Source of the DNA: a virus
Taxonomy: Duplodnaviria > Caudoviricetes
IMG/VR virus record: IMGVR_UViG_3300020050_015887
Coordinates: 20,501 to 84,500 of that record
Reading direction: 5' to 3' (one strand)
Length of the DNA stretch: 64,000 bases
In this document: positions 1 through 64,000 of the stretch, one piece after another
Layout of the letters: each line of letters begins with the position of its first letter
Position numbering within the stretch: the first letter of the stretch is position 1
Notes under the pieces: generated by a model
Databases searched by the model: none
Told to the model about the DNA's origin: nothing
The model's input: the letters and a program-made list of their open reading frames with translations, nothing else
Translations under genes and position numbers: made by a program

Positions 1-11
1 ACGAAAAACTA

Positions 12-383
12 ATGAAAATGGGTGAAGGTAAACCAAAACTTTCTCCACTTAAATTAAAAGCAAAACAATCTGTATTAGAAGACCTAAGTTCACAAGCTTC
101 TAGTAAACTAGCTGATAAACTTAAAGGTTTAAAAAAAGTATCAGTAGCTTCTAATTCCCCAGAAGGTTTAGAAGAAGGTTTAGAAAAAGCTCAAGAGCTA
201 GTAGAATCTAAACCGTTTGAAGGTGAAGAAAGTCCTGAAGAAGAAGCTATGGAACACGCTGAAATGGAAAATGCCATGGATGGTGATTCTGAAGAAGAAT
301 CAGAAGACGACGAACTTAAAATGCTAAACGATAAAGTTGCAATGTTAGAAGCAAAATTAGACCAACTATTAGCCAAGGGGTAA
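12..383 (+). CDS. Acidic hypothetical protein of the virion module (C-terminal coiled coil)
   Basis: E/D-rich centre; ends MLEAKLDQLLAKG; immediately upstream of tail genes. Confidence 0.55.
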   Translation: MKMGEGKPKLSPLKLKAKQSVLEDLSSQASSKLADKLKGLKKVSVASNSPEGLEEGLEKAQELVESKPFEGEESPEEEAMEHAEMENAMDGDSEEESEDDELKMLNDKVAMLEAKLDQLLAKG

Positions 384-386
384 TTT

Positions 387-1637
387 ATGGCCTTCACACC
401 CTGGCTCACTAGTGAAAAACTAATTGAAGCGGTAAAACGCAAGATATCTTTTCCCGTAGATCAAAATACGTTTAGTGAAGATGATATTTTAGCTTTTGCT
501 AATGAAGAAATGCAAATTTCTCAAATTCCTAACGTTATGGAATTTCATGAAGAGTATTTTGTAACTTCAATTGGTATTACACTTGAGCCCAATAAAAGCA
601 GATATGCTATTCCAAATAGAGCAATTGGAATGAAACTTAGGGATGTTATGTATGGTGATGGTAATGTCACAATACAACAACCTTATGGTAATATTTTTGA
701 AATGACCATGATTAATCCTGGTGATAAAGCATACTTTCAAAATACTAATTCTTCATATCCAGGTTTATTAAAATACTACTTGGAAGGTAATAGCATTGTT
801 TTGGTTCCAAGCATTTCAACTAATGCTTCTGGTTTATTGGTTTGTTACTTTTTCCTTCGACCCAATCAACTAGTTCAATCTGAACGTGCTGCTATTATTT
901 CGGGGTTTTCTAAAACCGTAACAATTAATAACGCAACTTTGGCTCCCGGTGACACATTAACTATTTCTAGTGAAAGTTTTACTGCTGTTGCTTCTGGTGC
1001 TGGAGCTAATGAGTTTGAAATTGGAACAACTAACACTCAAACTGCAACAAATTTAGTCGCCTGTTTAAATACTAACGGTATTGTTACAGCAACTAACGGT
1101 TCTCCCGCAACTAATACAGTTAAAGTTGTATATCAAACTAGGTCTTTTGATGTAACGGCTTCCAATACTGTAGCAATTGCAGTTCAGTCTACTATCGGTT
1201 TAGAAAGTGATACAGATATCCCAGCAAACATCACCGATGGTAGTTTAGTAGATGTTTTACAAACTCTCCCTGGTCATAAAACATATTATTATGATGTTTT
1301 AGTTCCAGCGGGCGGTGTTTCTGGTTCAACCTTATCTTTATCTGAGGATGATGTACCAGAAGATTTTCAAATTGGTGATTATATTTGCTCAGAAAACGAA
1401 TGTATTATTCCTCAAATACCACCAGAACTACATACAGGACTTGCAGAACGGGTTTGTGGACGCATTTTAAGTGCAATTGGTGATAGAGAAGGACTACAAG
1501 ACGTTAACGCTAAAATTGAACAAATTAATTCAAAAGAAGGTGCATTAATTGACAATCGTGTAGACGCTTCACCTAAAAAATTGTTTAATAAACGTTCTTT
1601 TATGAGAATGAATAAGAGTAATCAGAGAGTATTCTAA
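387..1637 (+). CDS. Putative head-tail adaptor / tail tubular protein A-like
   Basis: 416 aa; helical N- and C-termini around a beta-rich insert; position before the large tail protein; overlaps next start (TAATG). Confidence 0.55.
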   Translation: MAFTPWLTSEKLIEAVKRKISFPVDQNTFSEDDILAFANEEMQISQIPNVMEFHEEYFVTSIGITLEPNKSRYAIPNRAIGMKLRDVMYGDGNVTIQQPYGNIFEMTMINPGDKAYFQNTNSSYPGLLKYYLEGNSIVLVPSISTNASGLLVCYFFLRPNQLVQSERAAIISGFSKTVTINNATLAPGDTLTISSESFTAVASGAGANEFEIGTTNTQTATNLVACLNTNGIVTATNGSPATNTVKVVYQTRSFDVTASNTVAIAVQSTIGLESDTDIPANITDGSLVDVLQTLPGHKTYYYDVLVPAGGVSGSTLSLSEDDVPEDFQIGDYICSENECIIPQIPPELHTGLAERVCGRILSAIGDREGLQDVNAKIEQINSKEGALIDNRVDASPKKLFNKRSFMRMNKSNQRVF

Positions 1638-4600
1638 TGCCTCAACAAAAAGTCACATTACAATCTACCGGTTTACGTACTTCACCCAACCCATTAACTG
1701 TTGGTCAGGGGGGATTATCCAAAGCTAGTAATGTTATTATCCGTAGAGATAACATCGTAGAACAACGTAGAGGGTTTAAAGTGTATGGTACTGGTATGAC
1801 TTCCCAAGCCAAACAACTATTAGAATACAAAGGAACCCTTTTACGACATTTTGAAGACACTTTACAATACGACACACAGGAATTAAACACCAGTGATGTA
1901 TATGAATTTAATACTTTTGCTGGCAATTTTAGCGAAGTAGATGCTGGGTTAAGAATTAAATCCATTGAATCTAATGGAAATTTTTATTTTACAACTTCTG
2001 ATGGTATTAAAAAAATATCAGCTACTAACGCATCGGATTTTACAGAAGATGCTGGTTATATTATTGACGCTGGCGGAGTTAAAGCCACAAACGGCAGTGC
2101 TAGAATTGCATTAGAGCTTGGTGAAATTACCGGATTTTTACCAGAAGACAGTGCTGTTGCTTATCGTTTAGTTTGGGGAATACGAGACGTTAACAACAAT
2201 ACAATTCTTGGAACACCAAGTGAACGTATTCTTATTTACAATCCTTTAATGGGGTTTTTAATTCCTGATTATATGCGTGTTCTTGGTGTACTAGATAATA
2301 TTACTAATACAGCCACTACCGCTTTTATTAGTGATGACAATTACGTTTCTACATTATCTTTAACGCAAGATGCAACTCCTGTAGATTTACAAACAAATCT
2401 ATTAGCTTTAGCTGAAAAAATTGATGATGACATTTTATACGCTACCGCAGATAGCACTGCACCATTAAACATGGATATGTGTTCTATTGATAGTGCTAGT
2501 TTAGCAACTATTACATTTAGCTCTGGTGATGCTACGCAGTATTTTGATGTAGGAAGTGAAATTGAAATTAATGGGTTTACTAGTACATCACCTTTAAAAA
2601 CTCAATTTAATAACATATTTGTTGTTTCTTCTGTAGTTTCAAGTCAAATTACATTTTTAGTTCCTTCTGCTTCTGAATCTATCTCTTCTACGTCAGTAGA
2701 TGCAACAGCACAAATTGTTTCTAATGAATTTAGAAACAGCATGACTGAAGTGGTATATCAAGGTAGTAATTTTAATTTAAATACGTATGATCTTTCTTCT
2801 CCTGTAAATAATAACGATTTAAAAATTCTTCAAGCTGCCATTGAACAAATTATTGTTTTATTACAAACTGTTCCAGATACAGTTGTTAGTGCTTTAGACA
2901 AAACAACATATGTTGATGAATTACAAATTACAACAACTACTAATGTTATTTTAAATATTAACATACCTGATGCAGTGACAAGCTCACATTTTTTACAGAT
3001 TTATAGAAGTAATACGGCTCAAGCCACTGGAACTACAGTATTAAGTGATTTAGTACCAGATGACGAAATGCAACAAGTATATGAAGCTTTTCCAACCGCA
3101 ACTGAATTAGCAGCACATAGAATGATTGTAGAAGACATCTTAATTGATGATTTTAAAGGTGCCAATCTTTATACAAATCCAAGTAGCGGAGAAGGAATTT
3201 TACAAGCTAATGACGTTCCACCTATTGCTAAAGATATTAATCAATTTAGAAATTCAATTTATTATGCCAACACAAGAACTCGTCAAAGATTAAATTTAAA
3301 TCTTCTCGGTATTCAAAATTTTAAAGCTGGTGAAATTGATGGCATAATTAGTGGTTCTTCTGTTGAAGTTACCACTGGAGAACCTCATGATTTATCTACT
3401 AACGATTTAGTTTATATTAATGGAACAGGAATTGTAGGTTTAGATGAACAAATTTTTCCAGCAACAGTTATTAACACTAGTGCATTTACAGTTCCTTTTA
3501 CTTCAGCCAGTAGTTCAAGCGTTGGTTATTGGACTAATGCAATGGTTTCTGTTGTAAAAGATTCAAGTGCATCTAATTATTTCTTTATTCAAAGTCAAGC
3601 CCAACAAGCAACTATTTCAACAATTGCTGATGTAGCTGACAGTTTAAATGGTGATTATTTTACAATTAGTAGTGCTAATGATAACTATAATTATTATGTT
3701 TGGTATAAAACATCTGGTGGTGCGTTAACAGACCCAGCACCAACTGGTTATACAGGAATTCAAGTTAATGTTGCTACTGGAGCTTCAGCTAATGCTGTTG
3801 CAGAAGCAACTCGTGATGCATTACGTCTTTATCCTCAAAATTTTATAGTAAGTGGTGCAACAAACCAAATTATTGTATTAAATTATGAAGAAGGACGTTC
3901 TACCATTCCTGCTGCACAAACGTCAGGATTTACTATTGCCATTGGACAATATGGTAGAGGTGAATATACGGTAAAAAATGAAGTGGGTTTATCTAACAAC
4001 ATTTCTCCGGCTATTGCAGTAGACGAAACGGCAAGAAGTTTTCAAAACGTAGTAAATTCTAATACATCAGAAACGGTGTATATTTATTATCTATCTGGTT
4101 TAAATGATACGCCCGGAAAAATGTTAGTAGAAGGTAGACAATTATCTTCAGAACAATTTTATATTTTAGCTAATAATGATGAAGTTGGAACATCTTTTGA
4201 CCCAGCTATTACTCCTAATCCCAACAATAGAATTACAAATACTGCTTCTACACCTACAGTAATCACAGCATCTGTCCATAATTTAGTAAGTGGTGATGAT
4301 GTTGTAATAGCTTTTAGCAATAGCGGACCCAATATTAACGGTGTTCACACTGTAACATTTTTAACTAGTACGACTTTTTCTATAGCTGAATCTGTTTCTG
4401 TTGCAGGCACTAGCGGAGTAATGATTAAGGCTAAGTTAGCAATATCATCTAACGATGAAGCCAAAAAGAATAGAATTTATTATTCAAAAGTACAACAACC
4501 GGAAGCAGTTCCTATTGTAAATTATCTAGATGTTGGTAGCAGTGAAAAAAACATCTTAAGGATTTTTCCATTAAGAGATAGTTTATTTGTGTTTAAAGAA

Positions 4601-6655
4601 GATGGTTTATATCGTTTATCGGGTGAAACTTTACCTGTATCTGTGGCTTTATTTGATAGTAGCTGTATTCTTGTTGCTCCAGATAGCATTGGTATTGCCA
4701 ATAACATTATTTATGGTTGGACTACTCAAGGTATTCATTCTGTAACTGAATCTGGTGCTGAAACCATTTCTAGAGATATTGATAATATTATTCTTCCTGT
4801 AGCATCAGCAGAATATCCAAATTTTAGAACAGTAACTTGGGGTGTTGGTTATGATAGCGATAACTCATATACTGTATATACAAACACCGCACCGACAGAT
4901 GAATATGCTTCAATTGCTTATAGGTATAGCAACCTAACACAAAGTTGGACTACCGTAGACAAAGAAACTACTTGTGGTATTATTTTATCATCAGATGACA
5001 AATTTTATATGGGTGCTGGAGATATTAATAATATTGAACAAGAAAGAAAAACGTTTTCTCGTTTTGATTATGCAGATAGAGAATATAATTTAAATTTGGG
5101 TGAAAACGGTTATTTTGATGAAGGTGCTAGTTTATATATTGCTGCATCAGATGATTTATCCGAAGGTGATGTACTGGTACAAGAACAATATGTAACAGTT
5201 TACAACTATAATGCTTTATTAAAAAAATTAGACAATGATAGTGGGGTAGCTCAAGTTGCAATTACTTCTATTAGCACAAGTGCTGTTCCTACTATTACAA
5301 CAACGTATTTTGATTTTCCTTCTGCTTCAGTTAATACAACAACTAATATTATTACAGTAAATAATAATGGATTTGTTGCAAACCAAAAAATTAAATTTGC
5401 AACTACTGGAACATTACCAAGTCCTTTAAATAGTACATCAACATACAGAGTTATTAATCCTTCTACTAATGGGTTTTCTGTTGCTGACGATTTTAATGGT
5501 GCTAGCATTGATATTACTACCCAAGGTTCTGGAACTCACACTGTTTATATTTATAATAATTTAGTTGCTGGCAATTATGTTACCCTATTACAAACTAATT
5601 GTGACCCAGTTATTGATGGTAGTCATAGTGTGACTTCTGTTATAAACGGTTATACTTTTACAATTACATTAGATGAAGCAATTACAACTGCCGGAACATC
5701 TGGACAAGCTAGACTAGATTATTATGAAACTTTACAAATGTCAGGCGGAGAAGAACCTAAAACTCGGTTATTAGAATTAGCAACTAAGCTAGATTCTGAT
5801 CCAGGGTTACGTCAAGCTGTATACTTAGAAGGAATCCAAACTGAATCAGGTACAATAACTTCAATTGCAGCAACTAATCCTGCACAAATTACTACTTCAG
5901 GGCCGCATAATTTGGTTGATGGTAGAATTGTATCTATTACTGGTACCGATTCTACACCAGAAATTGACAATATTTTTGCGGTAACAATTATTAACGCAAG
6001 TGTTTTTAGTGTAGATGCGTCGGTCATTTCAACTGGAACAACAGGTTCATTTTCTACACAAAATTCAAACATTGAAGACATTCAAGCGTGTTTTAATTAT
6101 CTAGTTGATACATTAAACGATGATAGCGGACCAACGTTTAACAACTATGTAAACATCACATATGCAACAAACTTTGAAGTATTAATAACTAACATTAATA
6201 AAAATACAAACATTGTTCAAGTTACTCCAGCAATTAATTTATTAGTTGGACCTATTGTTGGATACGAAGCTATAGAAACAGAAATTATCTACACACCTGA
6301 GACAATGGAAGACCCGCTTAACTTTAAACACATAAGAGAAGCAACCATCATGTTCCTTAATAAAGCGTTTACTAGAGCAACGGCTTACTATTCAACAGAT
6401 CTCTTGCCAGAATTTAAAGAAGTTCCATTTGAAGGTGACGGCAATGGTATTTTTGGAAGCAATACTTTTGGTAGTGGTTACTTTGGTGGTGGTAGTCATG
6501 GTGCTCCTTTTAGAACATATCTACCAAGACAAGCACAACGCAATAGATACATCATTGTACGCTTTAAGCACCGTATAGCCAGAGAGATCTTTGGAATTAC
6601 AGGGGTTACACTCACTGGTCAAACAGGGCTTTCTAGCAGAGCATATAGAGGGTAA
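1637..6655 (+). CDS. Large tail protein (nozzle / tail tubular protein B-like) with inserted beta-sandwich repeats
   Basis: 1672 aa; propeller-like segments (RIYYSKVQQPEAVP, LFVFKEDGLYRLSG); repeated TIT..HNL..G..V.I modules. Confidence 0.65.
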   Translation: MPQQKVTLQSTGLRTSPNPLTVGQGGLSKASNVIIRRDNIVEQRRGFKVYGTGMTSQAKQLLEYKGTLLRHFEDTLQYDTQELNTSDVYEFNTFAGNFSEVDAGLRIKSIESNGNFYFTTSDGIKKISATNASDFTEDAGYIIDAGGVKATNGSARIALELGEITGFLPEDSAVAYRLVWGIRDVNNNTILGTPSERILIYNPLMGFLIPDYMRVLGVLDNITNTATTAFISDDNYVSTLSLTQDATPVDLQTNLLALAEKIDDDILYATADSTAPLNMDMCSIDSASLATITFSSGDATQYFDVGSEIEINGFTSTSPLKTQFNNIFVVSSVVSSQITFLVPSASESISSTSVDATAQIVSNEFRNSMTEVVYQGSNFNLNTYDLSSPVNNNDLKILQAAIEQIIVLLQTVPDTVVSALDKTTYVDELQITTTTNVILNINIPDAVTSSHFLQIYRSNTAQATGTTVLSDLVPDDEMQQVYEAFPTATELAAHRMIVEDILIDDFKGANLYTNPSSGEGILQANDVPPIAKDINQFRNSIYYANTRTRQRLNLNLLGIQNFKAGEIDGIISGSSVEVTTGEPHDLSTNDLVYINGTGIVGLDEQIFPATVINTSAFTVPFTSASSSSVGYWTNAMVSVVKDSSASNYFFIQSQAQQATISTIADVADSLNGDYFTISSANDNYNYYVWYKTSGGALTDPAPTGYTGIQVNVATGASANAVAEATRDALRLYPQNFIVSGATNQIIVLNYEEGRSTIPAAQTSGFTIAIGQYGRGEYTVKNEVGLSNNISPAIAVDETARSFQNVVNSNTSETVYIYYLSGLNDTPGKMLVEGRQLSSEQFYILANNDEVGTSFDPAITPNPNNRITNTASTPTVITASVHNLVSGDDVVIAFSNSGPNINGVHTVTFLTSTTFSIAESVSVAGTSGVMIKAKLAISSNDEAKKNRIYYSKVQQPEAVPIVNYLDVGSSEKNILRIFPLRDSLFVFKEDGLYRLSGETLPVSVALFDSSCILVAPDSIGIANNIIYGWTTQGIHSVTESGAETISRDIDNIILPVASAEYPNFRTVTWGVGYDSDNSYTVYTNTAPTDEYASIAYRYSNLTQSWTTVDKETTCGIILSSDDKFYMGAGDINNIEQERKTFSRFDYADREYNLNLGENGYFDEGASLYIAASDDLSEGDVLVQEQYVTVYNYNALLKKLDNDSGVAQVAITSISTSAVPTITTTYFDFPSASVNTTTNIITVNNNGFVANQKIKFATTGTLPSPLNSTSTYRVINPSTNGFSVADDFNGASIDITTQGSGTHTVYIYNNLVAGNYVTLLQTNCDPVIDGSHSVTSVINGYTFTITLDEAITTAGTSGQARLDYYETLQMSGGEEPKTRLLELATKLDSDPGLRQAVYLEGIQTESGTITSIAATNPAQITTSGPHNLVDGRIVSITGTDSTPEIDNIFAVTIINASVFSVDASVISTGTTGSFSTQNSNIEDIQACFNYLVDTLNDDSGPTFNNYVNITYATNFEVLITNINKNTNIVQVTPAINLLVGPIVGYEAIETEIIYTPETMEDPLNFKHIREATIMFLNKAFTRATAYYSTDLLPEFKEVPFEGDGNGIFGSNTFGSGYFGGGSHGAPFRTYLPRQAQRNRYIIVRFKHRIAREIFGITGVTLTGQTGLSSRAYRG

Positions 6656-6656
6656 T

Positions 6657-7088
6657 ATGAAGCTTCCAACATTTAAAACAATTCGTAAAGAAGATTATCC
6701 TGATAAGATTACAGAAGACGTAAACTTTAAAGGTATTATTGAACGCCTTGGATTTTCTGTTAATAATAGCATTCAAACATTAGTAGAATTAGCAAATAAT
6801 AAAATTTCATTACAAGATAATGTATTGTGTGTTGTTAAAACTATCACGATTCAAGTTGATGCTAATGGTAATCCTTTAAACCAAACTTTAATTGCTTTGG
6901 GTTTTGTTGTACAAAAGGCTATTGGTACTCAAGTTATTAATTATGTAAATAATACAGATAGCAATATTAGACCAACTAGTGGAATTCAATTAGGATTTAC
7001 TCAAATTGGTTCTAACGTTCGAATAGATCACGTTGCAGGATTACAAGCCGGTTACAACTATAGCTTAACTGTTGTTGTATATGGTTAA
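6657..7088 (+). CDS. Small putative virion/tail protein
   Basis: ATG at 6657 just after upstream stop; beta-rich C-terminus ending YSLTVVVYG. Confidence 0.5.
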   Translation: MKLPTFKTIRKEDYPDKITEDVNFKGIIERLGFSVNNSIQTLVELANNKISLQDNVLCVVKTITIQVDANGNPLNQTLIALGFVVQKAIGTQVINYVNNTDSNIRPTSGIQLGFTQIGSNVRIDHVAGLQAGYNYSLTVVVYG

Positions 7089-7136
7089 TTATTATAATTT
7101 TAAGGCTTATTTTAACATTTAATTATAGGCGGTGCT

Positions 7137-8582
7137 ATGACAAATAACAATCAACCTAAAGGAACCGGATTCGTTAACCTTTCCCGGTATTTAGGTGCAA
7201 ATCAAAATAATAAATTGGGTAGTGCAGTATCTAACAACGTTTCTGGGCGTGTTGGGGACGTAAAATCTAATTTAGGTCAGTTAAAAAACGACTTTGCTCA
7301 AAGGGCCGGTGAAAATGCTCTTGGAACGCAGTCTAATGTTGAAGCTCGCACAAAAGCTTTAGAGTCTATTATGGGTGGAAACACCGCGTTAACCCCACAA
7401 ACAGAACAAGATTTTGCTAAATTTAGAACTGGTGCTTATGCTGGTCCTACGGAACTAGATGCAACTAAAACTGCAAGCACTGCGGCTAAAGCCGGACAAG
7501 TAGAACGTGACGTTAAAGGATTAGGAACTGTTGAAGGTCGTGGAAATTTATTACGACAAACAGTTGGTAAACCTGGTTACTCACAAGGTCAACAAAAATT
7601 AGACACGTTGTTATTAGGTCAACAATCTAATGAATTAAATAGTGCTAGACGTGATGCTACAGGCTTAGGTCGTAGTGTAGAAGAAGCTCGTCAAGGTGCG
7701 CAACAAATTGGACAAACACAAATTGCTAAAGCTCAACAATTTGGACGAGACACTCAAGGTGCTTTAAAAACAAATACTGGATCTATTGTTAGTGATTTAG
7801 AAGCCAGAGCCGCTCAAGCTAACCAACAACGTCCTGAAATTTACAATTCATTAGTTAATGCTATTCAACAAGGTGATATTACTCCAGAACAAGCACAGAT
7901 GTTGGGATTAGAAGAAGGTACACAAACATATGGTTTAAATTTTGATCCTTTTGTATCACAAAGTCAAATTGCAGCAGATAAAAGTAATATTGCTGGAGAA
8001 ATAGACAAAGCTAAATTATCTGCGTTGGCTAAATTGTCTGGACAAACTGGCGTTGACGCAATTAACACCGCAGCAGAAGCTTATCGCGGACCTTTAAATG
8101 TTAGAAAAGAAGATTTATTAAAAGGTATTAATGATAGAAAATCTGCTTATGAAGATTTATTAAATAGAGGCGTAGATATTCTTGGACAAGGTGGAGTTGC
8201 CGGAGCACTTAAATCAAATCAAAGACAAAACGGAGAAAGCACAGAAGATTATCTTAATAGAATTATTCAAAACCGTGGTAATGTTGGTGATACATATAAA
8301 AACAGTTCTGGTCAAACCCAACAATTAAATTCATTAAATAATTATTTTAAATCAATACAATCTAATATTGATAATGCTTCAAAAACTAGAGAAAAAGCTC
8401 AAGCTGATTTTGCTCGTTTAGGAAATAATTTTGCAACATCTAAAGGTAATCAAATTTTATATGGTCAACAAGCATTAGACCATATTTTACAAGGTTCATT
8501 ACAACAAGAACAATCATTGAAAAATGAACTAAATCAATTAAAAGCACCTTTAGACCAAGCTTATAATAAGGTATTAAAATAA
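7137..8582 (+). CDS. Putative internal virion (ejection) protein
   Basis: 481 aa, Q/A/G/N-rich helical composition; follows tail genes. Confidence 0.55.
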   Translation: MTNNNQPKGTGFVNLSRYLGANQNNKLGSAVSNNVSGRVGDVKSNLGQLKNDFAQRAGENALGTQSNVEARTKALESIMGGNTALTPQTEQDFAKFRTGAYAGPTELDATKTASTAAKAGQVERDVKGLGTVEGRGNLLRQTVGKPGYSQGQQKLDTLLLGQQSNELNSARRDATGLGRSVEEARQGAQQIGQTQIAKAQQFGRDTQGALKTNTGSIVSDLEARAAQANQQRPEIYNSLVNAIQQGDITPEQAQMLGLEEGTQTYGLNFDPFVSQSQIAADKSNIAGEIDKAKLSALAKLSGQTGVDAINTAAEAYRGPLNVRKEDLLKGINDRKSAYEDLLNRGVDILGQGGVAGALKSNQRQNGESTEDYLNRIIQNRGNVGDTYKNSSGQTQQLNSLNNYFKSIQSNIDNASKTREKAQADFARLGNNFATSKGNQILYGQQALDHILQGSLQQEQSLKNELNQLKAPLDQAYNKVLK

Positions 8583-9550
8583 TGGAACCGATTACAATAG
8601 GAATGGGATTAGCGGGTTTAGCTGGGGATATTTTTGGTTCTATCTTTAGTGCTGATGAACGTGATGCGGCCAATGCTGCGTATCAACAAGCTATTGATCA
8701 AATTAATGCTGTCGGTGCTCCTCCAGAATTAGCTAGAGAAATTATCTTAAAACATTTCGATCAAGCGGGTTTATATACTCCTCAACTTGAAGAAGCTATT
8801 AATCTTGGTGTATCTAAAGTTTCTCAAATACAGGAAGACCAAAAAAGTAAACAAGCACAAGATGAGGCATTACAATTAATTGGTCAACGGGCTCGCACTG
8901 GTTTAACTCCAGAAGATAGATCCGCTTTTAATCAATTACGTAGAGAAACACAACGTGAAGCAGAAGCTAAACGTCAGCAAATTTTACAAAACTTTCAAGC
9001 TCGCGGACAAGCGGGTAGTGGCGCAGAACTAGCTGCACAGCTTTCTTCAGCACAATCTGGTGATGAAAAGCTGGCTGCTGCTGGTGATAATATTTCTGCG
9101 GAAGCTTCACGACGCGCTTTAGAATCATTATCTGCTTATTCTGGTGCTGCAACAAATGCGCGTGGACAAAGTTTCGATATTGATAGAGCTAAAGCCGCCG
9201 CTGAGGATGATTTTAGTAAATTTAATACACAAAATCAAATTTCTAGACAAGCCAGAAATGTTGCTTCTCAAAATGATGCAGCTAAACAAAATCTTAGTGA
9301 AAAACAGCGTATTGCTGATAGTAATGTTAACGTTGATAATACTCAAACCATGAATAGAGTTGCTCAAAAACAGGCGGATTGGGGTAATAAATTAGGTTAT
9401 GCTAAAACACAAAATAACGCTTTAATGTCCAAAGCCGCTCAAGATGAAAAGAATGCTGACCGAATCGCAAGCAACTGGTCTAATGTTGGTGGTGGTATTA
9501 GTGATTTCTTGGGTAAATTTGGAACAGATAAAATTTTGGGTGGTAAATAA
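8582..9550 (+). CDS. Putative DNA ejection/pilot protein
   Basis: Gly-rich hydrophobic N-terminus (MEPITIGMGLAGLAGDIFGSIFS) then A/Q-rich coiled coil. Confidence 0.6.
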   Translation: MEPITIGMGLAGLAGDIFGSIFSADERDAANAAYQQAIDQINAVGAPPELAREIILKHFDQAGLYTPQLEEAINLGVSKVSQIQEDQKSKQAQDEALQLIGQRARTGLTPEDRSAFNQLRRETQREAEAKRQQILQNFQARGQAGSGAELAAQLSSAQSGDEKLAAAGDNISAEASRRALESLSAYSGAATNARGQSFDIDRAKAAAEDDFSKFNTQNQISRQARNVASQNDAAKQNLSEKQRIADSNVNVDNTQTMNRVAQKQADWGNKLGYAKTQNNALMSKAAQDEKNADRIASNWSNVGGGISDFLGKFGTDKILGGK

Positions 9551-9551
9551 T

Positions 9552-11027
9552 ATGAATTTTTATCAAGACATGATTGCAAAATATCCAGATCTTAAAGAAC
9601 AAGTTGACCGTTTAAAAAGATCTAAAGAAGCTGAAATATTAGAACCGACTTCTATGCGTGACATGGAAGATCCAACTGGAAAATTTGCTACTCAATTATC
9701 AGATTCAGAAATGCCTAGCACTTTTGTTGTTGCACCAGAAAGCACACCAAAACGTCCAGATTCAGGGTTTTTACCTGAACAAGCTGGTCCTTCTCGTCCA
9801 AGCCCTATTGCTGATTTTTTAGGAAATAGAGAACAAATTGATTTAAAACCTAGTGAGTTTGCTGGTGCTGGTGACAAAGCTTTAGCACAATTACCACCTA
9901 AACAAGACATTGTTTCTTTAGCAAAGGAAATGGCTTTATCAAAAAAACTACCAGAAGAATCATTTACAGCTAAGCCTGCTATGATGGTTCCACCTTTGAT
10001 TGAACCAAAGGCACAACAACTAGAATTAGACACCAATGACACTTTAGGTACTGTTGAAAATTTAAGAGAAGCTCAAGATAAAGCAAATGAAATTCGCAGT
10101 ATGGCTGGTTATGCACAAGCTTTTGACCGTATTGGTTCTGGTATTGCCGGAAGAAAACCAACAGATCCACAACATTTTAAAGACATGGAAAAAGATGCAG
10201 CATTGCCTGAACAACAATTAGAGGCATTGGTACAACAAGAAAAGAAAGACCCTAAGAGTGGTATTTCTAAAGGGTTTACATCTTATCTTAAACAATTTGG
10301 GGTTGATATTAAGGGCGGAATTTCTGCCGAAGTTGCAGCAACTATGCTTCCTACTATTTATAAGCAATATGAAGACAAGATTAAACTTGCCCATGATGAA
10401 AAAATTAAGGGAATGGAAATTGCTTCTAAAGAAAAAATTGAATCTGAAAAGGGCAATCTTAAAAAATCTATTGCTCAAATTGTTGCAGATAATAAAAAGG
10501 GCGCAAAGGAAAACGAATTTACTAAAACTCGTGAAAGAGAAACAGCTAAGCGATTAACTAAGTGGTCACTTGGTGAAAACAAGATGATTAGATCCGATAT
10601 TGATAAGTTAAAAGAAGTTGAAGCTAAACTAGAAGCAGCAGTTAAACAAGGTAAGGGTAATTATACAGGTCCAATTAAGGGTAATATCCCAGGACAATCT
10701 ATTTTTAATCCTGCCGGTCAAGAATTAGCTAACAGTGTTGGTTCAGTTACTCAAAAGAACTTACGTGAAATTTTGGGCGGCCAGTTTGCACAAAAAGAAG
10801 GTGAGCAACTATTAAAACGTGCATACGAGCCAGGTAAAGATGAAAAATATAACCTAGAACGTATTCGTCAACTAAGAACCGCAATGGAACAAGCCGCCGA
10901 TGCTAAAGACGAACAACTTGCTTACCTAGAAGAACATGAAGGTAACATGAAAGGATTTCGTACTGTGGCCAAAGAAAAAACCATGGACGACGAATTCAAA
11001 GATTTAGGATTTGAAGCTGATGAATAA
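9552..11027 (+). CDS. Putative internal virion protein
   Basis: ATG 9552 preferred over the track start 9444, which overlaps the upstream gene; helical. Confidence 0.5.
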   Translation: MNFYQDMIAKYPDLKEQVDRLKRSKEAEILEPTSMRDMEDPTGKFATQLSDSEMPSTFVVAPESTPKRPDSGFLPEQAGPSRPSPIADFLGNREQIDLKPSEFAGAGDKALAQLPPKQDIVSLAKEMALSKKLPEESFTAKPAMMVPPLIEPKAQQLELDTNDTLGTVENLREAQDKANEIRSMAGYAQAFDRIGSGIAGRKPTDPQHFKDMEKDAALPEQQLEALVQQEKKDPKSGISKGFTSYLKQFGVDIKGGISAEVAATMLPTIYKQYEDKIKLAHDEKIKGMEIASKEKIESEKGNLKKSIAQIVADNKKGAKENEFTKTRERETAKRLTKWSLGENKMIRSDIDKLKEVEAKLEAAVKQGKGNYTGPIKGNIPGQSIFNPAGQELANSVGSVTQKNLREILGGQFAQKEGEQLLKRAYEPGKDEKYNLERIRQLRTAMEQAADAKDEQLAYLEEHEGNMKGFRTVAKEKTMDDEFKDLGFEADE

Positions 11028-12915
11028 AGTAAGAGTAAAATTACCTTCCGGTAAAACAGGAAGTATTCCTGAAGAAAGTTTACCAGATGCCCTTAAAAAG
11101 GGTGCTGTTCGTCTTGATGAGAATACTCCCGTTGGTTCTTCTACAATGGCAATGCCACAAGAAGACTATACAACAATGGATAGCATTAAAGACGGTGCAG
11201 TTGATGCTAGCAGAGGATTAGCTCAAGGTATGACCATGGGTTTTTCTGATGAGCTTACTGCCGGAATGCGTGCTTTATTAAATAAGAAAAAAGAACAAAG
11301 TTTAAAGGATGCTTATAATGCAAATTTACAAGAAGAACGCACCGCTCTACACGAAAGCAGTGAACGTTCTCCTTGGGTTTATGGTGCAAGTGATATTGCT
11401 GGAAGCGTATTGCCTGCAATTGCTTCTGGTGGTGCTTCTTTATTGCCATTGGCAGGTAAAGAAAGTTTACGACAAGTTTTAAAACGTGGCGGAGCTAAAG
11501 CCTTAACCAGTGAATTAGGCACTATTGCTGCCGGAAGTGGTGCAGCAGGTGGTGTAGAAGCTTTGGGACGCTCAGAAGGTACCACAAACGACGCTATAGC
11601 TAAAGATGTTATGGGTGGTATTGCATTGGGTGCTGTTGCTGGTCCTACGTTTAAAGCTGGAAGCGATTTAATGGGTGTTGGAGTTCAACAGGCTAAAGGA
11701 TTGCTTGGCGGCGGAGATCCTACAAAACAAGCTCCATTCGTAGCTCAAGTAGGTAAAGCTTTTCAACAAGGTAAAGAAGGTAAAAATATTAGTGAAGCCT
11801 TAATTGACCAAGAACGTATTGGTGCTGAACAAATTGGACACGTAAAAGATATTGCTGGTCGTTTTAGAACTGCTGAAGACAAAATTGCTCAAGAAGGTAA
11901 AGACATGCTAGAAATGGCTAGTGTTGATAAAAAGAATTTTATTAATATTAGACCTGATGTTGACGAAATTGCCGCAAGCGTAGAAGGGTTAGTACGTTCT
12001 CAACCTCATTTGGGTTCATTAAAAGAAATTAAACAATTAAGAGATAGACTTAGTAAAGTATATAGCGTTGTAAGTCCTCAAGAAGCTGTTAATTTACAGA
12101 AAGACATTGCTAAAATTGCGTCTAGATCAACCAATCAAGAAGTTAAAGCTGTTGCTAATGAACTAGCCGATAGACTTGAAAAACAAGTTGATGAAGTTGT
12201 TCCTGGTTTAAAACAAACCAACCAAGCATTAAATGATTTTAAATATGCTGGTAGTGAAACTATCACTTCCAAAGGACTACCAAGAGAAATGCGTGCTAAT
12301 GTTGGTCCAGGCGTTACAGAAGAAAAACTAGGCGAATCAATTACCGACTTATTATCCAATTTACGTACACCTGGTAATAGCAAAGCTGACAGTGTTAGAA
12401 CCTTTGCTGAATTAAAGCGTCAATTAGAAATTTATAATAATAAATATCCCGGTAAATTAGAAAAACTAGGTATTGATATTGATGATTTAGAAAATGCAAT
12501 TGTTGATAAAGCGGATGAATTTGCTATTACACGTCAAGCATTGGGTTCTGAACCTAGAGGCGCTGGACTTGCACGTTCTGCAACTACTGGTTTAATTGGT
12601 AGCTTAGCTGCTGCCGGTAGAGGTAAGATTGTTGGCGCCGCTAACATTGCTGGTGGTATCACTAAAAAAGTGGCTGAGAGTGCTCCAGCTAAAACAAGTC
12701 AGTTTTTATACCAAAAGAGTGGCGACCAGTTGAGAGGCTTAGCAGATAAACTAATGAATTCTAATAACTCACAAGCACAATATGTTGCTCAATCATTGGT
12801 TAAAGCTCTAGATGATAAAAACATGATTGCAAAAAATGCTGCGTTATTTAATATTTTACAAAACCCCGAACTAAGAGACATGATTAAAGATGACTTGGGA
12901 TTATTAGAAGAATAA
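11020..12915 (+). CDS. Putative large internal virion (ejection) protein
   Basis: G/A-rich amphipathic segments (GLAQGMTMGFSDEL); ATG 11020. Confidence 0.55.
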   Translation: MNKVRVKLPSGKTGSIPEESLPDALKKGAVRLDENTPVGSSTMAMPQEDYTTMDSIKDGAVDASRGLAQGMTMGFSDELTAGMRALLNKKKEQSLKDAYNANLQEERTALHESSERSPWVYGASDIAGSVLPAIASGGASLLPLAGKESLRQVLKRGGAKALTSELGTIAAGSGAAGGVEALGRSEGTTNDAIAKDVMGGIALGAVAGPTFKAGSDLMGVGVQQAKGLLGGGDPTKQAPFVAQVGKAFQQGKEGKNISEALIDQERIGAEQIGHVKDIAGRFRTAEDKIAQEGKDMLEMASVDKKNFINIRPDVDEIAASVEGLVRSQPHLGSLKEIKQLRDRLSKVYSVVSPQEAVNLQKDIAKIASRSTNQEVKAVANELADRLEKQVDEVVPGLKQTNQALNDFKYAGSETITSKGLPREMRANVGPGVTEEKLGESITDLLSNLRTPGNSKADSVRTFAELKRQLEIYNNKYPGKLEKLGIDIDDLENAIVDKADEFAITRQALGSEPRGAGLARSATTGLIGSLAAAGRGKIVGAANIAGGITKKVAESAPAKTSQFLYQKSGDQLRGLADKLMNSNNSQAQYVAQSLVKALDDKNMIAKNAALFNILQNPELRDMIKDDLGLLEE

Positions 12916-12916
12916 T

Positions 12917-13210
12917 ATGGATATTGAAGATAAATTTACACGTATTGACAATAAACTAGATAAAATGCAAGATAATTTGCATTCTATTGATAAAACATTA
13001 GTTGCTCAACACGAGAATTTAAAACTTCATATCAAAAGAACCGATTTATTAGAAAATCACGTTCAAACTTTAGAAAAACAAATTAAACCAATTAGTGACC
13101 ACGTTTTAAAAGTTAATTTTATCTTCACTTTAATTGGCGGAATATCTATTGGTGTTGGTATTATTGTTGGTGTTACTCAAATTGTAGAATTTTTCTCTAA
13201 ACTACCCTAA
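12917..13210 (+). CDS. XhlA-like coiled-coil protein with C-terminal TM helix (possible holin)
   Basis: N-terminal heptads (IDNKLDKMQDNL), hydrophobic FIFTLIGGISIGVGIIVGV. Confidence 0.5.
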   Translation: MDIEDKFTRIDNKLDKMQDNLHSIDKTLVAQHENLKLHIKRTDLLENHVQTLEKQIKPISDHVLKVNFIFTLIGGISIGVGIIVGVTQIVEFFSKLP

Positions 13211-13561
13211 CTATTTCTTAGGTTTTTTAGATCTTCCTTTTCCCATCTTTCCCCAAATTGTATGCATATTATCATTTGTCAGGGCATCTGTATGGATGTC
13301 ATTTAAACTATCCATTTTTCCAGCTGCTTTATTACGAGAATGAATGTCTCGATTACGGGCATTGTTACGGTCTTCACAATCTTTTTTAAGAGAAGGGGTA
13401 TTGTGAATAATCTTACCACCGTGTTTAAAGTTTGCATGAATATACTCTTGTATAAATCCATGCATAAAAGCTTTTTCTTCAGGATTAAGTTTTTCTAGAT
13501 AATCAAAATCCATTTCCTCCAACCGGTTCCTCACCGGACGAGACTTTTTCTTCTTCGACAT
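13211..13561 (-). CDS. Hypothetical protein
   Basis: 116 aa, basic termini, converges on the structural operon. Confidence 0.55.
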   Translation of the reverse strand: MSKKKKSRPVRNRLEEMDFDYLEKLNPEEKAFMHGFIQEYIHANFKHGGKIIHNTPSLKKDCEDRNNARNRDIHSRNKAAGKMDSLNDIHTDALTNDNMHTIWGKMGKGRSKKPKK

Positions 13562-14144
13562 TGGTTTCCTTTAATTTAACCTCACTTGTTAGTTGTTTAA
13601 TAGCATACTCTTTTTCATTAAACTTATTAAATCGATTTTGAAAGTATAAGTCACACATATACATAACATTTTGATGCGATTCAATAGGGTCAATCCTTTT
13701 ATAAAGCTGTAATAATACATTAAATGGTGTCCAAGTTTTGCCTTGGGTGATGTTATTATCTGCTAACATCTTTTCAAATTTTTCTTGAAACACAGTGTTT
13801 TTATGACGTTTCATTTCTTTAGGCGGCGGTGCAATCTCAATAACCTTTTTGGTTAGATTGGAAATTGAAAGATTGATAGAATAGAACGGTTGTTTGTTCT
13901 TATTCTCATATGGATATAACCGATTCATTTCTGTAAAAAACTCATCTTGTTGGATTTTAGTCTTAGACCAGGCTTGGTAGATCTGGTGAAGGTATTTACC
14001 TGACACCTTATTATCACCAATTTCTAGATTAAACGTAGAAGCAAAAAGGATAATGTCGTTATTAAACACTTCCTTTTGGTCATTTTGAAGAGTAAGCTCT
14101 AATAGTTCTTCATCTGTTAGTTTGTGTGGGGATTTATCACTCAC
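13503..14144 (-). CDS. Hypothetical protein, possibly tandem winged-helix DNA-binding
   Basis: Two similar LxxxYxxW/LxxLY segments; fold is inference. Confidence 0.4.
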   Translation of the reverse strand: MSDKSPHKLTDEELLELTLQNDQKEVFNNDIILFASTFNLEIGDNKVSGKYLHQIYQAWSKTKIQQDEFFTEMNRLYPYENKNKQPFYSINLSISNLTKKVIEIAPPPKEMKRHKNTVFQEKFEKMLADNNITQGKTWTPFNVLLQLYKRIDPIESHQNVMYMCDLYFQNRFNKFNEKEYAIKQLTSEVKLKETNVEEEKVSSGEEPVGGNGF

Positions 14145-14597
14145 TTAAACTTTCTTTAAATGGTCTAAAACTTGCTGAGAGGTACCTGAGTAGCACCCCC
14201 ACTCTTTGGCACGCTTCTTGAACGTTTCTAGGCGGGTTAAATGACCTTTTGGAATGGGCTTACTGTCCCTTGATTCATATCGTTTTGTATGAGTTTCTAG
14301 GGTTTCAATAATAAACACTGGCACTACGGTTAAACCGGCTTTTTCTAGGGGTTCTTTAATTTCGCTAATGCTGAAAGGTGCTTCAGCCAATAACTTATTA
14401 TTTGTGTCAGAAGCTTTAATAATAGCTTTGACATAATCGGCATTCTGGGTTTTGGTGATGTTATTATCGTGGGCAACGTATTTAAACTTATCTTTAAGTT
14501 GGTCGCACACCCATGACTTACCACTACCGGGAATACCACAAACTAGGTAAACAGTTGCTTTAGGTGTTTTTTTAAACACCTTAATAAAATTAGACAT
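14145..14597 (-). CDS. P-loop (AAA_33-like) nucleotide/polynucleotide kinase
   Basis: VYLVCGIPGSGKS Walker A at the N-terminus; ATG 14597. Confidence 0.7.
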   Translation of the reverse strand: MSNFIKVFKKTPKATVYLVCGIPGSGKSWVCDQLKDKFKYVAHDNNITKTQNADYVKAIIKASDTNNKLLAEAPFSISEIKEPLEKAGLTVVPVFIIETLETHTKRYESRDSKPIPKGHLTRLETFKKRAKEWGCYSGTSQQVLDHLKKV

Positions 14598-15108
14598 TAA
14601 TATGTTTCCATGTTTTATTAGTAATAATGCGCGCAATTGTTGTTTTGTGAACATTATATATATTTGCAATTTTTTGATAACTTAACTGGTTATTTTTATA
14701 TAGATTTTTAATATTTAAAATATCTTTATTTAAAAAATTAGTTAAGGAATGATTTTCTCCGTAATTTTTCATTAGTCCAATTTTAAAGGCGTGTTGTGTA
14801 TTTTTTTTAGAAGAACACCATTCTAAATTTGTTACTTTGTTATTTTGTTTATTACCATCTATATGATTTACGGTTAAACTTAAATCATCATTTGAAATAA
14901 ATGTTAAAGCGACAAGCCTATGTATAGTTTTAGTTTGTCTTTTATTGTGACCATATAGTGTAACAATTGGATAATGGTACGAATCAAACCCCGGTTTTAA
15001 AATTCGTTTTTGTTTTTTACCTTTTCTAAATAAAGAAATAATTCTTCCGTGATTTGATATTAAATATCGATCTTCATATCCTTTAAGTTTTTTCCAAATT
15101 TCTTTCAT
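14590..15108 (-). mobile_element. NUMOD4-HNH homing endonuclease gene
   Basis: EIWKKLKGYEDRYLISNHGRI (NUMOD4); VNHIDGNKQNNKVTNLEW (HNH); C-terminal HTH. Confidence 0.9.
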
Positions 15109-15482
15109 TTATTTACAGCTTTAAATACTAAAATAGTTGAAATTGTTCCTAGCGCAAACCAAGCAAACCGTTCGACGTTACTCATACTTTGAGCACTAGA
15201 CAATGATTTTGCCAAACTATCCGTGTGCTCAAGCAAAATTTTAGTCTTTGATTGTTCTATTGTATACAAATCTTGCATAGAAGTCAAGGATTTTTTATAT
15301 GATTCGTTTAATTTTTGTTCAGTTTCTAAATCGATAAGTTTGTTTCTGATTTCTTTTGTCTTGTCAATGCTAAACACCCATGAATCTTGGGGTAGTACGT
15401 GGCCTTTCTGGGCCAGATATGGGTCTGTTTCTGCTAACAGTAGGGAAGGGATTAATAATAATAATAAAATTAATTTATTCAT
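15105..15482 (-). CDS. Signal peptide + coiled coil + C-terminal TM (possible spanin-like)
   Basis: MNKLILLLLLIPSLLLA; FAWFALGTISTILVF. Confidence 0.45.
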   Translation of the reverse strand: MNKLILLLLLIPSLLLAETDPYLAQKGHVLPQDSWVFSIDKTKEIRNKLIDLETEQKLNESYKKSLTSMQDLYTIEQSKTKILLEHTDSLAKSLSSAQSMSNVERFAWFALGTISTILVFKAVNK

Positions 15483-15727
15483 TTCATTTTCCTTTTTCGT
15501 CTTTCTCTTAATTTTTTAGACCGATAGATACCCAATGCAATAGACGTGTACATCATTCGACGTAACTCAAGAGATTTTAGTGTTGTGCGAATTTTATTAA
15601 ATTTTGTATAATAAAACAATCTTACAAATAAAGGAAAATTTTTAAGTTTATTTAATAACATTTTATGTCGTCTATCAAATTGTAAGGCTTTATTAATAAA
15701 TTTATTATATAAATCTTTCTCGTTCAT
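15479..15727 (-). CDS. Hypothetical basic protein
   Basis: ATGA-coupled to neighbours. Confidence 0.5.
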   Translation of the reverse strand: MNEKDLYNKFINKALQFDRRHKMLLNKLKNFPLFVRLFYYTKFNKIRTTLKSLELRRMMYTSIALGIYRSKKLRERRKRKMK

Positions 15728-15945
15728 ACCTTCTTATATAATTTAGATACTTGTTGAATTTCTGGGGTTACACCACTTGATGCTTCAAACACCGTTACGG
15801 TGGTAAGTTTACCGTTAACACCGGCAAACAATAGATTAATTTTGCTATTATTAAAAGCGTCTTTATGAATTTCAATATCAAAACCTTCAAGAGTAGAAGG
15901 CACTTGTTCAATGGCTAGTTTAATATCTGCTAGTTTTACTCTCAT
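15724..15945 (-). CDS. Hypothetical protein
   Basis: 73 aa, ATGA overlap. Confidence 0.55.
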   Translation of the reverse strand: MRVKLADIKLAIEQVPSTLEGFDIEIHKDAFNNSKINLLFAGVNGKLTTVTVFEASSGVTPEIQQVSKLYKKV

Positions 15946-15954
15946 TGTAATGCT

Positions 15955-16206
15955 TTATTTAAAGTCTTCGGGCTTAACGTCTTGTTGTTTGCGGTTAAAC
16001 GCCTGTTCAGATTCATATGTACGAATAAGTTCTTCTACAGCAAGCGTCTGTTGAGATTTAATCTTTTCCTGGTCTAGAGTTAAAAGTTTTTCTTTAGTAG
16101 CTTGATTGGTTAATAACGCTTCTGCGGTTTTACGTTTACCATTAATAAACCACAATCCACCAGTTAATAATACAACCAATCCACCTAATGCTGTTAATAA
16201 ATCCAT
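15955..16206 (-). CDS. N-terminal TM + coiled coil (possible i-spanin-like)
   Basis: LLTALGGLVVLLTGGLWF anchor then heptads. Confidence 0.45.
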   Translation of the reverse strand: MDLLTALGGLVVLLTGGLWFINGKRKTAEALLTNQATKEKLLTLDQEKIKSQQTLAVEELIRTYESEQAFNRKQQDVKPEDFK

Positions 16207-16360
16207 TAAAATCTTTCTTTTTCAGAAGCCGTTACACAATAAACTTCTTTGGTATTATAAAAGTTTTTATTATTTTCTATAATAATTTGTTTAAATTTTA
16301 AACATTCTTCTTTTGAATCAACCGGGGTATAAACAACGTTACCGTTTAATGATACCATTA

Positions 16361-16519
16361 CTAGTAATAAAAAAACCATTATCGCTTTCTTTTTTGTTTC
16401 TTTTTCTTTGGTTTTTTAAATATAATATTTCTTTCTTCTTTACAAAAAGAACAAAGTCTAGCCTCTGAACCATGAGGAGTATCACACGTACATCCTGTAT
16501 TGTCTGGGTACCAGCCCAT
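16361..16519 (-). CDS. 52-aa Cys-containing basic protein (not in ORF track)
   Basis: AGGAG SD; MGWYPDNTGCTCDTPHGSEARLCSFCKEER...KKKKQKRKRYGFFYY. Confidence 0.55.
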
Positions 16520-16593
16520 TATTTTCTCCTTTTAGATTTAGCTTTTTTAAAATCTATTACGTTACCTTTGTACGTAGGTTTAGAATTAATTAT

Positions 16594-16622
16594 ATTATAC
16601 ACGCATACACCAAAAAAAGCAA
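16594..16622 (-). promoter_or_regulatory. sigma70-type promoter
   Basis: TTGCTT-17-TATAAT on - strand. Confidence 0.6.
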
Positions 16623-16657
16623 CAAAAAAGATTATAATAAGGTCACTATAGCCCATA

Positions 16658-16948
16658 TTATTCTTTCTTTTCTTCTACGGTTACGTCTGTGGTTTTACCC
16701 TTAACCCCAACACGGCGTGACCAATACAAGCTAGCGCACACACCAAATAATACAATAGATTGGTCTAAATCAATACCACCTAGATAACCAGAAATTTTAC
16801 CAATTAACCCAATAACAACAATATTAAAGCTAATAAATGTTAATGTTAAAGAAACGCTAGGTAATTGAGATAACGGATCTTTTAGAACGGGCAAGGGAAA
16901 TCCCTTACTGTTTAATTTTTCTAGCAAGTCTTTTAGTTGCTCTAGCAT
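16658..16948 (-). CDS. Two-TM membrane protein (possible holin)
   Basis: Two hydrophobic helices, charged C-terminus. Confidence 0.5.
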   Translation of the reverse strand: MLEQLKDLLEKLNSKGFPLPVLKDPLSQLPSVSLTLTFISFNIVVIGLIGKISGYLGGIDLDQSIVLFGVCASLYWSRRVGVKGKTTDVTVEEKKE

Positions 16949-17399
16949 TTTTCTTTCCTTTAGTTTTCTTTTCTAATCTTTGTAATTGTTCTTCTGTAAA
17001 TTGTTTTGATTGTCGTCTTTGTTCTTGTTCTCTTTTTGTTTTTTCAGCATGACAAGGTTCTTCACAAATAACCGACCATCCACCTTCGTATGGTAAAGCC
17101 CTATCTAAATACTCATTCCAATCCATTCTGGTCGGGTCTTCTTTTCTTTTTAACTGCCTATTAGTTGGAATAATTGGTTCTTGATGATCCAAATTCATTT
17201 GAGAATCCGGTTTAATAACGCCGCAAATTGCACATTTGCTATGCCAAGCCAACCTACCACTTTTAGGATTAATACGTCTGTCTACTCTAGCTGCCTTTTT
17301 AGCATCGTTAGCCGCAGGCCATTTAATAGTGATACGACGTATTTGATTGCGCAACCAATCGTCTCTACGTTGATCTGGAGTTTTTGGAATTCTTTTCAT
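16905..17399 (-). CDS. HNH-family endonuclease with Zn-binding motif
   Basis: KCAICG...LDHQEP...VICEEPCHAEKT. Confidence 0.7.
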   Translation of the reverse strand: MKRIPKTPDQRRDDWLRNQIRRITIKWPAANDAKKAARVDRRINPKSGRLAWHSKCAICGVIKPDSQMNLDHQEPIIPTNRQLKRKEDPTRMDWNEYLDRALPYEGGWSVICEEPCHAEKTKREQEQRRQSKQFTEEQLQRLEKKTKGKKNARATKRLARKIKQ

Positions 17400-17487
17400 A
17401 CATATATAAATGTTAATTTATGTATAAAAAAAAATAAAACCTCTTAAATTTTAATAGTTTAAGGGGTAAATTACAAATTATTATTGG

Positions 17488-17712
17488 TTAATTGTCTATT
17501 AACTTATTAACTGTGTTATTAATTTTTTCTTTCACCCATTCATCGTAATTTATAAAATAAATCATATCCGTTGGAACCATACTACTTATACTGATTTCAA
17601 TGTTCTGAAATTCAAATTCGGCTTTTATTTTTTCTGCATTAACAGGAGCCACCATAATATGAGGACGCATATTTGGTGTAGCAATTGGAATTATAATACA
17701 TTTATTCATCAA
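17488..17712 (-). CDS. C-terminal-tag family small protein
   Basis: Ends KINNTVNKLIDN. Confidence 0.65.
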   Translation of the reverse strand: MMNKCIIIPIATPNMRPHIMVAPVNAEKIKAEFEFQNIEISISSMVPTDMIYFINYDEWVKEKINNTVNKLIDN

Positions 17713-17902
17713 TTAACTTATTAACATTAGTGTTGATTGTATGTTTTAGCATTTCTTCTTCATACCATTCATTAAACACCGTCCAAAACCCGCTTTTTGG
17801 TGGTGTACTATAAACTACAATTTGACCAGCACTATTAGACATTGTTTCTTGTGTGATGGTTGTTCCACTATCTATAATATAATATGGTGGTTGTTGTTTC
17901 AT
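17702..17902 (-). CDS. C-terminal-tag family small protein
   Basis: Ends TINTNVNKLIDE. Confidence 0.65.
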   Translation of the reverse strand: MKQQPPYYIIDSGTTITQETMSNSAGQIVVYSTPPKSGFWTVFNEWYEEEMLKHTINTNVNKLIDE

Positions 17903-18198
17903 TTTTCTTCTTTAGTTTTTGTTCGATTATCGCAACCTTCATTTGTACATTTTCTAAAATAACGATTACCCAAAGATACCTTTTCCATATTTCCAACGTG
18001 ACAAACGTAACATATTTTTTTAGCAATCTTTTTAGCTGATACAACCGCTTCCTTTTCCTTATCGTCAAATAAAAACTTATTATATCCTTTGTTAAGTTTT
18101 CTAATGCTAGCAGTTAAACCTTTAATATGGTTTTTAAGTTCTCTATTTTCTCTTTCTAAACGGTCAATGATTTTATCTTCCCGTTCGTATTTTTTCAT
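17899..18198 (-). CDS. Coiled coil + Zn-ribbon protein
   Basis: CYVC...CTNEGC. Confidence 0.6.
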   Translation of the reverse strand: MKKYEREDKIIDRLERENRELKNHIKGLTASIRKLNKGYNKFLFDDKEKEAVVSAKKIAKKICYVCHVGNMEKVSLGNRYFRKCTNEGCDNRTKTKEEK

Positions 18199-18653
18199 AA
18201 GCCACTACTTCCAAACCCCTTGCTACCACGTTCACTACTCCATAATTCTTCTACTTCTACAATAGGCGGTGTCTCACATTTGTATACAATAAGCTGTGCA
18301 ATACGATCGCCTTTATTAACTTTGTATCCAAGTTTACCTAAACTAAACACATTGTCATATTGTGATTCATTATTAAGATTGTGTAACACTACCCCAATTT
18401 CACCAGTAAACTTAGCATCAATAACTCCAGCACCACTACGCAGCCCTTTCAAAGCCATACTGCTTCTATCACCAATAATACCCACATACCCATCTTCAAT
18501 GTGAATAGCTACACCGGTAGGGATTAAACGAGTTTCACCCAATGGAATAAACATATCTACTAAGCTATAAAGATCGACCCCTGCATCAAAACTGTGATTG
18601 CGTGTAGGCAATGTTGCATATTTATTAATTTTATAAACTTCAATTTTATTCAT
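18195..18653 (-). CDS. dut: Trimeric dUTPase
   Basis: AGVDL, DRSSMA, AGVIDAKFTGEI, RIAQL, ERGSKGFGSSG motifs. Confidence 0.95.
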   Translation of the reverse strand: MNKIEVYKINKYATLPTRNHSFDAGVDLYSLVDMFIPLGETRLIPTGVAIHIEDGYVGIIGDRSSMALKGLRSGAGVIDAKFTGEIGVVLHNLNNESQYDNVFSLGKLGYKVNKGDRIAQLIVYKCETPPIVEVEELWSSERGSKGFGSSGL

Positions 18654-18892
18654 GCTAACACCTTCTCAATATTTTCTTCTACTTCTTTAACAATGGCTGG
18701 TTCAAATCTATTACTTTGAAACCAATGCTCATCACCATAATACAAAAGTTTAAGACCAATTTTATACTCATCACCAGTTGAACTTATCTCATAAACAGGG
18801 TATACTTGACCTGGTTCTAAAAATAAACCTTCATGGTCGTGTTTACATCGAACATAAAATAAAACATCTTTATTGTTTTTTGTATCTGTCAT
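18650..18892 (-). CDS. C-terminal-tag family protein, SH3-like body
   Basis: VRC...LEPGQVYPV; ends VEENIEKVLA. Confidence 0.65.
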   Translation of the reverse strand: MTDTKNNKDVLFYVRCKHDHEGLFLEPGQVYPVYEISSTGDEYKIGLKLLYYGDEHWFQSNRFEPAIVKEVEENIEKVLA

Positions 18893-19226
18893 CTTGAGTT
18901 TTATCCCGAATAACGTTTTCTAGTGCCATTAATAAATTAGCTACGGCACAAGCCAAGTGATGCACTGGGCGACCTAGCATTTCCGAACTTTCTTTATCGT
19001 AATCTTCTCCAGCCATAAATTGAAAGATATGTCTTAATGCGCCACCAACGCAACGAGTTGCACTAAGTCCTTGCATGAAATTAAAAGCACCGTATTTGTT
19101 TTTACCAACAAGAAACGGATATCCAACTTCCAACATTGCTAAAGGGGGAAGATAAGCCATAGCTGGTTTTTTATCATCAAACTTCACACCTTTTTTATGC
19201 TTAGTTTTTTTGTTATTCTTTTTCAT
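18870..19226 (-). CDS. dATP/dGTP diphosphohydrolase-like protein (DUF5664 type)
   Basis: GVKFDDKKP...GKNKYGAFNF...ALRH...YDKES...HHLACAVANL. Confidence 0.8.
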   Translation of the reverse strand: MKKNNKKTKHKKGVKFDDKKPAMAYLPPLAMLEVGYPFLVGKNKYGAFNFMQGLSATRCVGGALRHIFQFMAGEDYDKESSEMLGRPVHHLACAVANLLMALENVIRDKTQDDRYKKQ

Positions 19227-19440
19227 TTAATAATCCTTCAATGCATTGTTCAACGTCGTGTTCCATTTTTACTTTAAAGCGTGTTTGTAACCAATCACCA
19301 AATGTGTGTTCAAGTTCGTAATAAGTATCACCAACAATGTTTACAGTGTAAATTTTATCAACAACTAATACACCTTTAGCACCATGGTCATTATTAATAC
19401 AAATGACTTCAAAGGGTGGTTTCATTTTACTTGTCGCCAA
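19213..19440 (-). CDS. C-terminal-tag family protein, SH3-like body
   Basis: VICI...LVVDKIYTV; ends VEQCIEGLLNEKE. Confidence 0.65.
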   Translation of the reverse strand: MATSKMKPPFEVICINNDHGAKGVLVVDKIYTVNIVGDTYYELEHTFGDWLQTRFKVKMEHDVEQCIEGLLNEKE

Positions 19441-20185
19441 GATTTACAATATTACGTTTTTTATTTGGTTCTTTTTTAGCGGCTTTACTGTAAGCTTTAC
19501 AATCCATACAACGGTATTTACGAAATACAGATCGTTCCGTTCTGATAATGCCACAAGATTTAAGATGTTCGCCGCCACAAACAGGACAATTATCCGGTTT
19601 ATCAAAATCATTAACATTGGGATGAGTTTTCATCCAAGGACGAATATGTTTATAAACACCTTCCAACAAGAACACATCGTGACGATTATAACGCTCCATA
19701 TCTTTCCAAGACTGTGCGTCGTTTTTCATACAACCAAGCCACATATCATAGCCAGGATGTTTTAATTTACTTCCAACTTTAAAATATTTAGCTAAAGCGT
19801 CTAATGAATTACTATTAAATCCAAAATATTTTCTAGCTTCAAGTTTGGTGTCTAAAATTTTAAATGGACTAGGTGGTGGAAGATTGTGTACTGCAATTCT
19901 AGCGTTTACTTTTTTAATATCAAAACTTTTTCCGTTATGAGCTAAAATAATATCGGCTTCATCAAACAACTTCCATAACTTTTCAACTAATTTTTTATCA
20001 TTTGATTTTTGATAATTAGCTTGACGAATAAATTTAATATCTTTATCACCAAACCATTTATATGAAGCGGATAAAATTTCCCATTCACGTTCTACGTGGT
20101 GAACATTGGTTTCCCAAATTTTCCAAGTATGACCAACAGTTGCAGAAGTTTCGATGTCAAAGATTAAAATTTTCTGTTTCAACAC
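19427..20185 (-). CDS. DEDD / RNase H-like 3'-5' exonuclease with C-terminal Zn ribbon
   Basis: IFDIETS, LAHNGKSFD, YNRHDV; CPVC...CMDC. Confidence 0.85.
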   Translation of the reverse strand: MLKQKILIFDIETSATVGHTWKIWETNVHHVEREWEILSASYKWFGDKDIKFIRQANYQKSNDKKLVEKLWKLFDEADIILAHNGKSFDIKKVNARIAVHNLPPPSPFKILDTKLEARKYFGFNSNSLDALAKYFKVGSKLKHPGYDMWLGCMKNDAQSWKDMERYNRHDVFLLEGVYKHIRPWMKTHPNVNDFDKPDNCPVCGGEHLKSCGIIRTERSVFRKYRCMDCKAYSKAAKKEPNKKRNIVNLGDK

Positions 20186-20195
20186 TATCCTTTAA

Positions 20196-20567
20196 TTAGT
20201 CCCAAAGTTCAATTTGGGTTTTCTTTAATACCTTAACAAACCGCTGTAATATCTTAACCTGCATTGCAAAATGTTCATATCCATGATCAAAACAATTTGG
20301 GTGAATATGAGCCAATTCGTGTGCTAAAGTATCTAACAACAAACCTTTATACTCTTCTTTATACTTTTCTTTTTCTTTACTATAATTATGTGTTTTAATA
20401 GTGATTAAAAACTTACCGTTTTTATAATGAGTACAACCTTCTGTTTGAACTTCTTTACTGGGAATTTGTTTATAACCTTTAATTTTAGTTATTTTAGATA
20501 GGTCTATTAATCCCTCAGTTGCTTCTACAAAAGGAAGCATCCATTGTAATTCATTACTAATCTTCAC
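20196..20567 (-). CDS. HExxH Zn-metallopeptidase-like protein
   Basis: TLAHELAHIH...DHGYEHF. Confidence 0.65.
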   Translation of the reverse strand: MKISNELQWMLPFVEATEGLIDLSKITKIKGYKQIPSKEVQTEGCTHYKNGKFLITIKTHNYSKEKEKYKEEYKGLLLDTLAHELAHIHPNCFDHGYEHFAMQVKILQRFVKVLKKTQIELWD

Positions 20568-20790
20568 TTTTAATTTCTTTTTCTATCTTCTTAAGGTAAA
20601 TGTTAAGATAAACCTTATTTTCCATTATAGAAGATATTGTGTTTTTTACAGGGACGTATTTCTTATATTCGTTTAATTGTAAGAGTGCATTATATAAGAT
20701 TTTATCTAAAGCTTTAAGGTCTTTAGCAATGGCTTTATATTTTTTATTCTTCTTATAAGAATCTAAGTCTAACGGTTTAAGGAGTGCCAT
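20557..20790 (-). CDS. Hypothetical protein
   Basis: 77 aa, overlaps neighbours. Confidence 0.5.
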   Translation of the reverse strand: MALLKPLDLDSYKKNKKYKAIAKDLKALDKILYNALLQLNEYKKYVPVKNTISSIMENKVYLNIYLKKIEKEIKSED

Positions 20791-20998
20791 CCGTCATTTC
20801 TTTTTTGTATTTGTCAAGTAAATCACGGTTGATAATCTTTTTTACAATACTGTTCCATGGAGTAAACTGAATATATTCACAGGTGTTAGGTGCATAATAC
20901 ACCAACATTGTTCCATATCCAAACCCAACAAACCTACCAATTTTTTCAATAAAACCACTGTCACCAGTCGCATAAAATTTAGGATTAGCGTTCTTCAT
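20777..20998 (-). CDS. Hypothetical protein
   Basis: 73 aa in operon. Confidence 0.5.
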   Translation of the reverse strand: MKNANPKFYATGDSGFIEKIGRFVGFGYGTMLVYYAPNTCEYIQFTPWNSIVKKIINRDLLDKYKKEMTDGTP

Positions 20999-21000
20999 AT

Positions 21001-21216
21001 TTACTCCTTAGGGGTTTTCTTTAGTTGTTCGCGTACATATTTAGCGTGGGCTAAGAAAAACTTTCCGATCCGAGTAGCTTCCGCCTCTGTTAATACCCAC
21101 TCACAACCTTCAGGAACGGTGGTGAGTACAGATGGTAAATCACCTGGGCCATTGTCAATGGATTGAAATTGAAATTCATACTCTTGCGGATTTAATAATA
21201 CTGCTTTTGGTTTCAT
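21001..21216 (-). CDS. Hypothetical protein
   Basis: 71 aa in operon. Confidence 0.5.
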   Translation of the reverse strand: MKPKAVLLNPQEYEFQFQSIDNGPGDLPSVLTTVPEGCEWVLTEAEATRIGKFFLAHAKYVREQLKKTPKE

Positions 21217-21220
21217 TTCT

Positions 21221-23353
21221 TTACTCCTTACCGTAAGCCGTAGCTTCTACGGCACTGTTGTTGGACACTACTACATATTTACAATTCTGTACAAATTCAT
21301 CGATATTACGGGCGTTTAAATAAGTCATACCGCTACGTAATCCACCCTCAAAGTAGTTCATTAAATTTTCAACACTACCAGACACGGGAATTGTATAAGA
21401 TTCACCCTCTGGCGCTCTAAAACTAGCAGTTTTGTTTTGCACTTCATATGAAGACTGAGAAGCACTTCCCCTGTAAATCTTAGATAAAGGTGACATATCA
21501 GCAATGGGTGCAGCACTCTCAATCGTGCCAGCCATTAAACGACCCATAAAAACCCCTTTAACGCCTAATGCCAGGGCTTTTGATAAATCTCCAGGGGTAG
21601 ACATACCCCCGTCTTGAATGAGCGTATAACCCGTTCTAGCACAATCTAAAATACAAGAAACCGAAGGGGTTCCTACCCCGGCAACAATGCGAGTTTTGCA
21701 CGCGCTATTATGAACAATTGCATTATTGGCAATAAAACTGTGAGTAGGACAATCTACTTCAATGTCATATGTTTCAACAATTTCATCGATTGTTGTATAA
21801 TTGTTAATTCTGACAATTTGGTAATTCTCTGTTAATTGAGAATTCCAGGTTTTAAACGTTTTAGCACGAAAAGAAGGTTTAATATTTGCTAATGTAGCAT
21901 TTTTTAAACCACCAACTGTTGGTTTTCTATAAGACTGACTTGGAAAATAACCATATAATAAATAATTTATAATTGCAAACAATTCTATTAACTGTGGTGA
22001 TGTATTTGTTAATACTAATTTACCGTCGTCCTCGTGACCATCACTGTCAATTAAACCATCAAAAATTCCACGTAAATAGTTATTATTAATAACTAAATAA
22101 TTATTTGGTAAATGTTTTTCTTGTTTTTTACCAAAATTAATCATTAATCTTGCCAATGGTAAACAGTTAGCATTAACAACAATAACGTTATTGATCTTTT
22201 TTGTGGTTACGTTAATGTTAAATACTTCTTTTAATGCGGTAGTTAATTTATAAACAATGTCCGTTTCGGTTTTATTAAAATACCAAGAAACTTTTCCGCG
22301 AACAGAATTTTTATGAATATTAACTCTTGAGTGACCATCACCCAAAAATGTTCCAAAAATATATCCCAAATTATACGAAGATTTAATTTCATTATTATAT
22401 TCTTGAGCTTCAAAAGATTTTGAACGAATTGAAAATTCTTTTAAATTAATTAAAAAGTTTTCTTTTAAATCGAATTTAATATTTTTTGGCATTAACAATG
22501 TGCTTTTTTGGGTTTGATCAATTCTTTGCCATTTATATTTAGAATCCCCACTTTTGGTTGATTTATCTAAAACATTACCCAAACCCACGTCGTTAATATT
22601 TTTTATTGTAGAATAATCACCGATCCAATGTCGATGATCGGGCGTAACGATCGTTTCTTTGTAAAAATTATTGTTTTTATATTTAACTACCGATCTGAAC
22701 CCGGAGTTTTTTGTTCCAATAACCTTTACCGATTGGCCATTTTTATTAATGACAAAATCACCAACTTTTACATCTTCAATATTTTTATAGGTAGCATTTG
22801 ACATTAACACTCGCGTTCCAGCAGCAAAACAACCAGGCCCTACACCAATCTTCCAAGCCGTTGGAATTTTACCACTTTTTTCAACAAACGTGTTAATTTG
22901 TCCACTATTATCAAAATTACCAACAATAATATCTACGTCAAATAACATTTTTAGTGCTTTAAATTGGTTTAACACCTTCTCTTGAGCGCCGTTGGCCACG
23001 TCAATTACCAAAGTTTCAGCGCCAGCGTGAACTAAAGCCTCTGCGCGTTCAATCTCTGCGGTTCCTACACCTACAGACACCCAAGGCTTAACGTTATTAT
23101 AAATACCTTCTTTAAAAAGAACAATATTTTGGTCAATAGTACAAAAACGATGTACCGTAGCAATACCACCTTGTTTAATAACAGCAGCAGATAATTGCGG
23201 CGAATAAACACTATCCATATTAGAAGCGATAATAGGTACTTGTAATGTTGTGTTGCCAATTTTAACACTAGTGTCTACGTCGGAACGTGATGAAATAGTT
23301 GTAAAATTTGCTGGCACTAGGGAAATATCTTTAAATGTTAAATTTTTATTCAT
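21221..23353 (-). CDS. guaC: GMP reductase / IMPDH-family enzyme (CBS-less, about 335 aa after splicing), intein-containing
   Basis: PIIASNMD; IDVANG (GuaC-like); GVGPG|SACKTR catalytic loop; DGG; YRGSAS; LRSGMTY. IMPDH not excluded. Confidence 0.7.
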   Translation of the reverse strand: MNKNLTFKDISLVPANFTTISSRSDVDTSVKIGNTTLQVPIIASNMDSVYSPQLSAAVIKQGGIATVHRFCTIDQNIVLFKEGIYNNVKPWVSVGVGTAEIERAEALVHAGAETLVIDVANGAQEKVLNQFKALKMLFDVDIIVGNFDNSGQINTFVEKSGKIPTAWKIGVGPGCFAAGTRVLMSNATYKNIEDVKVGDFVINKNGQSVKVIGTKNSGFRSVVKYKNNNFYKETIVTPDHRHWIGDYSTIKNINDVGLGNVLDKSTKSGDSKYKWQRIDQTQKSTLLMPKNIKFDLKENFLINLKEFSIRSKSFEAQEYNNEIKSSYNLGYIFGTFLGDGHSRVNIHKNSVRGKVSWYFNKTETDIVYKLTTALKEVFNINVTTKKINNVIVVNANCLPLARLMINFGKKQEKHLPNNYLVINNNYLRGIFDGLIDSDGHEDDGKLVLTNTSPQLIELFAIINYLLYGYFPSQSYRKPTVGGLKNATLANIKPSFRAKTFKTWNSQLTENYQIVRINNYTTIDEIVETYDIEVDCPTHSFIANNAIVHNSACKTRIVAGVGTPSVSCILDCARTGYTLIQDGGMSTPGDLSKALALGVKGVFMGRLMAGTIESAAPIADMSPLSKIYRGSASQSSYEVQNKTASFRAPEGESYTIPVSGSVENLMNYFEGGLRSGMTYLNARNIDEFVQNCKYVVVSNNSAVEATAYGKE
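21707..22831 (-). mobile_element. Intein with LAGLIDADG homing endonuclease (375 aa)
   Basis: Starts CFAAGTRV, ends IVHN followed by Ser; YIFGTFLGDG and LRGIFDGLIDSDG motifs. Confidence 0.93.
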
Positions 23354-23359
23354 GTGTTT

Positions 23360-23388
23360 ATTTTATCTTAAATTATGTTATTTGTCAA
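23360..23388 (-). promoter_or_regulatory. sigma70 promoter, probably leaderless, for guaC
   Basis: TTGACA-17-TAAAAT-6 nt-ATG, no SD. Confidence 0.7.
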
Positions 23389-23405
23389 TAATATTGTTAA
23401 CTGTA

Positions 23406-24032
23406 TTATACATAAACTTTTTCAATTACACCAGTTCGTGTTAAATCCGTAAAGTTATTAATTTGAAACAAATGATAATCGATAAGACGCGCCGTCTGAT
23501 TTATACTAAGCTGTTCAAATAAATCTGTATCTTTTCTAAATCCAAAAACAACTATAGCTGTCCCTGGACCATTTTGTTTTTTTTCATAAATACCTTGTAA
23601 GGTAACAACACACCATTTTGATGAATCGACTACATTTTGTACTCCAAAACAACATGCAACATAATTATAAATAGAAAAACTACTAAAAAATTCATCCGGT
23701 AATGGTCTGTCATCTGCAAATTTACTATCTGGGAATAAAACAATGTTCATTTCTTCCCAATAGGATTTGCTCTGTTGTATGGTGTCATACCACTCACCTT
23801 TGGGTTCTACTATTAAAACTTGAATATTTTGTTTATTGCAATACTCTATTAAATCGGTTTTTTCTTTACGTGTAACTACTAAAGGAACTAAATTATATTT
23901 AGCACAATAATTAAAATGCCATTGAATTAATGGTTGATTGGTTACAGGGTCAATCAATAATTCTTTTGATTGATTGGGTAACATACCCATCCGTGTACCT
24001 AAACCTGCTGCCGGAATAATTGCGCGTTTCAT
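23406..24032 (-). CDS. Sugar-phosphate nucleotidyltransferase (NTP_transferase fold)
   Basis: RAIIPAAGLGTRM...KELL signature; only 208 aa. Confidence 0.8.
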   Translation of the reverse strand: MKRAIIPAAGLGTRMGMLPNQSKELLIDPVTNQPLIQWHFNYCAKYNLVPLVVTRKEKTDLIEYCNKQNIQVLIVEPKGEWYDTIQQSKSYWEEMNIVLFPDSKFADDRPLPDEFFSSFSIYNYVACCFGVQNVVDSSKWCVVTLQGIYEKKQNGPGTAIVVFGFRKDTDLFEQLSINQTARLIDYHLFQINNFTDLTRTGVIEKVYV

Positions 24033-24241
24033 TTTAATAAATCCTCTATTAACACGTCTTGATAAAAGTTTAAATAATTTAAATATTCATCTTCTAATAA
24101 AACAGGTTTTTCTAAATCCAAATATTTGTCGGTTTTGAGTTTATTTTTTTGAAAATGTTCTTTCCATGTAAAATATAAAAGTGGATCAATTTTTCTATTT
24201 GTTGTTGAACCATCTTTGTTTAAGATAATCATTATAATCAT
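24029..24241 (-). CDS. C-terminal-tag family small protein
   Basis: Ends QDVLIEDLLK; paralogue of 24245-24448. Confidence 0.7.
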   Translation of the reverse strand: MIIMIILNKDGSTTNRKIDPLLYFTWKEHFQKNKLKTDKYLDLEKPVLLEDEYLNYLNFYQDVLIEDLLK

Positions 24242-24244
24242 ACG

Positions 24245-24448
24245 TTATTTTAATAACTCATTTATTAAAGCGTCTTGTGTATAATTCATAAAATCTGAAT
24301 ATTCGTAATCATATAAAATTGGAATGGGAGCATTTAACCACACGTCCCTTGTTTTATGTTTGGTGTAATATTTTTTCCATTGTTTGTACTTTTCAGGATT
24401 TACGTTTTCTATTTCTGTTAATCCATTTTTTAATACATGTATTTTCAT
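24245..24448 (-). CDS. C-terminal-tag family small protein
   Basis: Ends QDALINELLK. Confidence 0.7.
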   Translation of the reverse strand: MKIHVLKNGLTEIENVNPEKYKQWKKYYTKHKTRDVWLNAPIPILYDYEYSDFMNYTQDALINELLK

Positions 24449-25245
24449 ATTTTATTTGAATATTGTTGTAAAAATAATAACAAATCATTACTAGGTTTAA
24501 ATCGGTTTTGATGTTTTGATATTTTATTTAAATCTTCCGGTAAACCAGAATATTGAAAACTACACAATTTAACAATTTTATTATCTAGTTTATTATGTAT
24601 CCAACAAACTCCGTTTTGTTCAATAATGTCTCTTTCGTGTAAATTATAATAAGCAACATTATAAGAATAATCTCTTAAGATTGTAACATTATCAACAAAA
24701 AAAGGCAAACAGTTTAACCAACTCTGATCTAAAAAAATACCACTACCAGATACACAATGGGTTTTTTGTGTATTGTATTGCCATTTAAGAAACTCTATGG
24801 TTTCTTTTGTGTTGACCCACGCCACGGTGTCACTATTAATATGACCAGTTTGTATCACACCAATCTGATTAGGAAAATTTTGGTCTACTGGAAGTGGTGT
24901 AAGAGTGTGAGGTAATACAACGTTGTTATTATTGTCTAATAATTTATCTGGGTAACAAAAAAATTCTACATCTGCGCCAGTAAATACAACCTTTTCATAT
25001 CCTTGTTCAAAAGCATCTAACACAATTAACGGTCTAATGCTACAGATAATTTGCAAAGGGTCTTTGTATTGTGTTGAGTTATATAAATGATTAATGTTAA
25101 TTACTTCATCAAAAACGGGCGTTTCATACCCAATGTGGTATAGAATTTGTGTTGCGTGTGGGACATGTTTTTTTACACTATCAAATAACACCTTATAATT
25201 TGATAGATATAAATCAGAGGCAATACAGATAAATGCCGTTTTCAT
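24445..25245 (-). CDS. GT-A fold glycosyltransferase (GT8-like)
   Basis: TAFICIAS...VLFDSVKKH; degenerate DxD (GADVEF); FLDQSWLN; YNVAYYNL. Confidence 0.7.
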   Translation of the reverse strand: MKTAFICIASDLYLSNYKVLFDSVKKHVPHATQILYHIGYETPVFDEVININHLYNSTQYKDPLQIICSIRPLIVLDAFEQGYEKVVFTGADVEFFCYPDKLLDNNNNVVLPHTLTPLPVDQNFPNQIGVIQTGHINSDTVAWVNTKETIEFLKWQYNTQKTHCVSGSGIFLDQSWLNCLPFFVDNVTILRDYSYNVAYYNLHERDIIEQNGVCWIHNKLDNKIVKLCSFQYSGLPEDLNKISKHQNRFKPSNDLLLFLQQYSNKI

Positions 25246-25850
25246 TATTCAATGTTCCAGGTTGGTTTATTAATTTTTTCAAGCACTAATAGTATTTCGT
25301 ATTGTCCCCAAGCGTGTTGTTCTGGTGGTATAGAATAGTTATATCCTTTATCGCCGTCTTCTAATACTCGTACTCTATAACTATTAGGTTCAAATGCTTG
25401 TTCAATTTCTGCCAACAACGTGGCCGGAGAATAGAATACGCGATGATCTCCATTATATCTACTGGGTTTATTAAGTTTCTTTTCGTAAAGAAATTGGTGC
25501 GGCACTGCAATAATTAAATGACCGCCAATCTTAATAACCCGCATCCATTCCCGTAGGGTTTCAATACGATTATCAATGTGCTCTAAAACGTGACTACTGT
25601 AAACCGCGTCTTGAGTGCTATCACCAAACGGCAAATGTAACCCGTCATACCCTGGAGTATTTAAATTAATAACTTTAGTGTTTGGTAATACACCAACGCT
25701 ATCAATATAACCATCCGCACCTATCTCAACTGTTTCACCGGACATATATTTATCAAAAAAACCATTGTCAATTTTATCTTCATACGTGCGGCTAGTTTCT
25801 TCACCAACCCTACGTTTAAGTAATTCTTTTTTATTATTTTTATAACTCAT
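25245..25850 (-). CDS. Class I SAM-dependent methyltransferase (type 11-like)
   Basis: VEIGADG; DAVYSSHVLEH; RVIKIGGHLII. Confidence 0.8.
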   Translation of the reverse strand: MSYKNNKKELLKRRVGEETSRTYEDKIDNGFFDKYMSGETVEIGADGYIDSVGVLPNTKVINLNTPGYDGLHLPFGDSTQDAVYSSHVLEHIDNRIETLREWMRVIKIGGHLIIAVPHQFLYEKKLNKPSRYNGDHRVFYSPATLLAEIEQAFEPNSYRVRVLEDGDKGYNYSIPPEQHAWGQYEILLVLEKINKPTWNIE

Positions 25851-26821
25851 AAAATTTTATCCAATTCTAGTATAAATAAATCCGGCGTTAAAGATTTTAA
25901 ACACTCAATTTCAGCACCGGTTGCATTTTTATCGTAATAACACTTAGTAAAAGATTCATGATGAAAAGCAAATACAAAATTACTTTGACAAAACCGACAC
26001 TCAACAGAATCAGGCGGTATTACAGGTATAAAATTATATCCTTTAACTCCGTTGTTTCTAAACGGTACGCGATGTTGTGGGTCTACCGTTGTAAAACCAC
26101 ATACAACCGTGTTTGTTGGGTGTGTTGCAGCCAAATGAATTAAACCATTATCCAAACCAACTGTAGTTTTTGCTCCATATAAAATTTTAGCTGTTTCTAG
26201 AAGATTAGTTTGGTCTATTAAATTAATTCCTTTGTGGTAATTAATAGTGGTGTCAAATTTACCTTTAATAATATAATTAAATCCATTGTCGGTTTCTTTT
26301 TTACCTAAAAATACTGGAGTATAACCTTTAAACAACACATAATCAATAATAGAATTAATGGTGGTAGGTAAGAACTCTCTAACCGTGCTGGTAAAGCCGG
26401 TTGTAATAACCACATATTTATCTGGCAAGTTAAACTTAGTGATATTAACGTCATCAAGTTTAATAGGAAGGTAGTTTTTGTGTTTATCTTCTACTTGTTT
26501 ATTAATAAATAAATTAAACCCATGTTCAGTCATATGGTATGACAGGTTTGTGTGAGTATTAGAAGCTGAGGCTCTAGTCGGAAATAGTTTATTAAACTTA
26601 TCTTTTTGAGAAAACTTTTTTAATACAACTCTACCAGGAGTTAAAGAACGCTTAGCAATATCATAGAAAAAATCAGGTATCCAAACGTGGGGGATTACTT
26701 CAGGGTGATTTTGAATTACATATTCAATAGCTGGAAGTCTTGCAAGACAATCACCCAATCCACCATCGTTAAATAAGAAATTCACATGAAATGTTCTGTC
26801 CGCTTTATTATTTCTAAACAT
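25847..26821 (-). CDS. GT9-family (heptosyltransferase-like) glycosyltransferase
   Basis: GGLGDCL; YVVITTG; INLIDQTNLLE; VGLDNGLIHLAA. Confidence 0.8.
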   Translation of the reverse strand: MFRNNKADRTFHVNFLFNDGGLGDCLARLPAIEYVIQNHPEVIPHVWIPDFFYDIAKRSLTPGRVVLKKFSQKDKFNKLFPTRASASNTHTNLSYHMTEHGFNLFINKQVEDKHKNYLPIKLDDVNITKFNLPDKYVVITTGFTSTVREFLPTTINSIIDYVLFKGYTPVFLGKKETDNGFNYIIKGKFDTTINYHKGINLIDQTNLLETAKILYGAKTTVGLDNGLIHLAATHPTNTVVCGFTTVDPQHRVPFRNNGVKGYNFIPVIPPDSVECRFCQSNFVFAFHHESFTKCYYDKNATGAEIECLKSLTPDLFILELDKIL

Positions 26822-27636
26822 TATTTACGGTCCTGAATTTCTTTTAATGTTGGAGCATATACCCCAAATTGTTCTACACAAACAGCAGCCGCCTTAGAAG
26901 CAAATTCAATTGCTTTGTTTAATTCATATCCGTTCATTATAGCATAAGTTAATGATGCAATACAAGTGTCACCACACCCAGTAACATCAACAACTCTAGT
27001 GCTTAGTGCTGGCATAGAATCAATAAAGTTTTGTTGTTGTGTTTTGGCGTGCATACCATTATCACCATCTGTAATAACAACAATTTGAGCATTAGTAATT
27101 TCAAATAGTTTTCTAAAAATTTTAGGCAGGCTAGTTTCTCCGGTAGCCGTTTTGGCTTCTTCTAAATTGGGTTTTAATAAATAACAATTTTTATAGTTAT
27201 TAAAATCTACATTCTTACTTGGATCAACAAAAGTTTTAATACCAGAAGAGAATACAGCATTATAAATTGCTGGAGTAAACCAACCCTTACCATAATCTTC
27301 AACAATAATAGCATCCGTGGTTGTTTTGTATAAGTTAATAAAATCTAAGATCTCTTGTTCAGAACAGTTTCTAGCGGGATAATCAACATCAATACGAGCT
27401 ATTTGTTTATCTTTTTCAAACACTCTAGTTTTAGTGATGGTGTTGCCATCTGCTTTTTCATGAACATTTACACCAAGTTTATACAAATTCGTAGCCACAT
27501 TATGAGACATTCCCCATTTTGTAATTTGATTATTAACTTTTAATACAGGAACAAGAATGTTTTCTGGTGATTGACGTGTGTGTTCGGTGTATAAATATAT
27601 ATCAGCGCACTGTTCGCCGAGTACCATGACATTCAT
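26821..27636 (-). CDS. PfkB-family heptose-7-phosphate kinase (HldE/RfaE kinase-domain-like)
   Basis: VMVLGEQCAD; VEDYGKG; LLKPNLEE; VVDVTGCGDT; next to gmhA. Confidence 0.8.
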   Translation of the reverse strand: MNVMVLGEQCADIYLYTEHTRQSPENILVPVLKVNNQITKWGMSHNVATNLYKLGVNVHEKADGNTITKTRVFEKDKQIARIDVDYPARNCSEQEILDFINLYKTTTDAIIVEDYGKGWFTPAIYNAVFSSGIKTFVDPSKNVDFNNYKNCYLLKPNLEEAKTATGETSLPKIFRKLFEITNAQIVVITDGDNGMHAKTQQQNFIDSMPALSTRVVDVTGCGDTCIASLTYAIMNGYELNKAIEFASKAAAVCVEQFGVYAPTLKEIQDRK

Positions 27637-27884
27637 TTTAATACACTTTCTAAATTAGAATAAAATTTATCATTAAAAAAATCATTTAATAACCGAACTT
27701 CTCGTTCAAGGAATAAAAGTTTAACTATTTCTGTATTAGTGTTTTGTTTTCTAAAATTAATATGATCTTGTAAATACCACCGGTAATCATTATTTAATGA
27801 ATTTAAAAATTCATCCAATTGTTCTTGTGTTAAAGTAACAATTTTGTCTTTACTTCCACCTGCTTGAAAAATTACATATTTCAC
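27633..27884 (-). CDS. C-terminal-tag family small protein
   Basis: Ends FYSNLESVLK; ATGA overlaps on both sides. Confidence 0.7.
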   Translation of the reverse strand: MKYVIFQAGGSKDKIVTLTQEQLDEFLNSLNNDYRWYLQDHINFRKQNTNTEIVKLLFLEREVRLLNDFFNDKFYSNLESVLK

Positions 27885-28453
27885 AGTAATTGTTCCTCAA
27901 CAAAATTACAAATAGAATGCATTAGCACTTCATGTACTGTTTGTATTGTGCTAGTTCTTTCAGATTGAGCATGAAATGTTTTCGTAGCTAAAAAACTACC
28001 TTTGCTATTATTTTTACCTGAAAACAAGATGCTTTTAATTTTATGTTGTTCGCAATATTCTAAAGCTTTTACTATATTTGCAGAATTACCGCTAGTAGAA
28101 AATGCAATGAATAAATCTTTATCCGTGGCCTTACCTTCTAGTTGCCGAGAAAACACTTGTTCATAACTATAGTCGTTTGCAATAGCTGTAATGGTAGCTA
28201 AATCGGTGGTTAAAGCCTCTACATTGAGCGCCTTGCGTTCTTTTTCAAACCGTCCTACCAATTCCCCTGCCATGTGGGAGGCGCCGCTAGCAGACCCGCC
28301 GTTTCCAGCAATAAATATCTTATTACCTGTTTGTATAGTTTTTGTGATGATGTTCTGAATAGATTTTAAAGTAGTTTTATTAGCAATAATAGAATTGGTC
28401 AGTGAGGTTTGCACTTCTAAAGTGTGGTTTTGAAAGTAGTGTTGTAAATTCAT
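27881..28453 (-). CDS. gmhA: Phosphoheptose isomerase
   Basis: IAGNGGSAS; ELVGRFEKER; TAIANDY; FSRQ; STSGNS; QTVHE. Confidence 0.93.
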   Translation of the reverse strand: MNLQHYFQNHTLEVQTSLTNSIIANKTTLKSIQNIITKTIQTGNKIFIAGNGGSASGASHMAGELVGRFEKERKALNVEALTTDLATITAIANDYSYEQVFSRQLEGKATDKDLFIAFSTSGNSANIVKALEYCEQHKIKSILFSGKNNSKGSFLATKTFHAQSERTSTIQTVHEVLMHSICNFVEEQLL

Positions 28454-28668
28454 TTTAATAACTTATCAATAGATTTACTAACTTTTTTTTCTAGTTTAAA
28501 CTGTCTTAACAATTTTCTAATTTTTTTATCTTCAGAATAAGACATAGAAGGAAAATCTTGATCAATCCAAATAACTTTACTATCATCTAAAACGTTAGAA
28601 ATTTTTTGTATAAATTCTTTACTTACATATTCTTTTTTACCATTAAAATATAATATATAATGTTTCAT
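28450..28668 (-). CDS. C-terminal-tag family small protein
   Basis: Ends VSKSIDKLLK. Confidence 0.7.
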   Translation of the reverse strand: MKHYILYFNGKKEYVSKEFIQKISNVLDDSKVIWIDQDFPSMSYSEDKKIRKLLRQFKLEKKVSKSIDKLLK

Positions 28669-29144
28669 GGTAGGTTTAATCCAGATATTACTTTTAATAA
28701 AATCCAGTTATTCTTAGCACAAATTCCTGCCAATTGACCACGCGGATCATCATCCACCAATATAACTTGATCGCCTTTTTTTTGATATTTTTTAATCTCT
28801 TTTTGTTTAAAATATCCATAACTTGTTTTATCATTTGATGAACGCATTATTAATTTACGTTTAGGAAATTTATGTTTGGTTAACCATTTTACGGTTATTG
28901 CTCTATACTTTTCATCTCTGCTAGTTAGATAAACAAACTTACCTAATTTTCTAGCAAGTGTACGCATAGACTTAATAACTTTGTCATTAAGCATGTCATG
29001 TTCTTTTTGAACAAGGTCCAACCAATGTAAATATTCAGCACTATAATGCGTTTTATTTTTAGGTGCTTTAATAGACTTAAGACGGCGTGAGCTATCACAC
29101 ACCGTACCGTCTAAATCAACATAAATTTTTACTTTATTCTTCAT
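28665..29144 (-). CDS. HAD-superfamily phosphatase (PNKP-phosphatase-like; possible GmhB substitute)
   Basis: VDLDGT; YLTSR; LVDDD; ATG 29144. Confidence 0.75.
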   Translation of the reverse strand: MKNKVKIYVDLDGTVCDSSRRLKSIKAPKNKTHYSAEYLHWLDLVQKEHDMLNDKVIKSMRTLARKLGKFVYLTSRDEKYRAITVKWLTKHKFPKRKLIMRSSNDKTSYGYFKQKEIKKYQKKGDQVILVDDDPRGQLAGICAKNNWILLKVISGLNLP

Positions 29145-29155
29145 AATAAATATTT

Positions 29156-29361
29156 GCAAGCGGGTTAGGCTGAGTAGCTACGCTCTCGATTAACCAATGC
29201 TACCGTGATCAGCGGCTTCCAGATTGATCACCTAACCTATTTTAACGCAACTTTGCGTGAGCAAAACGCAATATTACCGCCTGCTGGTCCCTCTGAGCTT
29301 TCGCAGCGAGGGGTCACTTGTTTGGAGCATGTATTGCATCTATGTCTGCAACACCAAACAA
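29156..29361 (-). ncRNA. Unassigned structured RNA candidate / 5' leader of the heptose operon
   Basis: About 49% GC by hand count; nested helices GCAGGCGG/CCGCUUGC, GUUAGG/CCUAAC, GUGAUCA/UGAUCAC, UUGUUUGG/CCAAACAA; GAAA tetraloop; G-U pairs favour - strand. Confidence 0.55.
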
Positions 29362-29363
29362 AC

Positions 29364-30566
29364 TTAAACCATCTTTACAGTTTTACCAACCTTTTTCAAA
29401 GGATGATCAACTTGTCCTTGTTTAGAAATAATCCAAAGGATGTTATTATTAAGATGATATTTTCTATTGGCTTCACCATAATAACCGTCCGTCAACACGA
29501 CCGTAAGATCTGGTTGAAGCTTTTCAACCGTCTCTAACACACAGTTTGGATCGGTACCACCACCAGTAATATCTTTAGAGTTTAAATCTTTGCGCAATTT
29601 GTATTTAATTGTGTTACGCATTGCTGTATCCCAAAAACTTAGCTTACAATCATTCTCACCAACTTTTAAGAAACCATCAATAACCTTTAAGCACTCATTA
29701 ATTTCTTTATATGAAATACTACCGGACACATCCATAAAAAAGTGAATGCTTGGTAATTTAGCTTTGGTTGTACCAGGAGCATAAACACCATAACGTTTAT
29801 TAGGCCGGTTCCATGTGCTTGCACGGTTTTTTGACGTTGCAGTTTTCTTAATACAAGCAGCTAAAATACGTTTATAGTCAAGCGCACCAATTTGGCTATC
29901 AATCTTTTGAATCAAATCCCGCATAAAATCTGGAATGTTGCTATGACCAAACTTTGTTTTATCAATAGTGCGTTCAAAAATATCTTTGGTTTGTTCTAAA
30001 AATTTACGTTTTTCACTCTCAGACAATTGGTCAAACCAATCGTGAACGTCAAATTCTCCACCCTCACCAGTATATTTCTTTAGTTCTTCTTTAGTTTCTT
30101 CAGTAAGATTTTCAGGATGTTCTAAAAGGTCTAGATACAACTCAAACAATTTTTGTTCAGGAAAAGGTTGTGGTTTCTTATTATCATCAATATAAGAAAA
30201 CTTCTTAACGTCAACACAATCAGCAGGCAAGCCTGGAATGTATTGATTAATTGCCATATCCATAGCAATGTTTAATAATTTTTTATCATTCTTTTCAAAC
30301 TCAAACGCTCTAAAAATATGTTGGTGAACAAAATGAAGAATTTCATGCCACAATACGGCACCACGTTCAACCGTTGTTTTAGCAGCAAACCATTCATAAT
30401 TGATTTCAATCCAAAACAATGCGCGTTCTTTATCGTACATTAACGCAGCAGTTGGAATACGATTTGTATATCGAATATTAACTTCTTGAATTAATGCAGC
30501 ATAGAATGCATTTTTCTTAGAAAGTTCGTAAATTGCAGATTCAAGATATTTGCTATCAAAATTCAT
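29364..30566 (-). CDS. HExxH metallopeptidase-like + VWA domain protein (DUF2201 type)
   Basis: VLWHEILH; NIAMDMAIN; MIDAS DVSGS; GGGTD; VLTDG. Confidence 0.85.
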   Translation of the reverse strand: MNFDSKYLESAIYELSKKNAFYAALIQEVNIRYTNRIPTAALMYDKERALFWIEINYEWFAAKTTVERGAVLWHEILHFVHQHIFRAFEFEKNDKKLLNIAMDMAINQYIPGLPADCVDVKKFSYIDDNKKPQPFPEQKLFELYLDLLEHPENLTEETKEELKKYTGEGGEFDVHDWFDQLSESEKRKFLEQTKDIFERTIDKTKFGHSNIPDFMRDLIQKIDSQIGALDYKRILAACIKKTATSKNRASTWNRPNKRYGVYAPGTTKAKLPSIHFFMDVSGSISYKEINECLKVIDGFLKVGENDCKLSFWDTAMRNTIKYKLRKDLNSKDITGGGTDPNCVLETVEKLQPDLTVVLTDGYYGEANRKYHLNNNILWIISKQGQVDHPLKKVGKTVKMV

Positions 30567-30583
30567 TTGTTCACCTTTTAATA

Positions 30584-30612
30584 ATTATAATACAAATCTA
30601 TAATAAAAGCAA
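30584..30612 (-). promoter_or_regulatory. sigma70-type promoter for the VWA gene
   Basis: TTGCTT-17-TATAAT. Confidence 0.6.
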
Positions 30613-30648
30613 GAAAAATATGTCCCGTTTTGGTCACACTACGGGACA
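30613..30648 (-). terminator. Intrinsic terminator after the AAA+ gene
   Basis: TGTCCCGT/ACGGGACA stem followed by TATTTTTC on - strand. Confidence 0.55.
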
Positions 30649-30700
30649 AGAGTGTCGAAAGGAGAGAAGCCGATAGCTTCAATTGACCATCCAGACGATA

Positions 30701-31756
30701 TTAGTCTTTTAGACGAGATTTTAGGTGTTCAGTAAGTTCTTTACTGCTACCAATGATACGCTCAGCCAACTTTTCTTCATTACGAACAAAACTTAGTTCT
30801 TTAATAAGAACAATAGCTTGGTCGGCTGGAATGGTGAGTAACACTTCTCTTAGCAAGTCATCAGAAATTTCATTTGTTTTAATGATATCCTTAATGGTGA
30901 TGCTAATTTGAGCGTTATTATACGATTTTGGATTGCTGTATGTTTCTAGGCGACCCAATGCCTTTTTCTTAGTTTTTGCATTAGCTAAATTCTCATACAA
31001 CACGGGTACTTCATTGTACAAGAAGCTGTAAAATGCATTACCGTAGTTATCACCAAGAATAGATTGAAATACTTCAAGTTCCATTTCTCGGGGAATACCA
31101 GCGGCTAATACACTATTTACTTGAGCAAAAGAACGTGGCGACACATACTTATTACCAGTGTTCTCAGCAACTTTTTCTGGGTTAACGTATTTCCAGATAC
31201 CACTTTGCACAAACATAACCAGACGTTCATCCCATTTGTTAACTTCCATATAATCAACAAACGTTTTTTGGTCATATTCTACTTCAAACATGACGAAACG
31301 ATTTTTAAGTGCGCTATCCATGACGTTAACATCATAGGATTCGGTTTCTGGGTTAATGGCACCAACAATCAACCATCCTTCGGGAAGATGGTATTCATGG
31401 ATCTTACGGTCGGTGAGAAGTTGCATAAACGTGTTCATAACGCTTGTAGTACCGCGATTGGGTTCTTCAAGTAGCAACACCCCTTCACCGGTAGTGGGAA
31501 GCCAGCTTGGTGGATTATGCACAGTAACTTGACGATCACCAACTAGCGTGATGCTAGGAAATCCAATGATGTCTGGTGCCTCAAGATATGCTGCACGCAA
31601 ATCAATAAATGGCATGTTATTTTCAGCACACCATTGTTGAATTACACTACTTTTCGCGACTCCTGGGGGTCCCACAAACAGCGGGTTAAGCAACCCCTTG
31701 GATTTACGAACATTTCTTGCCATGTCTAGAACGTTTTTAATTTGCGATGGTTTCAT
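30701..31756 (-). CDS. MoxR-like AAA+ ATPase
   Basis: VGPPGVAKS Walker A; LLLEEPNR Walker B; GAINP; DSALKNRF; SPRS. Confidence 0.88.
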   Translation of the reverse strand: MKPSQIKNVLDMARNVRKSKGLLNPLFVGPPGVAKSSVIQQWCAENNMPFIDLRAAYLEAPDIIGFPSITLVGDRQVTVHNPPSWLPTTGEGVLLLEEPNRGTTSVMNTFMQLLTDRKIHEYHLPEGWLIVGAINPETESYDVNVMDSALKNRFVMFEVEYDQKTFVDYMEVNKWDERLVMFVQSGIWKYVNPEKVAENTGNKYVSPRSFAQVNSVLAAGIPREMELEVFQSILGDNYGNAFYSFLYNEVPVLYENLANAKTKKKALGRLETYSNPKSYNNAQISITIKDIIKTNEISDDLLREVLLTIPADQAIVLIKELSFVRNEEKLAERIIGSSKELTEHLKSRLKD

Positions 31757-31811
31757 TTAACTACTATCTCCTTTTGGTTAATGCTTTATATTATGTATAT
31801 TAACATGACTA

Positions 31812-32060
31812 TTATAATTTGTCTAGTAAATTGTTTACGGTGGTAGAAATAATTTCTTTTTTTAAAGCGTTTTCACAATCTTTTTTAGTTGCTCTATTAT
31901 CTAACCACAAAGCCATTTTATCTTTTATAACACTTTTTAAATGATTTGTTTGATATGTTAAATCTTCTTTTCCAAATTCAGGATAAAATACAGTAAGTAA
32001 AAATATATATTCGTTTAAAGTTACATAAATTTCATCACAGCCAAGTTTAATACAAATCAT
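31812..32060 (-). CDS. C-terminal-tag family small protein
   Basis: Ends ISTTVNNLLDKL. Confidence 0.65.
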   Translation of the reverse strand: MICIKLGCDEIYVTLNEYIFLLTVFYPEFGKEDLTYQTNHLKSVIKDKMALWLDNRATKKDCENALKKEIISTTVNNLLDKL

Positions 32061-32061
32061 A

Positions 32062-32322
32062 TTATTTTAATAATTTATCTATGTTAGTGGTAAAATTATC
32101 TTTTAAAATTAATTCATTAATAATGGGCATTCCCTTTGCGTCATAGTCGGTATCCAACACATAATTAATGTTTTGGCTAATAAAACAAGCTACATTCATT
32201 TTTTTAAATAAACCGGTAGATAAATAATCTTTGTGAACAAAATAAACACTTTCCATATCTTTATCTTCAACGTTTTTATTTAATGCCAAATCGGTGATAT
32301 AATCGTATAAAAAATATCTCAT
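32062..32322 (-). CDS. C-terminal-tag family small protein
   Basis: Ends FTTNIDKLLK. Confidence 0.65.
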   Translation of the reverse strand: MRYFLYDYITDLALNKNVEDKDMESVYFVHKDYLSTGLFKKMNVACFISQNINYVLDTDYDAKGMPIINELILKDNFTTNIDKLLK

Positions 32323-32795
32323 AAAATTACCTCAAGTTGTTGATTTACCAATGTAATTTGAGTGGGTAAAGAAGCGTCAAATACACACAAACAGCTAGGT
32401 TTTGTATTACTGGACGTACTGCCGTCAAATTGAATTCTACCAGAAATAATAAAAATTTGATTAGGTAGGCTATCTTTAAAATATTTGGTTGTTATCTTCT
32501 CTAGGGGTATGAGCATAACAATTTTAGCACCCTTATCACGCTCTATATGGGCTTTAGCAAGCCAATCATACGCATTTGAATAGGGAGGGTTACACCAAGC
32601 ATATCCGTTGATTTTATGCCATTCTTGTTGAAAACTGTCTATTCCTTGGTTGTAATAATAGCCGTTAATACATTTAGAATTGTGTGTTTCACATGCTAAA
32701 TCCCACACAAAATTGTATTTGTTGTTCACGATATTATAAAACCAATCCGGTGTTACCCAATTGTCCTTGCCACTAGAATGTTCAACAAGTTTCAT
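32319..32795 (-). CDS. Phage DNA N6-adenine methyltransferase
   Basis: DNWVTPDW; WDLAC; WCNPPYS; GRIQF. Confidence 0.85.
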   Translation of the reverse strand: MKLVEHSSGKDNWVTPDWFYNIVNNKYNFVWDLACETHNSKCINGYYYNQGIDSFQQEWHKINGYAWCNPPYSNAYDWLAKAHIERDKGAKIVMLIPLEKITTKYFKDSLPNQIFIISGRIQFDGSTSSNTKPSCLCVFDASLPTQITLVNQQLEVIL

Positions 32796-33049
32796 GCCAA
32801 CACCTTTTCAATAACATTATTGATGTTACGTTGTTTTAACCAAATAATAAAATTGGGGTTATGTTGAAATAACGGGTCAAGAGTTAAAAAATACGGTTTT
32901 TGAAGTGTATTTAAATAGGTATAAAAATAATCTTTATTTACAAAACCGTTATAACCGTCATCGTTATAAAACGACAAACAAAATTCTCTGTACAACTCAG
33001 GGTCAACTTGTATTTCTTCTGTTCCAATTTTTATTGTTAATAACTTCAT
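32792..33049 (-). CDS. C-terminal-tag family small protein
   Basis: Ends INNVIEKVLA. Confidence 0.7.
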   Translation of the reverse strand: MKLLTIKIGTEEIQVDPELYREFCLSFYNDDGYNGFVNKDYFYTYLNTLQKPYFLTLDPLFQHNPNFIIWLKQRNINNVIEKVLA

Positions 33050-33411
33050 AACTTATTATACCCCGTTTCAGTTGTATAATAAACATTTTTTATTCCATAT
33101 TGCTTAATAATTTCTTGACACACTGAACAAGGTTTAGACATGGCCATGCTACCGTCTTGCAATTCTCTATACACGTAAATGCTTCCACCTTGGGTTTCTT
33201 CTATAGACAATCCCAATAAGGTTTTAAATTCTGCATGGATATAACCACCCCAACCTTTACTTTTTGTATGGGTTTTAGTCATGTCGTTAGAAGCAAAGTT
33301 TAATACCCGATGTTTTTTATCTAGAACAACGGCACCAAGTTTAAATTTACTATTGGATTTTTGGGCAGACTTCTTGGCTAGTCTAAAAAATTGCTTTTTC
33401 ATTTTAAACAT
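33046..33411 (-). CDS. Cytidine/deoxycytidylate deaminase-family protein
   Basis: LGAVV; IHAEF; SKPCSVC. Confidence 0.85.
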   Translation of the reverse strand: MFKMKKQFFRLAKKSAQKSNSKFKLGAVVLDKKHRVLNFASNDMTKTHTKSKGWGGYIHAEFKTLLGLSIEETQGGSIYVYRELQDGSMAMSKPCSVCQEIIKQYGIKNVYYTTETGYNKL

Positions 33412-33680
33412 TTCTCAACATTATCTAAAATGATTAATTGTAATTTATGTTCTTTATATATTTCATGAACATCACAGCCATCAAACCAAATACAAAATTT
33501 GCCGTCTATATTTTTACAACACCAATTATATAATAAAAAATCATCGATTTGTTCAAATAAATAATTAATCTGTGTTTCTGAAAGAACTATAGTTGTTAAA
33601 GGTTGCGCGTCCGATTTAACTCCTTCTCCGTCTGGTGTCATGTCGGCAACACTATAAATTTTTATTATCCGATCCATCAC
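33399..33680 (-). CDS. C-terminal-tag family small protein
   Basis: Ends ILDNVEKCLK. Confidence 0.65.
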   Translation of the reverse strand: MMDRIIKIYSVADMTPDGEGVKSDAQPLTTIVLSETQINYLFEQIDDFLLYNWCCKNIDGKFCIWFDGCDVHEIYKEHKLQLIILDNVEKCLK

Positions 33681-33689
33681 ATTATTATA

Positions 33690-33956
33690 TCACAGGCTAT
33701 TAATAATGTCATCTACTGGTTTACTAAAAATTACTTCTTTAATTAATTTTACCGTTTCAGGAAAACTATATACAATTGGTCCTTTGTCGCCATGTATTTG
33801 TTTAAATGAACCTAAGCTGCTATGTTTAAATTTATAATAATTATCATGTGCTTTGACTATTGCTTCAGCCGTAGATTCGTTTACGATATACGTTGAAACG
33901 GTGAAACTACCATCATTTGTATCGTTATATTCAATTAATTGAATATTATATTGCAT
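33690..33956 (-). CDS. C-terminal-tag family small protein
   Basis: Ends FSKPVDDIINSL. Confidence 0.6.
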   Translation of the reverse strand: MQYNIQLIEYNDTNDGSFTVSTYIVNESTAEAIVKAHDNYYKFKHSSLGSFKQIHGDKGPIVYSFPETVKLIKEVIFSKPVDDIINSL

Positions 33957-34620
33957 TTAATAACTCTTTGTTTTTCTTAAGTGAATAATTAATAAACACT
34001 TCTTTACCGAGAACAGGCCAAAATAATTTAGCTGTATTGTATAACTTTTTTACAAGTGCCATCTTATCGTACTCGCCTGTAAAATTTTCACATAGTTCTA
34101 AAGTACCATCTTCTTTGAAAAACAACCAAACTCTATCACCTTCTTTATACTCAGTGTCTTCAATAGCATCAACAATTTTTGTTTCATTTGTGCGTTCTGA
34201 AGTCATAGTTGTTTGACTGAGAGTTTTTCTACTACTCCAACGTTTAACGTCTTGAACGTTTAAAGCTTCTTTAATATACCTGTGATATACTTCTACGTAA
34301 TCATTTTTATCGTATAGAATGCTATTGATAACATCTTTAATAAAATCACGTAGTGCTTGTTCGCGATTACCAGAACGGATAGCACTTCCCTTGTAAGTGA
34401 TATCCCCGTCACTATCTAACATTACGTAGTTCTTAGCCTTGAACACTATCGTTTTACGGAAATACCCATCTGGTGCAAAATTAATAAGCTCAGGAAATAA
34501 TCCGTTTAACTCTTCTAATAAATCGTGTTGTTCTTGTTCTGTAAATTCAGAACCATCTGGTTTATTAACCATAATCGAATCAGTGTCAGCATTGGTTAAA
34601 ATAAAATTATAGGTTTTCAT
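33946..34620 (-). CDS. Family B DNA polymerase, C-terminal part (motif C palm/thumb)
   Basis: TNADTDS (motif C); KAKNYVM; YKGS. Confidence 0.85.
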   Translation of the reverse strand: MKTYNFILTNADTDSIMVNKPDGSEFTEQEQHDLLEELNGLFPELINFAPDGYFRKTIVFKAKNYVMLDSDGDITYKGSAIRSGNREQALRDFIKDVINSILYDKNDYVEVYHRYIKEALNVQDVKRWSSRKTLSQTTMTSERTNETKIVDAIEDTEYKEGDRVWLFFKEDGTLELCENFTGEYDKMALVKKLYNTAKLFWPVLGKEVFINYSLKKNKELLNAI

Positions 34621-34889
34621 TTTAATACACTCTCAACAACATTATTAATTTTGTTTTGTTGTAAAACGGTTTCAATTGTCAAATATATAGGCTTAGGAAC
34701 AAAAAATAATTCATCTTGTATGTTACCAAATACAAAACCACCTTGTGATACTCTATATTTGTTTAAAACCCAATATAATGACATCTTTTTTTGTTGAATA
34801 AAATATTTATCCAAAATAATTTCTTTTGAATTATCAATTTCTAAACGACTATTTTCAAGAGTATAAATTACAATCATTCTACATTCCAT
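34617..34889 (-). CDS. C-terminal-tag family small protein between the polymerase halves
   Basis: Ends INNVVESVLK; ATGA overlap with the polB C-part. Confidence 0.7.
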   Translation of the reverse strand: MECRMIVIYTLENSRLEIDNSKEIILDKYFIQQKKMSLYWVLNKYRVSQGGFVFGNIQDELFFVPKPIYLTIETVLQQNKINNVVESVLK

Positions 34890-36385
34890 TCTTTATAAGA
34901 TTTTCCCGTTGCCCATTTAATGGATGTTTCTAAAATTTCTCTACCTTTTCTAGTCACTTCAGAAGCAGAATTAGAATCGTTAAAACACAAACCGGGCGCA
35001 CCAAGCAACCCGTAGGAACTATTGATAAAAATTTTCCTTGAGTTACTTACATCTTCATAATACTTATTTTTGGTTTTATTGTATTCTTGTTTGTCTAGAA
35101 GTCTTTGGTCTGTAAAATACTTTAAGATTTTAAGGAACACTTTCTGTGGGTCTTTAAATTTAGGGTAAATTTCATATTGCAACATGACGCTAGGGTACAA
35201 ACTGCTGATATCCCACTTGATGCAATTTGACCAAATCCCGGGATTGCCCCAGCTAATTGCTCCTGTAAACTCTCTACCCTCACTAGTTTTAGGAATGCTA
35301 TGTCCTTGTTGTAAATAAGCACGCACAAGCATTGAATTAACTTGGCTACCAGTTGCACTTTCAACAATTGATTGAAATGCTTTAGGTACGTTTTGAGCAA
35401 AATAAAATGTTGGTGCAATCATTAAATCATACAATTTTAATGCATCGTCGGCGTCGTGTTCGCAATATTGTTTAATCTTTTCCCATTCTGTTTTATCTTT
35501 ATAATTATGTCTAATGGTAGATGCATCATAAAATACTCGATTAGGGTCTTCCAAACCTTCTTTACTGATAATAGGTTTTAACCCATAGCTATCGTATTTC
35601 TTTTTAACAACATCATATCTAATAGCAACAAACAAAGTGTCACAAATTTCACGTCCAAAACAACGCACCTTATGATAGTTTAAAAATTGTGTCTGGTCTT
35701 TACGAAACTTACTTTCATATTGTTCAAACACAATGTCACTACCGTCTCTACCTAATTCTAAAGATGTTAGGTGTTCTTGTGCGCATAAATTTAAATAGGG
35801 TAGGTCAAACGAATAGATATTATGTCCAATGATAATTGAAGGGTCTTTTTCTCTTACCCATTTGCACCAAGCTTTAATCATTTCACCCTGGTTTGCATAA
35901 TCATCGTAAGCAAATAGTTTACGTTCAATAACGCCATTTTTGCGGAATGTATTAGAAATTAATAAAACCTTGTCTTTCGATGTATATTCTAAACTTGTGG
36001 TTTCAATGTCAAAAGAAAGAATTGACACTTCTTTATAATCCATACCTTTATAATAAGTGTATCCTTCTTTAACTAGAAAAGATTCTTTAGCGTCATAAAT
36101 AGAATAAATGTCTTTTTCTTTAAAAAACCGACGAGCTTTAATAAAGTCTAATCTTTCATTAAACTTTTTACCCCACTTGTAATGTAAGTCACCTTTTAAA
36201 CGAATGCTTTTTTCATCAAGCTTTTCATTAGATAAAATCCAATAACTATTTTTTACAAATTGTTTGGTAATGGTGCCGTCTTGGTTTTCAATAAATAATA
36301 ACGTTTGTTCATCTAAGGGTTCAACAGAAACAATACGCTCAAGGTCTTGTTTACCGTACACTAAATTTTTAATTTCATTGTCCAT
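34874..36385 (-). CDS. Family B DNA polymerase, N-terminal part (3'-5' exonuclease + motifs A and B)
   Basis: FDIETT; GHNIYSFD; YCEHDA; WDISSLYPS; KIFINSSYG; no motif C. Confidence 0.88.
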   Translation of the reverse strand: MDNEIKNLVYGKQDLERIVSVEPLDEQTLLFIENQDGTITKQFVKNSYWILSNEKLDEKSIRLKGDLHYKWGKKFNERLDFIKARRFFKEKDIYSIYDAKESFLVKEGYTYYKGMDYKEVSILSFDIETTSLEYTSKDKVLLISNTFRKNGVIERKLFAYDDYANQGEMIKAWCKWVREKDPSIIIGHNIYSFDLPYLNLCAQEHLTSLELGRDGSDIVFEQYESKFRKDQTQFLNYHKVRCFGREICDTLFVAIRYDVVKKKYDSYGLKPIISKEGLEDPNRVFYDASTIRHNYKDKTEWEKIKQYCEHDADDALKLYDLMIAPTFYFAQNVPKAFQSIVESATGSQVNSMLVRAYLQQGHSIPKTSEGREFTGAISWGNPGIWSNCIKWDISSLYPSVMLQYEIYPKFKDPQKVFLKILKYFTDQRLLDKQEYNKTKNKYYEDVSNSRKIFINSSYGLLGAPGLCFNDSNSASEVTRKGREILETSIKWATGKSYKEWNVE

Positions 36386-36629
36386 TATTATGGGTTCCAA
36401 TTAATTGATCTAGTTTATTGGTTAATTTATTATTAAACTGTTGTTGATGAACTTCTAACATAATTTGATCAATCGTTAAATTCATAAAACAAGATTGATC
36501 GTTATTTTTAAAATAGATAATACAATGGCTATTAGATTCTTGATAGATATAGGCAACGTCTTCGTATTTAAAACAACACTTGTTGCCGTCGGTACCTGTT
36601 ACAATAATCCAATCACCAAGCATTAGCAC
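36375..36629 (-). CDS. C-terminal-tag family protein, FlbD-like body
   Basis: WIIVTGTDG..F..EDVAYI; near-terminal LTNKLDQLIG. Confidence 0.6.
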   Translation of the reverse strand: MLMLGDWIIVTGTDGNKCCFKYEDVAYIYQESNSHCIIYFKNNDQSCFMNLTIDQIMLEVHQQQFNNKLTNKLDQLIGTHNNGQ

Positions 36630-38586
36630 TTTCTTTTTCTTGTTTTCTAGCTTCCTTAATATCGTCTAATCTACGAGATTCTTCAAAGGTTAAATCTCTT
36701 ACCGTGCCACTTAAACCGTCCCAATATTGATCGATCTTGAAAAGTCCACCCATGCGGTTTTTCAGACAGGTAATAGATAAAAATTTATCATCTTCTGGGT
36801 GTTCAGGATGAAACCCTGGGCGGTTGATACCCAACATTACCGACACTGCTTGTGCTACCGCTGAAGAACCTTTAGCTGCTTGGTATGTTGTGATGGTGTC
36901 TGCCGGATTAGCATACACTTTACCGGGTTGTAATAGTGAAATAACGCAACAATTAAATTTATGGGAAATTTCCCGAAGCTTTTGTGCAACTAATGCACTA
37001 CTAGCCGTAGCATCACCCATTTCAGTTAAAATTAACTCATTATAATCTACAATAACCAACCGAGACTTTTGTCCGCGTTTTTCCTCTACCGCACGAATTG
37101 TTTCTTCAATTTGTGGAATAGTTTGTCCTGCGTCAAAACAAAACTCAATATTTTTGTATTCTTTTTGTAGTAGTTCTAAAACCTGGCGTTCAAATTCTGG
37201 GTCTTGTTGTTTCATCTTATTAAAGATTGCCTCAGATTGTAAACCCATGTGTTTTTGTACTAACTTTTGAATAACAAGGGAATGATACATGTCATATGAA
37301 AGAAAAATACAAAGCTCATTGTTCTTACTCATGGTGTTTAAAATTTGAATAGCAATGCTGGTTTTACCCGTTGAAGGAGGAGCAACAATACCAACAAACA
37401 TACCAATTGTTAGTCGAACACGTTCATCCAAAGCTTTAATACCCGTTTTAATTGTTAGCTTATCGATGTTAGTAGCATAGTCTTTAAACAAACCAAATGC
37501 GTCGTGAATTTGGATAGTTTTTTGTTCGTGCTTTTTACAAGCATGTTCACCAAGGGATTGACAATAATCGTGTAGTGGTCCTTCTACTTCACATGAATAT
37601 TGGCCGCCTTGCCACGTTGTACTGTATACAGATTCGAGAATGTTTTCCCAAATTTCATCTGTACTAAACTCATCTTGATTAAACTTTCTAGCTTGTTTTT
37701 TTACGGCAGATTTAAGCATATAATATGCTGTTTCTCTGTCATATCCTAAACCACGACATGTTGCGGCTAATGTAAGCAATGCTTGATGGCGATTGCCACT
37801 TTCAAAGTTACCCTGGAGAAGTGACCACTTGCAATTTCTCCATTCTTTGGGTTTATCTGAAAAGTCACTAGTAACAACTTTTGTATTTGTTTGTTGTACT
37901 TCAGACGTTAATTTGTTTGTTGTATCCCTGGTAAGCTTACTAAACTCGTTAATACCTGGTAAAACGCTTTTAACAACGTTTCTATCAAGCTTCCTAGGGG
38001 TAGATGCCAATTTAACAATCTCATCAATTGGAAGAGATTCTAGTTCTTCTAATGTCAAGGGAATTTTATACAAACCACTGTTTGGATGACGGCTATTGGG
38101 CAAGCGAATAATACGTACCGGATCTGCAACAACTGTATCGATTGTATTATATTTTTTATTAAAATTAGATAGTACACTTTTAAGATGAACAGGATTAATA
38201 AACTCTGTTAGATATACTTCTAAACAAAATCCTTTACTACCAGTAAAAGAACAATGAATACTTTCTTCAGAAATTCCATAATTAACTAAATCAAGTGCTA
38301 ACGCCGTAGATTGTTTTTGAGCTTCTTTTAAATCTTTTGAATCTAGATCAAAAAATAAACGATTAGACTGAGTATCTTTAATACCAGCAAATGAACCGGT
38401 TTGTTCAAAAATACTTTTTTGTGCTTCATTATAATAATATAAACTTGTATAGTAGTCTTTTTTATTATCAATAATTAAATCATCATTCAAACTAAAGTTT
38501 TGTTCTACGGTAAGATTTGGATTAACTTCAATTAAAGTGGCTTTGCTTGTTAAGCCTTGTTTTAAGGCGATAAAATATTTTTGCAC
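36613..38586 (-). CDS. Primase-helicase (AEP-like primase + SF4/DnaB-like helicase)
   Basis: LFFDLD, FTGSKG; GNRHQ; APPSTGKT; LVIVDY; KNRMG; GTG start with SD. Confidence 0.85.
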   Translation of the reverse strand: MQKYFIALKQGLTSKATLIEVNPNLTVEQNFSLNDDLIIDNKKDYYTSLYYYNEAQKSIFEQTGSFAGIKDTQSNRLFFDLDSKDLKEAQKQSTALALDLVNYGISEESIHCSFTGSKGFCLEVYLTEFINPVHLKSVLSNFNKKYNTIDTVVADPVRIIRLPNSRHPNSGLYKIPLTLEELESLPIDEIVKLASTPRKLDRNVVKSVLPGINEFSKLTRDTTNKLTSEVQQTNTKVVTSDFSDKPKEWRNCKWSLLQGNFESGNRHQALLTLAATCRGLGYDRETAYYMLKSAVKKQARKFNQDEFSTDEIWENILESVYSTTWQGGQYSCEVEGPLHDYCQSLGEHACKKHEQKTIQIHDAFGLFKDYATNIDKLTIKTGIKALDERVRLTIGMFVGIVAPPSTGKTSIAIQILNTMSKNNELCIFLSYDMYHSLVIQKLVQKHMGLQSEAIFNKMKQQDPEFERQVLELLQKEYKNIEFCFDAGQTIPQIEETIRAVEEKRGQKSRLVIVDYNELILTEMGDATASSALVAQKLREISHKFNCCVISLLQPGKVYANPADTITTYQAAKGSSAVAQAVSVMLGINRPGFHPEHPEDDKFLSITCLKNRMGGLFKIDQYWDGLSGTVRDLTFEESRRLDDIKEARKQEKESANAW

Positions 38587-38654
38587 TTATGTTTCCTTTG
38601 AGTAGATAAAATACATTGTGGTGTAATTATATCACACTTTCTTACGTTTGTTCA

Positions 38655-38699
38655 ACAAAAACCCCAGAAATTCTACAGAGGATATAGAAAATCTGGGGT
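38655..38699 (-). terminator. Intrinsic terminator hairpin
   Basis: ACCCCAGA...TCTGGGGT stem with inner TTCTA/TAGAA, then TTTTGTT on - strand. Confidence 0.6.
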
Positions 38700-38725
38700 A
38701 GTTGGGGTATTTGCAGACAGGGTAA

Positions 38726-39013
38726 TTATTCTTCAGTGACAATTACCAATTCATACTTAAGTGATTCAGGAACATTGCGTGGCTTTTGTCCTTCTTTCAC
38801 TGGTCGCTTACGGGGATCTTGAAGTTGGATCGCACCGTTAACAACATCCAACACCTTATCACCCTTAGCGTTCTTCACCATGATTTTAACATCAAAATTA
38901 TAATCTTGGTTTTTATTTTTGTTATCACCCAATTGAGCATACGGGCCGAATTTACCTTCCCAGATATTACCAATTTTAGTGTATTTCTTTTTCTTTTTTA
39001 CTTCTTCAGACAT
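38726..39013 (-). CDS. Possible single-stranded DNA-binding protein
   Basis: Small beta-rich basic protein between ERF and primase-helicase; inference from position. Confidence 0.35.
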   Translation of the reverse strand: MSEEVKKKKKYTKIGNIWEGKFGPYAQLGDNKNKNQDYNFDVKIMVKNAKGDKVLDVVNGAIQLQDPRKRPVKEGQKPRNVPESLKYELVIVTEE

Positions 39014-39476
39014 TTTCTTTTTCTCCTGTTAAGTTATTTTCTTGAACATTTTCTTGCGGTTGTTCTTGAGTAGGAGCTTCTGTTTGTTGTTTTTCAAGCT
39101 CCGATGCTTGTTGAATGCTTTGAAAATTGGCGTACAATAACATCATATATTTAGATGTTAATAAATCATCACCAACTGAAAACACTGTTTTTTCTTCTTC
39201 AGAAGTAAACTTAAGTGCTTTTGTTTCTAAAGGATATAATACAAGGTTTTTTAATACTCGTTTAGCTTGTCGTGCAGTTAATACATTAACTGCCAGTTCA
39301 AACCGACTTGAGTATTGTTTAAATTTTAATGCTGCAATATCTTCCGGTGCCATTGCTTGATTTTGATTAACCTGTACATCTTGAGAATATACAGCGTCGG
39401 CACTAGTAGACACTACTTCTTGTGTTAGTTGTTGTTCGTTATCTGCCGGTACTAATACTTGTTCTTCGTTTACCAT
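39006..39476 (-). CDS. Hypothetical protein
   Basis: 156 aa, Q/E-rich termini. Confidence 0.55.
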   Translation of the reverse strand: MVNEEQVLVPADNEQQLTQEVVSTSADAVYSQDVQVNQNQAMAPEDIAALKFKQYSSRFELAVNVLTARQAKRVLKNLVLYPLETKALKFTSEEEKTVFSVGDDLLTSKYMMLLYANFQSIQQASELEKQQTEAPTQEQPQENVQENNLTGEKENV

Positions 39477-40120
39477 TCTTCACCTTTATTTTCTTGCACT
39501 GGAGTTAGGGGTTCCGGTTGAATTGCTGTTGGTAATGGTTGTTTTTTAAAAGAAGAAACAGGCTTAGTTTCTTGTTTAACTGGTGGTGCTTTAATTGTAG
39601 CAGATGCTAGGCTACCATCATCATCTTCACTAGGAATGAACATCAATGATTGTAGGCTATAGCGTCTAGCATAGCTAATTGCACTACCGTAGTCTTGCAT
39701 GTTTTTAGGTGTAAGCAAACGCATACGAGAAGTAAGTGTTTCACCAGATTCAGCATGAATCAATTGAGTTTCAACGTATTCACCAGTGGTGTCTGATACA
39801 ACAGGTTGAGTAACTACAATTCCTGCATTATTAAGTGCATCTTTACAAGCTTCCATTACACTACCAAGGGTAGCATAGTTACTTTTAAAGAAAGGGTTCT
39901 TTGCGTCTTTTACTGCTGCACCAATATTACGTTGTGCAGTTAGTAGTGCTTTAGCAATGTTTTTCACCGATACTACTCCTAATTGTGGGATACTACTTTG
40001 CGGAATAAATGTCCAAGGTGTTGTGCTTGGATCAAGAAACACGCTGTTTGTTTGTTGTGTTGCACTACCTTGTGTACCATTAAATTCTTTATCCCAATCA
40101 TATTTATTATTTTCTGCCAT
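39470..40120 (-). CDS. erf: ERF-family single-strand annealing protein
   Basis: NPFFKSNYATL; QDYGSAISYARRYSL; EDDDG. Confidence 0.9.
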   Translation of the reverse strand: MAENNKYDWDKEFNGTQGSATQQTNSVFLDPSTTPWTFIPQSSIPQLGVVSVKNIAKALLTAQRNIGAAVKDAKNPFFKSNYATLGSVMEACKDALNNAGIVVTQPVVSDTTGEYVETQLIHAESGETLTSRMRLLTPKNMQDYGSAISYARRYSLQSLMFIPSEDDDGSLASATIKAPPVKQETKPVSSFKKQPLPTAIQPEPLTPVQENKGEEW

Positions 40121-40132
40121 ATTTTCCTTTAA

Positions 40133-40402
40133 TTATTTTTGACAAGACACCTTAACTAAATTGTTTGAAGACACTAATTCATAACCTAATCCACCTTTAA
40201 AGAAAGAACTAGGATATGACAATTCAACTTCATATTTATTGGGAATAAAATGAACTTTATAAATTTGATTATAACCTAATGTACGTACACAATCTCCAAT
40301 TTTATACGTGTTGTTGTTAGATTGATATGCTTGAAAAAGCATTCCAGATACAAATGTTATTGTTAATACTAACACGCCACTAACATTATACAAAAAATTC
40401 AT
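40133..40402 (-). CDS. Membrane-anchored small protein, SH3-like
   Basis: N-terminal hydrophobic segment; YKIGDCVR. Confidence 0.45.
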   Translation of the reverse strand: MNFLYNVSGVLVLTITFVSGMLFQAYQSNNNTYKIGDCVRTLGYNQIYKVHFIPNKYEVELSYPSSFFKGGLGYELVSSNNLVKVSCQK

Positions 40403-40473
40403 TTAATCTCCAGACAAAAACAAATATACAGAGGTAAACGTAAAACCAATAAGAAACCCAATAACAAAGTAAC

Positions 40474-40740
40474 TCATTTAAGTAATTCCTTTCCAAGAAC
40501 AATTTTAAAACGTTCCTGGGCTTCCAAAACAGTGTCACCCGCTTTGCTAAATTCTACAACACCAACATCACCCGTTGATGGATTAAATTTAATCCTAACA
40601 AGTTGCCAAGAACTACCAACTTTAACAATACTGTAAGCAGTGTTTTTCATTTCTGCTACAACCTTGGCTTCTTGATGAATAACTTCTACAGATTTATCCT
40701 CAATCTTGGGACGACCTGGTTTCTTCTTCACTTGTTCCAT
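40474..40740 (-). CDS. Hypothetical protein with AT-hook-like motif
   Basis: KKKPGRPK. Confidence 0.5.
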   Translation of the reverse strand: MEQVKKKPGRPKIEDKSVEVIHQEAKVVAEMKNTAYSIVKVGSSWQLVRIKFNPSTGDVGVVEFSKAGDTVLEAQERFKIVLGKELLK

Positions 40741-40936
40741 TATCCGTTCCTTTAATTTGTTCTCTCATTTTATCAAGTTTTGATGATAAAAGCAAGTTTA
40801 AAGTTTGTTGTATCAAAAATAATATAATTAATAGTTGTAGATGTAGTTCTGAAGTTTTATAAACTAGATGCAATAATACGCCAATCATAGCATATCTACT
40901 AAGAATATACAAAATGTTATTTAATAACAAAGTCAT
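40700..40936 (-). CDS. Small membrane protein
   Basis: Two hydrophobic stretches. Confidence 0.4.
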   Translation of the reverse strand: MTLLLNNILYILSRYAMIGVLLHLVYKTSELHLQLLIILFLIQQTLNLLLSSKLDKMREQIKGTDNGTSEEETRSSQD

Positions 40937-41043
40937 TAATATGCTCCTTGTAACACCATTACACTAATCCAAAATAACACACTAAATAAAACCATATAAC
41001 CAATTGGGTGCATTGTTTCTTGTTTTTTAATTTTATTTTTCAT
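40936..41043 (-). CDS. 35-aa membrane peptide (not in ORF track)
   Basis: MKNKIKKQETMHPIGYMVLFSVLFWISVMVLQGAY; ATG 6 nt after a TATAAT. Confidence 0.45.
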   Translation of the reverse strand: MKNKIKKQETMHPIGYMVLFSVLFWISVMVLQGAY

Positions 41044-41049
41044 GCTTTT

Positions 41050-41078
41050 ATTATACCTTATTATATTAATAAAGTCTA
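41050..41078 (-). promoter_or_regulatory. sigma70 promoter, leaderless geometry
   Basis: TAGACT-17-TATAAT-6 nt-ATG. Confidence 0.55.
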
Positions 41079-41303
41079 CCTCTGTTTTCCACACTCCGCG
41101 TAATAACCGTTAGTCGTGACCTTAAAGAATCGTATAAGGCAAGGTGAACGTTTGTAATGAACAGAACACCTAGACCTAGCACTTAAATAGCTTTTTTGGT
41201 CCATTGTATTCCATTTACTGCCGTCTTTTATGATGATTTGAGGGGTAGGACAGGAGGTAGCTAAAGCAATGCCGTAAAACGCATTTAAAAGCAAATTATT
41301 CAT
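41076..41303 (-). CDS. Small secreted Cys-rich protein
   Basis: Signal-like N-terminus, four Cys. Confidence 0.5.
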   Translation of the reverse strand: MNNLLLNAFYGIALATSCPTPQIIIKDGSKWNTMDQKSYLSARSRCSVHYKRSPCLIRFFKVTTNGYYAECGKQR

Positions 41304-41311
41304 TATAAGCT

Positions 41312-41340
41312 ATTTTATCATTCTTTGCTTTACGGGTCAA
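41312..41340 (-). promoter_or_regulatory. sigma70 promoter
   Basis: TTGACC-17-TAAAAT, 8 nt before ATG 41303. Confidence 0.6.
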
Positions 41341-41413
41341 TTCCTTTTTACGGTCTTTAAATACAATAACACCTTTAGATGAGATGGGTTTACGTATTAA
41401 CTCATGGGCTTGT

Positions 41414-42535
41414 TTAGGAAGTTTCTTTTTTTTCATTGGACATGTCCTTTAAACCCTCATTGCTATTATAGTAACACTTATTGTAAAAAGTGCATTTTCC
41501 GTACCCGGTTATACAACTGTTTAGGTTTCTATTATACACCTTATTCTTCATTGCTACGTTAATATGGTCAAAGTTTTCTAATACAATTTCTTCTGTACGT
41601 GCGGGTATTTCGTTAATTAACACTTGTACTCTAACTTCAGGGTTAATGGTTTCTGTCCACTCACCTTCACAGCGGGTTGGTTTACCTTTTGCATTAACGC
41701 CCACTTCATTATTGCAACTCTTAAAGCGTGTACCACTACCATCAAACCCACACTTCTGACAAATTTTGGTACGGTTTTTTACCACTTGTTTATTAAACAC
41801 AAAAAACCCAGCTAGTCTGGTTTTAAACTCATCACTTAAAATATGAGTGTATAAGCTAAGTTGTGGCGACCGCAATACCTCATCTGCATCATAATCCCTA
41901 GTGCTAGTTTTCCAATCAGCAATAATGGGCAATGTATACCCTTTATATTCAAATACAATATCTACATAACCAATAACACTATCACCCTCAGAATTTTCTA
42001 ATTTTACATATTTTTGAACAGCATGAACTTTAGTGATATTAGGGATAATTTTAGTTTCTAAAGCATCAATCATTAGGTGTCCTTTTCTAAATAAGGATAA
42101 CCAAATTAAATGATTGTATCTTTCTTGTTCTTCTTTTTCTAAGTTATCGTATCCAAACTCATTACGTTTTTCGGTTAACATGTAATGATCTTCTAATACA
42201 TTAGTGAGATTGTATTTTGTTTGGTGTGTGTTAATATCTTCTGGTAACAACAGTTCTTCGTCAAAATCAGTTTTTGAATAGGCAATTTCAGTGCATGTCG
42301 GTAGGTATGTTTTAGTTTTATTAATATCTTGGAAGCGCCAAAAATAATTAAAGGTGTCCTTTGGTTTTTTTGTGGGATCTTTAAACCGTGTAGTAAAAGC
42401 CTGGTCAATTGCCGTACCAAATAATAATCCCGCGCCTGTAGTTTTAGCCCTAAGTTTATCTACGTAATGGTATTTCCATTTTGTGGGACATTCCATCCAC
42501 TTTTGGGTAGAGGAATGTGAAATAATATTAGACAT
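41414..42535 (-). CDS. PD-(D/E)XK (RecB/Cas4-like) exonuclease with Zn-ribbon insert
   Basis: SHSSTQKWMECP; GYVDIV; IADWKT; QLSLY; CQKC..C. Confidence 0.85.
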   Translation of the reverse strand: MSNIISHSSTQKWMECPTKWKYHYVDKLRAKTTGAGLLFGTAIDQAFTTRFKDPTKKPKDTFNYFWRFQDINKTKTYLPTCTEIAYSKTDFDEELLLPEDINTHQTKYNLTNVLEDHYMLTEKRNEFGYDNLEKEEQERYNHLIWLSLFRKGHLMIDALETKIIPNITKVHAVQKYVKLENSEGDSVIGYVDIVFEYKGYTLPIIADWKTSTRDYDADEVLRSPQLSLYTHILSDEFKTRLAGFFVFNKQVVKNRTKICQKCGFDGSGTRFKSCNNEVGVNAKGKPTRCEGEWTETINPEVRVQVLINEIPARTEEIVLENFDHINVAMKNKVYNRNLNSCITGYGKCTFYNKCYYNSNEGLKDMSNEKKETS

Positions 42536-43346
42536 ATGTCCACGTATATCCTAAATAAGTTGCTTGTTGTTTACATAATCTAGATATTTTATTTCTAGAT
42601 ACTTTTTCTTTTTTATGCGCCACAAACAACGATGAATAAATAATTTCATCTTGTTGGTTGTATTTTTTAATTCTTATTGGTGTTTTAAATTTTTTTAAAG
42701 GTTGATTTTTGTAATGAAATACATAATTACGACATTTTAAAGATTGTCCCGTTAAACTATTACTAATTGAATCTAAAGGTATGTTTAATTTTAAAGAAGC
42801 TTCTTTTAAACTAGAATAATGTTGTTTTTCTAAAGAAAATACATTGATTGAATAAATAGGTTTTAATTTTGGGTGTTTAAATCCGTTTTTATATTTATTT
42901 TTCAAAGTGTAACTTTGACGTTCACGCTGTTCTTTAGTTTTTTTAATTCCTTTAACTGAACCAACATAAGGTAATAATTGTTTTGGTATTACACCTTTTT
43001 TAGGAATGTACCTTTTAACAAACTTATATCCCTTTTTATTACCATCACCACCGTCTTGTAAATTAGTTAATTTAATATTATTATCTCTAAAAAATTTAAT
43101 AAAATATTTTTCTTGTTCTAATAAGAAATTTTCATCTTCACTTTCAATCAAAGATTTAATTAAGGGGATTTGAGGTGAAATGTGTTTAATCCAACTTTCG
43201 TTTTTATTTAATTTTTTCTTCTTTTTACTGTTAGAAATGTGACAAGCAAGTCGTTGTTTTAAAGAACCCATTGTTTTACCCACATATTTTATAATGTGAG
43301 TATCAGGATTTAATAATACGTAAACATAACCTATAGACATTACCAA
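42528..43346 (-). mobile_element. GIY-YIG homing endonuclease gene with NUMOD repeats
   Basis: GYVYVL..YVGKT..R...H; LTNLQDGGDG; YSSLKEASLKL. Confidence 0.85.
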
Positions 43347-44032
43347 CTTTCATTAAAAGGGTCTGGTTTAGTGGGTGCAGCGCCGTCTGAAAATAAATCA
43401 TCAAGGAACGTGTCTACTTTTTTGTTAATAAGTTCATTTTTTAATTCAACATAAGTAAACATAGTTTTTTGAACTTCAGTTACACTTAAAGGTTTTGATA
43501 TTTGTTTTGTAATCGGCTTGGCGGGATAAAACATACCTTTACGTAACATATACTTATTTAATAAAATACTTAAATTTGTTTTTAGTTCTATTCTAATTTC
43601 TTCCCATATATCAGTTAAAAACTGTTCATTAGCTAACACAACTTTATCACCAAACGTATAATAATGTTTAAATGGTAATGAAGAGTTAATAAAAGCAACC
43701 AAATTACTATGATTTGAAAGAATTTTATTAGTTAAAATTTCTTTTAATTTGTGTTTATCAATTTGTTTTGTTTCAATGTTGTTGTTTTTAATATATTCTT
43801 GCATTCGTTTTTTAATTGTTGCCGGTAAATATATTGATAAGAAACAATCATCATTTTGAGTTAATTGATAATACCACCAATGTTCAACAGAAGGAAAATG
43901 CTCATCATTATATACAAATGAAAAATAAGCAAAATTGGACATATATCTACCTAAGCAAGTTTGTCCTTTACTATAAATATTAATATGGTCAACACCGTCT
44001 TTATTTGGGTCAATCATCTTTATCCTCAACAA
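43340..44032 (-). CDS. NADAR-family (T4 gp30.3-like) protein with a tag-like helix near the C-terminus
   Basis: DGVDHINIYSKGQT..GRYMSNF; FPSVEHWW; INKKVDTFLDDLF. Confidence 0.7.
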   Translation of the reverse strand: MLRIKMIDPNKDGVDHINIYSKGQTCLGRYMSNFAYFSFVYNDEHFPSVEHWWYYQLTQNDDCFLSIYLPATIKKRMQEYIKNNNIETKQIDKHKLKEILTNKILSNHSNLVAFINSSLPFKHYYTFGDKVVLANEQFLTDIWEEIRIELKTNLSILLNKYMLRKGMFYPAKPITKQISKPLSVTEVQKTMFTYVELKNELINKKVDTFLDDLFSDGAAPTKPDPFNESW

Positions 44033-44246
44033 TTGAATCTACAACACTATTTATGTTCTCTTTTAATTCATACTTTTGAATACTTTGTAATAAATCTTCT
44101 TTAGTTGTGTTAATCTGCCAACAAGCTAATTTATTACTAAAAGTAATTGTTACTTTAGAATCTCTAATATAACCGTAAAAATAAAAAACATTTACAAATA
44201 CACTACCATCATTACACATAACACTCATTGTAAAATCAGAAATCAT
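44010..44246 (-). CDS. C-terminal-tag family small protein
   Basis: Ends INSVVDSIVEDKDD. Confidence 0.6.
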   Translation of the reverse strand: MISDFTMSVMCNDGSVFVNVFYFYGYIRDSKVTITFSNKLACWQINTTKEDLLQSIQKYELKENINSVVDSIVEDKDD

Positions 44247-44740
44247 TGATTCATTCTAGATAAAGCTGCCCTTTTTTGTTTTCTGTTTAACGAATCTATA
44301 AACGTTTTTTGATTTAAATGTTCAATTTCGTGTTGCATAACTACGGCTTCTAAACCATAAGCAACAACGGTAAACTCTTCACCGTGTCGGTTTTGAGCTT
44401 TAACTGTCACTTGTAAACTTCTAGGAAGCTTTAAATACAAGCCGGGAAAAGATAAACACCCTTCATCAATTAATTGTGTTTCTTTTTCCTGTTCAATAAT
44501 AACAGGATTAATAAATTCTAAAATTTCTTTTTTGTTTTTGGCAAAGTTATTAACGTTTAAAGAAATAAATACATTTTTATCACTACCCACTTGTGTTGCA
44601 GCTAAACCCATACCATTACTATCAAACATAATAAGTTTCATTTCATCAAGTAATGTATGAAGTTCTTGATTAAACTCTGTTACATTTTGAGTTTTAACAG
44701 TAAGATTATCGTTTGGATATGTAATTAAACTGTATTTCAT
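44243..44740 (-). CDS. def: Peptide deformylase
   Basis: GMGLAATQVG, EGCLS, QHEIEHL; ATG 44740 (MKYSLITYP). Confidence 0.92.
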   Translation of the reverse strand: MKYSLITYPNDNLTVKTQNVTEFNQELHTLLDEMKLIMFDSNGMGLAATQVGSDKNVFISLNVNNFAKNKKEILEFINPVIIEQEKETQLIDEGCLSFPGLYLKLPRSLQVTVKAQNRHGEEFTVVAYGLEAVVMQHEIEHLNQKTFIDSLNRKQKRAALSRMNQ

Positions 44741-44795
44741 TTTTCGCTTTTTCCCAGCATCCAATTCCAGCAACACGGCTCTTGATAACAGAACA

Positions 44796-45203
44796 TTATT
44801 GCAACTCACCATTAGCATTAATGGTAAAATAACAAAAACGACCATCTGTTGTTGCATAATTACCAGGACCAAGTTTTGTTAAATGGATTTTTGTGCCCGA
44901 TGCATATACAGCATACAAAATATTATCAATTTTCATAAGCAACTCAGGGTGTGCAACTACAATTGCAGGGCATGGGTCAACAAACTCAACTACACTACCA
45001 TCCAACCCATCACTGCCGTCAATACCGTTGGCAACAAAGGTTGAAGAACCATCTGGGCAGTTAATATAAGATCCTAAACTGTTAGAGCTTACAGTGCATG
45101 GCGCAGCGTTTGCTCCGTCACGCGGATGCAATCTACCACATGAACTAATAACTACAAACATACTCAAAACAAGCAATACAGAACTTAAAAATACTAATCG
45201 CAT
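44796..45203 (-). CDS. Lipoprotein with short collagen-like stretch
   Basis: Lipobox-like VISSC; NGIDGSDGLDG. Confidence 0.6.
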   Translation of the reverse strand: MRLVFLSSVLLVLSMFVVISSCGRLHPRDGANAAPCTVSSNSLGSYINCPDGSSTFVANGIDGSDGLDGSVVEFVDPCPAIVVAHPELLMKIDNILYAVYASGTKIHLTKLGPGNYATTDGRFCYFTINANGELQ

Positions 45204-45225
45204 ATATATCTCCTATTTATACTTC

Positions 45226-45254
45226 ATTATACTACACTTTACCAACCATGTCAA
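45226..45254 (-). promoter_or_regulatory. Perfect consensus sigma70 promoter
   Basis: TTGACA-17-TATAAT; AGGAG SD downstream. Confidence 0.8.
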
Positions 45255-45489
45255 TTAACTCTTGAACTGTTTTATTAAACTGAATTCTAATGTTAACGCT
45301 TGGTATTAATAAGTGACTTTCCCACACGGCGTTATCGTTAATTTGCTCATATTGAATGTATTCTTTTCTAGGTTTGTGTTTATTATCGGTAAAACACAAT
45401 AGCCTAAAGGTGCAAGTATTTAATGTTTCATTGGGTGAACATTCTTTATCTAAAAACTGTAGAAATTCTTGTTTTTGTTCTTTTGTCAT
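45232..45489 (-). CDS. Small protein with weaker tag-like C-terminus
   Basis: Ends FNKTVQELIDMVGKV; last codons also encode the promoter. Confidence 0.55.
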   Translation of the reverse strand: MTKEQKQEFLQFLDKECSPNETLNTCTFRLLCFTDNKHKPRKEYIQYEQINDNAVWESHLLIPSVNIRIQFNKTVQELIDMVGKV

Positions 45490-45628
45490 TAGTATTGTTG
45501 TTTTGGTAAAGGTTTTGTTGTGTCAATTTCAATTGTAGGTTGTGGTTTAAACTCTGGCTGATACTCAGTTTCTAGTTGTTTTAATAGTAATGCAATTACC
45601 AGCATACACAATAAAAAATACAGTGGTT

Positions 45629-45892
45629 TCATTTAGTTTCTTTCTTAATTTGTTCACCAATACAATCGTGCAACGTTGCTTTGACGTAGGATTCGGCTTG
45701 TTTAAAGTTAAGTTTTTTTACGCCCCAGTATTCTTCCGCCACTTGATATGGTTCATCGTAAAGCTTATCTAAACAATTGTTCTCAGCTACATGGTAGGCT
45801 TTATATATAAATTCTTTACGTATTTTTGGAATAAACATAATACTAAGAGAGGAAAAGTATCCAATTAATGTAAAAAATACAATCTTTTTCAT
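45629..45892 (-). CDS. Hypothetical protein with N-terminal TM
   Basis: 87 aa. Confidence 0.5.
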   Translation of the reverse strand: MKKIVFFTLIGYFSSLSIMFIPKIRKEFIYKAYHVAENNCLDKLYDEPYQVAEEYWGVKKLNFKQAESYVKATLHDCIGEQIKKETK

Positions 45893-45893
45893 A

Positions 45894-46205
45894 TCAATCT
45901 CTTTTATCTACCGCAAAGGTTAGACTATAGACCGACGGTAATTTTTTTACTGGTACAAACGTCTTGTAATGAGCACCACAAGACTTAGTTAAACACGTTT
46001 CATGTTCTTCAACAGATAAGTTTGCACTACCATTATAATACAAAAGTTCTTGAGAAGTAAGTGTTTTCATAGCTTGTTGACGCAACTCAATTGATTTTTG
46101 TAATTTTTTACGTCTTAGGGCAACGAACATTGCTCCGCAATCTTTACATTTAACGTAATTTAGTTTACTTTTTGTTGGTTTTTTCTTTTTCATATTCTTT
46201 ACCAT
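45894..46205 (-). CDS. Zn-ribbon protein
   Basis: CKDC...CLTKSC. Confidence 0.55.
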   Translation of the reverse strand: MVKNMKKKKPTKSKLNYVKCKDCGAMFVALRRKKLQKSIELRQQAMKTLTSQELLYYNGSANLSVEEHETCLTKSCGAHYKTFVPVKKLPSVYSLTFAVDKRD

Positions 46206-46501
46206 TTGTTTTTATTATCACCAAAACGATTAATTAAAGACCAAACAATGTCTTGAGCCTGTTGATGTGCCAAGTTTTTATATTTGTTTGTATTAGAAAA
46301 CAAATTAAAAGGTTTAAGTTCTCCATGTGATTTAAGTTCATTTCCCATTAACCACACTAAAAACCCTTCAAGCTTCTTTTCATCAAAAGCTTTTTCAATT
46401 TCCATCATAGTGAGAGTATAGGCATCTTTTTCAACATCGTAAACAATTTTGTTTAAAGAATATTGTTTAGTGGCTTTGATAAGAGTGTTAAAGTTATTCA
46501 T
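46199..46501 (-). CDS. Hypothetical protein
   Basis: 100 aa in operon. Confidence 0.5.
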   Translation of the reverse strand: MNNFNTLIKATKQYSLNKIVYDVEKDAYTLTMMEIEKAFDEKKLEGFLVWLMGNELKSHGELKPFNLFSNTNKYKNLAHQQAQDIVWSLINRFGDNKNKW

Positions 46502-46509
46502 ACAATCCT

Positions 46510-46785
46510 CTAAGTTAAATCTAAAAACTTTAATATGTCTATTTCTTCTAGTATAATTATAACTGTTTCTATAGAAATATTCAAGTTATATTGTATTTCT
46601 TTTGTAACAACGTGTTCAATCGTTTCTTTAAACTGTTCTTTAATATCTTGATGGTATTCAACAGGTTCGGAAGACATAAAATTTTTATATTGAGTATAAT
46701 AATCTTGACATTGTTCAACAATAAACTTTTTGTTATGAGATAACCATTTAATTGTTGCGGTTTTCTCTTGTTCAAAACTATCCAT
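46510..46785 (-). CDS. Hypothetical protein
   Basis: 91 aa in operon. Confidence 0.5.
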   Translation of the reverse strand: MDSFEQEKTATIKWLSHNKKFIVEQCQDYYTQYKNFMSSEPVEYHQDIKEQFKETIEHVVTKEIQYNLNISIETVIIILEEIDILKFLDLT

Positions 46786-47038
46786 TAATAATATCCTCTA
46801 CACATCTATCAATTTGTTTTAGTTTAAAAAATTGCAATGTTCCTTCTAACCAACTTGGGTTTCTTATATAAAAACAATTATTTTCAATAACATCTTTTGC
46901 TATTTTCTCATATGTCCAAATGTGAGAATTTTTGGTTAACTCACTTATTTGTGCAATTTCTTCTGATGTAATACTTCCTTCATATTTTAATGAGGGTAAA
47001 TCTACAACAAATTTATGGATTATTTTTGACATATTCAT
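46778..47038 (-). CDS. C-terminal-tag family small protein
   Basis: Ends IDRCVEDIING. Confidence 0.6.
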   Translation of the reverse strand: MNMSKIIHKFVVDLPSLKYEGSITSEEIAQISELTKNSHIWTYEKIAKDVIENNCFYIRNPSWLEGTLQFFKLKQIDRCVEDIING

Positions 47039-47735
47039 TTACCGCCACAGCTGATGCCTGAGAAGTGCCAGACATACAAATATGTTTATAGCATTTATTA
47101 TTTCCATTTACAACAGTGGTTACAATTTTATTACCATAGTTTGAGTGTTTACTATAATTTCCAATAATGTGTAGATTTGGGTGTTTAATTCTTTTTTTAT
47201 AACAAGCGGGGTATGTATCACATTTTTCATTTAAGTTTAACCCTTCATTGCCTGCGGCTATAAAAACTTTTGTATTGTTGTTTAGTAATTCTCTAATAGT
47301 TTTTTCTTCAAGGCCGATGGTTGTGCCTCCGCTATAGCTCATATTAACAATGTCGGGTTTGTTAGTAACTAAATCAATTAAGGCCTTTTTATAGATATGT
47401 AAATTAAAATGAGCCATGGTAAACCCAATATTTAAATTTTGCATCTCTTCATAAAACCAACTAATTTGTTTTGTTTTTTCATAAAATATTTTCATCACTT
47501 GAATACAAACTTTTGTGGGGTCTAAGTCTTTAACGATTATACTAGCAATGTTTGTACCGTGGCCGTGGTCGTCGGTAAGAGATGTATAGGTATAGTCTTT
47601 ACTACCATCTTTGCAATAGTATTCTTTAAGGGTGTCTGGTGCAATACCAGTGTCAAGAATAGCAATTTTTAGGCGTGTCTCTGTTGCATACAAAGACAAG
47701 GGCAAGAACACAATTAATTTAAGTAAATTTTTCAA
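47013..47735 (-). CDS. Minimal secreted subtilisin-like (S8) serine protease
   Basis: Signal peptide; IAILDTG (D), GHGTNI (H), AAGN, SGTSQAS (S). Confidence 0.88.
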   Translation of the reverse strand: MKNLLKLIVFLPLSLYATETRLKIAILDTGIAPDTLKEYYCKDGSKDYTYTSLTDDHGHGTNIASIIVKDLDPTKVCIQVMKIFYEKTKQISWFYEEMQNLNIGFTMAHFNLHIYKKALIDLVTNKPDIVNMSYSGGTTIGLEEKTIRELLNNNTKVFIAAGNEGLNLNEKCDTYPACYKKRIKHPNLHIIGNYSKHSNYGNKIVTTVVNGNNKCYKHICMSGTSQASAVAVNEYVKNNP

Positions 47736-48129
47736 CTTTAATACCAGCCCGTTTAAGGATCGTTACGCCTTTTTTATAAACATATGAATTTAAGTATACC
47801 ACACGTTTAATATCTTTGTAATTAATAATATTCTTAGCGCACCCTTCACACGGTTGATGGGTAATATATAAAGTTTTATCTTGACCCTTGCTAGCCGGGT
47901 CCCTTAACAAGGTGTTAGTTTCCGCATGTAAGCAGCCACATTGTCCCGGTTTATTAGGGCCGGTACACCCGTTTTTTTGACCGCTTGCATTACCATTATA
48001 ACCAGTTGAACAAATATTTTTTGTTGAGTTAATAACTAAAACACTACCAACTTTCATTCTAGAACAAGTAGATCTAGAAGAAATGATTTTAGCTACCTCA
48101 ATAAACATTTGGTCAAATGATGGGCGCAT
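47719..48129 (-). CDS. dCMP deaminase-family protein
   Basis: RSTCSR..VG; TGYNG; LHAETN; QPCEGCAK. Confidence 0.9.
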   Translation of the reverse strand: MRPSFDQMFIEVAKIISSRSTCSRMKVGSVLVINSTKNICSTGYNGNASGQKNGCTGPNKPGQCGCLHAETNTLLRDPASKGQDKTLYITHQPCEGCAKNIINYKDIKRVVYLNSYVYKKGVTILKRAGIKVEKFT

Positions 48130-48131
48130 TT

Positions 48132-48422
48132 TTATGCAACGTTGGTTTTATCCAATTCAACAACAGGCTGTTCAACTTCGCGCACACGAGTTTCTTGTTG
48201 AAACAAGACACCCATACCAACCAACACATTCTTAATTTCTTTCATACGAGAGTGAGGATTGGTTACGGTGCGGGTTACTAAAACTTCTTGTGTGTTAAGG
48301 TCTACAATCTCATAAACGCCGGTTGTAGGGTTATCTAGCACTTGCACCATTTTTGAATTGGCAAGCATTCCCTTAGAAACCCGAACACCTTTATCATTCA
48401 TTGAATAACGAATTCTAATCAT
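48132..48422 (-). CDS. Hypothetical protein
   Basis: 96 aa. Confidence 0.55.
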   Translation of the reverse strand: MIRIRYSMNDKGVRVSKGMLANSKMVQVLDNPTTGVYEIVDLNTQEVLVTRTVTNPHSRMKEIKNVLVGMGVLFQQETRVREVEQPVVELDKTNVA

Positions 48423-48579
48423 AATAATACTTTCTATTTACACAGTTTTTCTAATCTATCAATTTTTTCTTCTAAAACATCAACTCTTATTTTCTTTATT
48501 ATACCCCATTTTAATAAAAAGTCAATCTGTTTTATTAAAAGAGCATTATAACCAATTACGATTATAAACAATATAATTA

Positions 48580-48741
48580 TTAATGTCCGATTTTTAATAG
48601 TAGTCCAATAATAACAGGTAAAGACGACATTGCAACAACACTCAACATCATCTGCATTCCATAGCTACCTTTGTTTTCTCTAGCCTTTAGCAACATCTCA
48701 AACATAACAAAGAATACAAATACAGAAACAATTAACATCAT
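48580..48741 (-). CDS. 53-aa two-TM protein (not in ORF track)
   Basis: MMLIVSVFVFFVMFEMLL...LSVVAMSSLPVIIGLLLKIGH; ATGA-coupled. Confidence 0.45.
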   Translation of the reverse strand: MMLIVSVFVFFVMFEMLLKARENKGSYGMQMMLSVVAMSSLPVIIGLLLKIGH

Positions 48742-48923
48742 TTTAAGTATACCCCGCCTAAGTTATACATTACAAAACACATTACACTGTAATGCAATCC
48801 TACTACCAAATTCCACCACAAAAACATAAACAACCAATATGGCATTTCATTGTATGTTTCAACAATGTAGTTAATCCATAATACACTAATAAACAACAAA
48901 AGTAAAACAGAATTGTAGAGCAT
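48738..48923 (-). CDS. Two-TM small membrane protein
   Basis: 61 aa, hydrophobic. Confidence 0.45.
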   Translation of the reverse strand: MLYNSVLLLLFISVLWINYIVETYNEMPYWLFMFLWWNLVVGLHYSVMCFVMYNLGGVYLK

Positions 48924-48997
48924 TAGCTCATTACACCTAACAGTATTACAAAATATGCAATTAATGCCAACACTAAAAAGAAATCTTCTCTATCCAT
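48923..48997 (-). CDS. 24-aa membrane peptide (not in ORF track)
   Basis: MDREDFFLVLALIAYFVILLGVMS; TAATG overlap with next gene. Confidence 0.4.
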   Translation of the reverse strand: MDREDFFLVLALIAYFVILLGVMS

Positions 48998-49005
48998 ATG
49001 TTACC

Positions 49006-49308
49006 TTACAAATCAAAAACTAAAACGGTCCCTACAGCCAATCCAACACCCAGCGCATTAGCTCCCAAGTCTCCCATATCCAGCTTCTCACGGCGTTCTT
49101 GAGCTTGCAAGGCTTCCATAAACAACCCTGTTGCCAGCACAGCTGGGACGACTAGATAGAGTGGGGTCTTTTTCTCTCTAAACAACCCCTTAAAGAAGTA
49201 GTAGCCGCCCATGGTAGCTGCGTAATTTGCTCCTATATGAATTGGAGTTCTGGAATCTCCGTATGAATTATTAGTTAACAACAACAATACAAGCAATAGT
49301 TTCTTCAT
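49006..49308 (-). CDS. Membrane protein (YfiM/VanZ-like)
   Basis: H at start of TM1; E..Q; DLGANALG. Confidence 0.5.
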   Translation of the reverse strand: MKKLLLVLLLLTNNSYGDSRTPIHIGANYAATMGGYYFFKGLFREKKTPLYLVVPAVLATGLFMEALQAQERREKLDMGDLGANALGVGLAVGTVLVFDL

Positions 49309-49329
49309 GTTTTTATATTATCAAGTTTA

Positions 49330-49524
49330 TTATTTGCTGTCAACTTCTTTTAACAACGTTAAAATTAAACTAGAAATTTCATCCATTTCAGATTGTTCTT
49401 TAATGCTACCTCTAGGCGCCAAATATTTTGTACCAAAAGGGTCTACCTTTTTAGCGTACATAAAATATTCACCATCTTTTTCAACAATCAAAAATTTATC
49501 TGTATTAATAAGTGTATTTTCCAT
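49330..49524 (-). CDS. Hypothetical protein
   Basis: 64 aa. Confidence 0.5.
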   Translation of the reverse strand: MENTLINTDKFLIVEKDGEYFMYAKKVDPFGTKYLAPRGSIKEQSEMDEISSLILTLLKEVDSK

Positions 49525-49529
49525 GTTTT

Positions 49530-49718
49530 TTATTTCCTTTTGTTATATTTATCTAGCACGCTACTATACTCGTCTAGCGTCACATACTCGCCAATGTGTT
49601 TAGAAAGTGGTGTCCAAGGCATTTGTAATGTTAACTTTTCATGTATTTTATTATTTAATTCGTAAACTACATAACGAATAAAAAATAAATTAATATCAAT
49701 AACAACAATAGGTTTCAT
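49530..49718 (-). CDS. Hypothetical protein
   Basis: 62 aa. Confidence 0.45.
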   Translation of the reverse strand: MKPIVVIDINLFFIRYVVYELNNKIHEKLTLQMPWTPLSKHIGEYVTLDEYSSVLDKYNKRK

Positions 49719-49891
49719 TAGTTTTGCAATGCCTCTAAATAAGCAACTTCTTGTTCAATTTTAAAGATTAAATTGTCCACAACTTCATGCGTTAACTCAT
49801 CGTTATGTTCAAACGAATAAGCGTCTAGCATTGTAGCAATTTCTTTATAAATTTCAATTGCAATTTGTTCTTTTGTTTCATTGTTTTTCAT
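49718..49891 (-). CDS. Small acidic helical protein
   Basis: ATG 49891 (MKNNETKEQ). Confidence 0.45.
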   Translation of the reverse strand: MKNNETKEQIAIEIYKEIATMLDAYSFEHNDELTHEVVDNLIFKIEQEVAYLEALQN

Positions 49892-50225
49892 TAACAACCC
49901 CTTCAATATACTTAGTAGCTGTTTTATTAACATACCATTGTTCAATAACATTTGACAACTCTTCAAAAGATAAAGCAATATTATAACTAACACTATTCAT
50001 TACAATATAAGGTGTCTCATCTGCCTCAATATCCAATTCGCTAGTTGAAGTGTCAATAACACAATAAACTTCAGTTTGTTTTGTACTAGACCCTGCAACA
50101 TTTTTTGTTGCTCGGTTTTCTTTTACAGCAACAATAAGTTTGGGGTTAATGTATACATAGTTTTCTGTATTAACGTAGTGTGACCAAACCGGCAATTTAA
50201 TTAGTTTGTTTTTTAATGATATCAT
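49878..50225 (-). CDS. C-terminal-tag family protein, FlbD-like body
   Basis: YINPKLIVAV; ends ATKYIEGVVNEKQ. Confidence 0.6.
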   Translation of the reverse strand: MISLKNKLIKLPVWSHYVNTENYVYINPKLIVAVKENRATKNVAGSSTKQTEVYCVIDTSTSELDIEADETPYIVMNSVSYNIALSFEELSNVIEQWYVNKTATKYIEGVVNEKQ

Positions 50226-50482
50226 TTTAATGCTTTTTCAATAACAGTTTCAACAGATTGTTTTAACTTAACACTATTAACATAATTGTAAAATTCTTCA
50301 ACCGTGCAAGTTAACTCTAATTCTTTAACTCCTTGTAATGCATTTAAAAAAATCATACTTTTTGTATTCATTTGCAAAGATTGGTTCGCTCTCCTTACTG
50401 GTTGAACGGTGCTAATCATTGATTCATTAATAATAATAGGAAAATTATAACTTACCATTTCTTTTGTTATATAAATTAGCAT
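50222..50482 (-). CDS. C-terminal-tag family protein, FlbD-like body
   Basis: IINESMISTV..TVEEF; ends VETVIEKALK. Confidence 0.65.
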   Translation of the reverse strand: MLIYITKEMVSYNFPIIINESMISTVQPVRRANQSLQMNTKSMIFLNALQGVKELELTCTVEEFYNYVNSVKLKQSVETVIEKALK

Positions 50483-50485
50483 ATA

Positions 50486-50791
50486 TTATCCAAAAGATTT
50501 ACCACAACCACACATACTTCCTGTGGGATTAGTTAATTCAAACCCTTTACTATTAACCCCGTCTTCATAGTCTAATACAAAACCAAATAACATACTAGCA
50601 GATTTTACATCGGCTACAACTTTAACATCACTGTCTTGGTATAATACCTTATCATTATCGTTTATAACCGTCTCTAATGATAGTTTTGTTTGGAGGCCCT
50701 TGCAACCCCCTCCGGAAACTTGAACGCGCAATATAGAGGCATTTAAAGCCTTTATACGGGCAATGGCGGATTGTGTGGCATTAATCATCAT
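50486..50791 (-). CDS. iscA: IscA/HesB-family Fe-S cluster carrier
   Basis: LRVQVSGGGCKG; CGCGKSF. Confidence 0.9.
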   Translation of the reverse strand: MMINATQSAIARIKALNASILRVQVSGGGCKGLQTKLSLETVINDNDKVLYQDSDVKVVADVKSASMLFGFVLDYEDGVNSKGFELTNPTGSMCGCGKSFG

Positions 50792-51003
50792 AACAAACTT
50801 TCTGGAGAATATTTTAAAACATCAAGATAATTAGAATATGGACAAATATACAAGTCGTTAATTTGTTGTTTTTTATACCAATAACCATCATTGGTTACAC
50901 AAATATAAGCTCCACTTTTACCACAAGATGTTAAAAGCAATATAATTATACCACAAGATAATACCAACCACAACTTAAATATAAATGTAAATAATTTAGT
51001 CAT
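50788..51003 (-). CDS. Small lipoprotein-like protein
   Basis: LLLTSC lipobox. Confidence 0.45.
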   Translation of the reverse strand: MTKLFTFIFKLWLVLSCGIIILLLTSCGKSGAYICVTNDGYWYKKQQINDLYICPYSNYLDVLKYSPESLL

Positions 51004-51163
51004 TCAATGTGCAATCTACGCAAATAATACCTTCTTCAATAATATCGAAAGTTTCACCTTCTTCATTTAAATCATGTTCTTGTCCACAAATAATACAAGC
51101 ATTTTCTTCATCTGGTTTAATGTCTGTTTGAATATGTTCGTACAAGTCTTTGTTATTTTTCAT
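50996..51163 (-). CDS. 55-aa acidic Zn-finger protein (not in ORF track)
   Basis: ACIICGQEH...ICVDC. Confidence 0.55.
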   Translation of the reverse strand: MKNNKDLYEHIQTDIKPDEENACIICGQEHDLNEEGETFDIIEEGIICVDCTLND

Positions 51164-51166
51164 GTT

Positions 51167-51586
51167 TTATTCCTGTTCATACACTTTCTTTTTAAAAATT
51201 TTCTCTAAACAATCTTGTTCTGGTATGTTTGTTGCCATGAAACTTGTTGGACACCCGCTGTCGTCCTTGCTGTCGTCGTGGTCCCAATCCATAACACAAT
51301 GTCCTAATTCATGAAACAACAAAGATGTTTTTTCTAATTCACTAGAATATTCCCAAAAAGACCGTAATATCTCTACTTTACTTTCATAAGGATAACATGT
51401 TCCTACAGTCCAACGTCCTTCTAATTTATCCACTATGTGAATATCGTTAAAAGATTTTACGTTGTATGTGTCCTCAAATAGTTTAACATAAGGCACAATA
51501 TCTGCATCAACTTTTACATCCTCAATGTTGCGAACCTTAGAACAGTGACAACAAGTTAAAAGGAATAAAAAAGCTACATACTTCAT
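51167..51586 (-). CDS. Secreted/lipoprotein Zn-metallopeptidase
   Basis: Signal with Cys; LFHELGHCVMDWDH (HExxHxxxxxH). Confidence 0.7.
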   Translation of the reverse strand: MKYVAFLFLLTCCHCSKVRNIEDVKVDADIVPYVKLFEDTYNVKSFNDIHIVDKLEGRWTVGTCYPYESKVEILRSFWEYSSELEKTSLLFHELGHCVMDWDHDDSKDDSGCPTSFMATNIPEQDCLEKIFKKKVYEQE

Positions 51587-51804
51587 TTTGGGATCTCATC
51601 TCCAAAATCATAGGGGCAATTTCCGTTTACCGGAGCATATACATACGCATCTTTTGTTGTGCAAAAAGAATAAAACTCATCGGCACCGGGTTGGTTTGCC
51701 GTGCATCCAACCAATACAATAAGCAATGCGATTGCAATAGCCCACATAAGTACACCAAAAAAGAATTGTCCTAATGCTAATTTAAAGCCGTCCGATACTT
51801 TCAT
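51583..51804 (-). CDS. Small lipoprotein
   Basis: IVLVGC lipobox. Confidence 0.5.
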   Translation of the reverse strand: MKVSDGFKLALGQFFFGVLMWAIAIALLIVLVGCTANQPGADEFYSFCTTKDAYVYAPVNGNCPYDFGDEIPK

Positions 51805-51826
51805 TTTTCTCCCCTTGTATATAATA

Positions 51827-51855
51827 ACAGTATCACAAATAATTTATTAAGTCAA
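51827..51855 (-). promoter_or_regulatory. sigma70 promoter
   Basis: TTGACT-17-TACTGT with TG extension; GGGGAG SD downstream. Confidence 0.5.
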
Positions 51856-52050
51856 CACCTTTTCAATATTTTTATTTACTACGTCTACAATATACAGTTT
51901 AAAAATGTCTTTTGTATAATATCCCATATAAAGATGATCAACCAAACGCACACCATCTAAATAACTATCATTAACTGTATATATTTTACCGGGCACAAGT
52001 TTACGAAAATGCTCCGCTACTGTAACCCTATCACCCGGCCTAAACATCAT
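51847..52050 (-). CDS. C-terminal-tag family protein, SH3-like body
   Basis: FRPGDRV..LVPGKIYTV; ends VNKNIEKVLT. Confidence 0.7.
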   Translation of the reverse strand: MMFRPGDRVTVAEHFRKLVPGKIYTVNDSYLDGVRLVDHLYMGYYTKDIFKLYIVDVVNKNIEKVLT

Positions 52051-52232
52051 TTACCACCTTTAACTAAGGTTAGTTTAGGGCGTTGTTCCACTTTAATTGT
52101 AAACAACTCATCCATAATACGGTCAATGCGTTCTTCTAAAGCGTCCAACAATGGATCTTCTTCAGGCAACACATCAACTAGTTCCTGCATTAATGCTATT
52201 TCGTATTCAATTAATTCAAGCTCAGTTTTCAT
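52047..52232 (-). CDS. Small acidic coiled-coil protein
   Basis: ATG 52232 (MKTELELIE). Confidence 0.5.
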   Translation of the reverse strand: MKTELELIEYEIALMQELVDVLPEEDPLLDALEERIDRIMDELFTIKVEQRPKLTLVKGGK

Positions 52233-52249
52233 AATTGCTCCTACTAATA

Positions 52250-52504
52250 TTAATATCCTTTTAAAATTTGTTTTACGGCATTCAAAAACTCGTCTTGTTG
52301 TTCTGGTAAAGAAAAATCCCAATCTTTGCTCACGCCGTTAATCTTATAATGTGCCGTTACAAACTGTTGCTCCGTTGGGTTTGCAACACACGTATAAAAT
52401 TCACAAGAAACACCTTTAGGCGTGGTAAAGTTAAGCCAACCCTTACCATGTTTAAGTGTAAACCTTGTTTTTTTAACTGCTTTTTTTAATTCTTTAAGCC
52501 ACAT
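52250..52504 (-). CDS. Hypothetical early protein
   Basis: 84 aa. Confidence 0.55.
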   Translation of the reverse strand: MWLKELKKAVKKTRFTLKHGKGWLNFTTPKGVSCEFYTCVANPTEQQFVTAHYKINGVSKDWDFSLPEQQDEFLNAVKQILKGY

Positions 52505-52513
52505 ATGTTTATA

Positions 52514-52912
52514 TTATCCCAATGGTTTAAGTTTGGCAATACGCAATGCGGCACGACGTTCTCTAGCCAAGCGGTTACGGCGTTCATTTTTCATAAGCAA
52601 ATGTTTTTTATCGTTTTCACGCTGTTTATCTTGAGCAACAAATACTTGTTCAAGAGTTTCAAATTTATCTAAACTATCAACAAAAGAAACAACTTCGTTA
52701 ACTTCAATGTTTAATTCACGCAATTTGCGTTTTACATCGCGTTGATGTCTTGCCGTTGTATTAGAATATGAATAATTATTAAATACAAGAATACCGTCAA
52801 ACTCTTTTAAAAAAACCCACCAATCATAAGATGTTGCGGTTTTATTTACAACATCGAGAGTTACACGATTAGAGCTATTAGTCCAAACTTTAGCGCGTTT
52901 TTTGTATTGCAT
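52514..52912 (-). CDS. Conserved-looking phage early protein
   Basis: SY...YSNTTARHQ motif; GAGG SD. Confidence 0.6.
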   Translation of the reverse strand: MQYKKRAKVWTNSSNRVTLDVVNKTATSYDWWVFLKEFDGILVFNNYSYSNTTARHQRDVKRKLRELNIEVNEVVSFVDSLDKFETLEQVFVAQDKQRENDKKHLLMKNERRNRLARERRAALRIAKLKPLG

Positions 52913-52960
52913 AACTATCCTCTATAAATATAATAACAGATATATTAACAGTGTCAATTA

Positions 52961-53188
52961 TTATTTTTTATCGACCACATTTATCATTTTGCCGAGGGTT
53001 ACCGTTTTAAAACCATATGCATATGTGTATTCTTGGCCGCTTCTTAATGCTGCATCAAGCGAATCAAAGTGCCGTGGCGATAGATAAACGTGTCTGCTGG
53101 CATAATCAACTGCCGCACTAATATTATCGAACGTTTGAGCAGCTGAATTTTCTATCTGTACTGTGTATATTGGTAAAGTGTGTTTCAT
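52961..53188 (-). CDS. Hypothetical early protein
   Basis: ATG 53188 after GGGG SD. Confidence 0.5.
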   Translation of the reverse strand: MKHTLPIYTVQIENSAAQTFDNISAAVDYASRHVYLSPRHFDSLDAALRSGQEYTYAYGFKTVTLGKMINVVDKK

Positions 53189-53451
53189 ATTTATTTCCCC
53201 TTCGCTTTGGCGATTGTTAATTCGGTGTCGTGCCCAATCCAATTAAAAAATATACACTCATTTTTGCCCCCAATTAGAATAGCAGATATAATAGCATCGT
53301 CAACTATTATTTTTTAACTAATACAAATTCGAGTAGGTCCCCTTTTTATTTTACTTTTACAATATAATGTTTCTTAAAAGTTAGCATAGGAAACGGGTTT
53401 AGATGAAGCACACCCGATTAATAATAGAACGACCGCGATATAATACATAAG

Positions 53452-53724
53452 CTATAGATCTAAAATTTCCAATTTAATTTTATATGTGTAAACCGTTAAT
53501 TTATTTGTTTCAATTTGTTGCAATATCTCCGGTAAAAGCAAACGTTTATCTCCATAAAACGAAAAATCTTTATTCGGAGTTTGCTTATCAACCCAAATAT
53601 CAACAAAAGACCCTGTCGTTTTAAACCCAATTAATTTACATCCGTTAATATTAAACGCTTTTGTTAAATCATTTTCTGGAACAATAAAAGATAAATTGTA
53701 ATACATATTAATAAGCATCCTCAT
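53452..53724 (-). CDS. Hypothetical early protein
   Basis: 90 aa, ATGA overlap. Confidence 0.5.
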   Translation of the reverse strand: MRMLINMYYNLSFIVPENDLTKAFNINGCKLIGFKTTGSFVDIWVDKQTPNKDFSFYGDKRLLLPEILQQIETNKLTVYTYKIKLEILDL

Positions 53725-54002
53725 TTAAAGTTTGGTGTAACGTGGTATTTAACGATTAACACGTATTCGATAGCCGCATATAGAGCGTCGTCCTTAATAT
53801 TAGGACTAATCGTCGTACCACTATACATGCTAATTAAACTATCCTTTAATTCATCGAATAATGTATTTATATCCCGCAATTCAGAGCTATGTTTAAGCTC
53901 TAGTGAACACTCTACGAATTCGATATATTCGCCCATATGTTTAATTTCCTTTTTCAAAAGTTTGAATTTCGATAATGCGGTATGGTCCGTGTTCGTAAAC
54001 AA
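53721..54002 (-). CDS. Hypothetical early protein
   Basis: 93 aa, helical. Confidence 0.5.
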   Translation of the reverse strand: MFTNTDHTALSKFKLLKKEIKHMGEYIEFVECSLELKHSSELRDINTLFDELKDSLISMYSGTTISPNIKDDALYAAIEYVLIVKYHVTPNFK

Positions 54003-54017
54003 TTCGTTTGTTCATAT

Positions 54018-54293
54018 TTATTTCCCGCCTTTGATTCGAATCGAAACATAATGATGTAGTTCTTCATGGTGCGCGTCGTTAATCGTTAACGCTTTGTCCG
54101 CCTCATTTACCACTGACGAAACGTCGTATTCTTCGGCAGCTTGATCCAATGCATCTTCTAATGCTTCATGTTCCGAATTCCCGATGCCGGTATATACGTC
54201 GTCAAACCTAGTGAAAGAAACGCCGCATCCTTGGAAATATTGTTCATGTTCAATACCGTGATTAACAGTTTCGAATTCTGCTATGCGTTTCAT
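54018..54293 (-). CDS. Acidic hypothetical early protein
   Basis: ATG 54293 after GAGG. Confidence 0.55.
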   Translation of the reverse strand: MKRIAEFETVNHGIEHEQYFQGCGVSFTRFDDVYTGIGNSEHEALEDALDQAAEEYDVSSVVNEADKALTINDAHHEELHHYVSIRIKGGK

Positions 54294-54389
54294 AAGTACC
54301 TCTATAATTAATATACTAAATATAACCCAATAGGTCAAACTTTATTTAAAGGTCCGCCGCAATCGTCGCACACCCAATACCCATCATAG

Positions 54390-54755
54390 TTAATCACTCC
54401 ATGTGTGCGTTGTATCGCCAATGTTGACAAACTCATACTTAGACCAATAGCCGCTAATACTTTCACCCTTTTTTACCAAATAGCCGTTACGTACTGTTGC
54501 ACGGGCCACAACAGATTTTTCAACAATGCCACTAGATCCTAATAGCGTTACAACACTTGACGCACAATTAGGGCTTGGATCACCGCTAATTTGAGCATGG
54601 GCTAACAACACGTCTTTACCGTCAAAACCTACAATCTCATAATAGTTTACCCGTTGCATTGTAGCACCCCAAACGTTCTTTACAAACGCGCCGGGAACAA
54701 GCTTAGAGTTTAGGTATTCTTTTCGTTTAGCGTTTTGTTCTTTTTTCGTGAGCAT
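54390..54755 (-). CDS. Hypothetical early protein
   Basis: 121 aa, GAGG SD. Confidence 0.55.
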   Translation of the reverse strand: MLTKKEQNAKRKEYLNSKLVPGAFVKNVWGATMQRVNYYEIVGFDGKDVLLAHAQISGDPSPNCASSVVTLLGSSGIVEKSVVARATVRNGYLVKKGESISGYWSKYEFVNIGDTTHTWSD

Positions 54756-54774
54756 TGTTTACCTCTATATTATT

Positions 54775-55005
54775 TTATTTTAAACCTTTTGCTTTATTAA
54801 TTAATTGTAGCAAACCCGATTTATCATGTAAACCGTTTTCGTAAATACTCTCTAACATTTCTAATAATTCAGGCGAGGCGGCTATTAAACAAGCTTCATT
54901 GTCGCTTACAGTGGCAATTAATTCCCGTCCCCGTCCCAAAATATTACATTCCGTCTCGTCTCCAATGGGTTGGCATGTCCAAGGACCTGGTATGTGTTTA
55001 TTCAT
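54775..55005 (-). CDS. HTPGPW-like small early protein
   Basis: HIPGPW...LIAASPELL; AGGAG SD; TTGACC-16-TATATT promoter at 55025-55052. Confidence 0.65.
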   Translation of the reverse strand: MNKHIPGPWTCQPIGDETECNILGRGRELIATVSDNEACLIAASPELLEMLESIYENGLHDKSGLLQLINKAKGLK

Positions 55006-55166
55006 AAATAATACTCCTATATTCAATATACCAGTTTAAAACTTTAGGTCAACACCTATATTATCGTTTGAGTACAAACTCATTATGTTTAAATGTAACA
55101 AAACCCATTGACTAAACTTTATTTATGTGTTAATATAATATACAGCTGTATTTTTAACATTTAGGT

Positions 55167-55394
55167 ATGAGTATGTATAACCATAAAGAAGAAAAAGAAA
55201 AGGTATACGCTGAATATAACCCTGAATTAATACCTTTACTTAATAACGTTTATAACATTGCTGTAAAACAAAACGATATAGGTGTTCAAAACCTCTGTAA
55301 AAAGTGTTCTAAACTCATTGCCACTCAAGGTTACATCTCAACTAATAAAGTTAATAAATTAATAAAACTCGCGGCTAATAGCTATAAAGCTTAA
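55167..55394 (+). CDS. Hypothetical protein
   Basis: 75 aa, divergent from the early operon. Confidence 0.5.
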   Translation: MSMYNHKEEKEKVYAEYNPELIPLLNNVYNIAVKQNDIGVQNLCKKCSKLIATQGYISTNKVNKLIKLAANSYKA

Positions 55395-55743
55395 CATCTT
55401 TATATCAAACGCTGTAAAACATATCTGGCGGCCTAAACCCATAGACTGAAAGCCCCTAGATCGTGAGAAGAGTAACCAAACTCTTAACGCGTTACAAGAC
55501 AACGATACCTTGTATCATAGCTCTCCCTAATCAAACTCTCTAATATATAGGCCCACCCTATATACTAAGGGTGATTTTTGTCTAAAAAACCTCTAGAAAT
55601 TAAATAAGTATACAACTGAATAAGATATAAACAACAATAATACAATAAAATTAATGTTAATAATATTAATTGTTTATAAATGAATTGATTAATCTTAACA
55701 ATATCATGTAGATAAGATAGATGGATATATGTGGAGTTAGGCC

Positions 55744-55759
55744 GGCAACACTCATACCA
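55744..55759 (-). promoter_or_regulatory. sigma54-type -24/-12 motif
   Basis: TGGTAT-GAGTG-TTGCC. Confidence 0.55.
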
Positions 55760-55776
55760 ATTCAATTAACCTATCA

Positions 55777-55789
55777 TATCAAATACTTG
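55777..55789 (+). promoter_or_regulatory. IHF-consensus site
   Basis: TATCAA-ATAC-TTG (WATCAANNNNTTR), about -45 to -55 from the adjacent sigma54 motif. Confidence 0.35.
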
Positions 55790-55983
55790 CCCTAATCTAA
55801 CAAATAACTTAACATCGAGCATGTAACGTAAGTGAAATGCGAGATAACTCAAGTATATTAAGCAATTATCAGAGTAGTTTGTTTTATAAATAGCTCTAGG
55901 ATAGATCCGTCTTCACGATCCTTCAGAATACCATAATTTTTGTATTGTTGTCAAGTAATTTATTTTATCAATTACTAGAATAT

Positions 55984-55999
55984 TGGTATAGATCTTGCA
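55984..55999 (+). promoter_or_regulatory. sigma54-type -24/-12 motif
   Basis: TGGTAT-AGATC-TTGCA. Confidence 0.55.
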
Positions 56000-56165
56000 A
56001 AGAGAATATACAAAGAGATCTTAAAGAAATAAAGATCTAAATAAAACAACAAATCTTCAGTATAGCATATTTATTAATAATAAGTCAAGTTAATATTTCT
56101 TAACTAATGGGTTAATAAAATAGGACAACATGTTTAATATATCTTAAACAAGCTGCCCTATTATT

Positions 56166-56181
56166 TGGCACAAGATTTGCA
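56166..56181 (+). promoter_or_regulatory. sigma54-type -24/-12 motif (full consensus)
   Basis: TGGCAC-AAGAT-TTGCA. Confidence 0.65.
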
Positions 56182-56500
56182 GAGAGGGATAATTTTACGG
56201 GCTATGGATATACAGGTATAATAGCATTAATACGCAAACCTTGTTCCTTACACTTACGCCTAATGCTACTCATTCCTTTTAGGGTTGAGGTTACTTTACC
56301 AGTAGCAACATACCACTTACCGTCACGCTGAATCATCTTACTATAATGTACAATATACATTTATCCTACCTCATCATCCGTTAAAGACTTAATAAACTTT
56401 TCAGCTTTATCTTTAGTGTTAAAGGTATCTAATACAATACCTTTATGTAACACTTGGAATATATACCCTACTTGGGTGTATACAGGTCTAATGCTATACA

Positions 56501-56734
56501 TTAATCTACCCATTCTTTATCAATTTCGATTGTTTGAGTTTGATTAGACAAACTGTCAATAGCATCCTCATCTAAATACTTGGCACCATTCTTGCAAAAC
56601 GATGCGACGTATTCGCCTTCTGTATTATGATATACAGTGCAACTAGGCTCTTCTGCTAAGGCTGCAACACTCATTAACATGCTGATAAACATTGCAACTA
56701 GGGTAAAGGTTAATAACTTTTCTTCTCTATTCAT
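56501..56734 (-). CDS. Small secreted acidic protein
   Basis: Signal peptide ending AALA; GAGGA SD. Confidence 0.55.
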   Translation of the reverse strand: MNREEKLLTFTLVAMFISMLMSVAALAEEPSCTVYHNTEGEYVASFCKNGAKYLDEDAIDSLSNQTQTIEIDKEWVD

Positions 56735-56823
56735 ATGATCCTCTATATCTATATTATAACAATCTAAGGATTAAAGCAACACCAATCACCAACAATAAAT
56801 AATAATAGTTGTTCATGCTTGCC

Positions 56824-57204
56824 CTATAGTGTGATAAAGTACAGCCCGTCAACCTTGCTGTAGTTCTTCTCGGGTTGTTTATCCGTTGGGGTCCACTTAC
56901 CAACAGACTTAATAGATCCGTCTTTAAATACCAATTCAGCATGTCCGTCTGAATGTACTCTTAGATAGCACTCTTGATCAAACGTATCTGCCAATAGCTT
57001 GATCACGCTATTATAAGTGTTCTCTGCAACAATATACAGAGAGACTTCAGTTGATCCCTCATAGTTGCCCTCTACTAATTTAAAAGGCAGCTTATGCTTG
57101 TTAAGCAGCTGAATTAGTTCTTCAGTGCGGTGAAAATTCTCTCGCACACTAAGGGTGCTAAGTTCTGCACTTAATACAAAAGCTTGTTTTGTCACATTGA
57201 ACAT
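56824..57204 (-). CDS. SAM lyase (T3 SAMase-like) anti-restriction protein
   Basis: VLSAELS.L....N..R; GNYEGSTE.S; LADTFDQECYL; AELV; VGKW match the T3 SAMase motif order as recalled. Confidence 0.75.
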   Translation of the reverse strand: MFNVTKQAFVLSAELSTLSVRENFHRTEELIQLLNKHKLPFKLVEGNYEGSTEVSLYIVAENTYNSVIKLLADTFDQECYLRVHSDGHAELVFKDGSIKSVGKWTPTDKQPEKNYSKVDGLYFITL

Positions 57205-57314
57205 TGTTAACTCCTATAGCTATAATAGCACATGCTATATTAATTGCAACTATTATTTAAACTCTCTATAATGCCCTACAAACGTTCTTTGAATGTTAAC
57301 CTATAGGATGCTAT

Positions 57315-57575
57315 TCAATCCCATTGGATCTCGAAATAAGAGCCATCCTCAAGGCTACCATAGCCGATATAATGTTTACCGTCTGATACAGCCTTGCAAA
57401 CGTCGCTATATACCTTAGCACCATCTACTAGTGTTGTACATAATACCTTGAACCCATCATAGTCGTATAAGTCTGAATGCTCGCATCCCTCTACATCCGT
57501 ATACGCATGTACGAATGTCTTAAATTCCACTAGGCTATAATCTACTCCGAATACTTTATTATCTAGGATTTGCAT
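57315..57575 (-). CDS. Acidic hypothetical early protein
   Basis: GAGG SD; TTGCTA-17-TATATT promoter at 57595-57623. Confidence 0.55.
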   Translation of the reverse strand: MQILDNKVFGVDYSLVEFKTFVHAYTDVEGCEHSDLYDYDGFKVLCTTLVDGAKVYSDVCKAVSDGKHYIGYGSLEDGSYFEIQWD

Positions 57576-57603
57576 TGAATACCTCTCAATTATTAATATA
57601 CCA

Positions 57604-57729
57604 CTACTTGCTTAGCTTAGCAACTACATTCTCAGCCTGTTGCTTTGTAGCGTAAGGACCTGCTACCACTAAGTATGTTCTGCTATTCTGAACGATCCAC
57701 CCTACTTTAGATTGAATGATGTTGTACAT
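57604..57729 (-). CDS. 41-aa early protein
   Basis: AAGGAG SD before ATG 57729; GPYATKQQAE. Confidence 0.55.
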   Translation of the reverse strand: MYNIIQSKVGWIVQNSRTYLVVAGPYATKQQAENVVAKLSK

Positions 57730-57753
57730 ATATTCTCCTTTGATATATATTAA

Positions 57754-57769
57754 TGCATTCGGTGTGCCA
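57754..57769 (-). promoter_or_regulatory. sigma54-type motif (near consensus)
   Basis: TGGCAC-ACCGA-ATGCA. Confidence 0.45.
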
Positions 57770-57797
57770 ATGTATCTTAGCCTCAAAGTATAGCCCC

Positions 57798-57813
57798 TGC
57801 AATATTCGTGCCT
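57798..57813 (-). promoter_or_regulatory. sigma54-type motif
   Basis: AGGCAC-GAATA-TTGCA. Confidence 0.5.
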
Positions 57814-57935
57814 GTATAGAATGTGTACAGATCTTAGGGCTTGACAATGTATGTGTTGGATTCTATTGGAGATTGTGTGGTGTGTAAGGATTGGTCGGGT
57901 GTATAGGAGATGGGGGGGTACCCATATTTAAAAGT

Positions 57936-57951
57936 TGGCATAGACCTTGCC
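57936..57951 (+). promoter_or_regulatory. sigma54-type motif upstream of the HNH gene
   Basis: TGGCAT-AGACC-TTGCC. Confidence 0.55.
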
Positions 57952-58012
57952 TCTGCGACCCATGCACCAAATATATTTTTAACATACCGTCATAAATTTA
58001 ACATTTAACTAT

Positions 58013-58975
58013 ATGAAAGAAAAAAACCTCCACTCATTAGTTGAAATTTGTCTTGAATGCGGAACTCAATGTGCCCTACATTCTTACACTACGGTATTTA
58101 GTAGTGCTTTACCAAGTATTCAAAAATCAATTCAAGATAAAAAAAAGAAACAGTTAGATTTAATAAAACGTAATGAAACATTAAGATTAAAACAATTTAA
58201 TAAAAAGAAACAACTAGTTAATAATATTGTATATGATAAAATTAAATGTCATTATTGTAATGAAATAAAATTAAGACTGACAGTTAAATCGAGGGATTAC
58301 ATTGATGAAACAGGTAGAGATTGGGTAGGAAAAAAATGTCCTAGTTGTAGAAGTATTGAATATCAAAAAAGAAAAGAAAATAGATTCAAAAATAAAAATT
58401 GTAACTATTGTAATAGTAACTTTACTGGTTTATACAGTAAAAAATATTGTAATGTTGGATGTCGTCGTTCAAATGAAAATATAAAAAGAACTATTAGAAA
58501 ATGTATTACTTGTCAAACCCTATTAGGTAATACAACCCGTTTAAAATGCTCTGCCTGCTATGTTCCTAAAAAAACATATCCTAGTAAGTCTAAGCCACCA
58601 AAAGCTGCGTATAACCAAACGTGCGTTAAATGCGGGGTTGTTTTTTTGGTCGCCCGGAAAAAGAAGTATTGCTCTCAAAAATGTAATAAAAAAGCAAACA
58701 CTAATCCAGCATTACATAAGATGTATAAAAAGTTACGTAAGAGAGCGGTAAAAAAAGCTAAACCTAAGTGGTGTAAATGGAAAGAAATTGTTGAGGTTTA
58801 TGTTAATTGTCCAGAAGGAATGGAAGTAGATCACATTCATCCATTAAATCATCCTGACGTATGTGGGCTTCATGTCCCTTGGAATTTACAATATTTATCT
58901 AAAGAAGATAATAATAAGAAATCTAATAGTTTTGACGGTACGTATGAAAATTTAGGTTGGAAAAAGAAATCATGA
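58013..58975 (+). CDS. HNH endonuclease with multiple Zn-finger motifs
   Basis: Seven CxxC and two CxxxC; VDHIHPL..CGLHVPWNLQYL...NNKKSN. Confidence 0.85.
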   Translation: MKEKNLHSLVEICLECGTQCALHSYTTVFSSALPSIQKSIQDKKKKQLDLIKRNETLRLKQFNKKKQLVNNIVYDKIKCHYCNEIKLRLTVKSRDYIDETGRDWVGKKCPSCRSIEYQKRKENRFKNKNCNYCNSNFTGLYSKKYCNVGCRRSNENIKRTIRKCITCQTLLGNTTRLKCSACYVPKKTYPSKSKPPKAAYNQTCVKCGVVFLVARKKKYCSQKCNKKANTNPALHKMYKKLRKRAVKKAKPKWCKWKEIVEVYVNCPEGMEVDHIHPLNHPDVCGLHVPWNLQYLSKEDNNKKSNSFDGTYENLGWKKKS

Positions 58976-59203
58976 TAGTAACTTCTCAACACTATTATTA
59001 ATTTTAACAAGTTTAACAGTTTCTAATACTTCAGGCCAAGTATATTTACCAATACCCCAATCACACCCAGCTTCATAATGTTCGAGTATATGTTCTTTAG
59101 ATGCTTCTTTGTATAATATTTTATGAACTTCGTAAGCTTCATCTATAGTTAATTCTATGTCTCCTATTAAACCTCGATGCTCTGATATAAATTTAATATT
59201 CAT
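58970..59203 (-). CDS. C-terminal-tag family small protein
   Basis: Ends INNSVEKLLS. Confidence 0.7.
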   Translation of the reverse strand: MNIKFISEHRGLIGDIELTIDEAYEVHKILYKEASKEHILEHYEAGCDWGIGKYTWPEVLETVKLVKINNSVEKLLS

Positions 59204-59493
59204 TTTAATAACCCATCAACATAATCAGTTGTGTGTTTGTCGTTTATTTCTTTTTTTAATGTTAGGGCTAGGTCGTATTCTTCTTTTAATAACCACCACA
59301 AAATATGTGTGTCGAACAATTCTCCGTATTCTTCAGATTCAATTTTATTTTTAAATTCTTTTACGCTCATGGTTTTATACTGGCTGATCCAAATATATTG
59401 GTCAGCAATATGTTTAATAATGTACAAAGCTTCTTCAAGGTTTTTCACCATAAACTTTGTGTCTTTATTCTCTGTACAAAAATAAAAAGTCAT
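59200..59493 (-). CDS. C-terminal-tag family small protein
   Basis: Ends TTDYVDGLLK. Confidence 0.7.
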   Translation of the reverse strand: MTFYFCTENKDTKFMVKNLEEALYIIKHIADQYIWISQYKTMSVKEFKNKIESEEYGELFDTHILWWLLKEEYDLALTLKKEINDKHTTDYVDGLLK

Positions 59494-59741
59494 TTTAATA
59501 ACCCGTCCACTGCCCTATCGACATTTAAATTGGATACATATTTTTCAATACTATCGCTATCTTGTGTGTTTGTTGTATATACACTATGATCATACTGTAT
59601 AGAACGCATGTGGGCCTCTATCCTCTCTTGTTCGAGAAAAGGAAATACTATTTGTATCATCTCAACATAATCTTCTTGGTTCATATAAACAACTTTTCTT
59701 ATTGTGTTGTTACTTTCGTATAAAATGATAGTGATGTTCAT
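59490..59741 (-). CDS. C-terminal-tag family small protein
   Basis: Ends VDRAVDGLLK. Confidence 0.7.
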   Translation of the reverse strand: MNITIILYESNNTIRKVVYMNQEDYVEMIQIVFPFLEQERIEAHMRSIQYDHSVYTTNTQDSDSIEKYVSNLNVDRAVDGLLK

Positions 59742-59992
59742 TTTAATATTTCCTCTATAGACCTATCAATTTTTTCATTTAATATCAAACCTTTAAGTTT
59801 ATCAACATATGTCGTATCTATTGATATGCTATTGTGTGAACGCAAAATTTGAATAACGGTTTCTTTATAAAAATTTGTTGGAATATTATACACTTGATTT
59901 ATTAAATGTTGTATTTGTTCTTCAGTAAAATATCCAATTGTTTTTACTTCGTCTGTTTTATTATCGTAATATGTCCAAGGATATAATTTCAT
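59738..59992 (-). CDS. C-terminal-tag family small protein
   Basis: Ends IDRSIEEILK. Confidence 0.7.
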   Translation of the reverse strand: MKLYPWTYYDNKTDEVKTIGYFTEEQIQHLINQVYNIPTNFYKETVIQILRSHNSISIDTTYVDKLKGLILNEKIDRSIEEILK

Positions 59993-60258
59993 TTTAACAC
60001 TTGCTCTATAGAATTGTTGATGTTTTCTTGTTTTATTTTCACTACTACCATTAATCTTTTATAAGAACTTTTATCGTCTGTGTGTATTGTAAAACTTCCC
60101 GTTTTTAAATCTTCTTTCCAAAAAGATTTATAATCTTCAATATTTCCCCATCTACCATCGTTTAAATTAAACACATATTGATATTCTTCTTCTGTAATAA
60201 ACGTTCTAAGCACTTCATTTTCGTTTTTATCATTTACAATTATTTTTAATAAATTCAT
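59989..60258 (-). CDS. C-terminal-tag family small protein
   Basis: Ends INNSIEQVLK. Confidence 0.7.
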   Translation of the reverse strand: MNLLKIIVNDKNENEVLRTFITEEEYQYVFNLNDGRWGNIEDYKSFWKEDLKTGSFTIHTDDKSSYKRLMVVVKIKQENINNSIEQVLK

Positions 60259-60707
60259 AAAGTGTCAATATATTTATCAACTTGAGTAGACATACGCATT
60301 TGTTTTAAAGCATCCTCAACAATTTTAATTTCTCTTTGAAAAATAGAACATTGTGTTTTTTCAGACATTCCTCTGGCCCACTCATCGCTTTCTTTTATCA
60401 ACGGCAGAATATTTAAATATTCTTGTTCTGTGCATCCAAAAATAAACGTCCCACTCATACTAACAAAACGATGTGTATATTTCATAACATATTTATAATT
60501 TTCCGGGGAGAGGTGAAACCACTGTTCTCCATTAACCCTTTCACCCACAGCATTTCTTTTTATCATATCTTTTAATATTATTGGGGTAGTTTTTTTGTAT
60601 ATGTCGTTAGAAAATTTTAAACGTTTTAAAATACTTAATATTTCATTAATATCAATAGGTTCAAATCGTTCAGATTTACACACATCATTTACAAAATAAA
60701 ATTTCAT
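60255..60707 (-). CDS. C-terminal-tag family protein (150 aa)
   Basis: Ends VDKYIDTL. Confidence 0.65.
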   Translation of the reverse strand: MKFYFVNDVCKSERFEPIDINEILSILKRLKFSNDIYKKTTPIILKDMIKRNAVGERVNGEQWFHLSPENYKYVMKYTHRFVSMSGTFIFGCTEQEYLNILPLIKESDEWARGMSEKTQCSIFQREIKIVEDALKQMRMSTQVDKYIDTL

Positions 60708-61075
60708 AACTTATCTACGTAATTATTAACCTTTTTATTAATCATGAAAGTTTTAAATGTTTTATAATCATGTTCAGACATTGTAATAATCTGAAACGTC
60801 CTTAAAGGCTCTAGGCTGTCTTTTCGACCGGGTATGTAGTACAACCCATCCACCCTACCAGGAAAATGCATTTCAAAGGCATTTAAATCGTTTATATGGA
60901 CAATTTTAACGTTGATGCCATAGCCCGTATGCAAGTCTATAACACAATATCCAAATAATAGCAATGATCGTTCTACAATTAGGAATAAAAAGCCTAGGGG
61001 TATAATTATAACTGCGGCAAATAATAATAAAATTAAATCTGCAAACACCATTCCTACATGTTTTAAGTAATTCAT
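60704..61075 (-). CDS. C-terminal-tag family protein with N-terminal TM
   Basis: Ends INKKVNNYVDKL. Confidence 0.6.
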   Translation of the reverse strand: MNYLKHVGMVFADLILLLFAAVIIIPLGFLFLIVERSLLLFGYCVIDLHTGYGINVKIVHINDLNAFEMHFPGRVDGLYYIPGRKDSLEPLRTFQIITMSEHDYKTFKTFMINKKVNNYVDKL

Positions 61076-61081
61076 TAAGCT

Positions 61082-61110
61082 ATTATATAATAAAATGAGG
61101 TTGAAATCAA
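61082..61110 (-). promoter_or_regulatory. sigma70 promoter, leaderless geometry, heading the leftward tag array
   Basis: TTGATT-17-TATAAT-6 nt-ATG. Confidence 0.6.
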
Positions 61111-61119
61111 ATAAAAAAT

Positions 61120-61371
61120 ATGTTATTATTAGGTATGATTTTTAAAACTACACATGGAAAAATTATCGGGGAAGTGCCAGACGGTGTTGGAATGGAAATA
61201 ATGGAAAGTTGGAGACAGGAATTTTATCCTGGTACTGTGCCTATTGGTTATGCTCCTGAAAAACATTTTTCTCAACCATGTTCTATGGTTTTTATAAAAA
61301 AAGAAGTTGACGAATATTATCTTAAATTAAAAATTGACAAAACTGTTGATATTATTATAGAAACATTATAG
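61120..61371 (+). CDS. C-terminal-tag family small protein
   Basis: Ends IDKTVDIIIETL. Confidence 0.65.
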   Translation: MLLLGMIFKTTHGKIIGEVPDGVGMEIMESWRQEFYPGTVPIGYAPEKHFSQPCSMVFIKKEVDEYYLKLKIDKTVDIIIETL

Positions 61372-61372
61372 T

Positions 61373-61663
61373 ATGACATTAAAAGAAAACGAAATTATTC
61401 TAACTTATTATGAAGATAATCCTTTGCAAGCAACGGAAGACACGGAAAGACATGTAATTGATATTATTAATCAAGAACAATTAACAACATTTATCGATAT
61501 ATTATGTAAAACAATATGGATAGGTGATAATTTTTCTACAAAACATATTGACCAAGTTATGAATCACATGGCAATAAGTTTAAATGACAAAGAACTTGAT
61601 GTGTATGAAAAATGGCAATTGTCAAAACAAATTGATAAAAATATTAACAACATACTAAAATAA
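61373..61663 (+). CDS. C-terminal-tag family small protein
   Basis: Ends IDKNINNILK. Confidence 0.7.
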   Translation: MTLKENEIILTYYEDNPLQATEDTERHVIDIINQEQLTTFIDILCKTIWIGDNFSTKHIDQVMNHMAISLNDKELDVYEKWQLSKQIDKNINNILK

Positions 61664-61664
61664 T

Positions 61665-61946
61665 ATGATAAAAATTTATTTAATAGATAAATCAGATGAT
61701 TTAACCTTTGTTTGTTCTTTATCTAAAACAAAAGCTATGGCATTATATCATGTGTGGTTGAAAAAACATGTAAATAGAGAAGCTTCATTTGAAACAATAG
61801 ACTATTTTGAAGCAACAACTAGTTTAAACAATCATTTATCTTTTCATGAAGATTATAAATCTACAATAGAAGAATGGCTTATTGCACAAAAAAAGATGAA
61901 AATAAATAAGAAAGTTAACAAAATAGTAGATAAATTATTGGAGTAG
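61665..61946 (+). CDS. C-terminal-tag family small protein
   Basis: Ends VNKIVDKLLE. Confidence 0.7.
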   Translation: MIKIYLIDKSDDLTFVCSLSKTKAMALYHVWLKKHVNREASFETIDYFEATTSLNNHLSFHEDYKSTIEEWLIAQKKMKINKKVNKIVDKLLE

Positions 61947-61948
61947 TT

Positions 61949-62206
61949 ATGGTGGACATTTACGCTGGTCATAAATTAAAAATACGAGTAAGTAATGCTA
62001 AATGCATAGAATTATATAAATTTTGGTATAGAAAATATAAGGGAGTAAAACGAATACCTAAATACGAATGGGTGCGTTCTGAAATTTATGAAGAAATCAA
62101 ACACGGGCAGTCTATATATGATATTGTTTTTGAAGATATTATTGACGAGTGGATTCATCAACAAAAGATGAGTAAAATTAATAGGATAGTAGATAAGCTA
62201 ATATAA
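61949..62206 (+). CDS. C-terminal-tag family small protein
   Basis: Ends INRIVDKLI. Confidence 0.7.
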   Translation: MVDIYAGHKLKIRVSNAKCIELYKFWYRKYKGVKRIPKYEWVRSEIYEEIKHGQSIYDIVFEDIIDEWIHQQKMSKINRIVDKLI

Positions 62207-62227
62207 TAGTAACATTGCGGGCTACTG

Positions 62228-62392
62228 ATGAAAAAGAAAAAACCACAACAACAATACAAAATTCCTTTAACTAACGTTTTGGCTAAGGCGTTAGAAGAAT
62301 TACATAAAAACGAATTAAAACGTAAAGAATTAAAAAAGAATAAAGAAAAAATGCAACGCATTAAAAATAATGTTGAAGATATTTTAAAATAA
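62228..62392 (+). CDS. 54-aa basic tag-family protein (not in ORF track)
   Basis: MKKKKPQQQY...MQRIKNNVEDILK. Confidence 0.6.
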   Translation: MKKKKPQQQYKIPLTNVLAKALEELHKNELKRKELKKNKEKMQRIKNNVEDILK

Positions 62393-62393
62393 T

Positions 62394-62636
62394 ATGGAAG
62401 TGATCATTACATTTGAACAAGATCCTACGGTACAGAAGAGAATGGACTTAGGAGAGTTTCAGCAATATGCTGAATATGTGTATAAGACACATAATAAGAA
62501 GAACTTTACAATGGTGTATAGAGTACATGAGGCTGTATTTGTTTGTAAGTTTAATAGTGCAGAGTTATTTGAGGCTACGTATATTAAGTTTAAAGAAAAT
62601 CAGTTTCATAAAAATTTAGAAAAGTTACTTAAGTAG
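62394..62636 (+). CDS. C-terminal-tag family small protein
   Basis: Ends FHKNLEKLLK. Confidence 0.7.
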   Translation: MEVIITFEQDPTVQKRMDLGEFQQYAEYVYKTHNKKNFTMVYRVHEAVFVCKFNSAELFEATYIKFKENQFHKNLEKLLK

Positions 62637-62861
62637 TTTATCTATTTGGTTGTTGAATTTAAGACCTCTAAGTTTTAACACTTCGTCAATAGCTTCTACC
62701 CAAACCTCAGCCCATATATAATGTTCGTTTGCTGGAATAAATGATGCTGGGGTAAAATTATTATTACCGGGAAGAAGTTTAACCCATAGTTTAAACTCAT
62801 TGTCGTTTAAAAACACTGTTTGTTCAATGTCATTTTTTCGTTTAATAATAAGTTTGGTCAT
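62625..62861 (-). CDS. C-terminal-tag family small protein
   Basis: Ends FNNQIDKLLK. Confidence 0.7.
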   Translation of the reverse strand: MTKLIIKRKNDIEQTVFLNDNEFKLWVKLLPGNNNFTPASFIPANEHYIWAEVWVEAIDEVLKLRGLKFNNQIDKLLK

Positions 62862-63121
62862 TTTAAAACGTCTTCTATTGTGTTAATAATTTGTTGTTCT
62901 TTGTTATATTTTATTAAATCTAAAATAGCAGCGTGATAAATACTTCCAATAGATATAAGAATTGGAGATTCTATATTTCTTTCAAGATCTCTTTCATAAT
63001 CTTCTTTTTTAAAATAATAATAATAATATTTATTTATTTTTATAAACGTATCGTAATCTTCTTGTCCATAAATGAGAAAACATTCTTGTTTGTTGCCTGC
63101 TTGTGCAATAATTCTTAGCAT
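62858..63121 (-). CDS. C-terminal-tag family small protein
   Basis: Ends IINTIEDVLK. Confidence 0.7.
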   Translation of the reverse strand: MLRIIAQAGNKQECFLIYGQEDYDTFIKINKYYYYYFKKEDYERDLERNIESPILISIGSIYHAAILDLIKYNKEQQIINTIEDVLK

Positions 63122-63191
63122 AATAAAAAAACACCGTTATATTAACATTTAAATATAGAGACAATAATAACTTATTATATCACAAGGTCAT

Positions 63192-63770
63192 ATGGATAGC
63201 AACTACTACAATATAGAAACAGGAAATTTATTAGAACTTTATAAACCTGGCATTATTGCGTTTATTAATGAAGAAAAGAAAGAAGCTTTTGTATCAGAAT
63301 GTAAGTGTATTGCAGAAGGTTTTTTAAGACATGTTACTATGATAAAAAAAGGTGTACATAAGATTGACACCCAAGAGTTTATTAATAATAAATGTCAAGT
63401 TATTAAGTTTGTAAAGAATGAACAAATGCTAAGATATGCTTATGCGGATGTTATTGAAAGTTTGAACAAGCAAGGGTATAAAATTATCAGTAGACACATT
63501 GAATATAAGGTTAAGGGTGTGGTTGACGTTGATTTTAGAACCACAGGTAAGGGTTATTTGTATTATGTGTATCTACATGCTCAAAAAGACCCAGTGAAGC
63601 TTTTGGGGGTATTTAACAGTGCGATAGACGGGGATGCGTTCATAAAACAACACTATCAAAACAAAAGGATATCAGACATGAACATCATTGTTGCGGATAA
63701 CCACCTCACCAAGTTTTACATTGACACTTATGAAGAAATGATATATAATAAGTTATTATTAGGAGTATAG
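63192..63770 (+). CDS. Degenerate GIY-YIG-like protein
   Basis: PGIIAFIN...AFVSEC...LRH follows the GIY-YIG layout without the canonical Tyr/Arg. Confidence 0.4.
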   Translation: MDSNYYNIETGNLLELYKPGIIAFINEEKKEAFVSECKCIAEGFLRHVTMIKKGVHKIDTQEFINNKCQVIKFVKNEQMLRYAYADVIESLNKQGYKIISRHIEYKVKGVVDVDFRTTGKGYLYYVYLHAQKDPVKLLGVFNSAIDGDAFIKQHYQNKRISDMNIIVADNHLTKFYIDTYEEMIYNKLLLGV

Positions 63771-63771
63771 A

Positions 63772-64000
63772 ATGTCAGTATTAACTTCTTATTTTTTAGT
63801 GGCTTTATTGTTATGTTATGAAAGTAGTTTACCAAATACAGTTTTTATTAAAACTGTTAATAAAACAACAGCTATTACGGTAAATTCTGAATTGTATTTA
63901 AAACGTAATTATTTTGTTGATGATTGTTTAACTTTAGAAATAACCAAAATTTTAAATCCTAAGGTTATTGAATATGATAAAGAACAAGTTACTTTAAAAA
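63772..64000 (+). CDS. Partial ORF (runs off the window), signal-peptide-like N-terminus
   Basis: AGGAG SD; MSVLTSYFLVALLLC...; no stop before the window end. Confidence 0.45.
   Translation, partial: MSVLTSYFLVALLLCYESSLPNTVFIKTVNKTTAITVNSELYLKRNYFVDDCLTLEITKILNPKVIEYDKEQVTLK

Follow-up and report, generated by a model that had tools for sequence, protein, structure and literature searches.

A shared C-terminal helix on some 35 small phage proteins as a possible new kind of address label with a candidate reader

Many small proteins of a tailed phage end in the same short peptide, which looks like an undescribed address label with a candidate reader. The window, the whole 64,000-nucleotide stretch of DNA that was analysed, comes from an uncultured phage of 84.5 kb. 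Translation of all ORFs between positions 17488 and 63121 yielded 35–38 ORFs of 45–150 aa that fit h-x-x-x-[IVL]-[DEN]-x-[LIV]-[LI] within their last 9–17 residues, in agreement with a preliminary description of about 37 small ORFs with a common C-terminal motif, and one further tagged ORF lies beyond the window (716–994 of the genome). The tag consensus spans about 12–14 residues, K-x-x-x-[IVF]-[ND]-x-x-[IV]-[DE]-K-[LV]-L-(K/A), with a core of h-x-x-x-[IV]-[DE]-K-[LV]-L-(K/A) on small ORFs, and 29–38 of the approximately 130 small ORFs in the genome are tagged. The hydrophobic face of the tag helix is made up of positions -9, -5, -2 and -1. Enrichment of the tag in ORF tails is real: a strict nine-residue pattern is found in the tails of 30 of 166 greedy ORFs, as against 0.85 on average and never more than 4 in 500 whole-protein shuffles, a comparison akin to one that the preliminary description had proposed. 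The same pattern occurs in 2 of 253 tails of shadow ORFs and 8 times among 20,583 internal positions. The tag is also anchored to the C-terminus, since 29 of 45 occurrences of the strict pattern end no more than five residues from the stop, 17 of them exactly one residue before it. Searches of family libraries and the literature revealed no Pfam or PHROG family and no paper describing the tag, as the preliminary description had supposed. Three matches were counted as chance: one in 32319–32795, where the sequence closes a Dam methylase domain, and those in 12–383 and 25847–26821, both on conserved proteins.

Selection maintains the tag at the protein level, and the tag is neither a DNA repeat nor an artefact of translational coupling, because the signal resides in the first and second codon positions of its key columns (1.4–1.7 bits, compared with 0.03–0.5 bits in the third) and synonymous codons are shared as codon usage predicts (1043 same-residue pairs sharing a codon versus 982 expected, a ratio of 1.06). 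Selection at this level had been suspected beforehand. It is hardly credible that the motif is a nucleotide by-product, such as a Shine–Dalgarno sequence with its spacer and an ATGA overlap, a promoter, or a linker for recombination where cassettes meet, and this is already contradicted for all but the last residue. Such an origin would suit the ATGA overlap with the next start in 13 of 36 tagged ORFs and the AAGGTG or GAGG inside some tags, about 6–9 nt ahead of the next ATG. It would also suit the terminal K, whose enrichment in the tagless relative G008 (33 versus 10.7 expected) means that it is partly an effect of the AAATGA overlap, which accounts in part for the final K only. However, the third codon position is almost devoid of signal, codons are shared at the expected rate, and the tag is borne by 8 of 49 uncoupled small ORFs in addition to 21 of 81 coupled ones. 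The uncoupled cases include operon ends and a convergent pair, so that the tag does occur without a downstream start, as described before, and Shine–Dalgarno and ATGA constraints fail to account for it, apart from the part of the terminal K that is due to overlap. Six related AT-rich phages have no tail with the motif despite 29–78 tightly coupled junctions apiece, a result under which the tag is not refuted by the small ORFs of other AT-rich phages, and the version of the tag in the related phage G001 holds at a GC content of 46%.

The tagged genes are interspersed with replication and early genes, outside the structural module, and no sign was seen in favour of the capsid or scaffold interior, a destination suggested earlier. 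They were recognised by the fit of their tails, or by ORF translation where so indicated. On the minus strand the first is an ORF of 74 aa (17488–17712), the last gene of its run and without a downstream coupled start, followed by ORFs of 66 aa (17702–17902), 80 aa with a barrel-type body (18650–18892) and 75 aa with four extra residues after the tag (19213–19440). One of 70 aa within the heptose cluster (24029–24241) and one of 67 aa (24245–24448) form the sole tagged pair with BLAST-similar bodies. An ORF of 83 aa (27633–27884) and one of 72 aa (28450–28668) precede, in position, two larger genes on the same strand. The first of these (29364–30566) encodes an HExxH metallopeptidase and VWA-like protein (DUF2201_N and DUF2201), a candidate reader judging from Pfam, conservation and phyletic pattern; the second (30701–31756) encodes its partner, a MoxR-type AAA+ ATPase (AAA_5), assigned from Pfam and comparison with relatives. 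The 72-aa ORF follows the VWA gene downstream at a distance of about 700 nt, with a 164-aa ORF between them, and a tagged ORF of 82 aa (31812–32060) is immediately upstream of MoxR. Still on the minus strand there are ORFs of 86 aa (32062–32322), 85 aa (32792–33049), 93 aa with Cys in one hydrophobic position (33399–33680; ORF translation), 88 aa (33690–33956) and 90 aa, the last at the junction of the split family-B DNA polymerase (34617–34889). Two ORFs with weak tags are doubtful members, one of 84 aa with seven extra residues (36375–36629) and one of 85 aa (45232–45489); around them are ORFs of 78 aa with an acidic extension (44010–44246), 86 aa (46778–47038), 45 aa with Cys in one hydrophobic position (48434–48571; ORF translation), 115 aa (49878–50225), 86 aa (50222–50482) and 67 aa (51847–52050), all minus.

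A run of 15 consecutive tagged ORFs is opened by one of 77 aa (58970–59203). It continues on the minus strand with ORFs of 97 aa (59200–59493), for which the tag is the only difference from the metagenome orthologue P0006, 83 aa (59490–59741), 84 aa (59738–59992) and 89 aa (59989–60258), and with two that bear variant tags and were found by ORF translation, of 150 aa (60255–60707) and 123 aa (60704–61075). ORFs on the plus strand follow, of 83 aa (61120–61371), 96 aa (61373–61663), 93 aa (61665–61946), 85 aa (61949–62206), 54 aa (62228–62392; ORF translation) and 80 aa (62394–62636); the last has no downstream start and is convergent with a minus-strand ORF of 78 aa (62625–62861), beyond which lies one of 87 aa (62858–63121, minus).

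Are the bodies that carry the tag as dissimilar as was first thought? By BLAST and HMM they are: without their tails they show no similarity among themselves, the one BLAST-similar pair aside, and for 69 of 71 tagged proteins of two phages, this one and G001, there is no credible match to a Pfam or PHROG family, the two real matches being the Dam methylase and a DUF6745 fragment, which in G001 bears the G001 tag. BLAST found orthologues in G001 for none of the tagged proteins, as against 35 core proteins. By eye they are not entirely so, as loose plans recur in many of them, either an M-K-h-h-h-h hairpin with an N-capped helix (about 15 ORFs of this genome) or an M-x-x-K-V-G-D barrel (seen in G001, G040 and G043). 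In AF2 models, the tag sits on at least two predicted folds: a five-strand SH3-like barrel with a helix at residues 53–66 in 51847–52050 (pLDDT 83), and a beta-hairpin with three helices in 62625–62861 (pLDDT 66).

These common plans bear on a somewhat unlikely alternative, in which the helix belongs to the protein's own structure and packs on the body, in one or a few fast-diverging paralogue families that were expanded separately in each phage lineage and have no reader in common; its association with the MoxR/VWA pair would then stem from a common accessory module or common ancestry. G040 and G043 bodies without tails are homologous by hhalign (probability 88.8%, E 2.5e-6), an SH3-like barrel capped by a C-terminal helix is a common fold, and in 51847–52050 the predicted helix abuts the barrel directly with pLDDT above 80, an arrangement compatible with an integral structural helix and a free helix alike. 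The independent contrasts described below are also too few to prove a link with MoxR. On the other hand, one tag occurs on two or more predicted folds as well as on the DUF6745 fragment, the homologous G040 and G043 bodies carry differing tags, and codon sharing at random expectation argues that the tails do not stem from recent common descent or gene conversion. Moreover, conservation at the polar and presumably exposed positions (N, D/E, K) equals that at the hydrophobic ones, and these polar residues shift together genome-wide, for example from E-K in this phage to K-D in G001. Each related phage with a tag has its own genome-wide dialect. That of G001, T-K-x-x-E-[IV]-x-x-E-[IV]-K-D-L-L-(K/A/S), is found on 33–34 ORFs and lacks conservation at position -8, and further versions are present in G024, G040, G043, G054, G018 and L048. 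An acidic residue is common to all dialects except the Trp-type and terminal-Leu ones.

We tentatively favour, as possible though short of probable, a modular C-terminal docking helix with a single co-evolving reader, for which the phage MoxR/peptidase-VWA machine is the most plausible candidate. The HExxH and the MIDAS D-x-S-G-S of the VWA protein are invariant in 25 relatives, and MoxR and VWA alone among the proteins of this genome are present in G001 and G006 and absent from six other polB relatives. MoxR is encoded by 10 of 36 polB relatives, all 10 with a peptidase-VWA gene near it, and the remaining genomes have neither. Tail-specific tag families were recognised in 7 (strict) to 9 (lenient) of the 10 genomes with the pair and in none of the 26 without it, the latter being genomes at least 85% complete, and 17 of the MoxR-negative ones were judged from no more than the 20 kb surrounding polB. 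Hydrophobic tail residues that are strongly anchored (p < 1e-9) are likewise confined to genomes with the pair, and tagged ORFs are near or adjoin it in G000, G001, G018, G040 and G043. The pair changed state about six times on the polB tree, four of them forced by well-supported branches, and there are only 4–6 phylogenetically independent contrasts; the tag changes the same way as the pair in 1.7–3 of 4 and never the opposite way, but with so few contrasts the association is without significance (sign test, p 0.25–0.5). The earlier proposal of a MoxR/VWA partner, one of several candidates, gains support in that tag families occur only in relatives with the pair, but not to the point of significance. 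Large viral contigs yielded relatives of the pair with about 40% identity, and no tag family was seen within 10 kb of the pair in some 22 more distant phage loci, from which it follows that the pair can work without tags. Two relatives with the pair, G019 and G006, have weak or different tails, Trp-containing or with a bare terminal Leu. These tails and the tagless distant pairs were both weighed against the docking reading.

Other readers or uses of the helix have been considered. C-terminal peptides that dock on host machines, such as degrons, adaptor tails and clamp-binding motifs, are well known and provide a precedent for reading by a host protein (a protease adaptor, a hub, or a polymerase or clamp subunit), in which case the dialects would track hosts and the phage pair would be unrelated. 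Dialects do differ across phages with GC contents of 27–46%, probably of different hosts, and four of seven relatives were binned in Bacteroidota MAGs. Such a reader is nevertheless doubtful: it leaves unexplained why relatives without the pair, likely with similar hosts, have no tag family, and on inspection the tag has no clamp-binding or PIP-box consensus, having no Gln, aliphatic rather than aromatic residues and a variable position -8 in G001. It is more improbable still that the helix serves oligomerisation, as homo-oligomers or mixed bundles of the small proteins. The i, i+4, i+7, i+8 hydrophobic spacing with flanking charges fits a short coiled-coil or helical-bundle contact, and genome-wide uniformity would permit pairing among family members, but about 1.5 heptads are short for a stable coiled coil, self-association needs no identical sequence on unrelated bodies, and the strict link with the MoxR/VWA pair would be left unexplained.

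Several known systems share features with the one favoured here. Among C-terminal handles for bacterial AAA+ proteases are ssrA-type tags and adaptor docking tails, which, like the phage tag, are short peptides at the extreme C-terminus offering a common handle on unlike proteins; the phage tag differs in sequence, is genetically encoded on about 35 genes rather than added, and has a phage-encoded candidate reader. Short terminal peptides also send unlike proteins to one destination in the N-terminal capsid-targeting signal of T4 internal proteins and in the Gly/Ser-Leu cargo-loading motif of encapsulins, whereas nothing connects the tagged genes of the replication/early region with head genes. 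Peptide-processing modules linked to the bacterial vWA-MoxR ternary systems have, side by side as in the phage, genes for a MoxR ATPase, a vWA protein and a zincin-type metallopeptidase, along with small, rapidly diverging proteins that are conserved only in a C-terminal peptide and cut by the zincin (PMC7159879). In the passage of Kaur et al. 2020 (PMC7159879) that cites Haft and Basu 2011, the peptide types are FxSxx-COOH, RxD and acidic. Those are bacterial conflict systems with one precursor, whereas here the system is in a phage, peptidase and VWA are parts of one fusion protein, at least 30 tagged genes are scattered over each genome, and the motif is an amphipathic helix instead of FxSxx, RxD or an acidic run. 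In NorQ–NorD, RavA–ViaA and CbbQ–CbbO, too, an AAA_5 ATPase adjoins a VWA protein with a MIDAS site, but each of these pairs acts on a single dedicated client complex and lacks a peptidase domain. The C-terminus of NorD docks on the NorQ (MoxR) ring (PMC13036017) and thus belongs to the VWA partner itself, whereas the phage tag is on a family of candidate clients. Group 2.2 jumbo phages have a MoxR/metallopeptidase-vWA pair of the same gene architecture, for which a virion-assembly chaperone role was proposed with no mention of a tagged protein family (PMC7824862). Sequence searches revealed no solved structural relative of the phage pair, and a scan of the 20 larger proteins turned up no radical-SAM/SPASM, VMAP, TPR or AP-ATPase partner.

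The interpretation given in the preliminary description is, as a whole, partly supported. If the docking helix is read by the MoxR/peptidase-VWA machine, its hydrophobic face would sit in a groove of the reader and the acidic tag residue may reach the MIDAS metal of the VWA domain, after which the ATPase and peptidase would act on the tagged protein by remodelling, clipping or removing it. The phage would then handle about 35 unlike, hypervariable early proteins as one class.

The tag is a selected, C-terminally anchored helix that is carried by unlike small proteins and differs from genome to genome, each genome having its own version (dialect). Mechanical ORF calling with right-aligned tails yields 35-38 small ORFs that end in h-x-x-x-[IVL]-[DEN]-x-[LIV]-[LI], in most cases with one residue after it, in agreement with the count of about 37 in the preliminary description; in fuller form the consensus reads K-x-x-x-[IVF]-[ND]-x-x-[IV]-[DE]-K-[LV]-L-(K/A). 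The strict pattern is found in 30 of 166 ORF tails as against 0.85 in shuffles, in 2 of 253 shadow ORFs and in 8 internal matches in 20,583 positions, and 29 of its 45 occurrences lie no more than five residues from the stop.

Information in the tag is concentrated in the first and second codon positions, third positions being nearly free, and pairs of tags with the same residue use the same codon 1043 times versus 982 expected from the codon usage of this genome, so that the earlier view of selection at the protein level stands. For G001, a polB relative of this phage (57% identity, 46% GC), the codon-sharing ratio is 1.29 overall, with the two Leu columns at expectation. Since codon sharing is near expectation and third positions are nearly free, the tags do not derive from a DNA repeat, recent gene conversion or a recombination linker; the codon-sharing test rules out a repeat or gene conversion origin. 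Constraints from the SD sequence, spacer and ATGA overlap at coupled gene junctions had been considered as another source of the motif. SD-like purine runs are present inside some tags, and 13 of 36 tagged ORFs have an ATGA overlap with the next start. Such constraints fail to explain the tag as a whole: 8 of 49 uncoupled small ORFs are tagged and tags stand at operon ends, as had been noticed for tags with no start downstream, and the motif, rather than being equally frequent in other AT-rich phages, is absent from six related ones with 29-78 coupled junctions each. They account in part for the terminal Lys alone, because this residue is enriched also in a tag-free relative (G008).

Several functions of a short C-terminal peptide were considered and rejected. 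An arrest peptide for termination-reinitiation does not fit tags at operon ends, nor dialects that differ although ribosomes do not. A membrane-targeting helix is at odds with the G001 dialect, in which the net charge is negative and acidic residues are conserved. The clamp-binding or PIP-box consensus (Q-x-x-[LIM]-x-x-[FY]-[FY] or Q-L-[SD]-L-F) is not matched, as the tag has no Gln, its final positions are aliphatic rather than aromatic and position -8 is unconserved in G001. The apparent tag of the Dam methylase (32319-32795) lies within the Dam domain itself and is a chance match.

What the tag is attached to bears on the main rival explanation, in which the helix is structural and intrinsic to paralogue families that diverge fast. 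When the last 16 residues are removed, BLAST finds similar bodies in a single pair, 24029 and 24245. BLAST orthologues of the tagged proteins in G001 number 0, versus 35 core proteins with an orthologue; an HMM of the G001 bodies gives no signal against this genome, and hhalign of the G001 bodies against those of two further relatives, G040 and G043, is weak (31% and 11%). The dissimilarity of the bodies reported in the preliminary description therefore holds by BLAST and HMM statistics, but by eye loose common plans can be made out: about 15 ORFs combine a hairpin with an N-capped helix, and others have an M-x-x-K-V-G-D barrel. The AF2 model of 51847-52050 shows a five-strand SH3-like barrel and then a 14-residue helix (pLDDT 83), the barrel having a generic fold resemblance only to SH3, PWWP and KOW chains (Foldseek best E 0.027, TM 0.6-0.66), and that of 62625-62861 a hairpin and three helices (pLDDT 66). 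Bodies and tags also part company between genomes: the bodies of G040 and G043 are alike without their tails (hhalign 88.8%) and the tags unlike, which indicates that the tag follows the genome and not the body.

Database searches place few of these proteins. Of the 71 tagged proteins of this phage and G001, 69 have no credible match in Pfam, PHROGs or NCBIfam; the real family matches are Dam, where the tag is by chance, and a DUF6745 fragment in G001 (L002:34-486), which covers profile positions 9-88 of 206 before the G001 tag, in an ORF that touches the contig start. Weak single-member matches are to Herpes_BLRF2 (4.8e-05) and DUF4327 (0.0041). A profile of the 71 proteins, too weak to measure spread, gave 2 matches among 1.84 billion representatives, both G001's own; a word-indexed search with tail alignment returned only proteins of this genome and two near-identical metagenome orthologues, and the ESM Atlas search gave no usable match. 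One metagenome orthologue, P0006, matches residues 15-97 of 59200-59493 (minus strand) over 83 residues, and is identical except for three changes, all in the last five residues, inside the tag.

The virus record is 84.5 kb long with 33% GC, the window being its bases 20501-84500. Tail and structural genes occupy the plus strand to about 13 kb of the window. A long minus-strand block of replication and metabolism genes includes a split family-B polymerase, DnaB-primase, ERF, a PD-(D/E)XK nuclease, peptide deformylase and subtilase, as well as an intein-bearing IMPDH-like gene, an NDP-heptose-like cluster and a pair of genes for a MoxR AAA+ ATPase and a DUF2201 peptidase-VWA protein. A block of small genes lies at 58970-63121, and 55000-58000 is a gene-poor zone between the two. 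On the minus strand, the IMPDH/GMP-reductase-like gene (21221-23353, 710 aa) contains an intein with Hint and LAGLIDADG domains (Pfam), and tagged mini-ORFs are wedged among the genes of the NDP-heptose-like cluster (23406-28453), which are those for an NTP transferase, a methyltransferase, a GT9 glycosyltransferase, a PfkB kinase and a SIS isomerase. The family-B DNA polymerase (33946-36400, minus strand) consists of two ORFs in all relatives; a tagged ORF, 34617-34889, sits in the split junction in this phage only, while in G001 the polymerase halves abut and a tagged ORF comes after them. The peptide deformylase (44243-44872) and the S8 subtilase (47013-47735) are also on the minus strand. 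The subtilase occurs in G001 and G006 and in the tag-free G004 as well, and thus does not track the tag. No tRNA or Rfam match was found in the window and no close relative among GenBank phages, and megablast of the tagged block against them gave no match and hence no near-identical phage. DNA of the phage makes up small shares of aquatic and wastewater metagenome sequencing runs, and no RNA sequencing runs containing it are listed. Four of seven polB relatives in genome assemblies (loci L187-L193) are binned in Bacteroidota MAGs, a weak hint of the host phylum.

Related phages end their small proteins in other ways. In G001, 33-34 small ORFs end in T-K-x-x-E-[IV]-x-x-E-[IV]-K-D-L-L-(K/A/S), which keeps the hydrophobic spacing of the tag of this phage and swaps the charged pair. 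Other endings are K-L-x-x-K-[LM]-K-[DK]-[IV]-F-[NS]-[DE] in G024, [AL]-T-[EDP]-L-x-[KE]-A-L-[LI] in G040, [ST]-[SP]-L-x-x-E-L-[LIF] in G054, H-P-[IT]-L-V-K-L-W-R-L-D in G043, R-F-T-L-D-L-E in G018 and [IV]-K-I-L-E-Y-[KE] at locus L048, and G030 and G019 have Trp-containing tails. G006 (L026-L029), a pair-bearing genome, has a minimal C-terminal signature: of 130 small ORFs about 57, for the most part of 40-69 aa, have a terminal Leu, versus 12 expected (p 8e-25).

Among all proteins of this phage, only the MoxR and VWA proteins are shared with G001 and G006 and missing from the six other polB relatives. The former (30701-31756, minus strand) matches AAA_5 (E 7.7e-8) and bpMoxR, as a MoxR-type ATPase does, and adjoins the latter (29364-30566, minus strand), a VWA-like DUF2201 protein with an intact MIDAS site, the D-x-S-G-S, T and D of which are invariant. 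H-E-x-x-H of DUF2201_N, a zincin-like metallopeptidase domain that is here fused to the VWA domain, is invariant in 25 relatives. No solved structure is related to the pair by sequence beyond a weak ClpB AAA match. In the wider set of polB relatives, a MoxR-type gene occurs in 10 genomes, each with a HExxH-VWA gene nearby, and the other genomes have neither. Tagged genes are frequently adjacent to the pair.

Because a BLOSUM threshold of 14 was too lax on whole genomes, tail sharing was scored by stricter statistics (BLOSUM at least 18, at least three identical hydrophobic positions and at least two partners), comparing tails with internal segments. In pair-bearing genomes the counts of tails and internal segments are 29 and 0 for this phage (G000), 33 and 0 for G001, 31 and 0 for G040, 17 and 0 for G024, 15 and 6 for G043, 8 and 0 for G054, 7 and 1 for G018, 10 and 7 for G030, 2 and 0 for G019 and 0 and 3 for G006. 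No tail-specific family was found in 26 pair-free genomes at least 85% complete, the few positives being whole-length paralogues; 17 of the pair-free genomes were judged only on 20 kb around polB. In the pair-free G005 and G022 (L035-L038, L177-L181), whole-length paralogue or repeat-protein families mimic tail sharing and are equally alike internally. Raw Fisher tests of tag against pair give p = 1.4e-5 (strict) and 1e-7 (lenient). Presence and absence of the pair imply 6 changes along the polB tree, and well-supported branches force 4 of these. Only 4-6 independent contrasts are available; the tag goes in the same direction in 1.7-3 of 4 and never in the opposite one (sign-test p 0.25-0.5). 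The link between tag and pair is thus consistent in direction and short of statistical proof. About 22 more distant pair-bearing loci, on larger contigs, have no tag family nearby, showing that the pair is not sufficient for the tag.

A possible, though doubtful, reading is that these phages run a protein-addressing system, in which the pair recognises a genome-specific tag on 30-35 hypervariable early proteins and activates, clips or clears them as one class, tag and reader co-evolving into mutually exclusive dialects. The tag helix would dock on the MoxR/HExxH-VWA machine, a groove taking up its hydrophobic face and the MIDAS metal its conserved acidic residue; remodelling, clipping or clearance of the tagged proteins by the ATPase and peptidase might follow. 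Comparable elements are described elsewhere: small proteins that diverge rapidly and keep a conserved C-terminal peptide are cut by a zincin and coupled to vWA-MoxR systems (Kaur et al., PMC7159879), in NorQD the MoxR ring is the docking site of a C-terminus (PMC13036017), and the same pair architecture occurs in jumbo phages, where an assembly role has been proposed (Iyer et al., PMC7824862). As in FxSxx-COOH-type vWA-MoxR systems, a zincin-like metallopeptidase is encoded alongside, here fused to the VWA domain, and small diverging proteins have conserved C-terminal tails, the phage bodies being without BLAST or HMM similarity. Unlike in those systems, h-x-x-x-[IV]-[DE]-K-[LV]-L-K, the tag of this phage, is not of the FxSxx, RxD, acidic-run or FtsH-associated type, none of the phage dialects seen fits any of these four, and a Pfam scan of 20 larger window proteins found no radical-SAM/SPASM, VMAP, TPR or AP-ATPase partners. 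We found no paper on shared C-terminal tags of phage ORFans; the present analysis adds a series of dialects from a single phage group and tests, by presence and absence, whether the tag goes with the pair.

About one quarter of the genes of this phage are ORFans without family or known function that bear one common handle, and ORFans of several related phages are likewise tagged with other handles. Even if the helix is only structural, the finding defines large, fast-evolving families of small proteins that are missing from current databases. Should the handle prove to be an address label, dozens of early ORFan proteins would become open to experiment together, the little-understood MoxR/peptidase-VWA machines of phages would gain a first set of clients, and a simple sequence rule could be used to spot such systems in metagenomes; bacterial viruses would also be shown to have tag-and-reader logistics of their own, with codes specific to each lineage.

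Follow-up and report, generated by a model that had tools for sequence, protein, structure and literature searches.

Phage transcription programmes are normally ascribed to sigma-70 of the host or to sigma factors or RNA polymerases encoded by the phage, and to our knowledge the use of host sigma-54 has been published for very few phages. Bacterial sigma-54 (RpoN) promoters, such as glnAp2, pspA and the Salmonella ChIP set (Samuels et al. 2013, PMC3844500), share the sequence TGGCAY-N5-TTGCW. Intragenic and antisense sigma-54 sites in Salmonella, E. coli and Vibrio cholerae have been proposed to give antisense RNA or transcriptional interference, and 4 of the 8 that were tested fired with a constitutive activator (PMC3844500). 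Among phages, Pseudomonas aeruginosa phage YuA is described in PMC5053324 and PMC10914365, citing Ceyssens et al. (2008, J Bacteriol 190:1429), as requiring host sigma-54 for its development; the support is experimental, from a promoter trap and one capped-5′-end start site, and a 2016 paper calls YuA a rare precedent.

Here we describe a group of sigma-54-type −24/−12 elements in an uncultured phage, which occur far above chance and are conserved in relatives. The region analysed, referred to as the window, is a stretch of 64,000 nt from a phage record of 84.5 kb. As in bacterial RpoN promoters, an invariant GG and GC lie ten bases apart and three sites are found at a normal distance from a start codon; unlike those promoters, the sites belong to the genome of a virulent-type phage that lacks an activator gene, have no recognisable UAS, converge around a 1.5-kb cassette and include tandem sites 43–44 nt apart. 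YuA is similar in that it lacks an RNA polymerase and has sigma-54-like promoters beside sigma-70-like ones, and in the accounts cited it relies on the host factor. The present phage, in contrast, is unrelated, and its putative sigma-54 sites are mostly antisense. The intragenic sites of PMC3844500 are likewise located inside genes and opposed to them, but those are scattered over the chromosome, whereas here several are packed on the 3′ side of a single cassette, with an orientation conserved among relatives.

A preliminary description of the window had reported six such motifs in two divergent clusters of a non-coding zone, at a density well above chance. On re-reading the window, all six were present at exactly the positions and in the form described, and their excess was borne out. 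The strict pattern TGGYAY-N5-TTGC has 6 matches in the 64-kb window vs 0.57 expected from shuffles (0 of 100 shuffles reach 6), and 5 of these fall within 2.2 kb (55745–57950), where 0.02 are expected (Poisson about 2e-11). The looser GGYAY-N5-WTGC gave 11 matches in the window vs 2.5 expected, 7 of them in the same interval. When the 84.5-kb genome was scanned with a rough, author-built PWM, 7 sites scored at least 15 bits and 5 of them lie at 56166–57936. A GG and GC exactly 10 bp apart, as in TGGCAC-N5-TTGCW, characterise 7 sites in the window (5 with at least 15 bits) and about 20 in relatives. Two sites had not been listed before: that at 56581 (+) is a perfect TGGCAC-N5-TTGCA, and that at 57954 (−) is weak. 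The term non-coding zone applies only in part, as 56202–57730 contains seven small genes on the − strand, and the arrangement is better described as sites flanking a 1.5-kb coding cassette on both sides, with one within it, than as two divergent clusters. An unbiased dyad count over the window's non-coding parts ranked TTGG-N8-TTGC first, a borderline result in that 8 of 100 shuffles equalled the top count. Reading TTGGCA as a sigma-70 −35 box leaves the set unexplained; a usable −10 lies at 17 nt only for the site at 56166 and perhaps for that at 57754.

ORF calls for the early accessory cassette (56202–57730, −) comprise genes for proteins of 41 and 86 aa, a SAM lyase, a possible tiny membrane peptide, a 77-aa secreted protein, and proteins of 50 and 52 aa. 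The SAM lyase (56824–57204, −) matches PF23780 (S-AdoMet lyase) with 60 bits vs a cut-off of 28; the membrane peptide (56754–56819, −) is uncertain. The same gene order was called in relatives L013, L021, L022 and L023. No conserved sigma-70-like promoter was found upstream of the cassette, though strong ones occur elsewhere. Two sigma-54-type sites are arranged in tandem there, sense to the cassette: S1 (57798..57813, −; AGGCACGAATATTGCA; 17.4 bits) and, 44 nt downstream, S2 (57754..57769, −; TGGCACACCGAATGCA). The GC of S2 is 25 nt ahead of the ATG at 57729 of the 41-aa gene (57604–57729), and the start predicted from S2 would yield a leader of ~16 nt with an AGGAG Shine-Dalgarno. Orthologues of S1 in L013 (AGGCAT...), L022 and L023 keep both elements and have an altered spacer. 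S2 is unchanged in L013 and L023; in L022 it reads TGGCATCCCTATTGCA, with a better −12 element and an altered spacer. The spacing of 43–44 nt between the two sites and the 25–29 nt to the ATG are maintained in four genomes.

S3 (57936..57951, +; TGGCATAGACCTTGCC) is located 62 nt upstream of a divergent HNH homing-endonuclease-like gene (58013..58975, +; phrog_1271, E 3.8e-9) that is variably present among relatives. The site is intact in L015 and L023, in which an HNH-like gene is present, and has decayed to TGGCATAGTCCTCGCG in L013, in which the gene is missing. Across a 2-nt gap S3 is faced by S8 (57954..57969, −; TGGTGCATGGGTCGCA), a weak and doubtful site of 10.3 bits that is gone in L013.

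While S1, S2 and S3 each precede a gene read in the same direction, S4–S6 are antisense to genes and have no ORF downstream, so that the earlier remark that motifs point at no gene is correct for several sites. Apart from S1/S2 and S3, all conserved sites are aimed back into the cassette, antisense to it. S4 (56581..56596, +; TGGCACCATTCTTGCA) is perfect and lies within, and antisense to, the 77-aa signal-peptide gene (ORF 56501–56734, −). Its 16-mer is unchanged in L021, L022 and L025 despite differing flanks, reads CGGCAC in L013, and is missing in L023 and L024. S5 (56166..56181, +; TGGCACAAGATTTGCA), also perfect, is aimed into the cassette from between its last stop codon and a hairpin terminator at the cassette end (56119..56162) that is T-rich on both sides. 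It is the same in L023 and L024, has an altered spacer in L021, and is deleted in L013 and L022, which carry other antisense sites close by and a different hairpin plus T-run at the terminator position. S6 (55984..55999, +; TGGTATAGATCTTGCA) is antisense and sits between two leftward sigma-70-like promoters on the − strand; it is the same in L013 and becomes TGGCATAGATATTGCA, nearer consensus, in L021 and L024. The first of these promoters, P1 (56059..56088; TTGACT-N18-TATACT, extended −10 TG), keeps its −35 and −10 in L013, L021, L022 and L024; its duplicate, P2 (55925..55954; TTGACA-N18-TATTCT, extended −10 TG), is kept in L013 and L022. The predicted P2 transcript has no excess structure (z = 0.08), and Rfam gave no match at gathering or E-value thresholds. 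The non-coding zone as a whole is AT-rich, with a GATC/AGATCT cluster and duplicated promoters, and has an origin-like appearance.

Conservation was assessed in five metagenomic relatives of 71–85% nucleotide identity, which are not independent samples; L014, identical to the window before it comes to look chimeric, was uninformative. Sites were found at corresponding places, with the −24 (TGGCAY) and −12 (TTGCA) elements kept and the 5-nt spacer varying. In orthologous non-coding sites, 138/143 core positions are identical (96.5%), compared with 54/65 in the spacer (83%) and 618/672 in the flanks (92%); core differs from spacer with p = 0.0015 and from flank with p = 0.07, the flanks being well conserved too and the relatives not independent. 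Of the five core changes, four preserve the consensus or bring the site closer to it (C/T at positions 4 and 6, ATGCA to TTGCA); the remaining one, TTGCA to GTGCA, lies in a local alignment of L024 that is itself doubtful. Site turnover is evident from new sites in L021, L022 and L024, and in the non-coding zone of the six genomes 12 of 12 sites with at least 13 bits have one common orientation. The consensus of about 20 sites from the window and relatives, TGGCAY-N5-TTGCA, agrees with the Salmonella sites defined by ChIP in PMC3844500. A more distant relative, G001 (89 kb, 53% primase identity), has no cassette homologues and no site cluster; it offers no footprint and is not taken to speak against function. 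In the unrelated phage L027, 7 sites occur within 300 bp as overlapping face-to-face pairs, with a same-strand spacing of 43–44 nt. The region had no nucleotide match in phage databases, searches of IMG/VR with the small cassette proteins or a SAM-lyase alignment found nothing, and a metagenome scan returned the L023 contig only. The 41-aa protein had no further relatives. Fragments of relatives appear, as small shares of words, in wastewater, digester and compost sequencing runs.

The absence of an enhancer-binding activator, noted before for the window, extends to all 84.5 kb, in which there is no PF00158 match and no GAFTGA motif in six frames; the window's MoxR-like AAA+ is not an enhancer-binding protein. 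The 84.5-kb genome likewise has no sigma-54, no sigma factor of the sigma-70 family and no RNA polymerase of the T7 type (PF04552, PF04963, PF00940, PF04542 and PF04545 negative). The single, weak 13.8-bit match to PF04552 (Sigma54_DBD) proved to be the helix-turn-helix of a NUMOD4-HNH endonuclease. Near the sites, no shared upstream dyad or recognisable UAS and no adjoining candidate regulator were found. As to the host, cultured phages match the primase-helicase and portal only remotely and so point to none, and a GT9 atlas search returned mostly viral neighbours. A Flavobacteriaceae or Dolichospermum host, taken from the labels of MAGs holding portal relatives, was rejected as weak because binning follows composition. 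Shine-Dalgarno cores ahead of 33% of crude gene calls vs 4% at random, together with TTGACA/TATAAT-type promoters in the phage, argue against a Bacteroidota or cyanobacterial host.

Based on the motifs and their placement, we propose with moderate confidence that the sites are host sigma-54 promoters that would require a host activator. Presuming that the host carries rpoN, its sigma-54 RNA polymerase holoenzyme would bind the motifs, selection would maintain them, and the sites would act as enhancer-dependent promoters; we infer this binding, the activity as promoters, the involvement of a host activator protein and an antisense role. The S1/S2 pair would drive the early accessory cassette including the SAM lyase, and S3 the HNH endonuclease gene. 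The rightward S4–S6, with the extra sites in relatives, would direct transcription into the cassette and oppose the two sigma-70 promoters that read leftward, and could silence the cassette by transcriptional interference or through antisense RNA. Since the phage has no activator, firing would need a host enhancer-binding ATPase, and cassette expression may be gated by the physiological or stress state of the host. Near-perfect sites on both sides of the cassette, kept in relatives, probably tie it to a host sigma-54 activator. Conserved sites bracketing an anti-restriction cassette suggest that expression of phage counter-defence may be linked to a host signalling ATPase, a connection that can be tested. 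Of the readings offered in the preliminary description, host-state-sensing promoters give the best fit, in view of the conserved orientation and the correct placement of three sites before genes, while decoys and roadblocks are rated lower. Several points count against promoters: a slow, activator-dependent promoter would be odd for anti-restriction genes whose products are required immediately, over half of the conserved sites are aimed at no gene, S5, the best intergenic site, is deleted in two relatives, and G001 is without such a cluster.

Sigma-54 holoenzyme without an activator forms stable closed complexes, and the sites might bind sigma-54 or holoenzyme mostly without initiating. They would then serve as roadblocks or insulators, such complexes surrounding the cassette and the sigma-70 promoters, or they would form a sponge, in which the replicating phage genome titrates scarce host sigma-54 and blunts sigma-54-dependent host responses. 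We consider this rather unlikely. The lack of an activator gene, the majority of sites aimed at no gene, the S3/S8 pair, which cannot both fire across a 2-nt gap, and the dense face-to-face array of L027 are all in keeping with it, but the uniform orientation in the non-coding zone of all six genomes would be needless for a pure sponge, S1/S2 and S3 are spaced from start codons as promoters should be, S3 decays upon loss of its gene, and with 5–7 sites per genome a sponge would be weak except at high copy number. A combination of both functions seems improbable: a host stress-activated enhancer-binding protein would turn the cassette on through the sense pair and off through the antisense set, while the arrays, multiplied by replication, would sequester host sigma-54 as well and dampen the sigma-54-dependent stress and repair responses of the host. 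If true, the phage would possess a regulatory and counter-defence device made solely of DNA sites, common to unrelated phages that pack sites at a 43–44 nt pitch.

It is also doubtful, and we think quite unlikely, that the motif is an asymmetric operator of a phage or other host DNA-binding protein, such as an early-gene repressor or a replication-origin protein, with a coincidental likeness to sigma-54 sites. Conservation by itself names no binding protein, sites surround promoters in both orientations as operators do, G001 is without them, and the AT-rich non-coding zone with its GATC/AGATCT cluster and duplicated promoters resembles an origin. Yet 11 specified positions and an exact 5-nt spacing all fit the sigma-54 consensus, the C/T variation at positions 4 and 6 is that of bona fide sites, the same motif recurs in unrelated phages, and no candidate regulator adjoins the sites. 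That the cluster is a functionless product of chance or composition shared through common descent is highly improbable, since the closeness of the relatives (71–85% identity, flanks 92% identical too) and the borderline dyad count (8/100 shuffles) are outweighed by the Poisson value of about 2e-11, a spacer more diverged than the core (p = 0.0015), and new sites that arose independently in relatives, always in the same orientation.

Two further features of the preliminary description concern the flank of the locus. An IHF site between enhancer and core promoter is an optional element of sigma-54 promoters. An IHF consensus is indeed present at 55777–55789 (+), but a meaningful site is unsupported, with 9 matches in the window vs 10.3 expected. 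It sits inside a fully conserved 26-nt block, next to which S7 (55744..55759, −; TGGTATGAGTGTTGCC), the weak motif it was paired with, has lost its GG and GC in L013 and L024; S7 is probably not functional, judging from these changes. The suggested position near the genome end is likewise unsupported, the contig end being arbitrary: the two contig ends join in synteny with G001, whose terminal repeats map to about 12.9–13.2 kb of the window.

All six -24/-12 motifs of the preliminary description are present in the window with the sequences it gave, and two more were found: a perfect TGGCAC-N5-TTGCA at 56581 on the + strand (S4) and a weak site at 57954 on the - strand (S8). The window contains six matches to TGGYAY-N5-TTGC where chance would give 0.57; five of the six fall in 2.2 kb (0.02 expected), and 7 of 11 window matches to the looser GGYAY-N5-WTGC lie inside that interval. 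With a PWM that we built from rough frequencies, seven sites across the genome reached 15 bits or more. Five of these were located at 56166-57936, which leaves about 2 in the remaining 82 kb; the regular-expression statistics are independent of the PWM. The genome's top-scoring site, TGGCACGATTTTTGCT (19.9 bits), lies at 8110-8125 of the full genome, 12.4 kb before the window start, within a + strand structural-block gene and in sense orientation.

The clustered sites surround a cassette of packed small genes on the - strand (56202-57729) encoding proteins of 41, 86, 50 and 52 aa and one of 77 aa that carries a signal peptide. The cassette SAM lyase matches PF23780 (60 bits; cut-off 28), and a possible tiny membrane peptide at 56754-56819 (-) depends on an ORF that is itself uncertain. 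S1 (57798, -) and S2 (57754, -) form a pair with a spacing of 44 nt immediately upstream of the gene that opens the cassette. From the GC of S2 to the ATG is 25 nt, and the predicted S2 start would give a 16-nt leader with an AGGAG Shine-Dalgarno. S3 (57936, +) points in the opposite direction, 62 nt upstream of an HNH endonuclease gene. S4 within the 77-aa gene, S5 (56166, +) between the last cassette stop codon and the hairpin terminator, and S6 (55984, +) between P1 (56059-56088, -) and P2 (55925-55954, -), a pair of strong sigma-70-like promoters that read leftward and have an extended -10, are all directed into the cassette, antisense to it. No sigma-54-like site was found in the phage's other divergent regions (55.0-55.2, 61.1 and 63.1-63.2 kb), the first of which has sigma-70-like promoters instead, so the motif is tied to the cassette rather than being a general promoter of the phage. 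Five GATC sites occupy 135 nt at 55904-56038; three AGATCT palindromes lie within 50 nt around S6 and another at 57829, just upstream of S1.

Protein look-ups identified short metagenomic contigs with the same cassette (L013, L021, L022, L023 and L024; 71–85% nucleotide identity) and one, L025, with a homologue of the 77-aa gene only. Across the 10.7 kb of these contigs, a PWM scan located 21 sites at or above 15 bits. At homologous sites the -24 and -12 elements are kept and the spacer varies: GAATA of S1 is AATTA in L022 and AATTC in L023, ACCGA-ATGCA of S2 is CCCTA-TTGCA in L022, and AAGAT of S5 is AAAAA in L021, while the S6 -24 element, TGGTAT in the window, is TGGCAT in L021 and L024. 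Identity at non-coding orthologous sites is 138/143 in the core, 54/65 in the spacer and 618/672 in the flanks (core versus spacer, p = 0.0015; core versus flank, p = 0.07; relatives are non-independent samples). Across the six genomes, the 12 sites of the non-coding zone all point the same way. Sites are also lost and added among relatives: L013 and L022 have lost S5 by deletion, but L022 carries two further antisense sites just beyond the terminator, and L021 and L024 have one extra antisense site each. L015 and L023, both with the divergent HNH-like gene, keep S3 intact, and in L013, which lacks that gene, the site is decayed; S7 (55744, -) and S8 showed no conservation in the relatives.

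The HNH gene (58013-58975) is polymorphic, being present in the window, in L023 and, in a shorter 214-aa form, in L015; where it is absent, in L013, the preceding - strand gene adjoins the cassette promoter region (380-480). At the position of the terminator hairpin (56119-56162), L013 and L022 have a different hairpin and T-run, a predicted terminator with function kept and sequence swapped. The JGI contig L014 (2082-5223) matches the window at 100% identity as far as the P2 -35 box; beyond it comes unrelated sequence of higher G+C, so that the contig is probably chimeric through misassembly.

Overall, it is quite probable that the sites bind sigma-54. Promoter activity is favoured over passive binding because orientation is conserved, the spacing of S1/S2 and of S3 to start codons is right for promoters, and loss of its gene is accompanied by decay of S3. 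For the same reasons the best reading, with roughly an even chance of being right, is that they are host-activator-dependent promoters. The sense pair S1/S2 would then drive the cassette and S3 the HNH endonuclease gene, each dependent on a host activator, and the antisense set would oppose the cassette. The relatives revealed no conserved sigma-70-like promoter upstream of the cassette. The phage has no sigma-54 domain, enhancer-binding AAA+ domain, T7-type RNA polymerase or sigma-70 region 2 or 4, and GAFTGA occurs in no frame of its genome; no activator binding site was identified. A 13.8-bit Sigma54_DBD match was rejected as the helix-turn-helix of a NUMOD4-HNH endonuclease. In Salmonella, 58% of sigma-54 sites lie inside genes and 16 are antisense; some sites fire when a constitutive activator is supplied (PMC3844500). 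PMC5053324 and PMC10914365 report dependence of phage YuA on host sigma-54, with one mapped sigma-54-like promoter, and sigma-54 use by phages is called rare in a 2016 paper.

Decoys or roadblocks, as proposed in the preliminary description, would fit the face-to-face arrangement of S3 and S8 and an unrelated 45%-G+C phage contig (L027) that has seven sites in 300 bp with the same 43–44 nt same-strand pitch, but the conserved orientation, start-codon spacing and S3 decay make such a role rather unlikely. In that contig (IMGVR_UViG_3300025082_000191, 10835-11147) the sites score 16–20 bits, and three + sites 43–44 nt apart and the - sites interleaving them form face-to-face pairs around TTGCAGCGCTGCAA. 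That the sites serve another DNA-binding factor is less probable still, given that all eleven specified positions and the spacing agree with the sigma-54 consensus and with ChIP-defined Salmonella sites (PMC3844500); a coincidental match by another protein is unlikely. Sites without any function are very improbable.

The source contig (84.5 kb, ~32% G+C, IMG/VR class linear, estimated completeness 97%; the window is its bases 20501-84500) matched none of 50,697 phage records at the nucleotide level, and no tRNA genes were found in the window. It encodes a primase-helicase, a DNA polymerase in two parts, an ERF recombinase, a dUTPase, a peptide deformylase, a MoxR-like AAA+ protein with a VWA-metallopeptidase partner, a GT9 heptosyltransferase and several HNH endonucleases. 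Hint and LAGLIDADG signatures mark an intein that splits an IMPDH/GMP-reductase-like gene at 21221-23353 (-). An IMG/VR search returned a single relative, of 89 kb with direct terminal repeats (primase-helicase identity 53%), which has no site of at least 15 bits anywhere. Since synteny with this relative joins both contig ends and places its termini at ~12.9-13.2 kb of the window, the cluster is not near the genome end, contrary to the preliminary description.

P1 and P2, perfectly conserved, are the best-conserved non-coding features among the relatives. They are duplicates of TTGACW-N18-TGnTATWCT followed by CTGAAG, 134 nt apart, and read leftward into ~400 nt without an ORF or excess RNA structure; candidates for what they produce are a long leader, a non-coding RNA and origin-activating transcription. 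The IHF consensus noted previously does exist, at a frequency that matches chance. This one match in the region falls within a 26-nt block at 55765-55790 (AAGTATTTGATATGATAGGTTAATTG on the - strand) that L013, L022 and L024 all match at 100% identity amid diverging sequence.

Follow-up and report, generated by a model that had tools for sequence, protein, structure and literature searches.

A phage array of fifteen small genes whose diverse products end in a common C-terminal helix

An uncultured phage genome of 84.5 kb (G000) has about 38 small accessory genes scattered along it, around a fifth of its genes, and each of their products finishes in the same ten-residue amphipathic helix. These genes lie most densely at one end of the genome, where fifteen are contiguous. 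The fifteen comprise a phage-specific family in six copies, one tandem pair and seven unrelated bodies. We propose that the bodies are rapidly gained, duplicated, inverted and lost while selection retains the terminal helix, which would serve as a docking handle presenting all tagged proteins to one common partner. We give this explanation as a whole, covering the make-up of the array, its evolution, the docking helix and the common partner, a probability of roughly 0.5.

Results

Positions refer to the window, the 64,000-nucleotide stretch that was analysed (positions 20,501 to 84,500 of IMG/VR record IMGVR_UViG_3300020050_015887). The array occupies 58970-63121, is about 98% coding and runs as seven genes on the minus strand, six on the plus strand and two on the minus strand. 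All fifteen ORFs that an earlier note on this DNA had described as consecutive, in three blocks of alternating orientation, are present, including 62228-62392, and the ATGA overlaps of 4 nt (TCAT on the plus strand) said to chain the minus-strand genes occur at six of six junctions in 58970-61075. This first block holds two genes with singleton bodies, 58970-59203 (77 aa, ending VEKLLS) and 59200-59493 (97 aa, VDGLLK); three members of what we term family A, 59490-59741 (83 aa, VDGLLK), 59738-59992 (84 aa, IEEILK) and 59989-60258 (89 aa, IEQVLK); the singleton 60255-60707 (150 aa); and, as its first gene, 60704-61075 (123 aa), which has a hydrophobic, membrane-type segment at its N-terminus. 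The stop codon of 58970-59203 overlaps that of an HNH gene (58013-58975) within TCATGA. Beyond a divergent gap of 44 nt (61076-61119), the plus-strand block (61120-62636) consists of the singleton 61120-61371 (83 aa), whose true start may be an internal ATG at 61135, family A member 61373-61663 (96 aa, INNILK), the tandem pair B at 61665-61946 (93 aa, VDKLLE) and 61949-62206 (85 aa, VDKLI), the lysine-rich 62228-62392 (54 aa, VEDILK) and the singleton 62394-62636 (80 aa, LEKLLK), separated by gaps of 1, 1, 2, 21 and 1 nt. The last of these meets the third block tail to tail in a 12-nt overlap (62625-62636, TTACTTAAGTAG) that encodes L-L-K-stop on either strand. An ATGA overlap joins the two genes of that minus-strand block, the probable family A member 62625-62861 (78 aa, IDKLLK) and family A member 62858-63121 (87 aa, IEDVLK), the first gene of its block, next to a second divergent gap of 70 nt (63122-63191).

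The tag has hydrophobic residues at positions -10, -6, -3 and -2 from the C-terminus, Asn or Asp at -9, Asp or Glu at -5 and Lys at -4. Under a strict definition ([IVL][DEN]x[IVLAC][LI][KAEST]-stop) it ends 23 of the 166 likely genes of a greedy gene set, against 0.16 expected from its internal frequency, and none of the 253 ORFs rejected as spurious; a loose definition raises the tagged genes to 38 of 166. The earlier claim that every array gene is tagged holds in the loose sense for 15 of 15 and in the strict form for 11: the tag is two residues short in 60255 (VDKYIDTL) and 60704 (VNNYVDKL), one residue short in 61949 (IVDKLI) and two residues longer in 61120 (VDIIIETL). None of 20000 shuffles of gene order reached a run of 15 tagged genes. 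The codons for Ile, Val, Glu and Asp vary at the conserved positions, which indicates selection on the tag at the level of the protein. The proposal of a shared N-terminal plan fared less evenly. A hexamer pattern, h-[STDN]-x-[EDN]-x-h at residues 9-41, written after the examples had been seen, occurs in 6 of the 15 array ORFs (mean 1.06 in shuffled bodies; 0 of 2000 shuffles reach 6) and in 10 of 36 tagged small ORFs compared with 4 of 79 untagged ones; the plan can be upheld for about six array ORFs and not for the rest. In the same ORF comparison, a generic capping box showed no enrichment.

Family A consists of six array ORFs, drawn from all three blocks, and a dispersed seventh member on the minus strand outside the array (27633-27884, 83 aa). 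Leave-one-out profiles built on bodies trimmed of their last 24 residues, and thus of the tag, ranked five of the seven held-out members first among about 630 proteins: 59490 (1 of 625, E 0.011), 59738 (1 of 627, E 0.39), 61373 (1 of 637, E 0.0072; also the top non-member match to six-member profiles), 62858 (E 0.0005-0.0012) and 27633 (E 0.003-0.007). The last two are also linked by a phmmer match (E 0.005). Member 59989 ranked 4-6, and the weaker 62625, for which an Atlas model has a pTM of 0.60, was the best non-seed match to a three-seed profile (E 0.14) and ranked 4, then 45, when left out. An AlphaFold model of 59490 from the family alignment (pLDDT 86.2, pTM 0.70) has the elements b-b-a-a-b-a and a long C-terminal helix spanning residues 59-82, in which the tag comes last. 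A single-sequence model of 59738 (pLDDT 50) has the same b-b-a-a start and a helix at its end; the gain in pLDDT from 50 to 86 is not a clean control, because the first sequences of the two models differ. The junctions 59489, 59737 and 59988 carry 49-nt repeats at intervals of 248 and 251 nt, which suggests tandem duplication. Searched against 1.84 billion protein representatives, the family profile found its own seven members only.

The two copies of pair B align by BLASTP at 29% identity over 73 aa (E 9e-7). The seven singleton bodies showed no relationship by BLASTP, phmmer or hhalign, and their builds differ, including an N-terminal membrane helix (60704), a 150-aa protein (60255) and a 54-aa lysine-rich ORF (62228). 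When the nine array ORFs outside family A were compared with it by hhalign, the probability was at most 1.7%, the same as for untagged controls. The view of the array as one diverged paralogue expansion is therefore borne out for about half of it, family A by profiles and pair B by BLASTP, and fails for the seven unrelated bodies.

The array proteins, 60255 among them, have no Pfam, PHROG or PDB match; the sole match to 60255 among 5.8 billion clusters is a 97-aa fragment, 99% identical. G000 has 32-35 core genes in common with its relatives where these were counted (G001 and G007), and none of its tagged genes has a homologue in either. The array bodies have no BLASTP homologue in six related phage genomes (G001-G004, G006 and G007), which, with the retention of the tag at the protein level, supports the earlier description of a constant handle on variable bodies. 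That note had also named two outcomes that would speak against its reading as a paralogue expansion, the lack of a shared fold and an invariant array in relatives; instead, a common model of good confidence was obtained for family A, and the relatives show turnover. In G001, 32 genes end in K-x-x-E-[IV]-x-x-E-[VIL]-K-D-L-L-[KAS], with hydrophobic residues at the same positions as in G000 and the charges at -5/-4 swapped; all six Leu codons are in use where its Leu is invariant. Many G001 proteins have K-V-G-D-type N-termini that look SH3-like by eye. In G007, the uniform ends consist of a terminal Leu only (56 of 109 small ORFs), mostly TTA before TGA, which could in part stem from the ATGA overlap instead of a tag on the protein. 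No comparable uniform C-termini were found in G002 to G006. The tag is lineage-specific, yet its register is common to G000 and G001.

A promoter-like phage motif (TTATTTTAACATTTAnnTATAG) is found upstream of structural genes and of 58013 and 63192, but of none of the three array blocks; the copy upstream of 63192 lies on the plus strand of the 63122-63191 gap (TTAACATTTAAATATAG). Both divergent gaps contain sigma-70-like sites; these are consensus matches, of which the AT-rich DNA yields 76 against 55.8 expected. In 61076-61119, TTGATT-17-TATAAT on the minus strand lies 6 nt upstream of the ATG of 60704-61075, and the mRNA may therefore be leaderless; in 63122-63191, a minus-strand TG-TATAAT, likewise a consensus match, would serve the third block. 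We infer that the three blocks are short operons transcribed from sigma-70-like promoters in the two gaps. As the blocks lack the motif of the structural genes, the array genes are probably early. A SAM lyase gene (56824-57204; PF23780, E 2.6e-16) lies about 1.8 kb from the array.

The best candidate for the tag's partner, a tentative one that we judge less likely than not, is the phage's own MoxR-type AAA+ ATPase (30701-31756, minus strand; AAA_5, E 7.7e-8) with a protein that combines a zinc metallopeptidase (DUF2201_N) and a VWA-like part (DUF2201) and carries HEILH and DVSGS (29364-30566, minus strand). Among the related genomes, homologues of the ATPase occur only in G001 (37%) and G007 (44%); the VWA-peptidase family is present in G000, G001 and G007, and DUF2201_N was not found in G002-G006. 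Seven G000 genes occur in G001 yet are missing from G002, G003, G004 and G006, and of these the MoxR and VWA-peptidase genes alone are also in G007. Across the eight related genomes, only this pair matches exactly the three phages with uniform ends, a comparison of three genomes with five, several of them incomplete (64-100%). G000 and G001 are not sister lineages in PolB and primase trees. Each of the three VWA-peptidase proteins retains intact HExxH and DxSGS motifs, and in all three phages the pair sits amid tagged genes. In L043 and L044, phages that carry the same pair, no tag is visible.

Discussion

The tagged proteins could instead be one family so ancient that it has diverged beyond recognition, with the helix as its best-kept structural part, for example for self-association, and no common reader. 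Family A bodies are still related at 14-27% identity, their modelled tag lies within the fold, and the family A profile scores slightly higher on tagged than on untagged small proteins (Mann-Whitney p 0.015 in G000 and 0.0003 in G001). However, the tag sits on clearly different builds, among them membrane-anchored, 150-aa and lysine-rich proteins and the SH3-like-looking N-termini of G001, the hhalign result for the nine other array ORFs argues against common descent, and one would not expect a helix with a purely structural role to be uniform in each phage and yet differ between phages in its polar face. We consider this reading rather unlikely. A nucleic-acid signal in the conserved 3' ends, for translational coupling, recombination or transcription, with the peptide as a by-product, would fit the ATGA overlaps at many junctions, the 65-75% similarity of the tag-coding DNA copies and the bias of G001 codons -6 to -4 towards GTG AAG GAT, in which an AAGGA ribosome-binding site lies 9 nt upstream of the next ATG. 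The codon variation in both phages largely refutes it. Moreover, the tag is kept at operon or convergent ends with no following gene (58970, 62394 and 62625), and the only occurrences of the G001-type DNA pattern in other IMG/VR contigs are two single, chance-level matches. This is a highly improbable account.

Two further readings, both of which we judge improbable, give the helix a different destination. As a degron, it would let a protease clear early proteins at a set time; the protease could be host ClpXP, Lon, a tail-specific protease, the phage S8 subtilase (47013-47735) or the zinc peptidase. The ends LLK, VLA, LLA and LLS, and the hydrophobic-Leu-COOH ends of G007, resemble C-terminal degrons such as ssrA, which ends in LAA, and the phage encodes both an S8 peptidase and a zinc peptidase. 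Yet 10-14 conserved residues in a fixed helical register exceed the needs of known C-degrons, and the S8 gene is also found in the tagless G004. The degron reading overlaps with docking to a common partner if the peptidase is the VWA protein. Alternatively, the helix might be a virion-loading signal, by analogy with the capsid targeting of T4 IPI-III and Alt and with encapsulin peptides, in which a short terminal peptide common to unrelated small proteins sends them to one destination, as the helix would in G000; the tagged proteins would travel in the head and be injected along with the DNA. T4 IPI is an injected counter-defence protein, and the case for loading is one of logic, diverse small cargo with one short terminal peptide in an HK97-type phage. 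The T4 targeting sequence, however, sits at the N-terminus, where the prohead protease cuts it off at L/I-x-E, a site not seen here, and encapsulin cargo-loading peptides, though C-terminal, are extended, Gly/Ser-rich and non-helical. Unlike structural genes, the array blocks lack the phage motif and carry sigma-70-like sites, and some 38 cargo species are many for an 84.5-kb head.

Other systems resemble the array in part. The C-terminal clamp-binding tails of T4 gp43, gp33 and gp55, with an aromatic motif of the LDFLF type, likewise place a short hydrophobic and acidic C-terminal motif on unrelated proteins that meet at one hub, but they are confined to a few replication and transcription proteins, against about 38 tagged ones in G000. 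No clamp gene was identified in G000, and we know of no precedent for some 38 clients on a clamp-type hub. Like the array, the 26-gene host-takeover module of SPO1 (10.1101/569657) and the T4 hyperplastic regions lie near a genome end, beside anti-restriction functions, and are packed with small genes that are poorly conserved and look non-essential; these clusters are not known to have a common peptide tag, whereas every array gene has one.

Peptide processing of the FxSxx-COOH type, in systems that are linked to vWA-MoxR (Kaur et al., 2020; PMC7159879), likewise combines a zincin-like metallopeptidase with small, fast-diverging proteins that conserve a C-terminal peptide in a vWA/MoxR context. 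Those systems belong to bacterial conflict, have one or a few precursors with FxSxx, RxD or acidic motifs and often a radical-SAM enzyme (PMC7159879). In contrast, G000 is a phage with about 38 folded small proteins, a helical tag of different sequence and a peptidase fused to VWA; no radical-SAM gene was seen in it. Group 2.2 jumbo phages encode a MoxR AAA+ and metallopeptidase-vWA pair (Iyer et al., 2021; PMC7824862) with the same two-gene architecture as 30701-31756 and 29364-30566, AAA_5 followed by DUF2201_N with HExxH and a VWA-like part with DxSGS. The role proposed there is virion assembly and the processing of structural proteins, and no tagged small-substrate family is mentioned (PMC7824862), whereas in our set of genomes the pair tracks the tagged genes.

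Under our preferred explanation, docking to one common partner, the VWA or peptidase part of the candidate reader would bind the helix and the MoxR ATPase would remodel the complex, with possible clipping of the tag by the peptidase. The points that favour an anti-defence or host-takeover library under diversifying selection, as the earlier note had it, are confined to small size, orphan status, total turnover, sigma-70-like promoters and proximity to the SAM lyase gene. An effector role for the bodies is plausible, and our guess is that they would most likely act on the host, in take-over or counter-defence.

Conservation of the C-terminal tag

The 15 small ORFs of the array (window 58970-63121; seven on the minus strand, six on the plus strand and two on the minus strand) all lie at the coordinates and in the orientations described for them in the earlier note, with the ATGA overlaps as reported there. 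The same note placed a tag on every one of these ORFs; we found this shared C-terminal motif, modelled as an amphipathic helix, in canonical form on 11, with two ORFs stopping two residues early, one stopping one residue early and one running two residues longer. Aligned from the C-terminus, the tag reads [IVF] at -10, [ND] at -9, [NK] at -8, [IV] at -6, [ED] at -5, K at -4, [LVI] at -3, L at -2 and K at -1. Of 166 likely genes, 23 finish in its strict form, where 0.16 would be expected, and none of 253 rejected ORFs does. When gene order was shuffled 20000 times, 15 tagged genes in succession never occurred. Different codons are used at the conserved positions (ATT/ATA, GTT/GTA and GAA/GAG/GAT), and so it is the peptide that is constrained. 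A 12-nt overlap, TTACTTAAGTAG, between the convergent genes 62394-62636 and 62625-62861 gives L-L-K-stop whichever strand is read.

Protein bodies within the array

When the tag was trimmed, BLASTP and phmmer gave almost no matches between the array bodies. The exceptions were the pair 61665/61949 (ORFs are named by left coordinate), whose full-length proteins are 29% identical over 73 aa (E 9e-7), and 62858, which matched the dispersed gene 27633. We then built profiles of a family A from the tag-trimmed bodies of 59490, 59738, 59989, 62625, 62858, 27633 and 61373, holding out each member in turn, and ran them against a set of about 630 trimmed proteins drawn from six phage genomes, after removal of the 24 C-terminal residues. 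The held-out member ranked first for 62858 (E 0.0012), 27633 (E 0.0031), 61373 (E 0.0072), 59490 (E 0.011) and 59738 (E 0.39), sixth for 59989 (E 0.95) and 45th for 62625 (E 7.6); the outcome was similar with 14 residues cut. The nine array ORFs outside family A, among them a membrane-anchored protein, a 150-aa protein and a 54-aa lysine-rich ORF, gave hhalign probabilities of at most 1.7% against the family, no better than untagged controls. The suggestion that all 15 genes form one paralogue family is therefore true of the six family A ORFs and the pair 61665/61949, leaving seven singletons, and the proposed paralogue expansion accounts for 8 of the 15 genes.

An AlphaFold model of 59490, made from the seven-member alignment (pLDDT 86.2, pTM 0.70), has strands at residues 2-8 and 14-21, helices at 22-32 and 38-50, a strand at 54-56 and a long helix at 59-82 that finishes in the tag, which is helical and amphipathic in this model. 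The single-sequence model of 59738 (pLDDT 50) has the same initial two strands and two helices, and a terminal helix. Because the first sequence was not the same in the two runs, the rise in pLDDT from 50 to 86.2 is only suggestive as support for family A; the predicted structures do agree with a shared family A plan. The plan of two strands, a capped helix, a variable middle and the tag, which had been described for many of the array ORFs, applies to six of them, distributed over all three blocks. Neither Foldseek nor VIA-align matched the family A model to a known fold: Foldseek against PDB and BFVD gave a best E of 0.3 and TM scores of at most 0.43, and the best hit of a wide VIA-align search was T5 endonuclease (Z 4.8), with BTB/POZ and PB1 rows lower. 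Atlas models of 62625 and 59989 had weak neighbours (TM <0.5), which were not the same for both.

Repeats of 49 nt at gene junctions, spaced 248 and 251 nt apart in the array, lead us to infer a tandem triplet of family A genes. Copies of the family occur in both orientations, and one lies outside the array. We also considered an invertible segment around the plus block; a search for long inverted repeats found only short, tag-derived similarity (70-74%), and the idea was rejected. In a chain of tagged genes, an in-frame deletion or fusion would always leave a terminal tag, and such retention would allow bodies to turn over with the handle constant.

Genome setting and expression of the array

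The window covers bases 20501-84500 of the 84.5-kb IMG/VR phage record (G000). This record is rated 97% complete, and a 121-nt repeat at both of its ends (119/121 identical) indicates a circular or circularly permuted genome. The array sits at the switch point of gene direction, between a long minus-strand block of replication and nucleotide-metabolism genes on the left (13.2-58 kb) and plus-strand genes on the right that continue into the structural module. Its GC content is 0.278, compared with 0.331 for the whole genome. The HNH gene 58013 and the first array gene share their stop codons in TCATGA, and 1.8 kb to the left of the array is a gene for SAM lyase, an enzyme known to act against restriction. 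To the right, a perfect 18-nt inverted repeat, AATAATAACTTATTATAT, at window 63163-63180 and 63743-63760 flanks a 192-aa gene (63192-63770). Elsewhere, at 21221-23353, a 710-aa IMPDH/GMP-reductase-like protein is split by a Hint/intein region with a LAGLIDADG domain.

One promoter-like motif, TTATTTTAACATTTAnnTATAG, is specific to the phage and stands 13-140 nt upstream of gene 63192, the HNH gene 58013 and several genes of the structural module. Its sites are at window 7112, 55154, 57998 and 63142 on the plus strand and 17416 on the minus strand, with four more before the window start (genome 3612-13126), and it is probably the middle or late promoter of the phage. None was found upstream of the three array blocks. 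Sigma-70-like sites are present in both divergent gaps of the array: TTGATT-17-TATAAT stands 6 nt upstream of the ATG of 60704-61075, which may therefore have a leaderless mRNA, and TTGCTA-17-TG-TATAAT precedes 62858-63121. As consensus matches in AT-rich DNA, these are putative array promoters.

Searches for homologues and close relatives

None of the 15 array ORFs had a Pfam-A match above the cut-off or a PHROG match below E 1e-3, and a PDB sequence search gave no significant match (E > 0.1). Across the 52 tagged proteins of G000 and its relative G001, no Pfam family recurred; there were three isolated single-member Pfam matches (best E 4.8e-05), and none of these was to a named protein fold. 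Among 5.8 billion clusters, the sole match to the 150-aa array protein was one 99%-identical fragment, and the family A profile retrieved its own seven members only from 1.84 billion representatives. Searching 50,697 phage records with blastn and megablast for close relatives of the array gave no matches, nor did IMG/VR scans that took the SAM lyase and the 192-aa flanking gene as queries. The HNH gene found HNH-domain matches only, in unrelated contigs without tags, and one metagenome scan yielded a single 2.7-kb contig that ends before reaching the array. The phage collection contained no close cultured phage, the best PolB match being to Salinibacter phages at 28% identity, and in the literature we found no description of such C-terminal tags.

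Related phages and their C-termini

A PolB alignment identified ten related IMG/VR records at 47-57% identity, seven of which (G001-G007) were taken in full. Comparable ends occur on about 38 genes in G000 (I-D-K-L-L-K type) and on 32 in G001 (K-x-x-E-[IV]-x-x-E-[VIL]-K-D-L-L-[KAS]). Among the 109 small ORFs of G007, 56 have Leu as their last residue, and their runs reach about a dozen or more. All three genomes carry a MoxR ATPase and VWA-peptidase gene pair; G002-G006 have no comparable ends on small proteins, and the pair is absent from them. The tagged genes of G000 have no BLASTP homologue in the compared relatives (G001-G004, G006 and G007) despite 32-35 shared core genes (as counted for G001 and G007), so that body turnover is complete at this distance and the habit of tagging persists. 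The invariant array that would have contradicted the earlier note was not seen, the relatives showing turnover instead, and its description of a constant handle on variable bodies holds, the tag being kept at the protein level. The interpretation in that note is supported in part, with an effector role for the bodies as a candidate function.

In G001 (IMGVR_UViG_3300028581_000020; L009-L014), the invariant tag residues are K (-14), E (-7) and L (-2), and all six codons are used at the Leu positions. The hydrophobic register at -10, -6, -3 and -2 is identical to that of G000, whereas the polar face differs, with K-D at -5/-4 in G001 and [DE]-K in G000. The G001 codons at -6 to -4 are biased to GTG AAG GAT, which sets AAGGA 9 nt upstream of the overlapping start codon (ATG) of the following gene (L009/L010). 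The stretch that encodes the G001 tag thus serves as a ribosome-binding site too, so that a constraint on the DNA is added to that on the peptide; unlike it, the G000 tag contains no ribosome-binding site. As a DNA pattern, the G001-type tag was found by an IMG/VR scan in G001 only, apart from two single, chance-level matches on contigs with no other tagged ORF. Within the G001 record itself, GC content is about 0.40 up to 60 kb and about 0.55 between 60 and 100 kb, and some of the structural genes are duplicated (e.g. 62087-64027 and 100349-103198); it may be a chimeric assembly.

In G007 (IMGVR_UViG_3300020046_003652; L052-L055; 75 kb), the small ORFs are of 38-69 aa, and 12 more end in Ile. 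The Leu-ending ORFs form long one-directional runs, including 11 consecutive ORFs adjoining the MoxR and VWA-peptidase genes. Because the terminal Leu is mostly TTA (48 ORFs) before TGA (the stop in 41), the ATGA overlap, through a TTATGA junction rule, could be a partial source of these ends, as opposed to a peptide tag.

A MoxR/VWA-peptidase pair co-distributed with the tag

Seven G000 genes are common to G001 and missing from G002, G003, G004 and G006. Among them is an adjacent pair encoding a MoxR-type AAA+ ATPase (30701-31756; AAA_5, E 7.7e-8) and a DUF2201_N zinc-peptidase/VWA-like protein (29364-30566; DUF2201_N, E 3.6e-13; DUF2201, E 2e-11), and only these two of the seven are also carried by G007, at 44% identity. 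We classed them as a phage MoxR AAA+/metallopeptidase-vWA pair, that is, an AAA_5/MoxR ATPase beside a protein that combines an HExxH peptidase domain at its N-terminus with a MIDAS-bearing VWA domain at its C-terminus. The G000 peptidase has HEILH and DVSGS, and the HExxH and DxSGS metal site is intact in G000, G001 and G007. The pair sits amid tagged genes in all three, and Pfam searches of the whole records found no DUF2201_N in G002-G006. Neither the PolB nor the primase tree makes sisters of G000 and G001, and tagless phages branch between the two; thus, across eight genomes, some of them incomplete, tag and pair co-vary at more than one place on the tree.

Other candidate readers were rejected: a HAD phosphatase is absent from G007 and present in the tagless G005, and a P-loop 174-aa protein and proteins of 103, 96 and 77 aa are absent from G007. 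A 240-aa S8 subtilase (47013-47735), common to G000, G001, G007 and the tagless G004, is a second candidate processing protease. With the VWA-peptidase as bait, we recovered two phage fragments that are distant (26-27% identity) and show no clear tags in the vicinity, and the pair does not therefore imply tags. On one of these unrelated fragments, a single 79-aa ORF (L043:473-712) ends ...KKIREEVINLLGKND, which looks like the tag plus four extra residues.

Discussion

Several known terminal peptides offer themselves for comparison with the tag. The capsid targeting sequence of T4 is an N-terminal leader of about 10 residues with an L/I-x-E site for the prohead protease, on proteins with late or structural co-expression; a T4-type targeting sequence or set of internal proteins was rejected, since the tag is C-terminal and the array is without the promoter-like motif of the structural genes. 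The encapsulin cargo-loading peptide is C-terminal like the tag and binds the inner face of an HK97-fold shell, yet it is extended, whereas the tag is modelled as an amphipathic helix. The tag ends LLK, VLA, LLA and LLS bear a loose likeness to ssrA-like C-terminal degrons; in these the last 2-3 residues (e.g. LAA-COOH) suffice and no long conserved helix is needed, whereas conservation of the tag spans 10-14 residues in helical register. Sliding-clamp binding was set aside because an aromatic or glutamine clamp motif is missing from the tag, and membrane targeting because it is acidic to neutral, not basic.

Similar logic is seen in the bacterial vWA-MoxR conflict systems, in which a zincin peptidase accompanies small, rapidly diverging proteins whose conserved part is a C-terminal peptide (PMC7159879). 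In the FxSxx-COOH-type systems, a zincin gene is found with a small precursor bearing an FxSxx, RxD or acidic C-terminal peptide, and cleavage releases the peptide (PMC7159879). G000 likewise combines a zincin-like HExxH peptidase with variable proteins of conserved C-terminus, but its tag belongs to none of the published motif types. We regard these systems as a parallel to the G000 tag and pair, by analogy. In jumbo phages, the pair has been proposed by Iyer et al. to act in virion assembly (PMC7824862).

We tentatively propose, at a probability of about 0.3, that this phage clade has a protein-addressing system of its own, in which a lineage-specific helix on about one-fifth of the proteome is read by the phage-encoded MoxR/VWA-peptidase pair, with the array as the birthplace of its clients and with tag and reader changing together. 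The MoxR AAA+/VWA-zinc-peptidase machine would dock, remodel or clip dozens of fast-turnover accessory proteins, and the array (58970-63121) would supply new clients through duplication, inversion and fusion. Tag and reader would change jointly by lineage, the tag being I-D-K-L-L-K in G000, E-V-K-D-L-L-K in G001 and a hydrophobic-Leu end in G007.

Small orphan genes make up much of the 'dark matter' of phages, and a shared handle would give a single experimental grip on dozens of them; one tag peptide used in a pull-down would reveal their common partner. If that partner is the MoxR/VWA-peptidase pair, a gene pair that is widespread in phages, and whose role is unknown, would acquire a class of substrates. 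Lineage-specific terminal motifs could also flag the accessory gene sets of uncultured phages. The array, with its one-phage family, tandem pair and unrelated bodies under one shared constraint, is a natural system for the study of gene birth.
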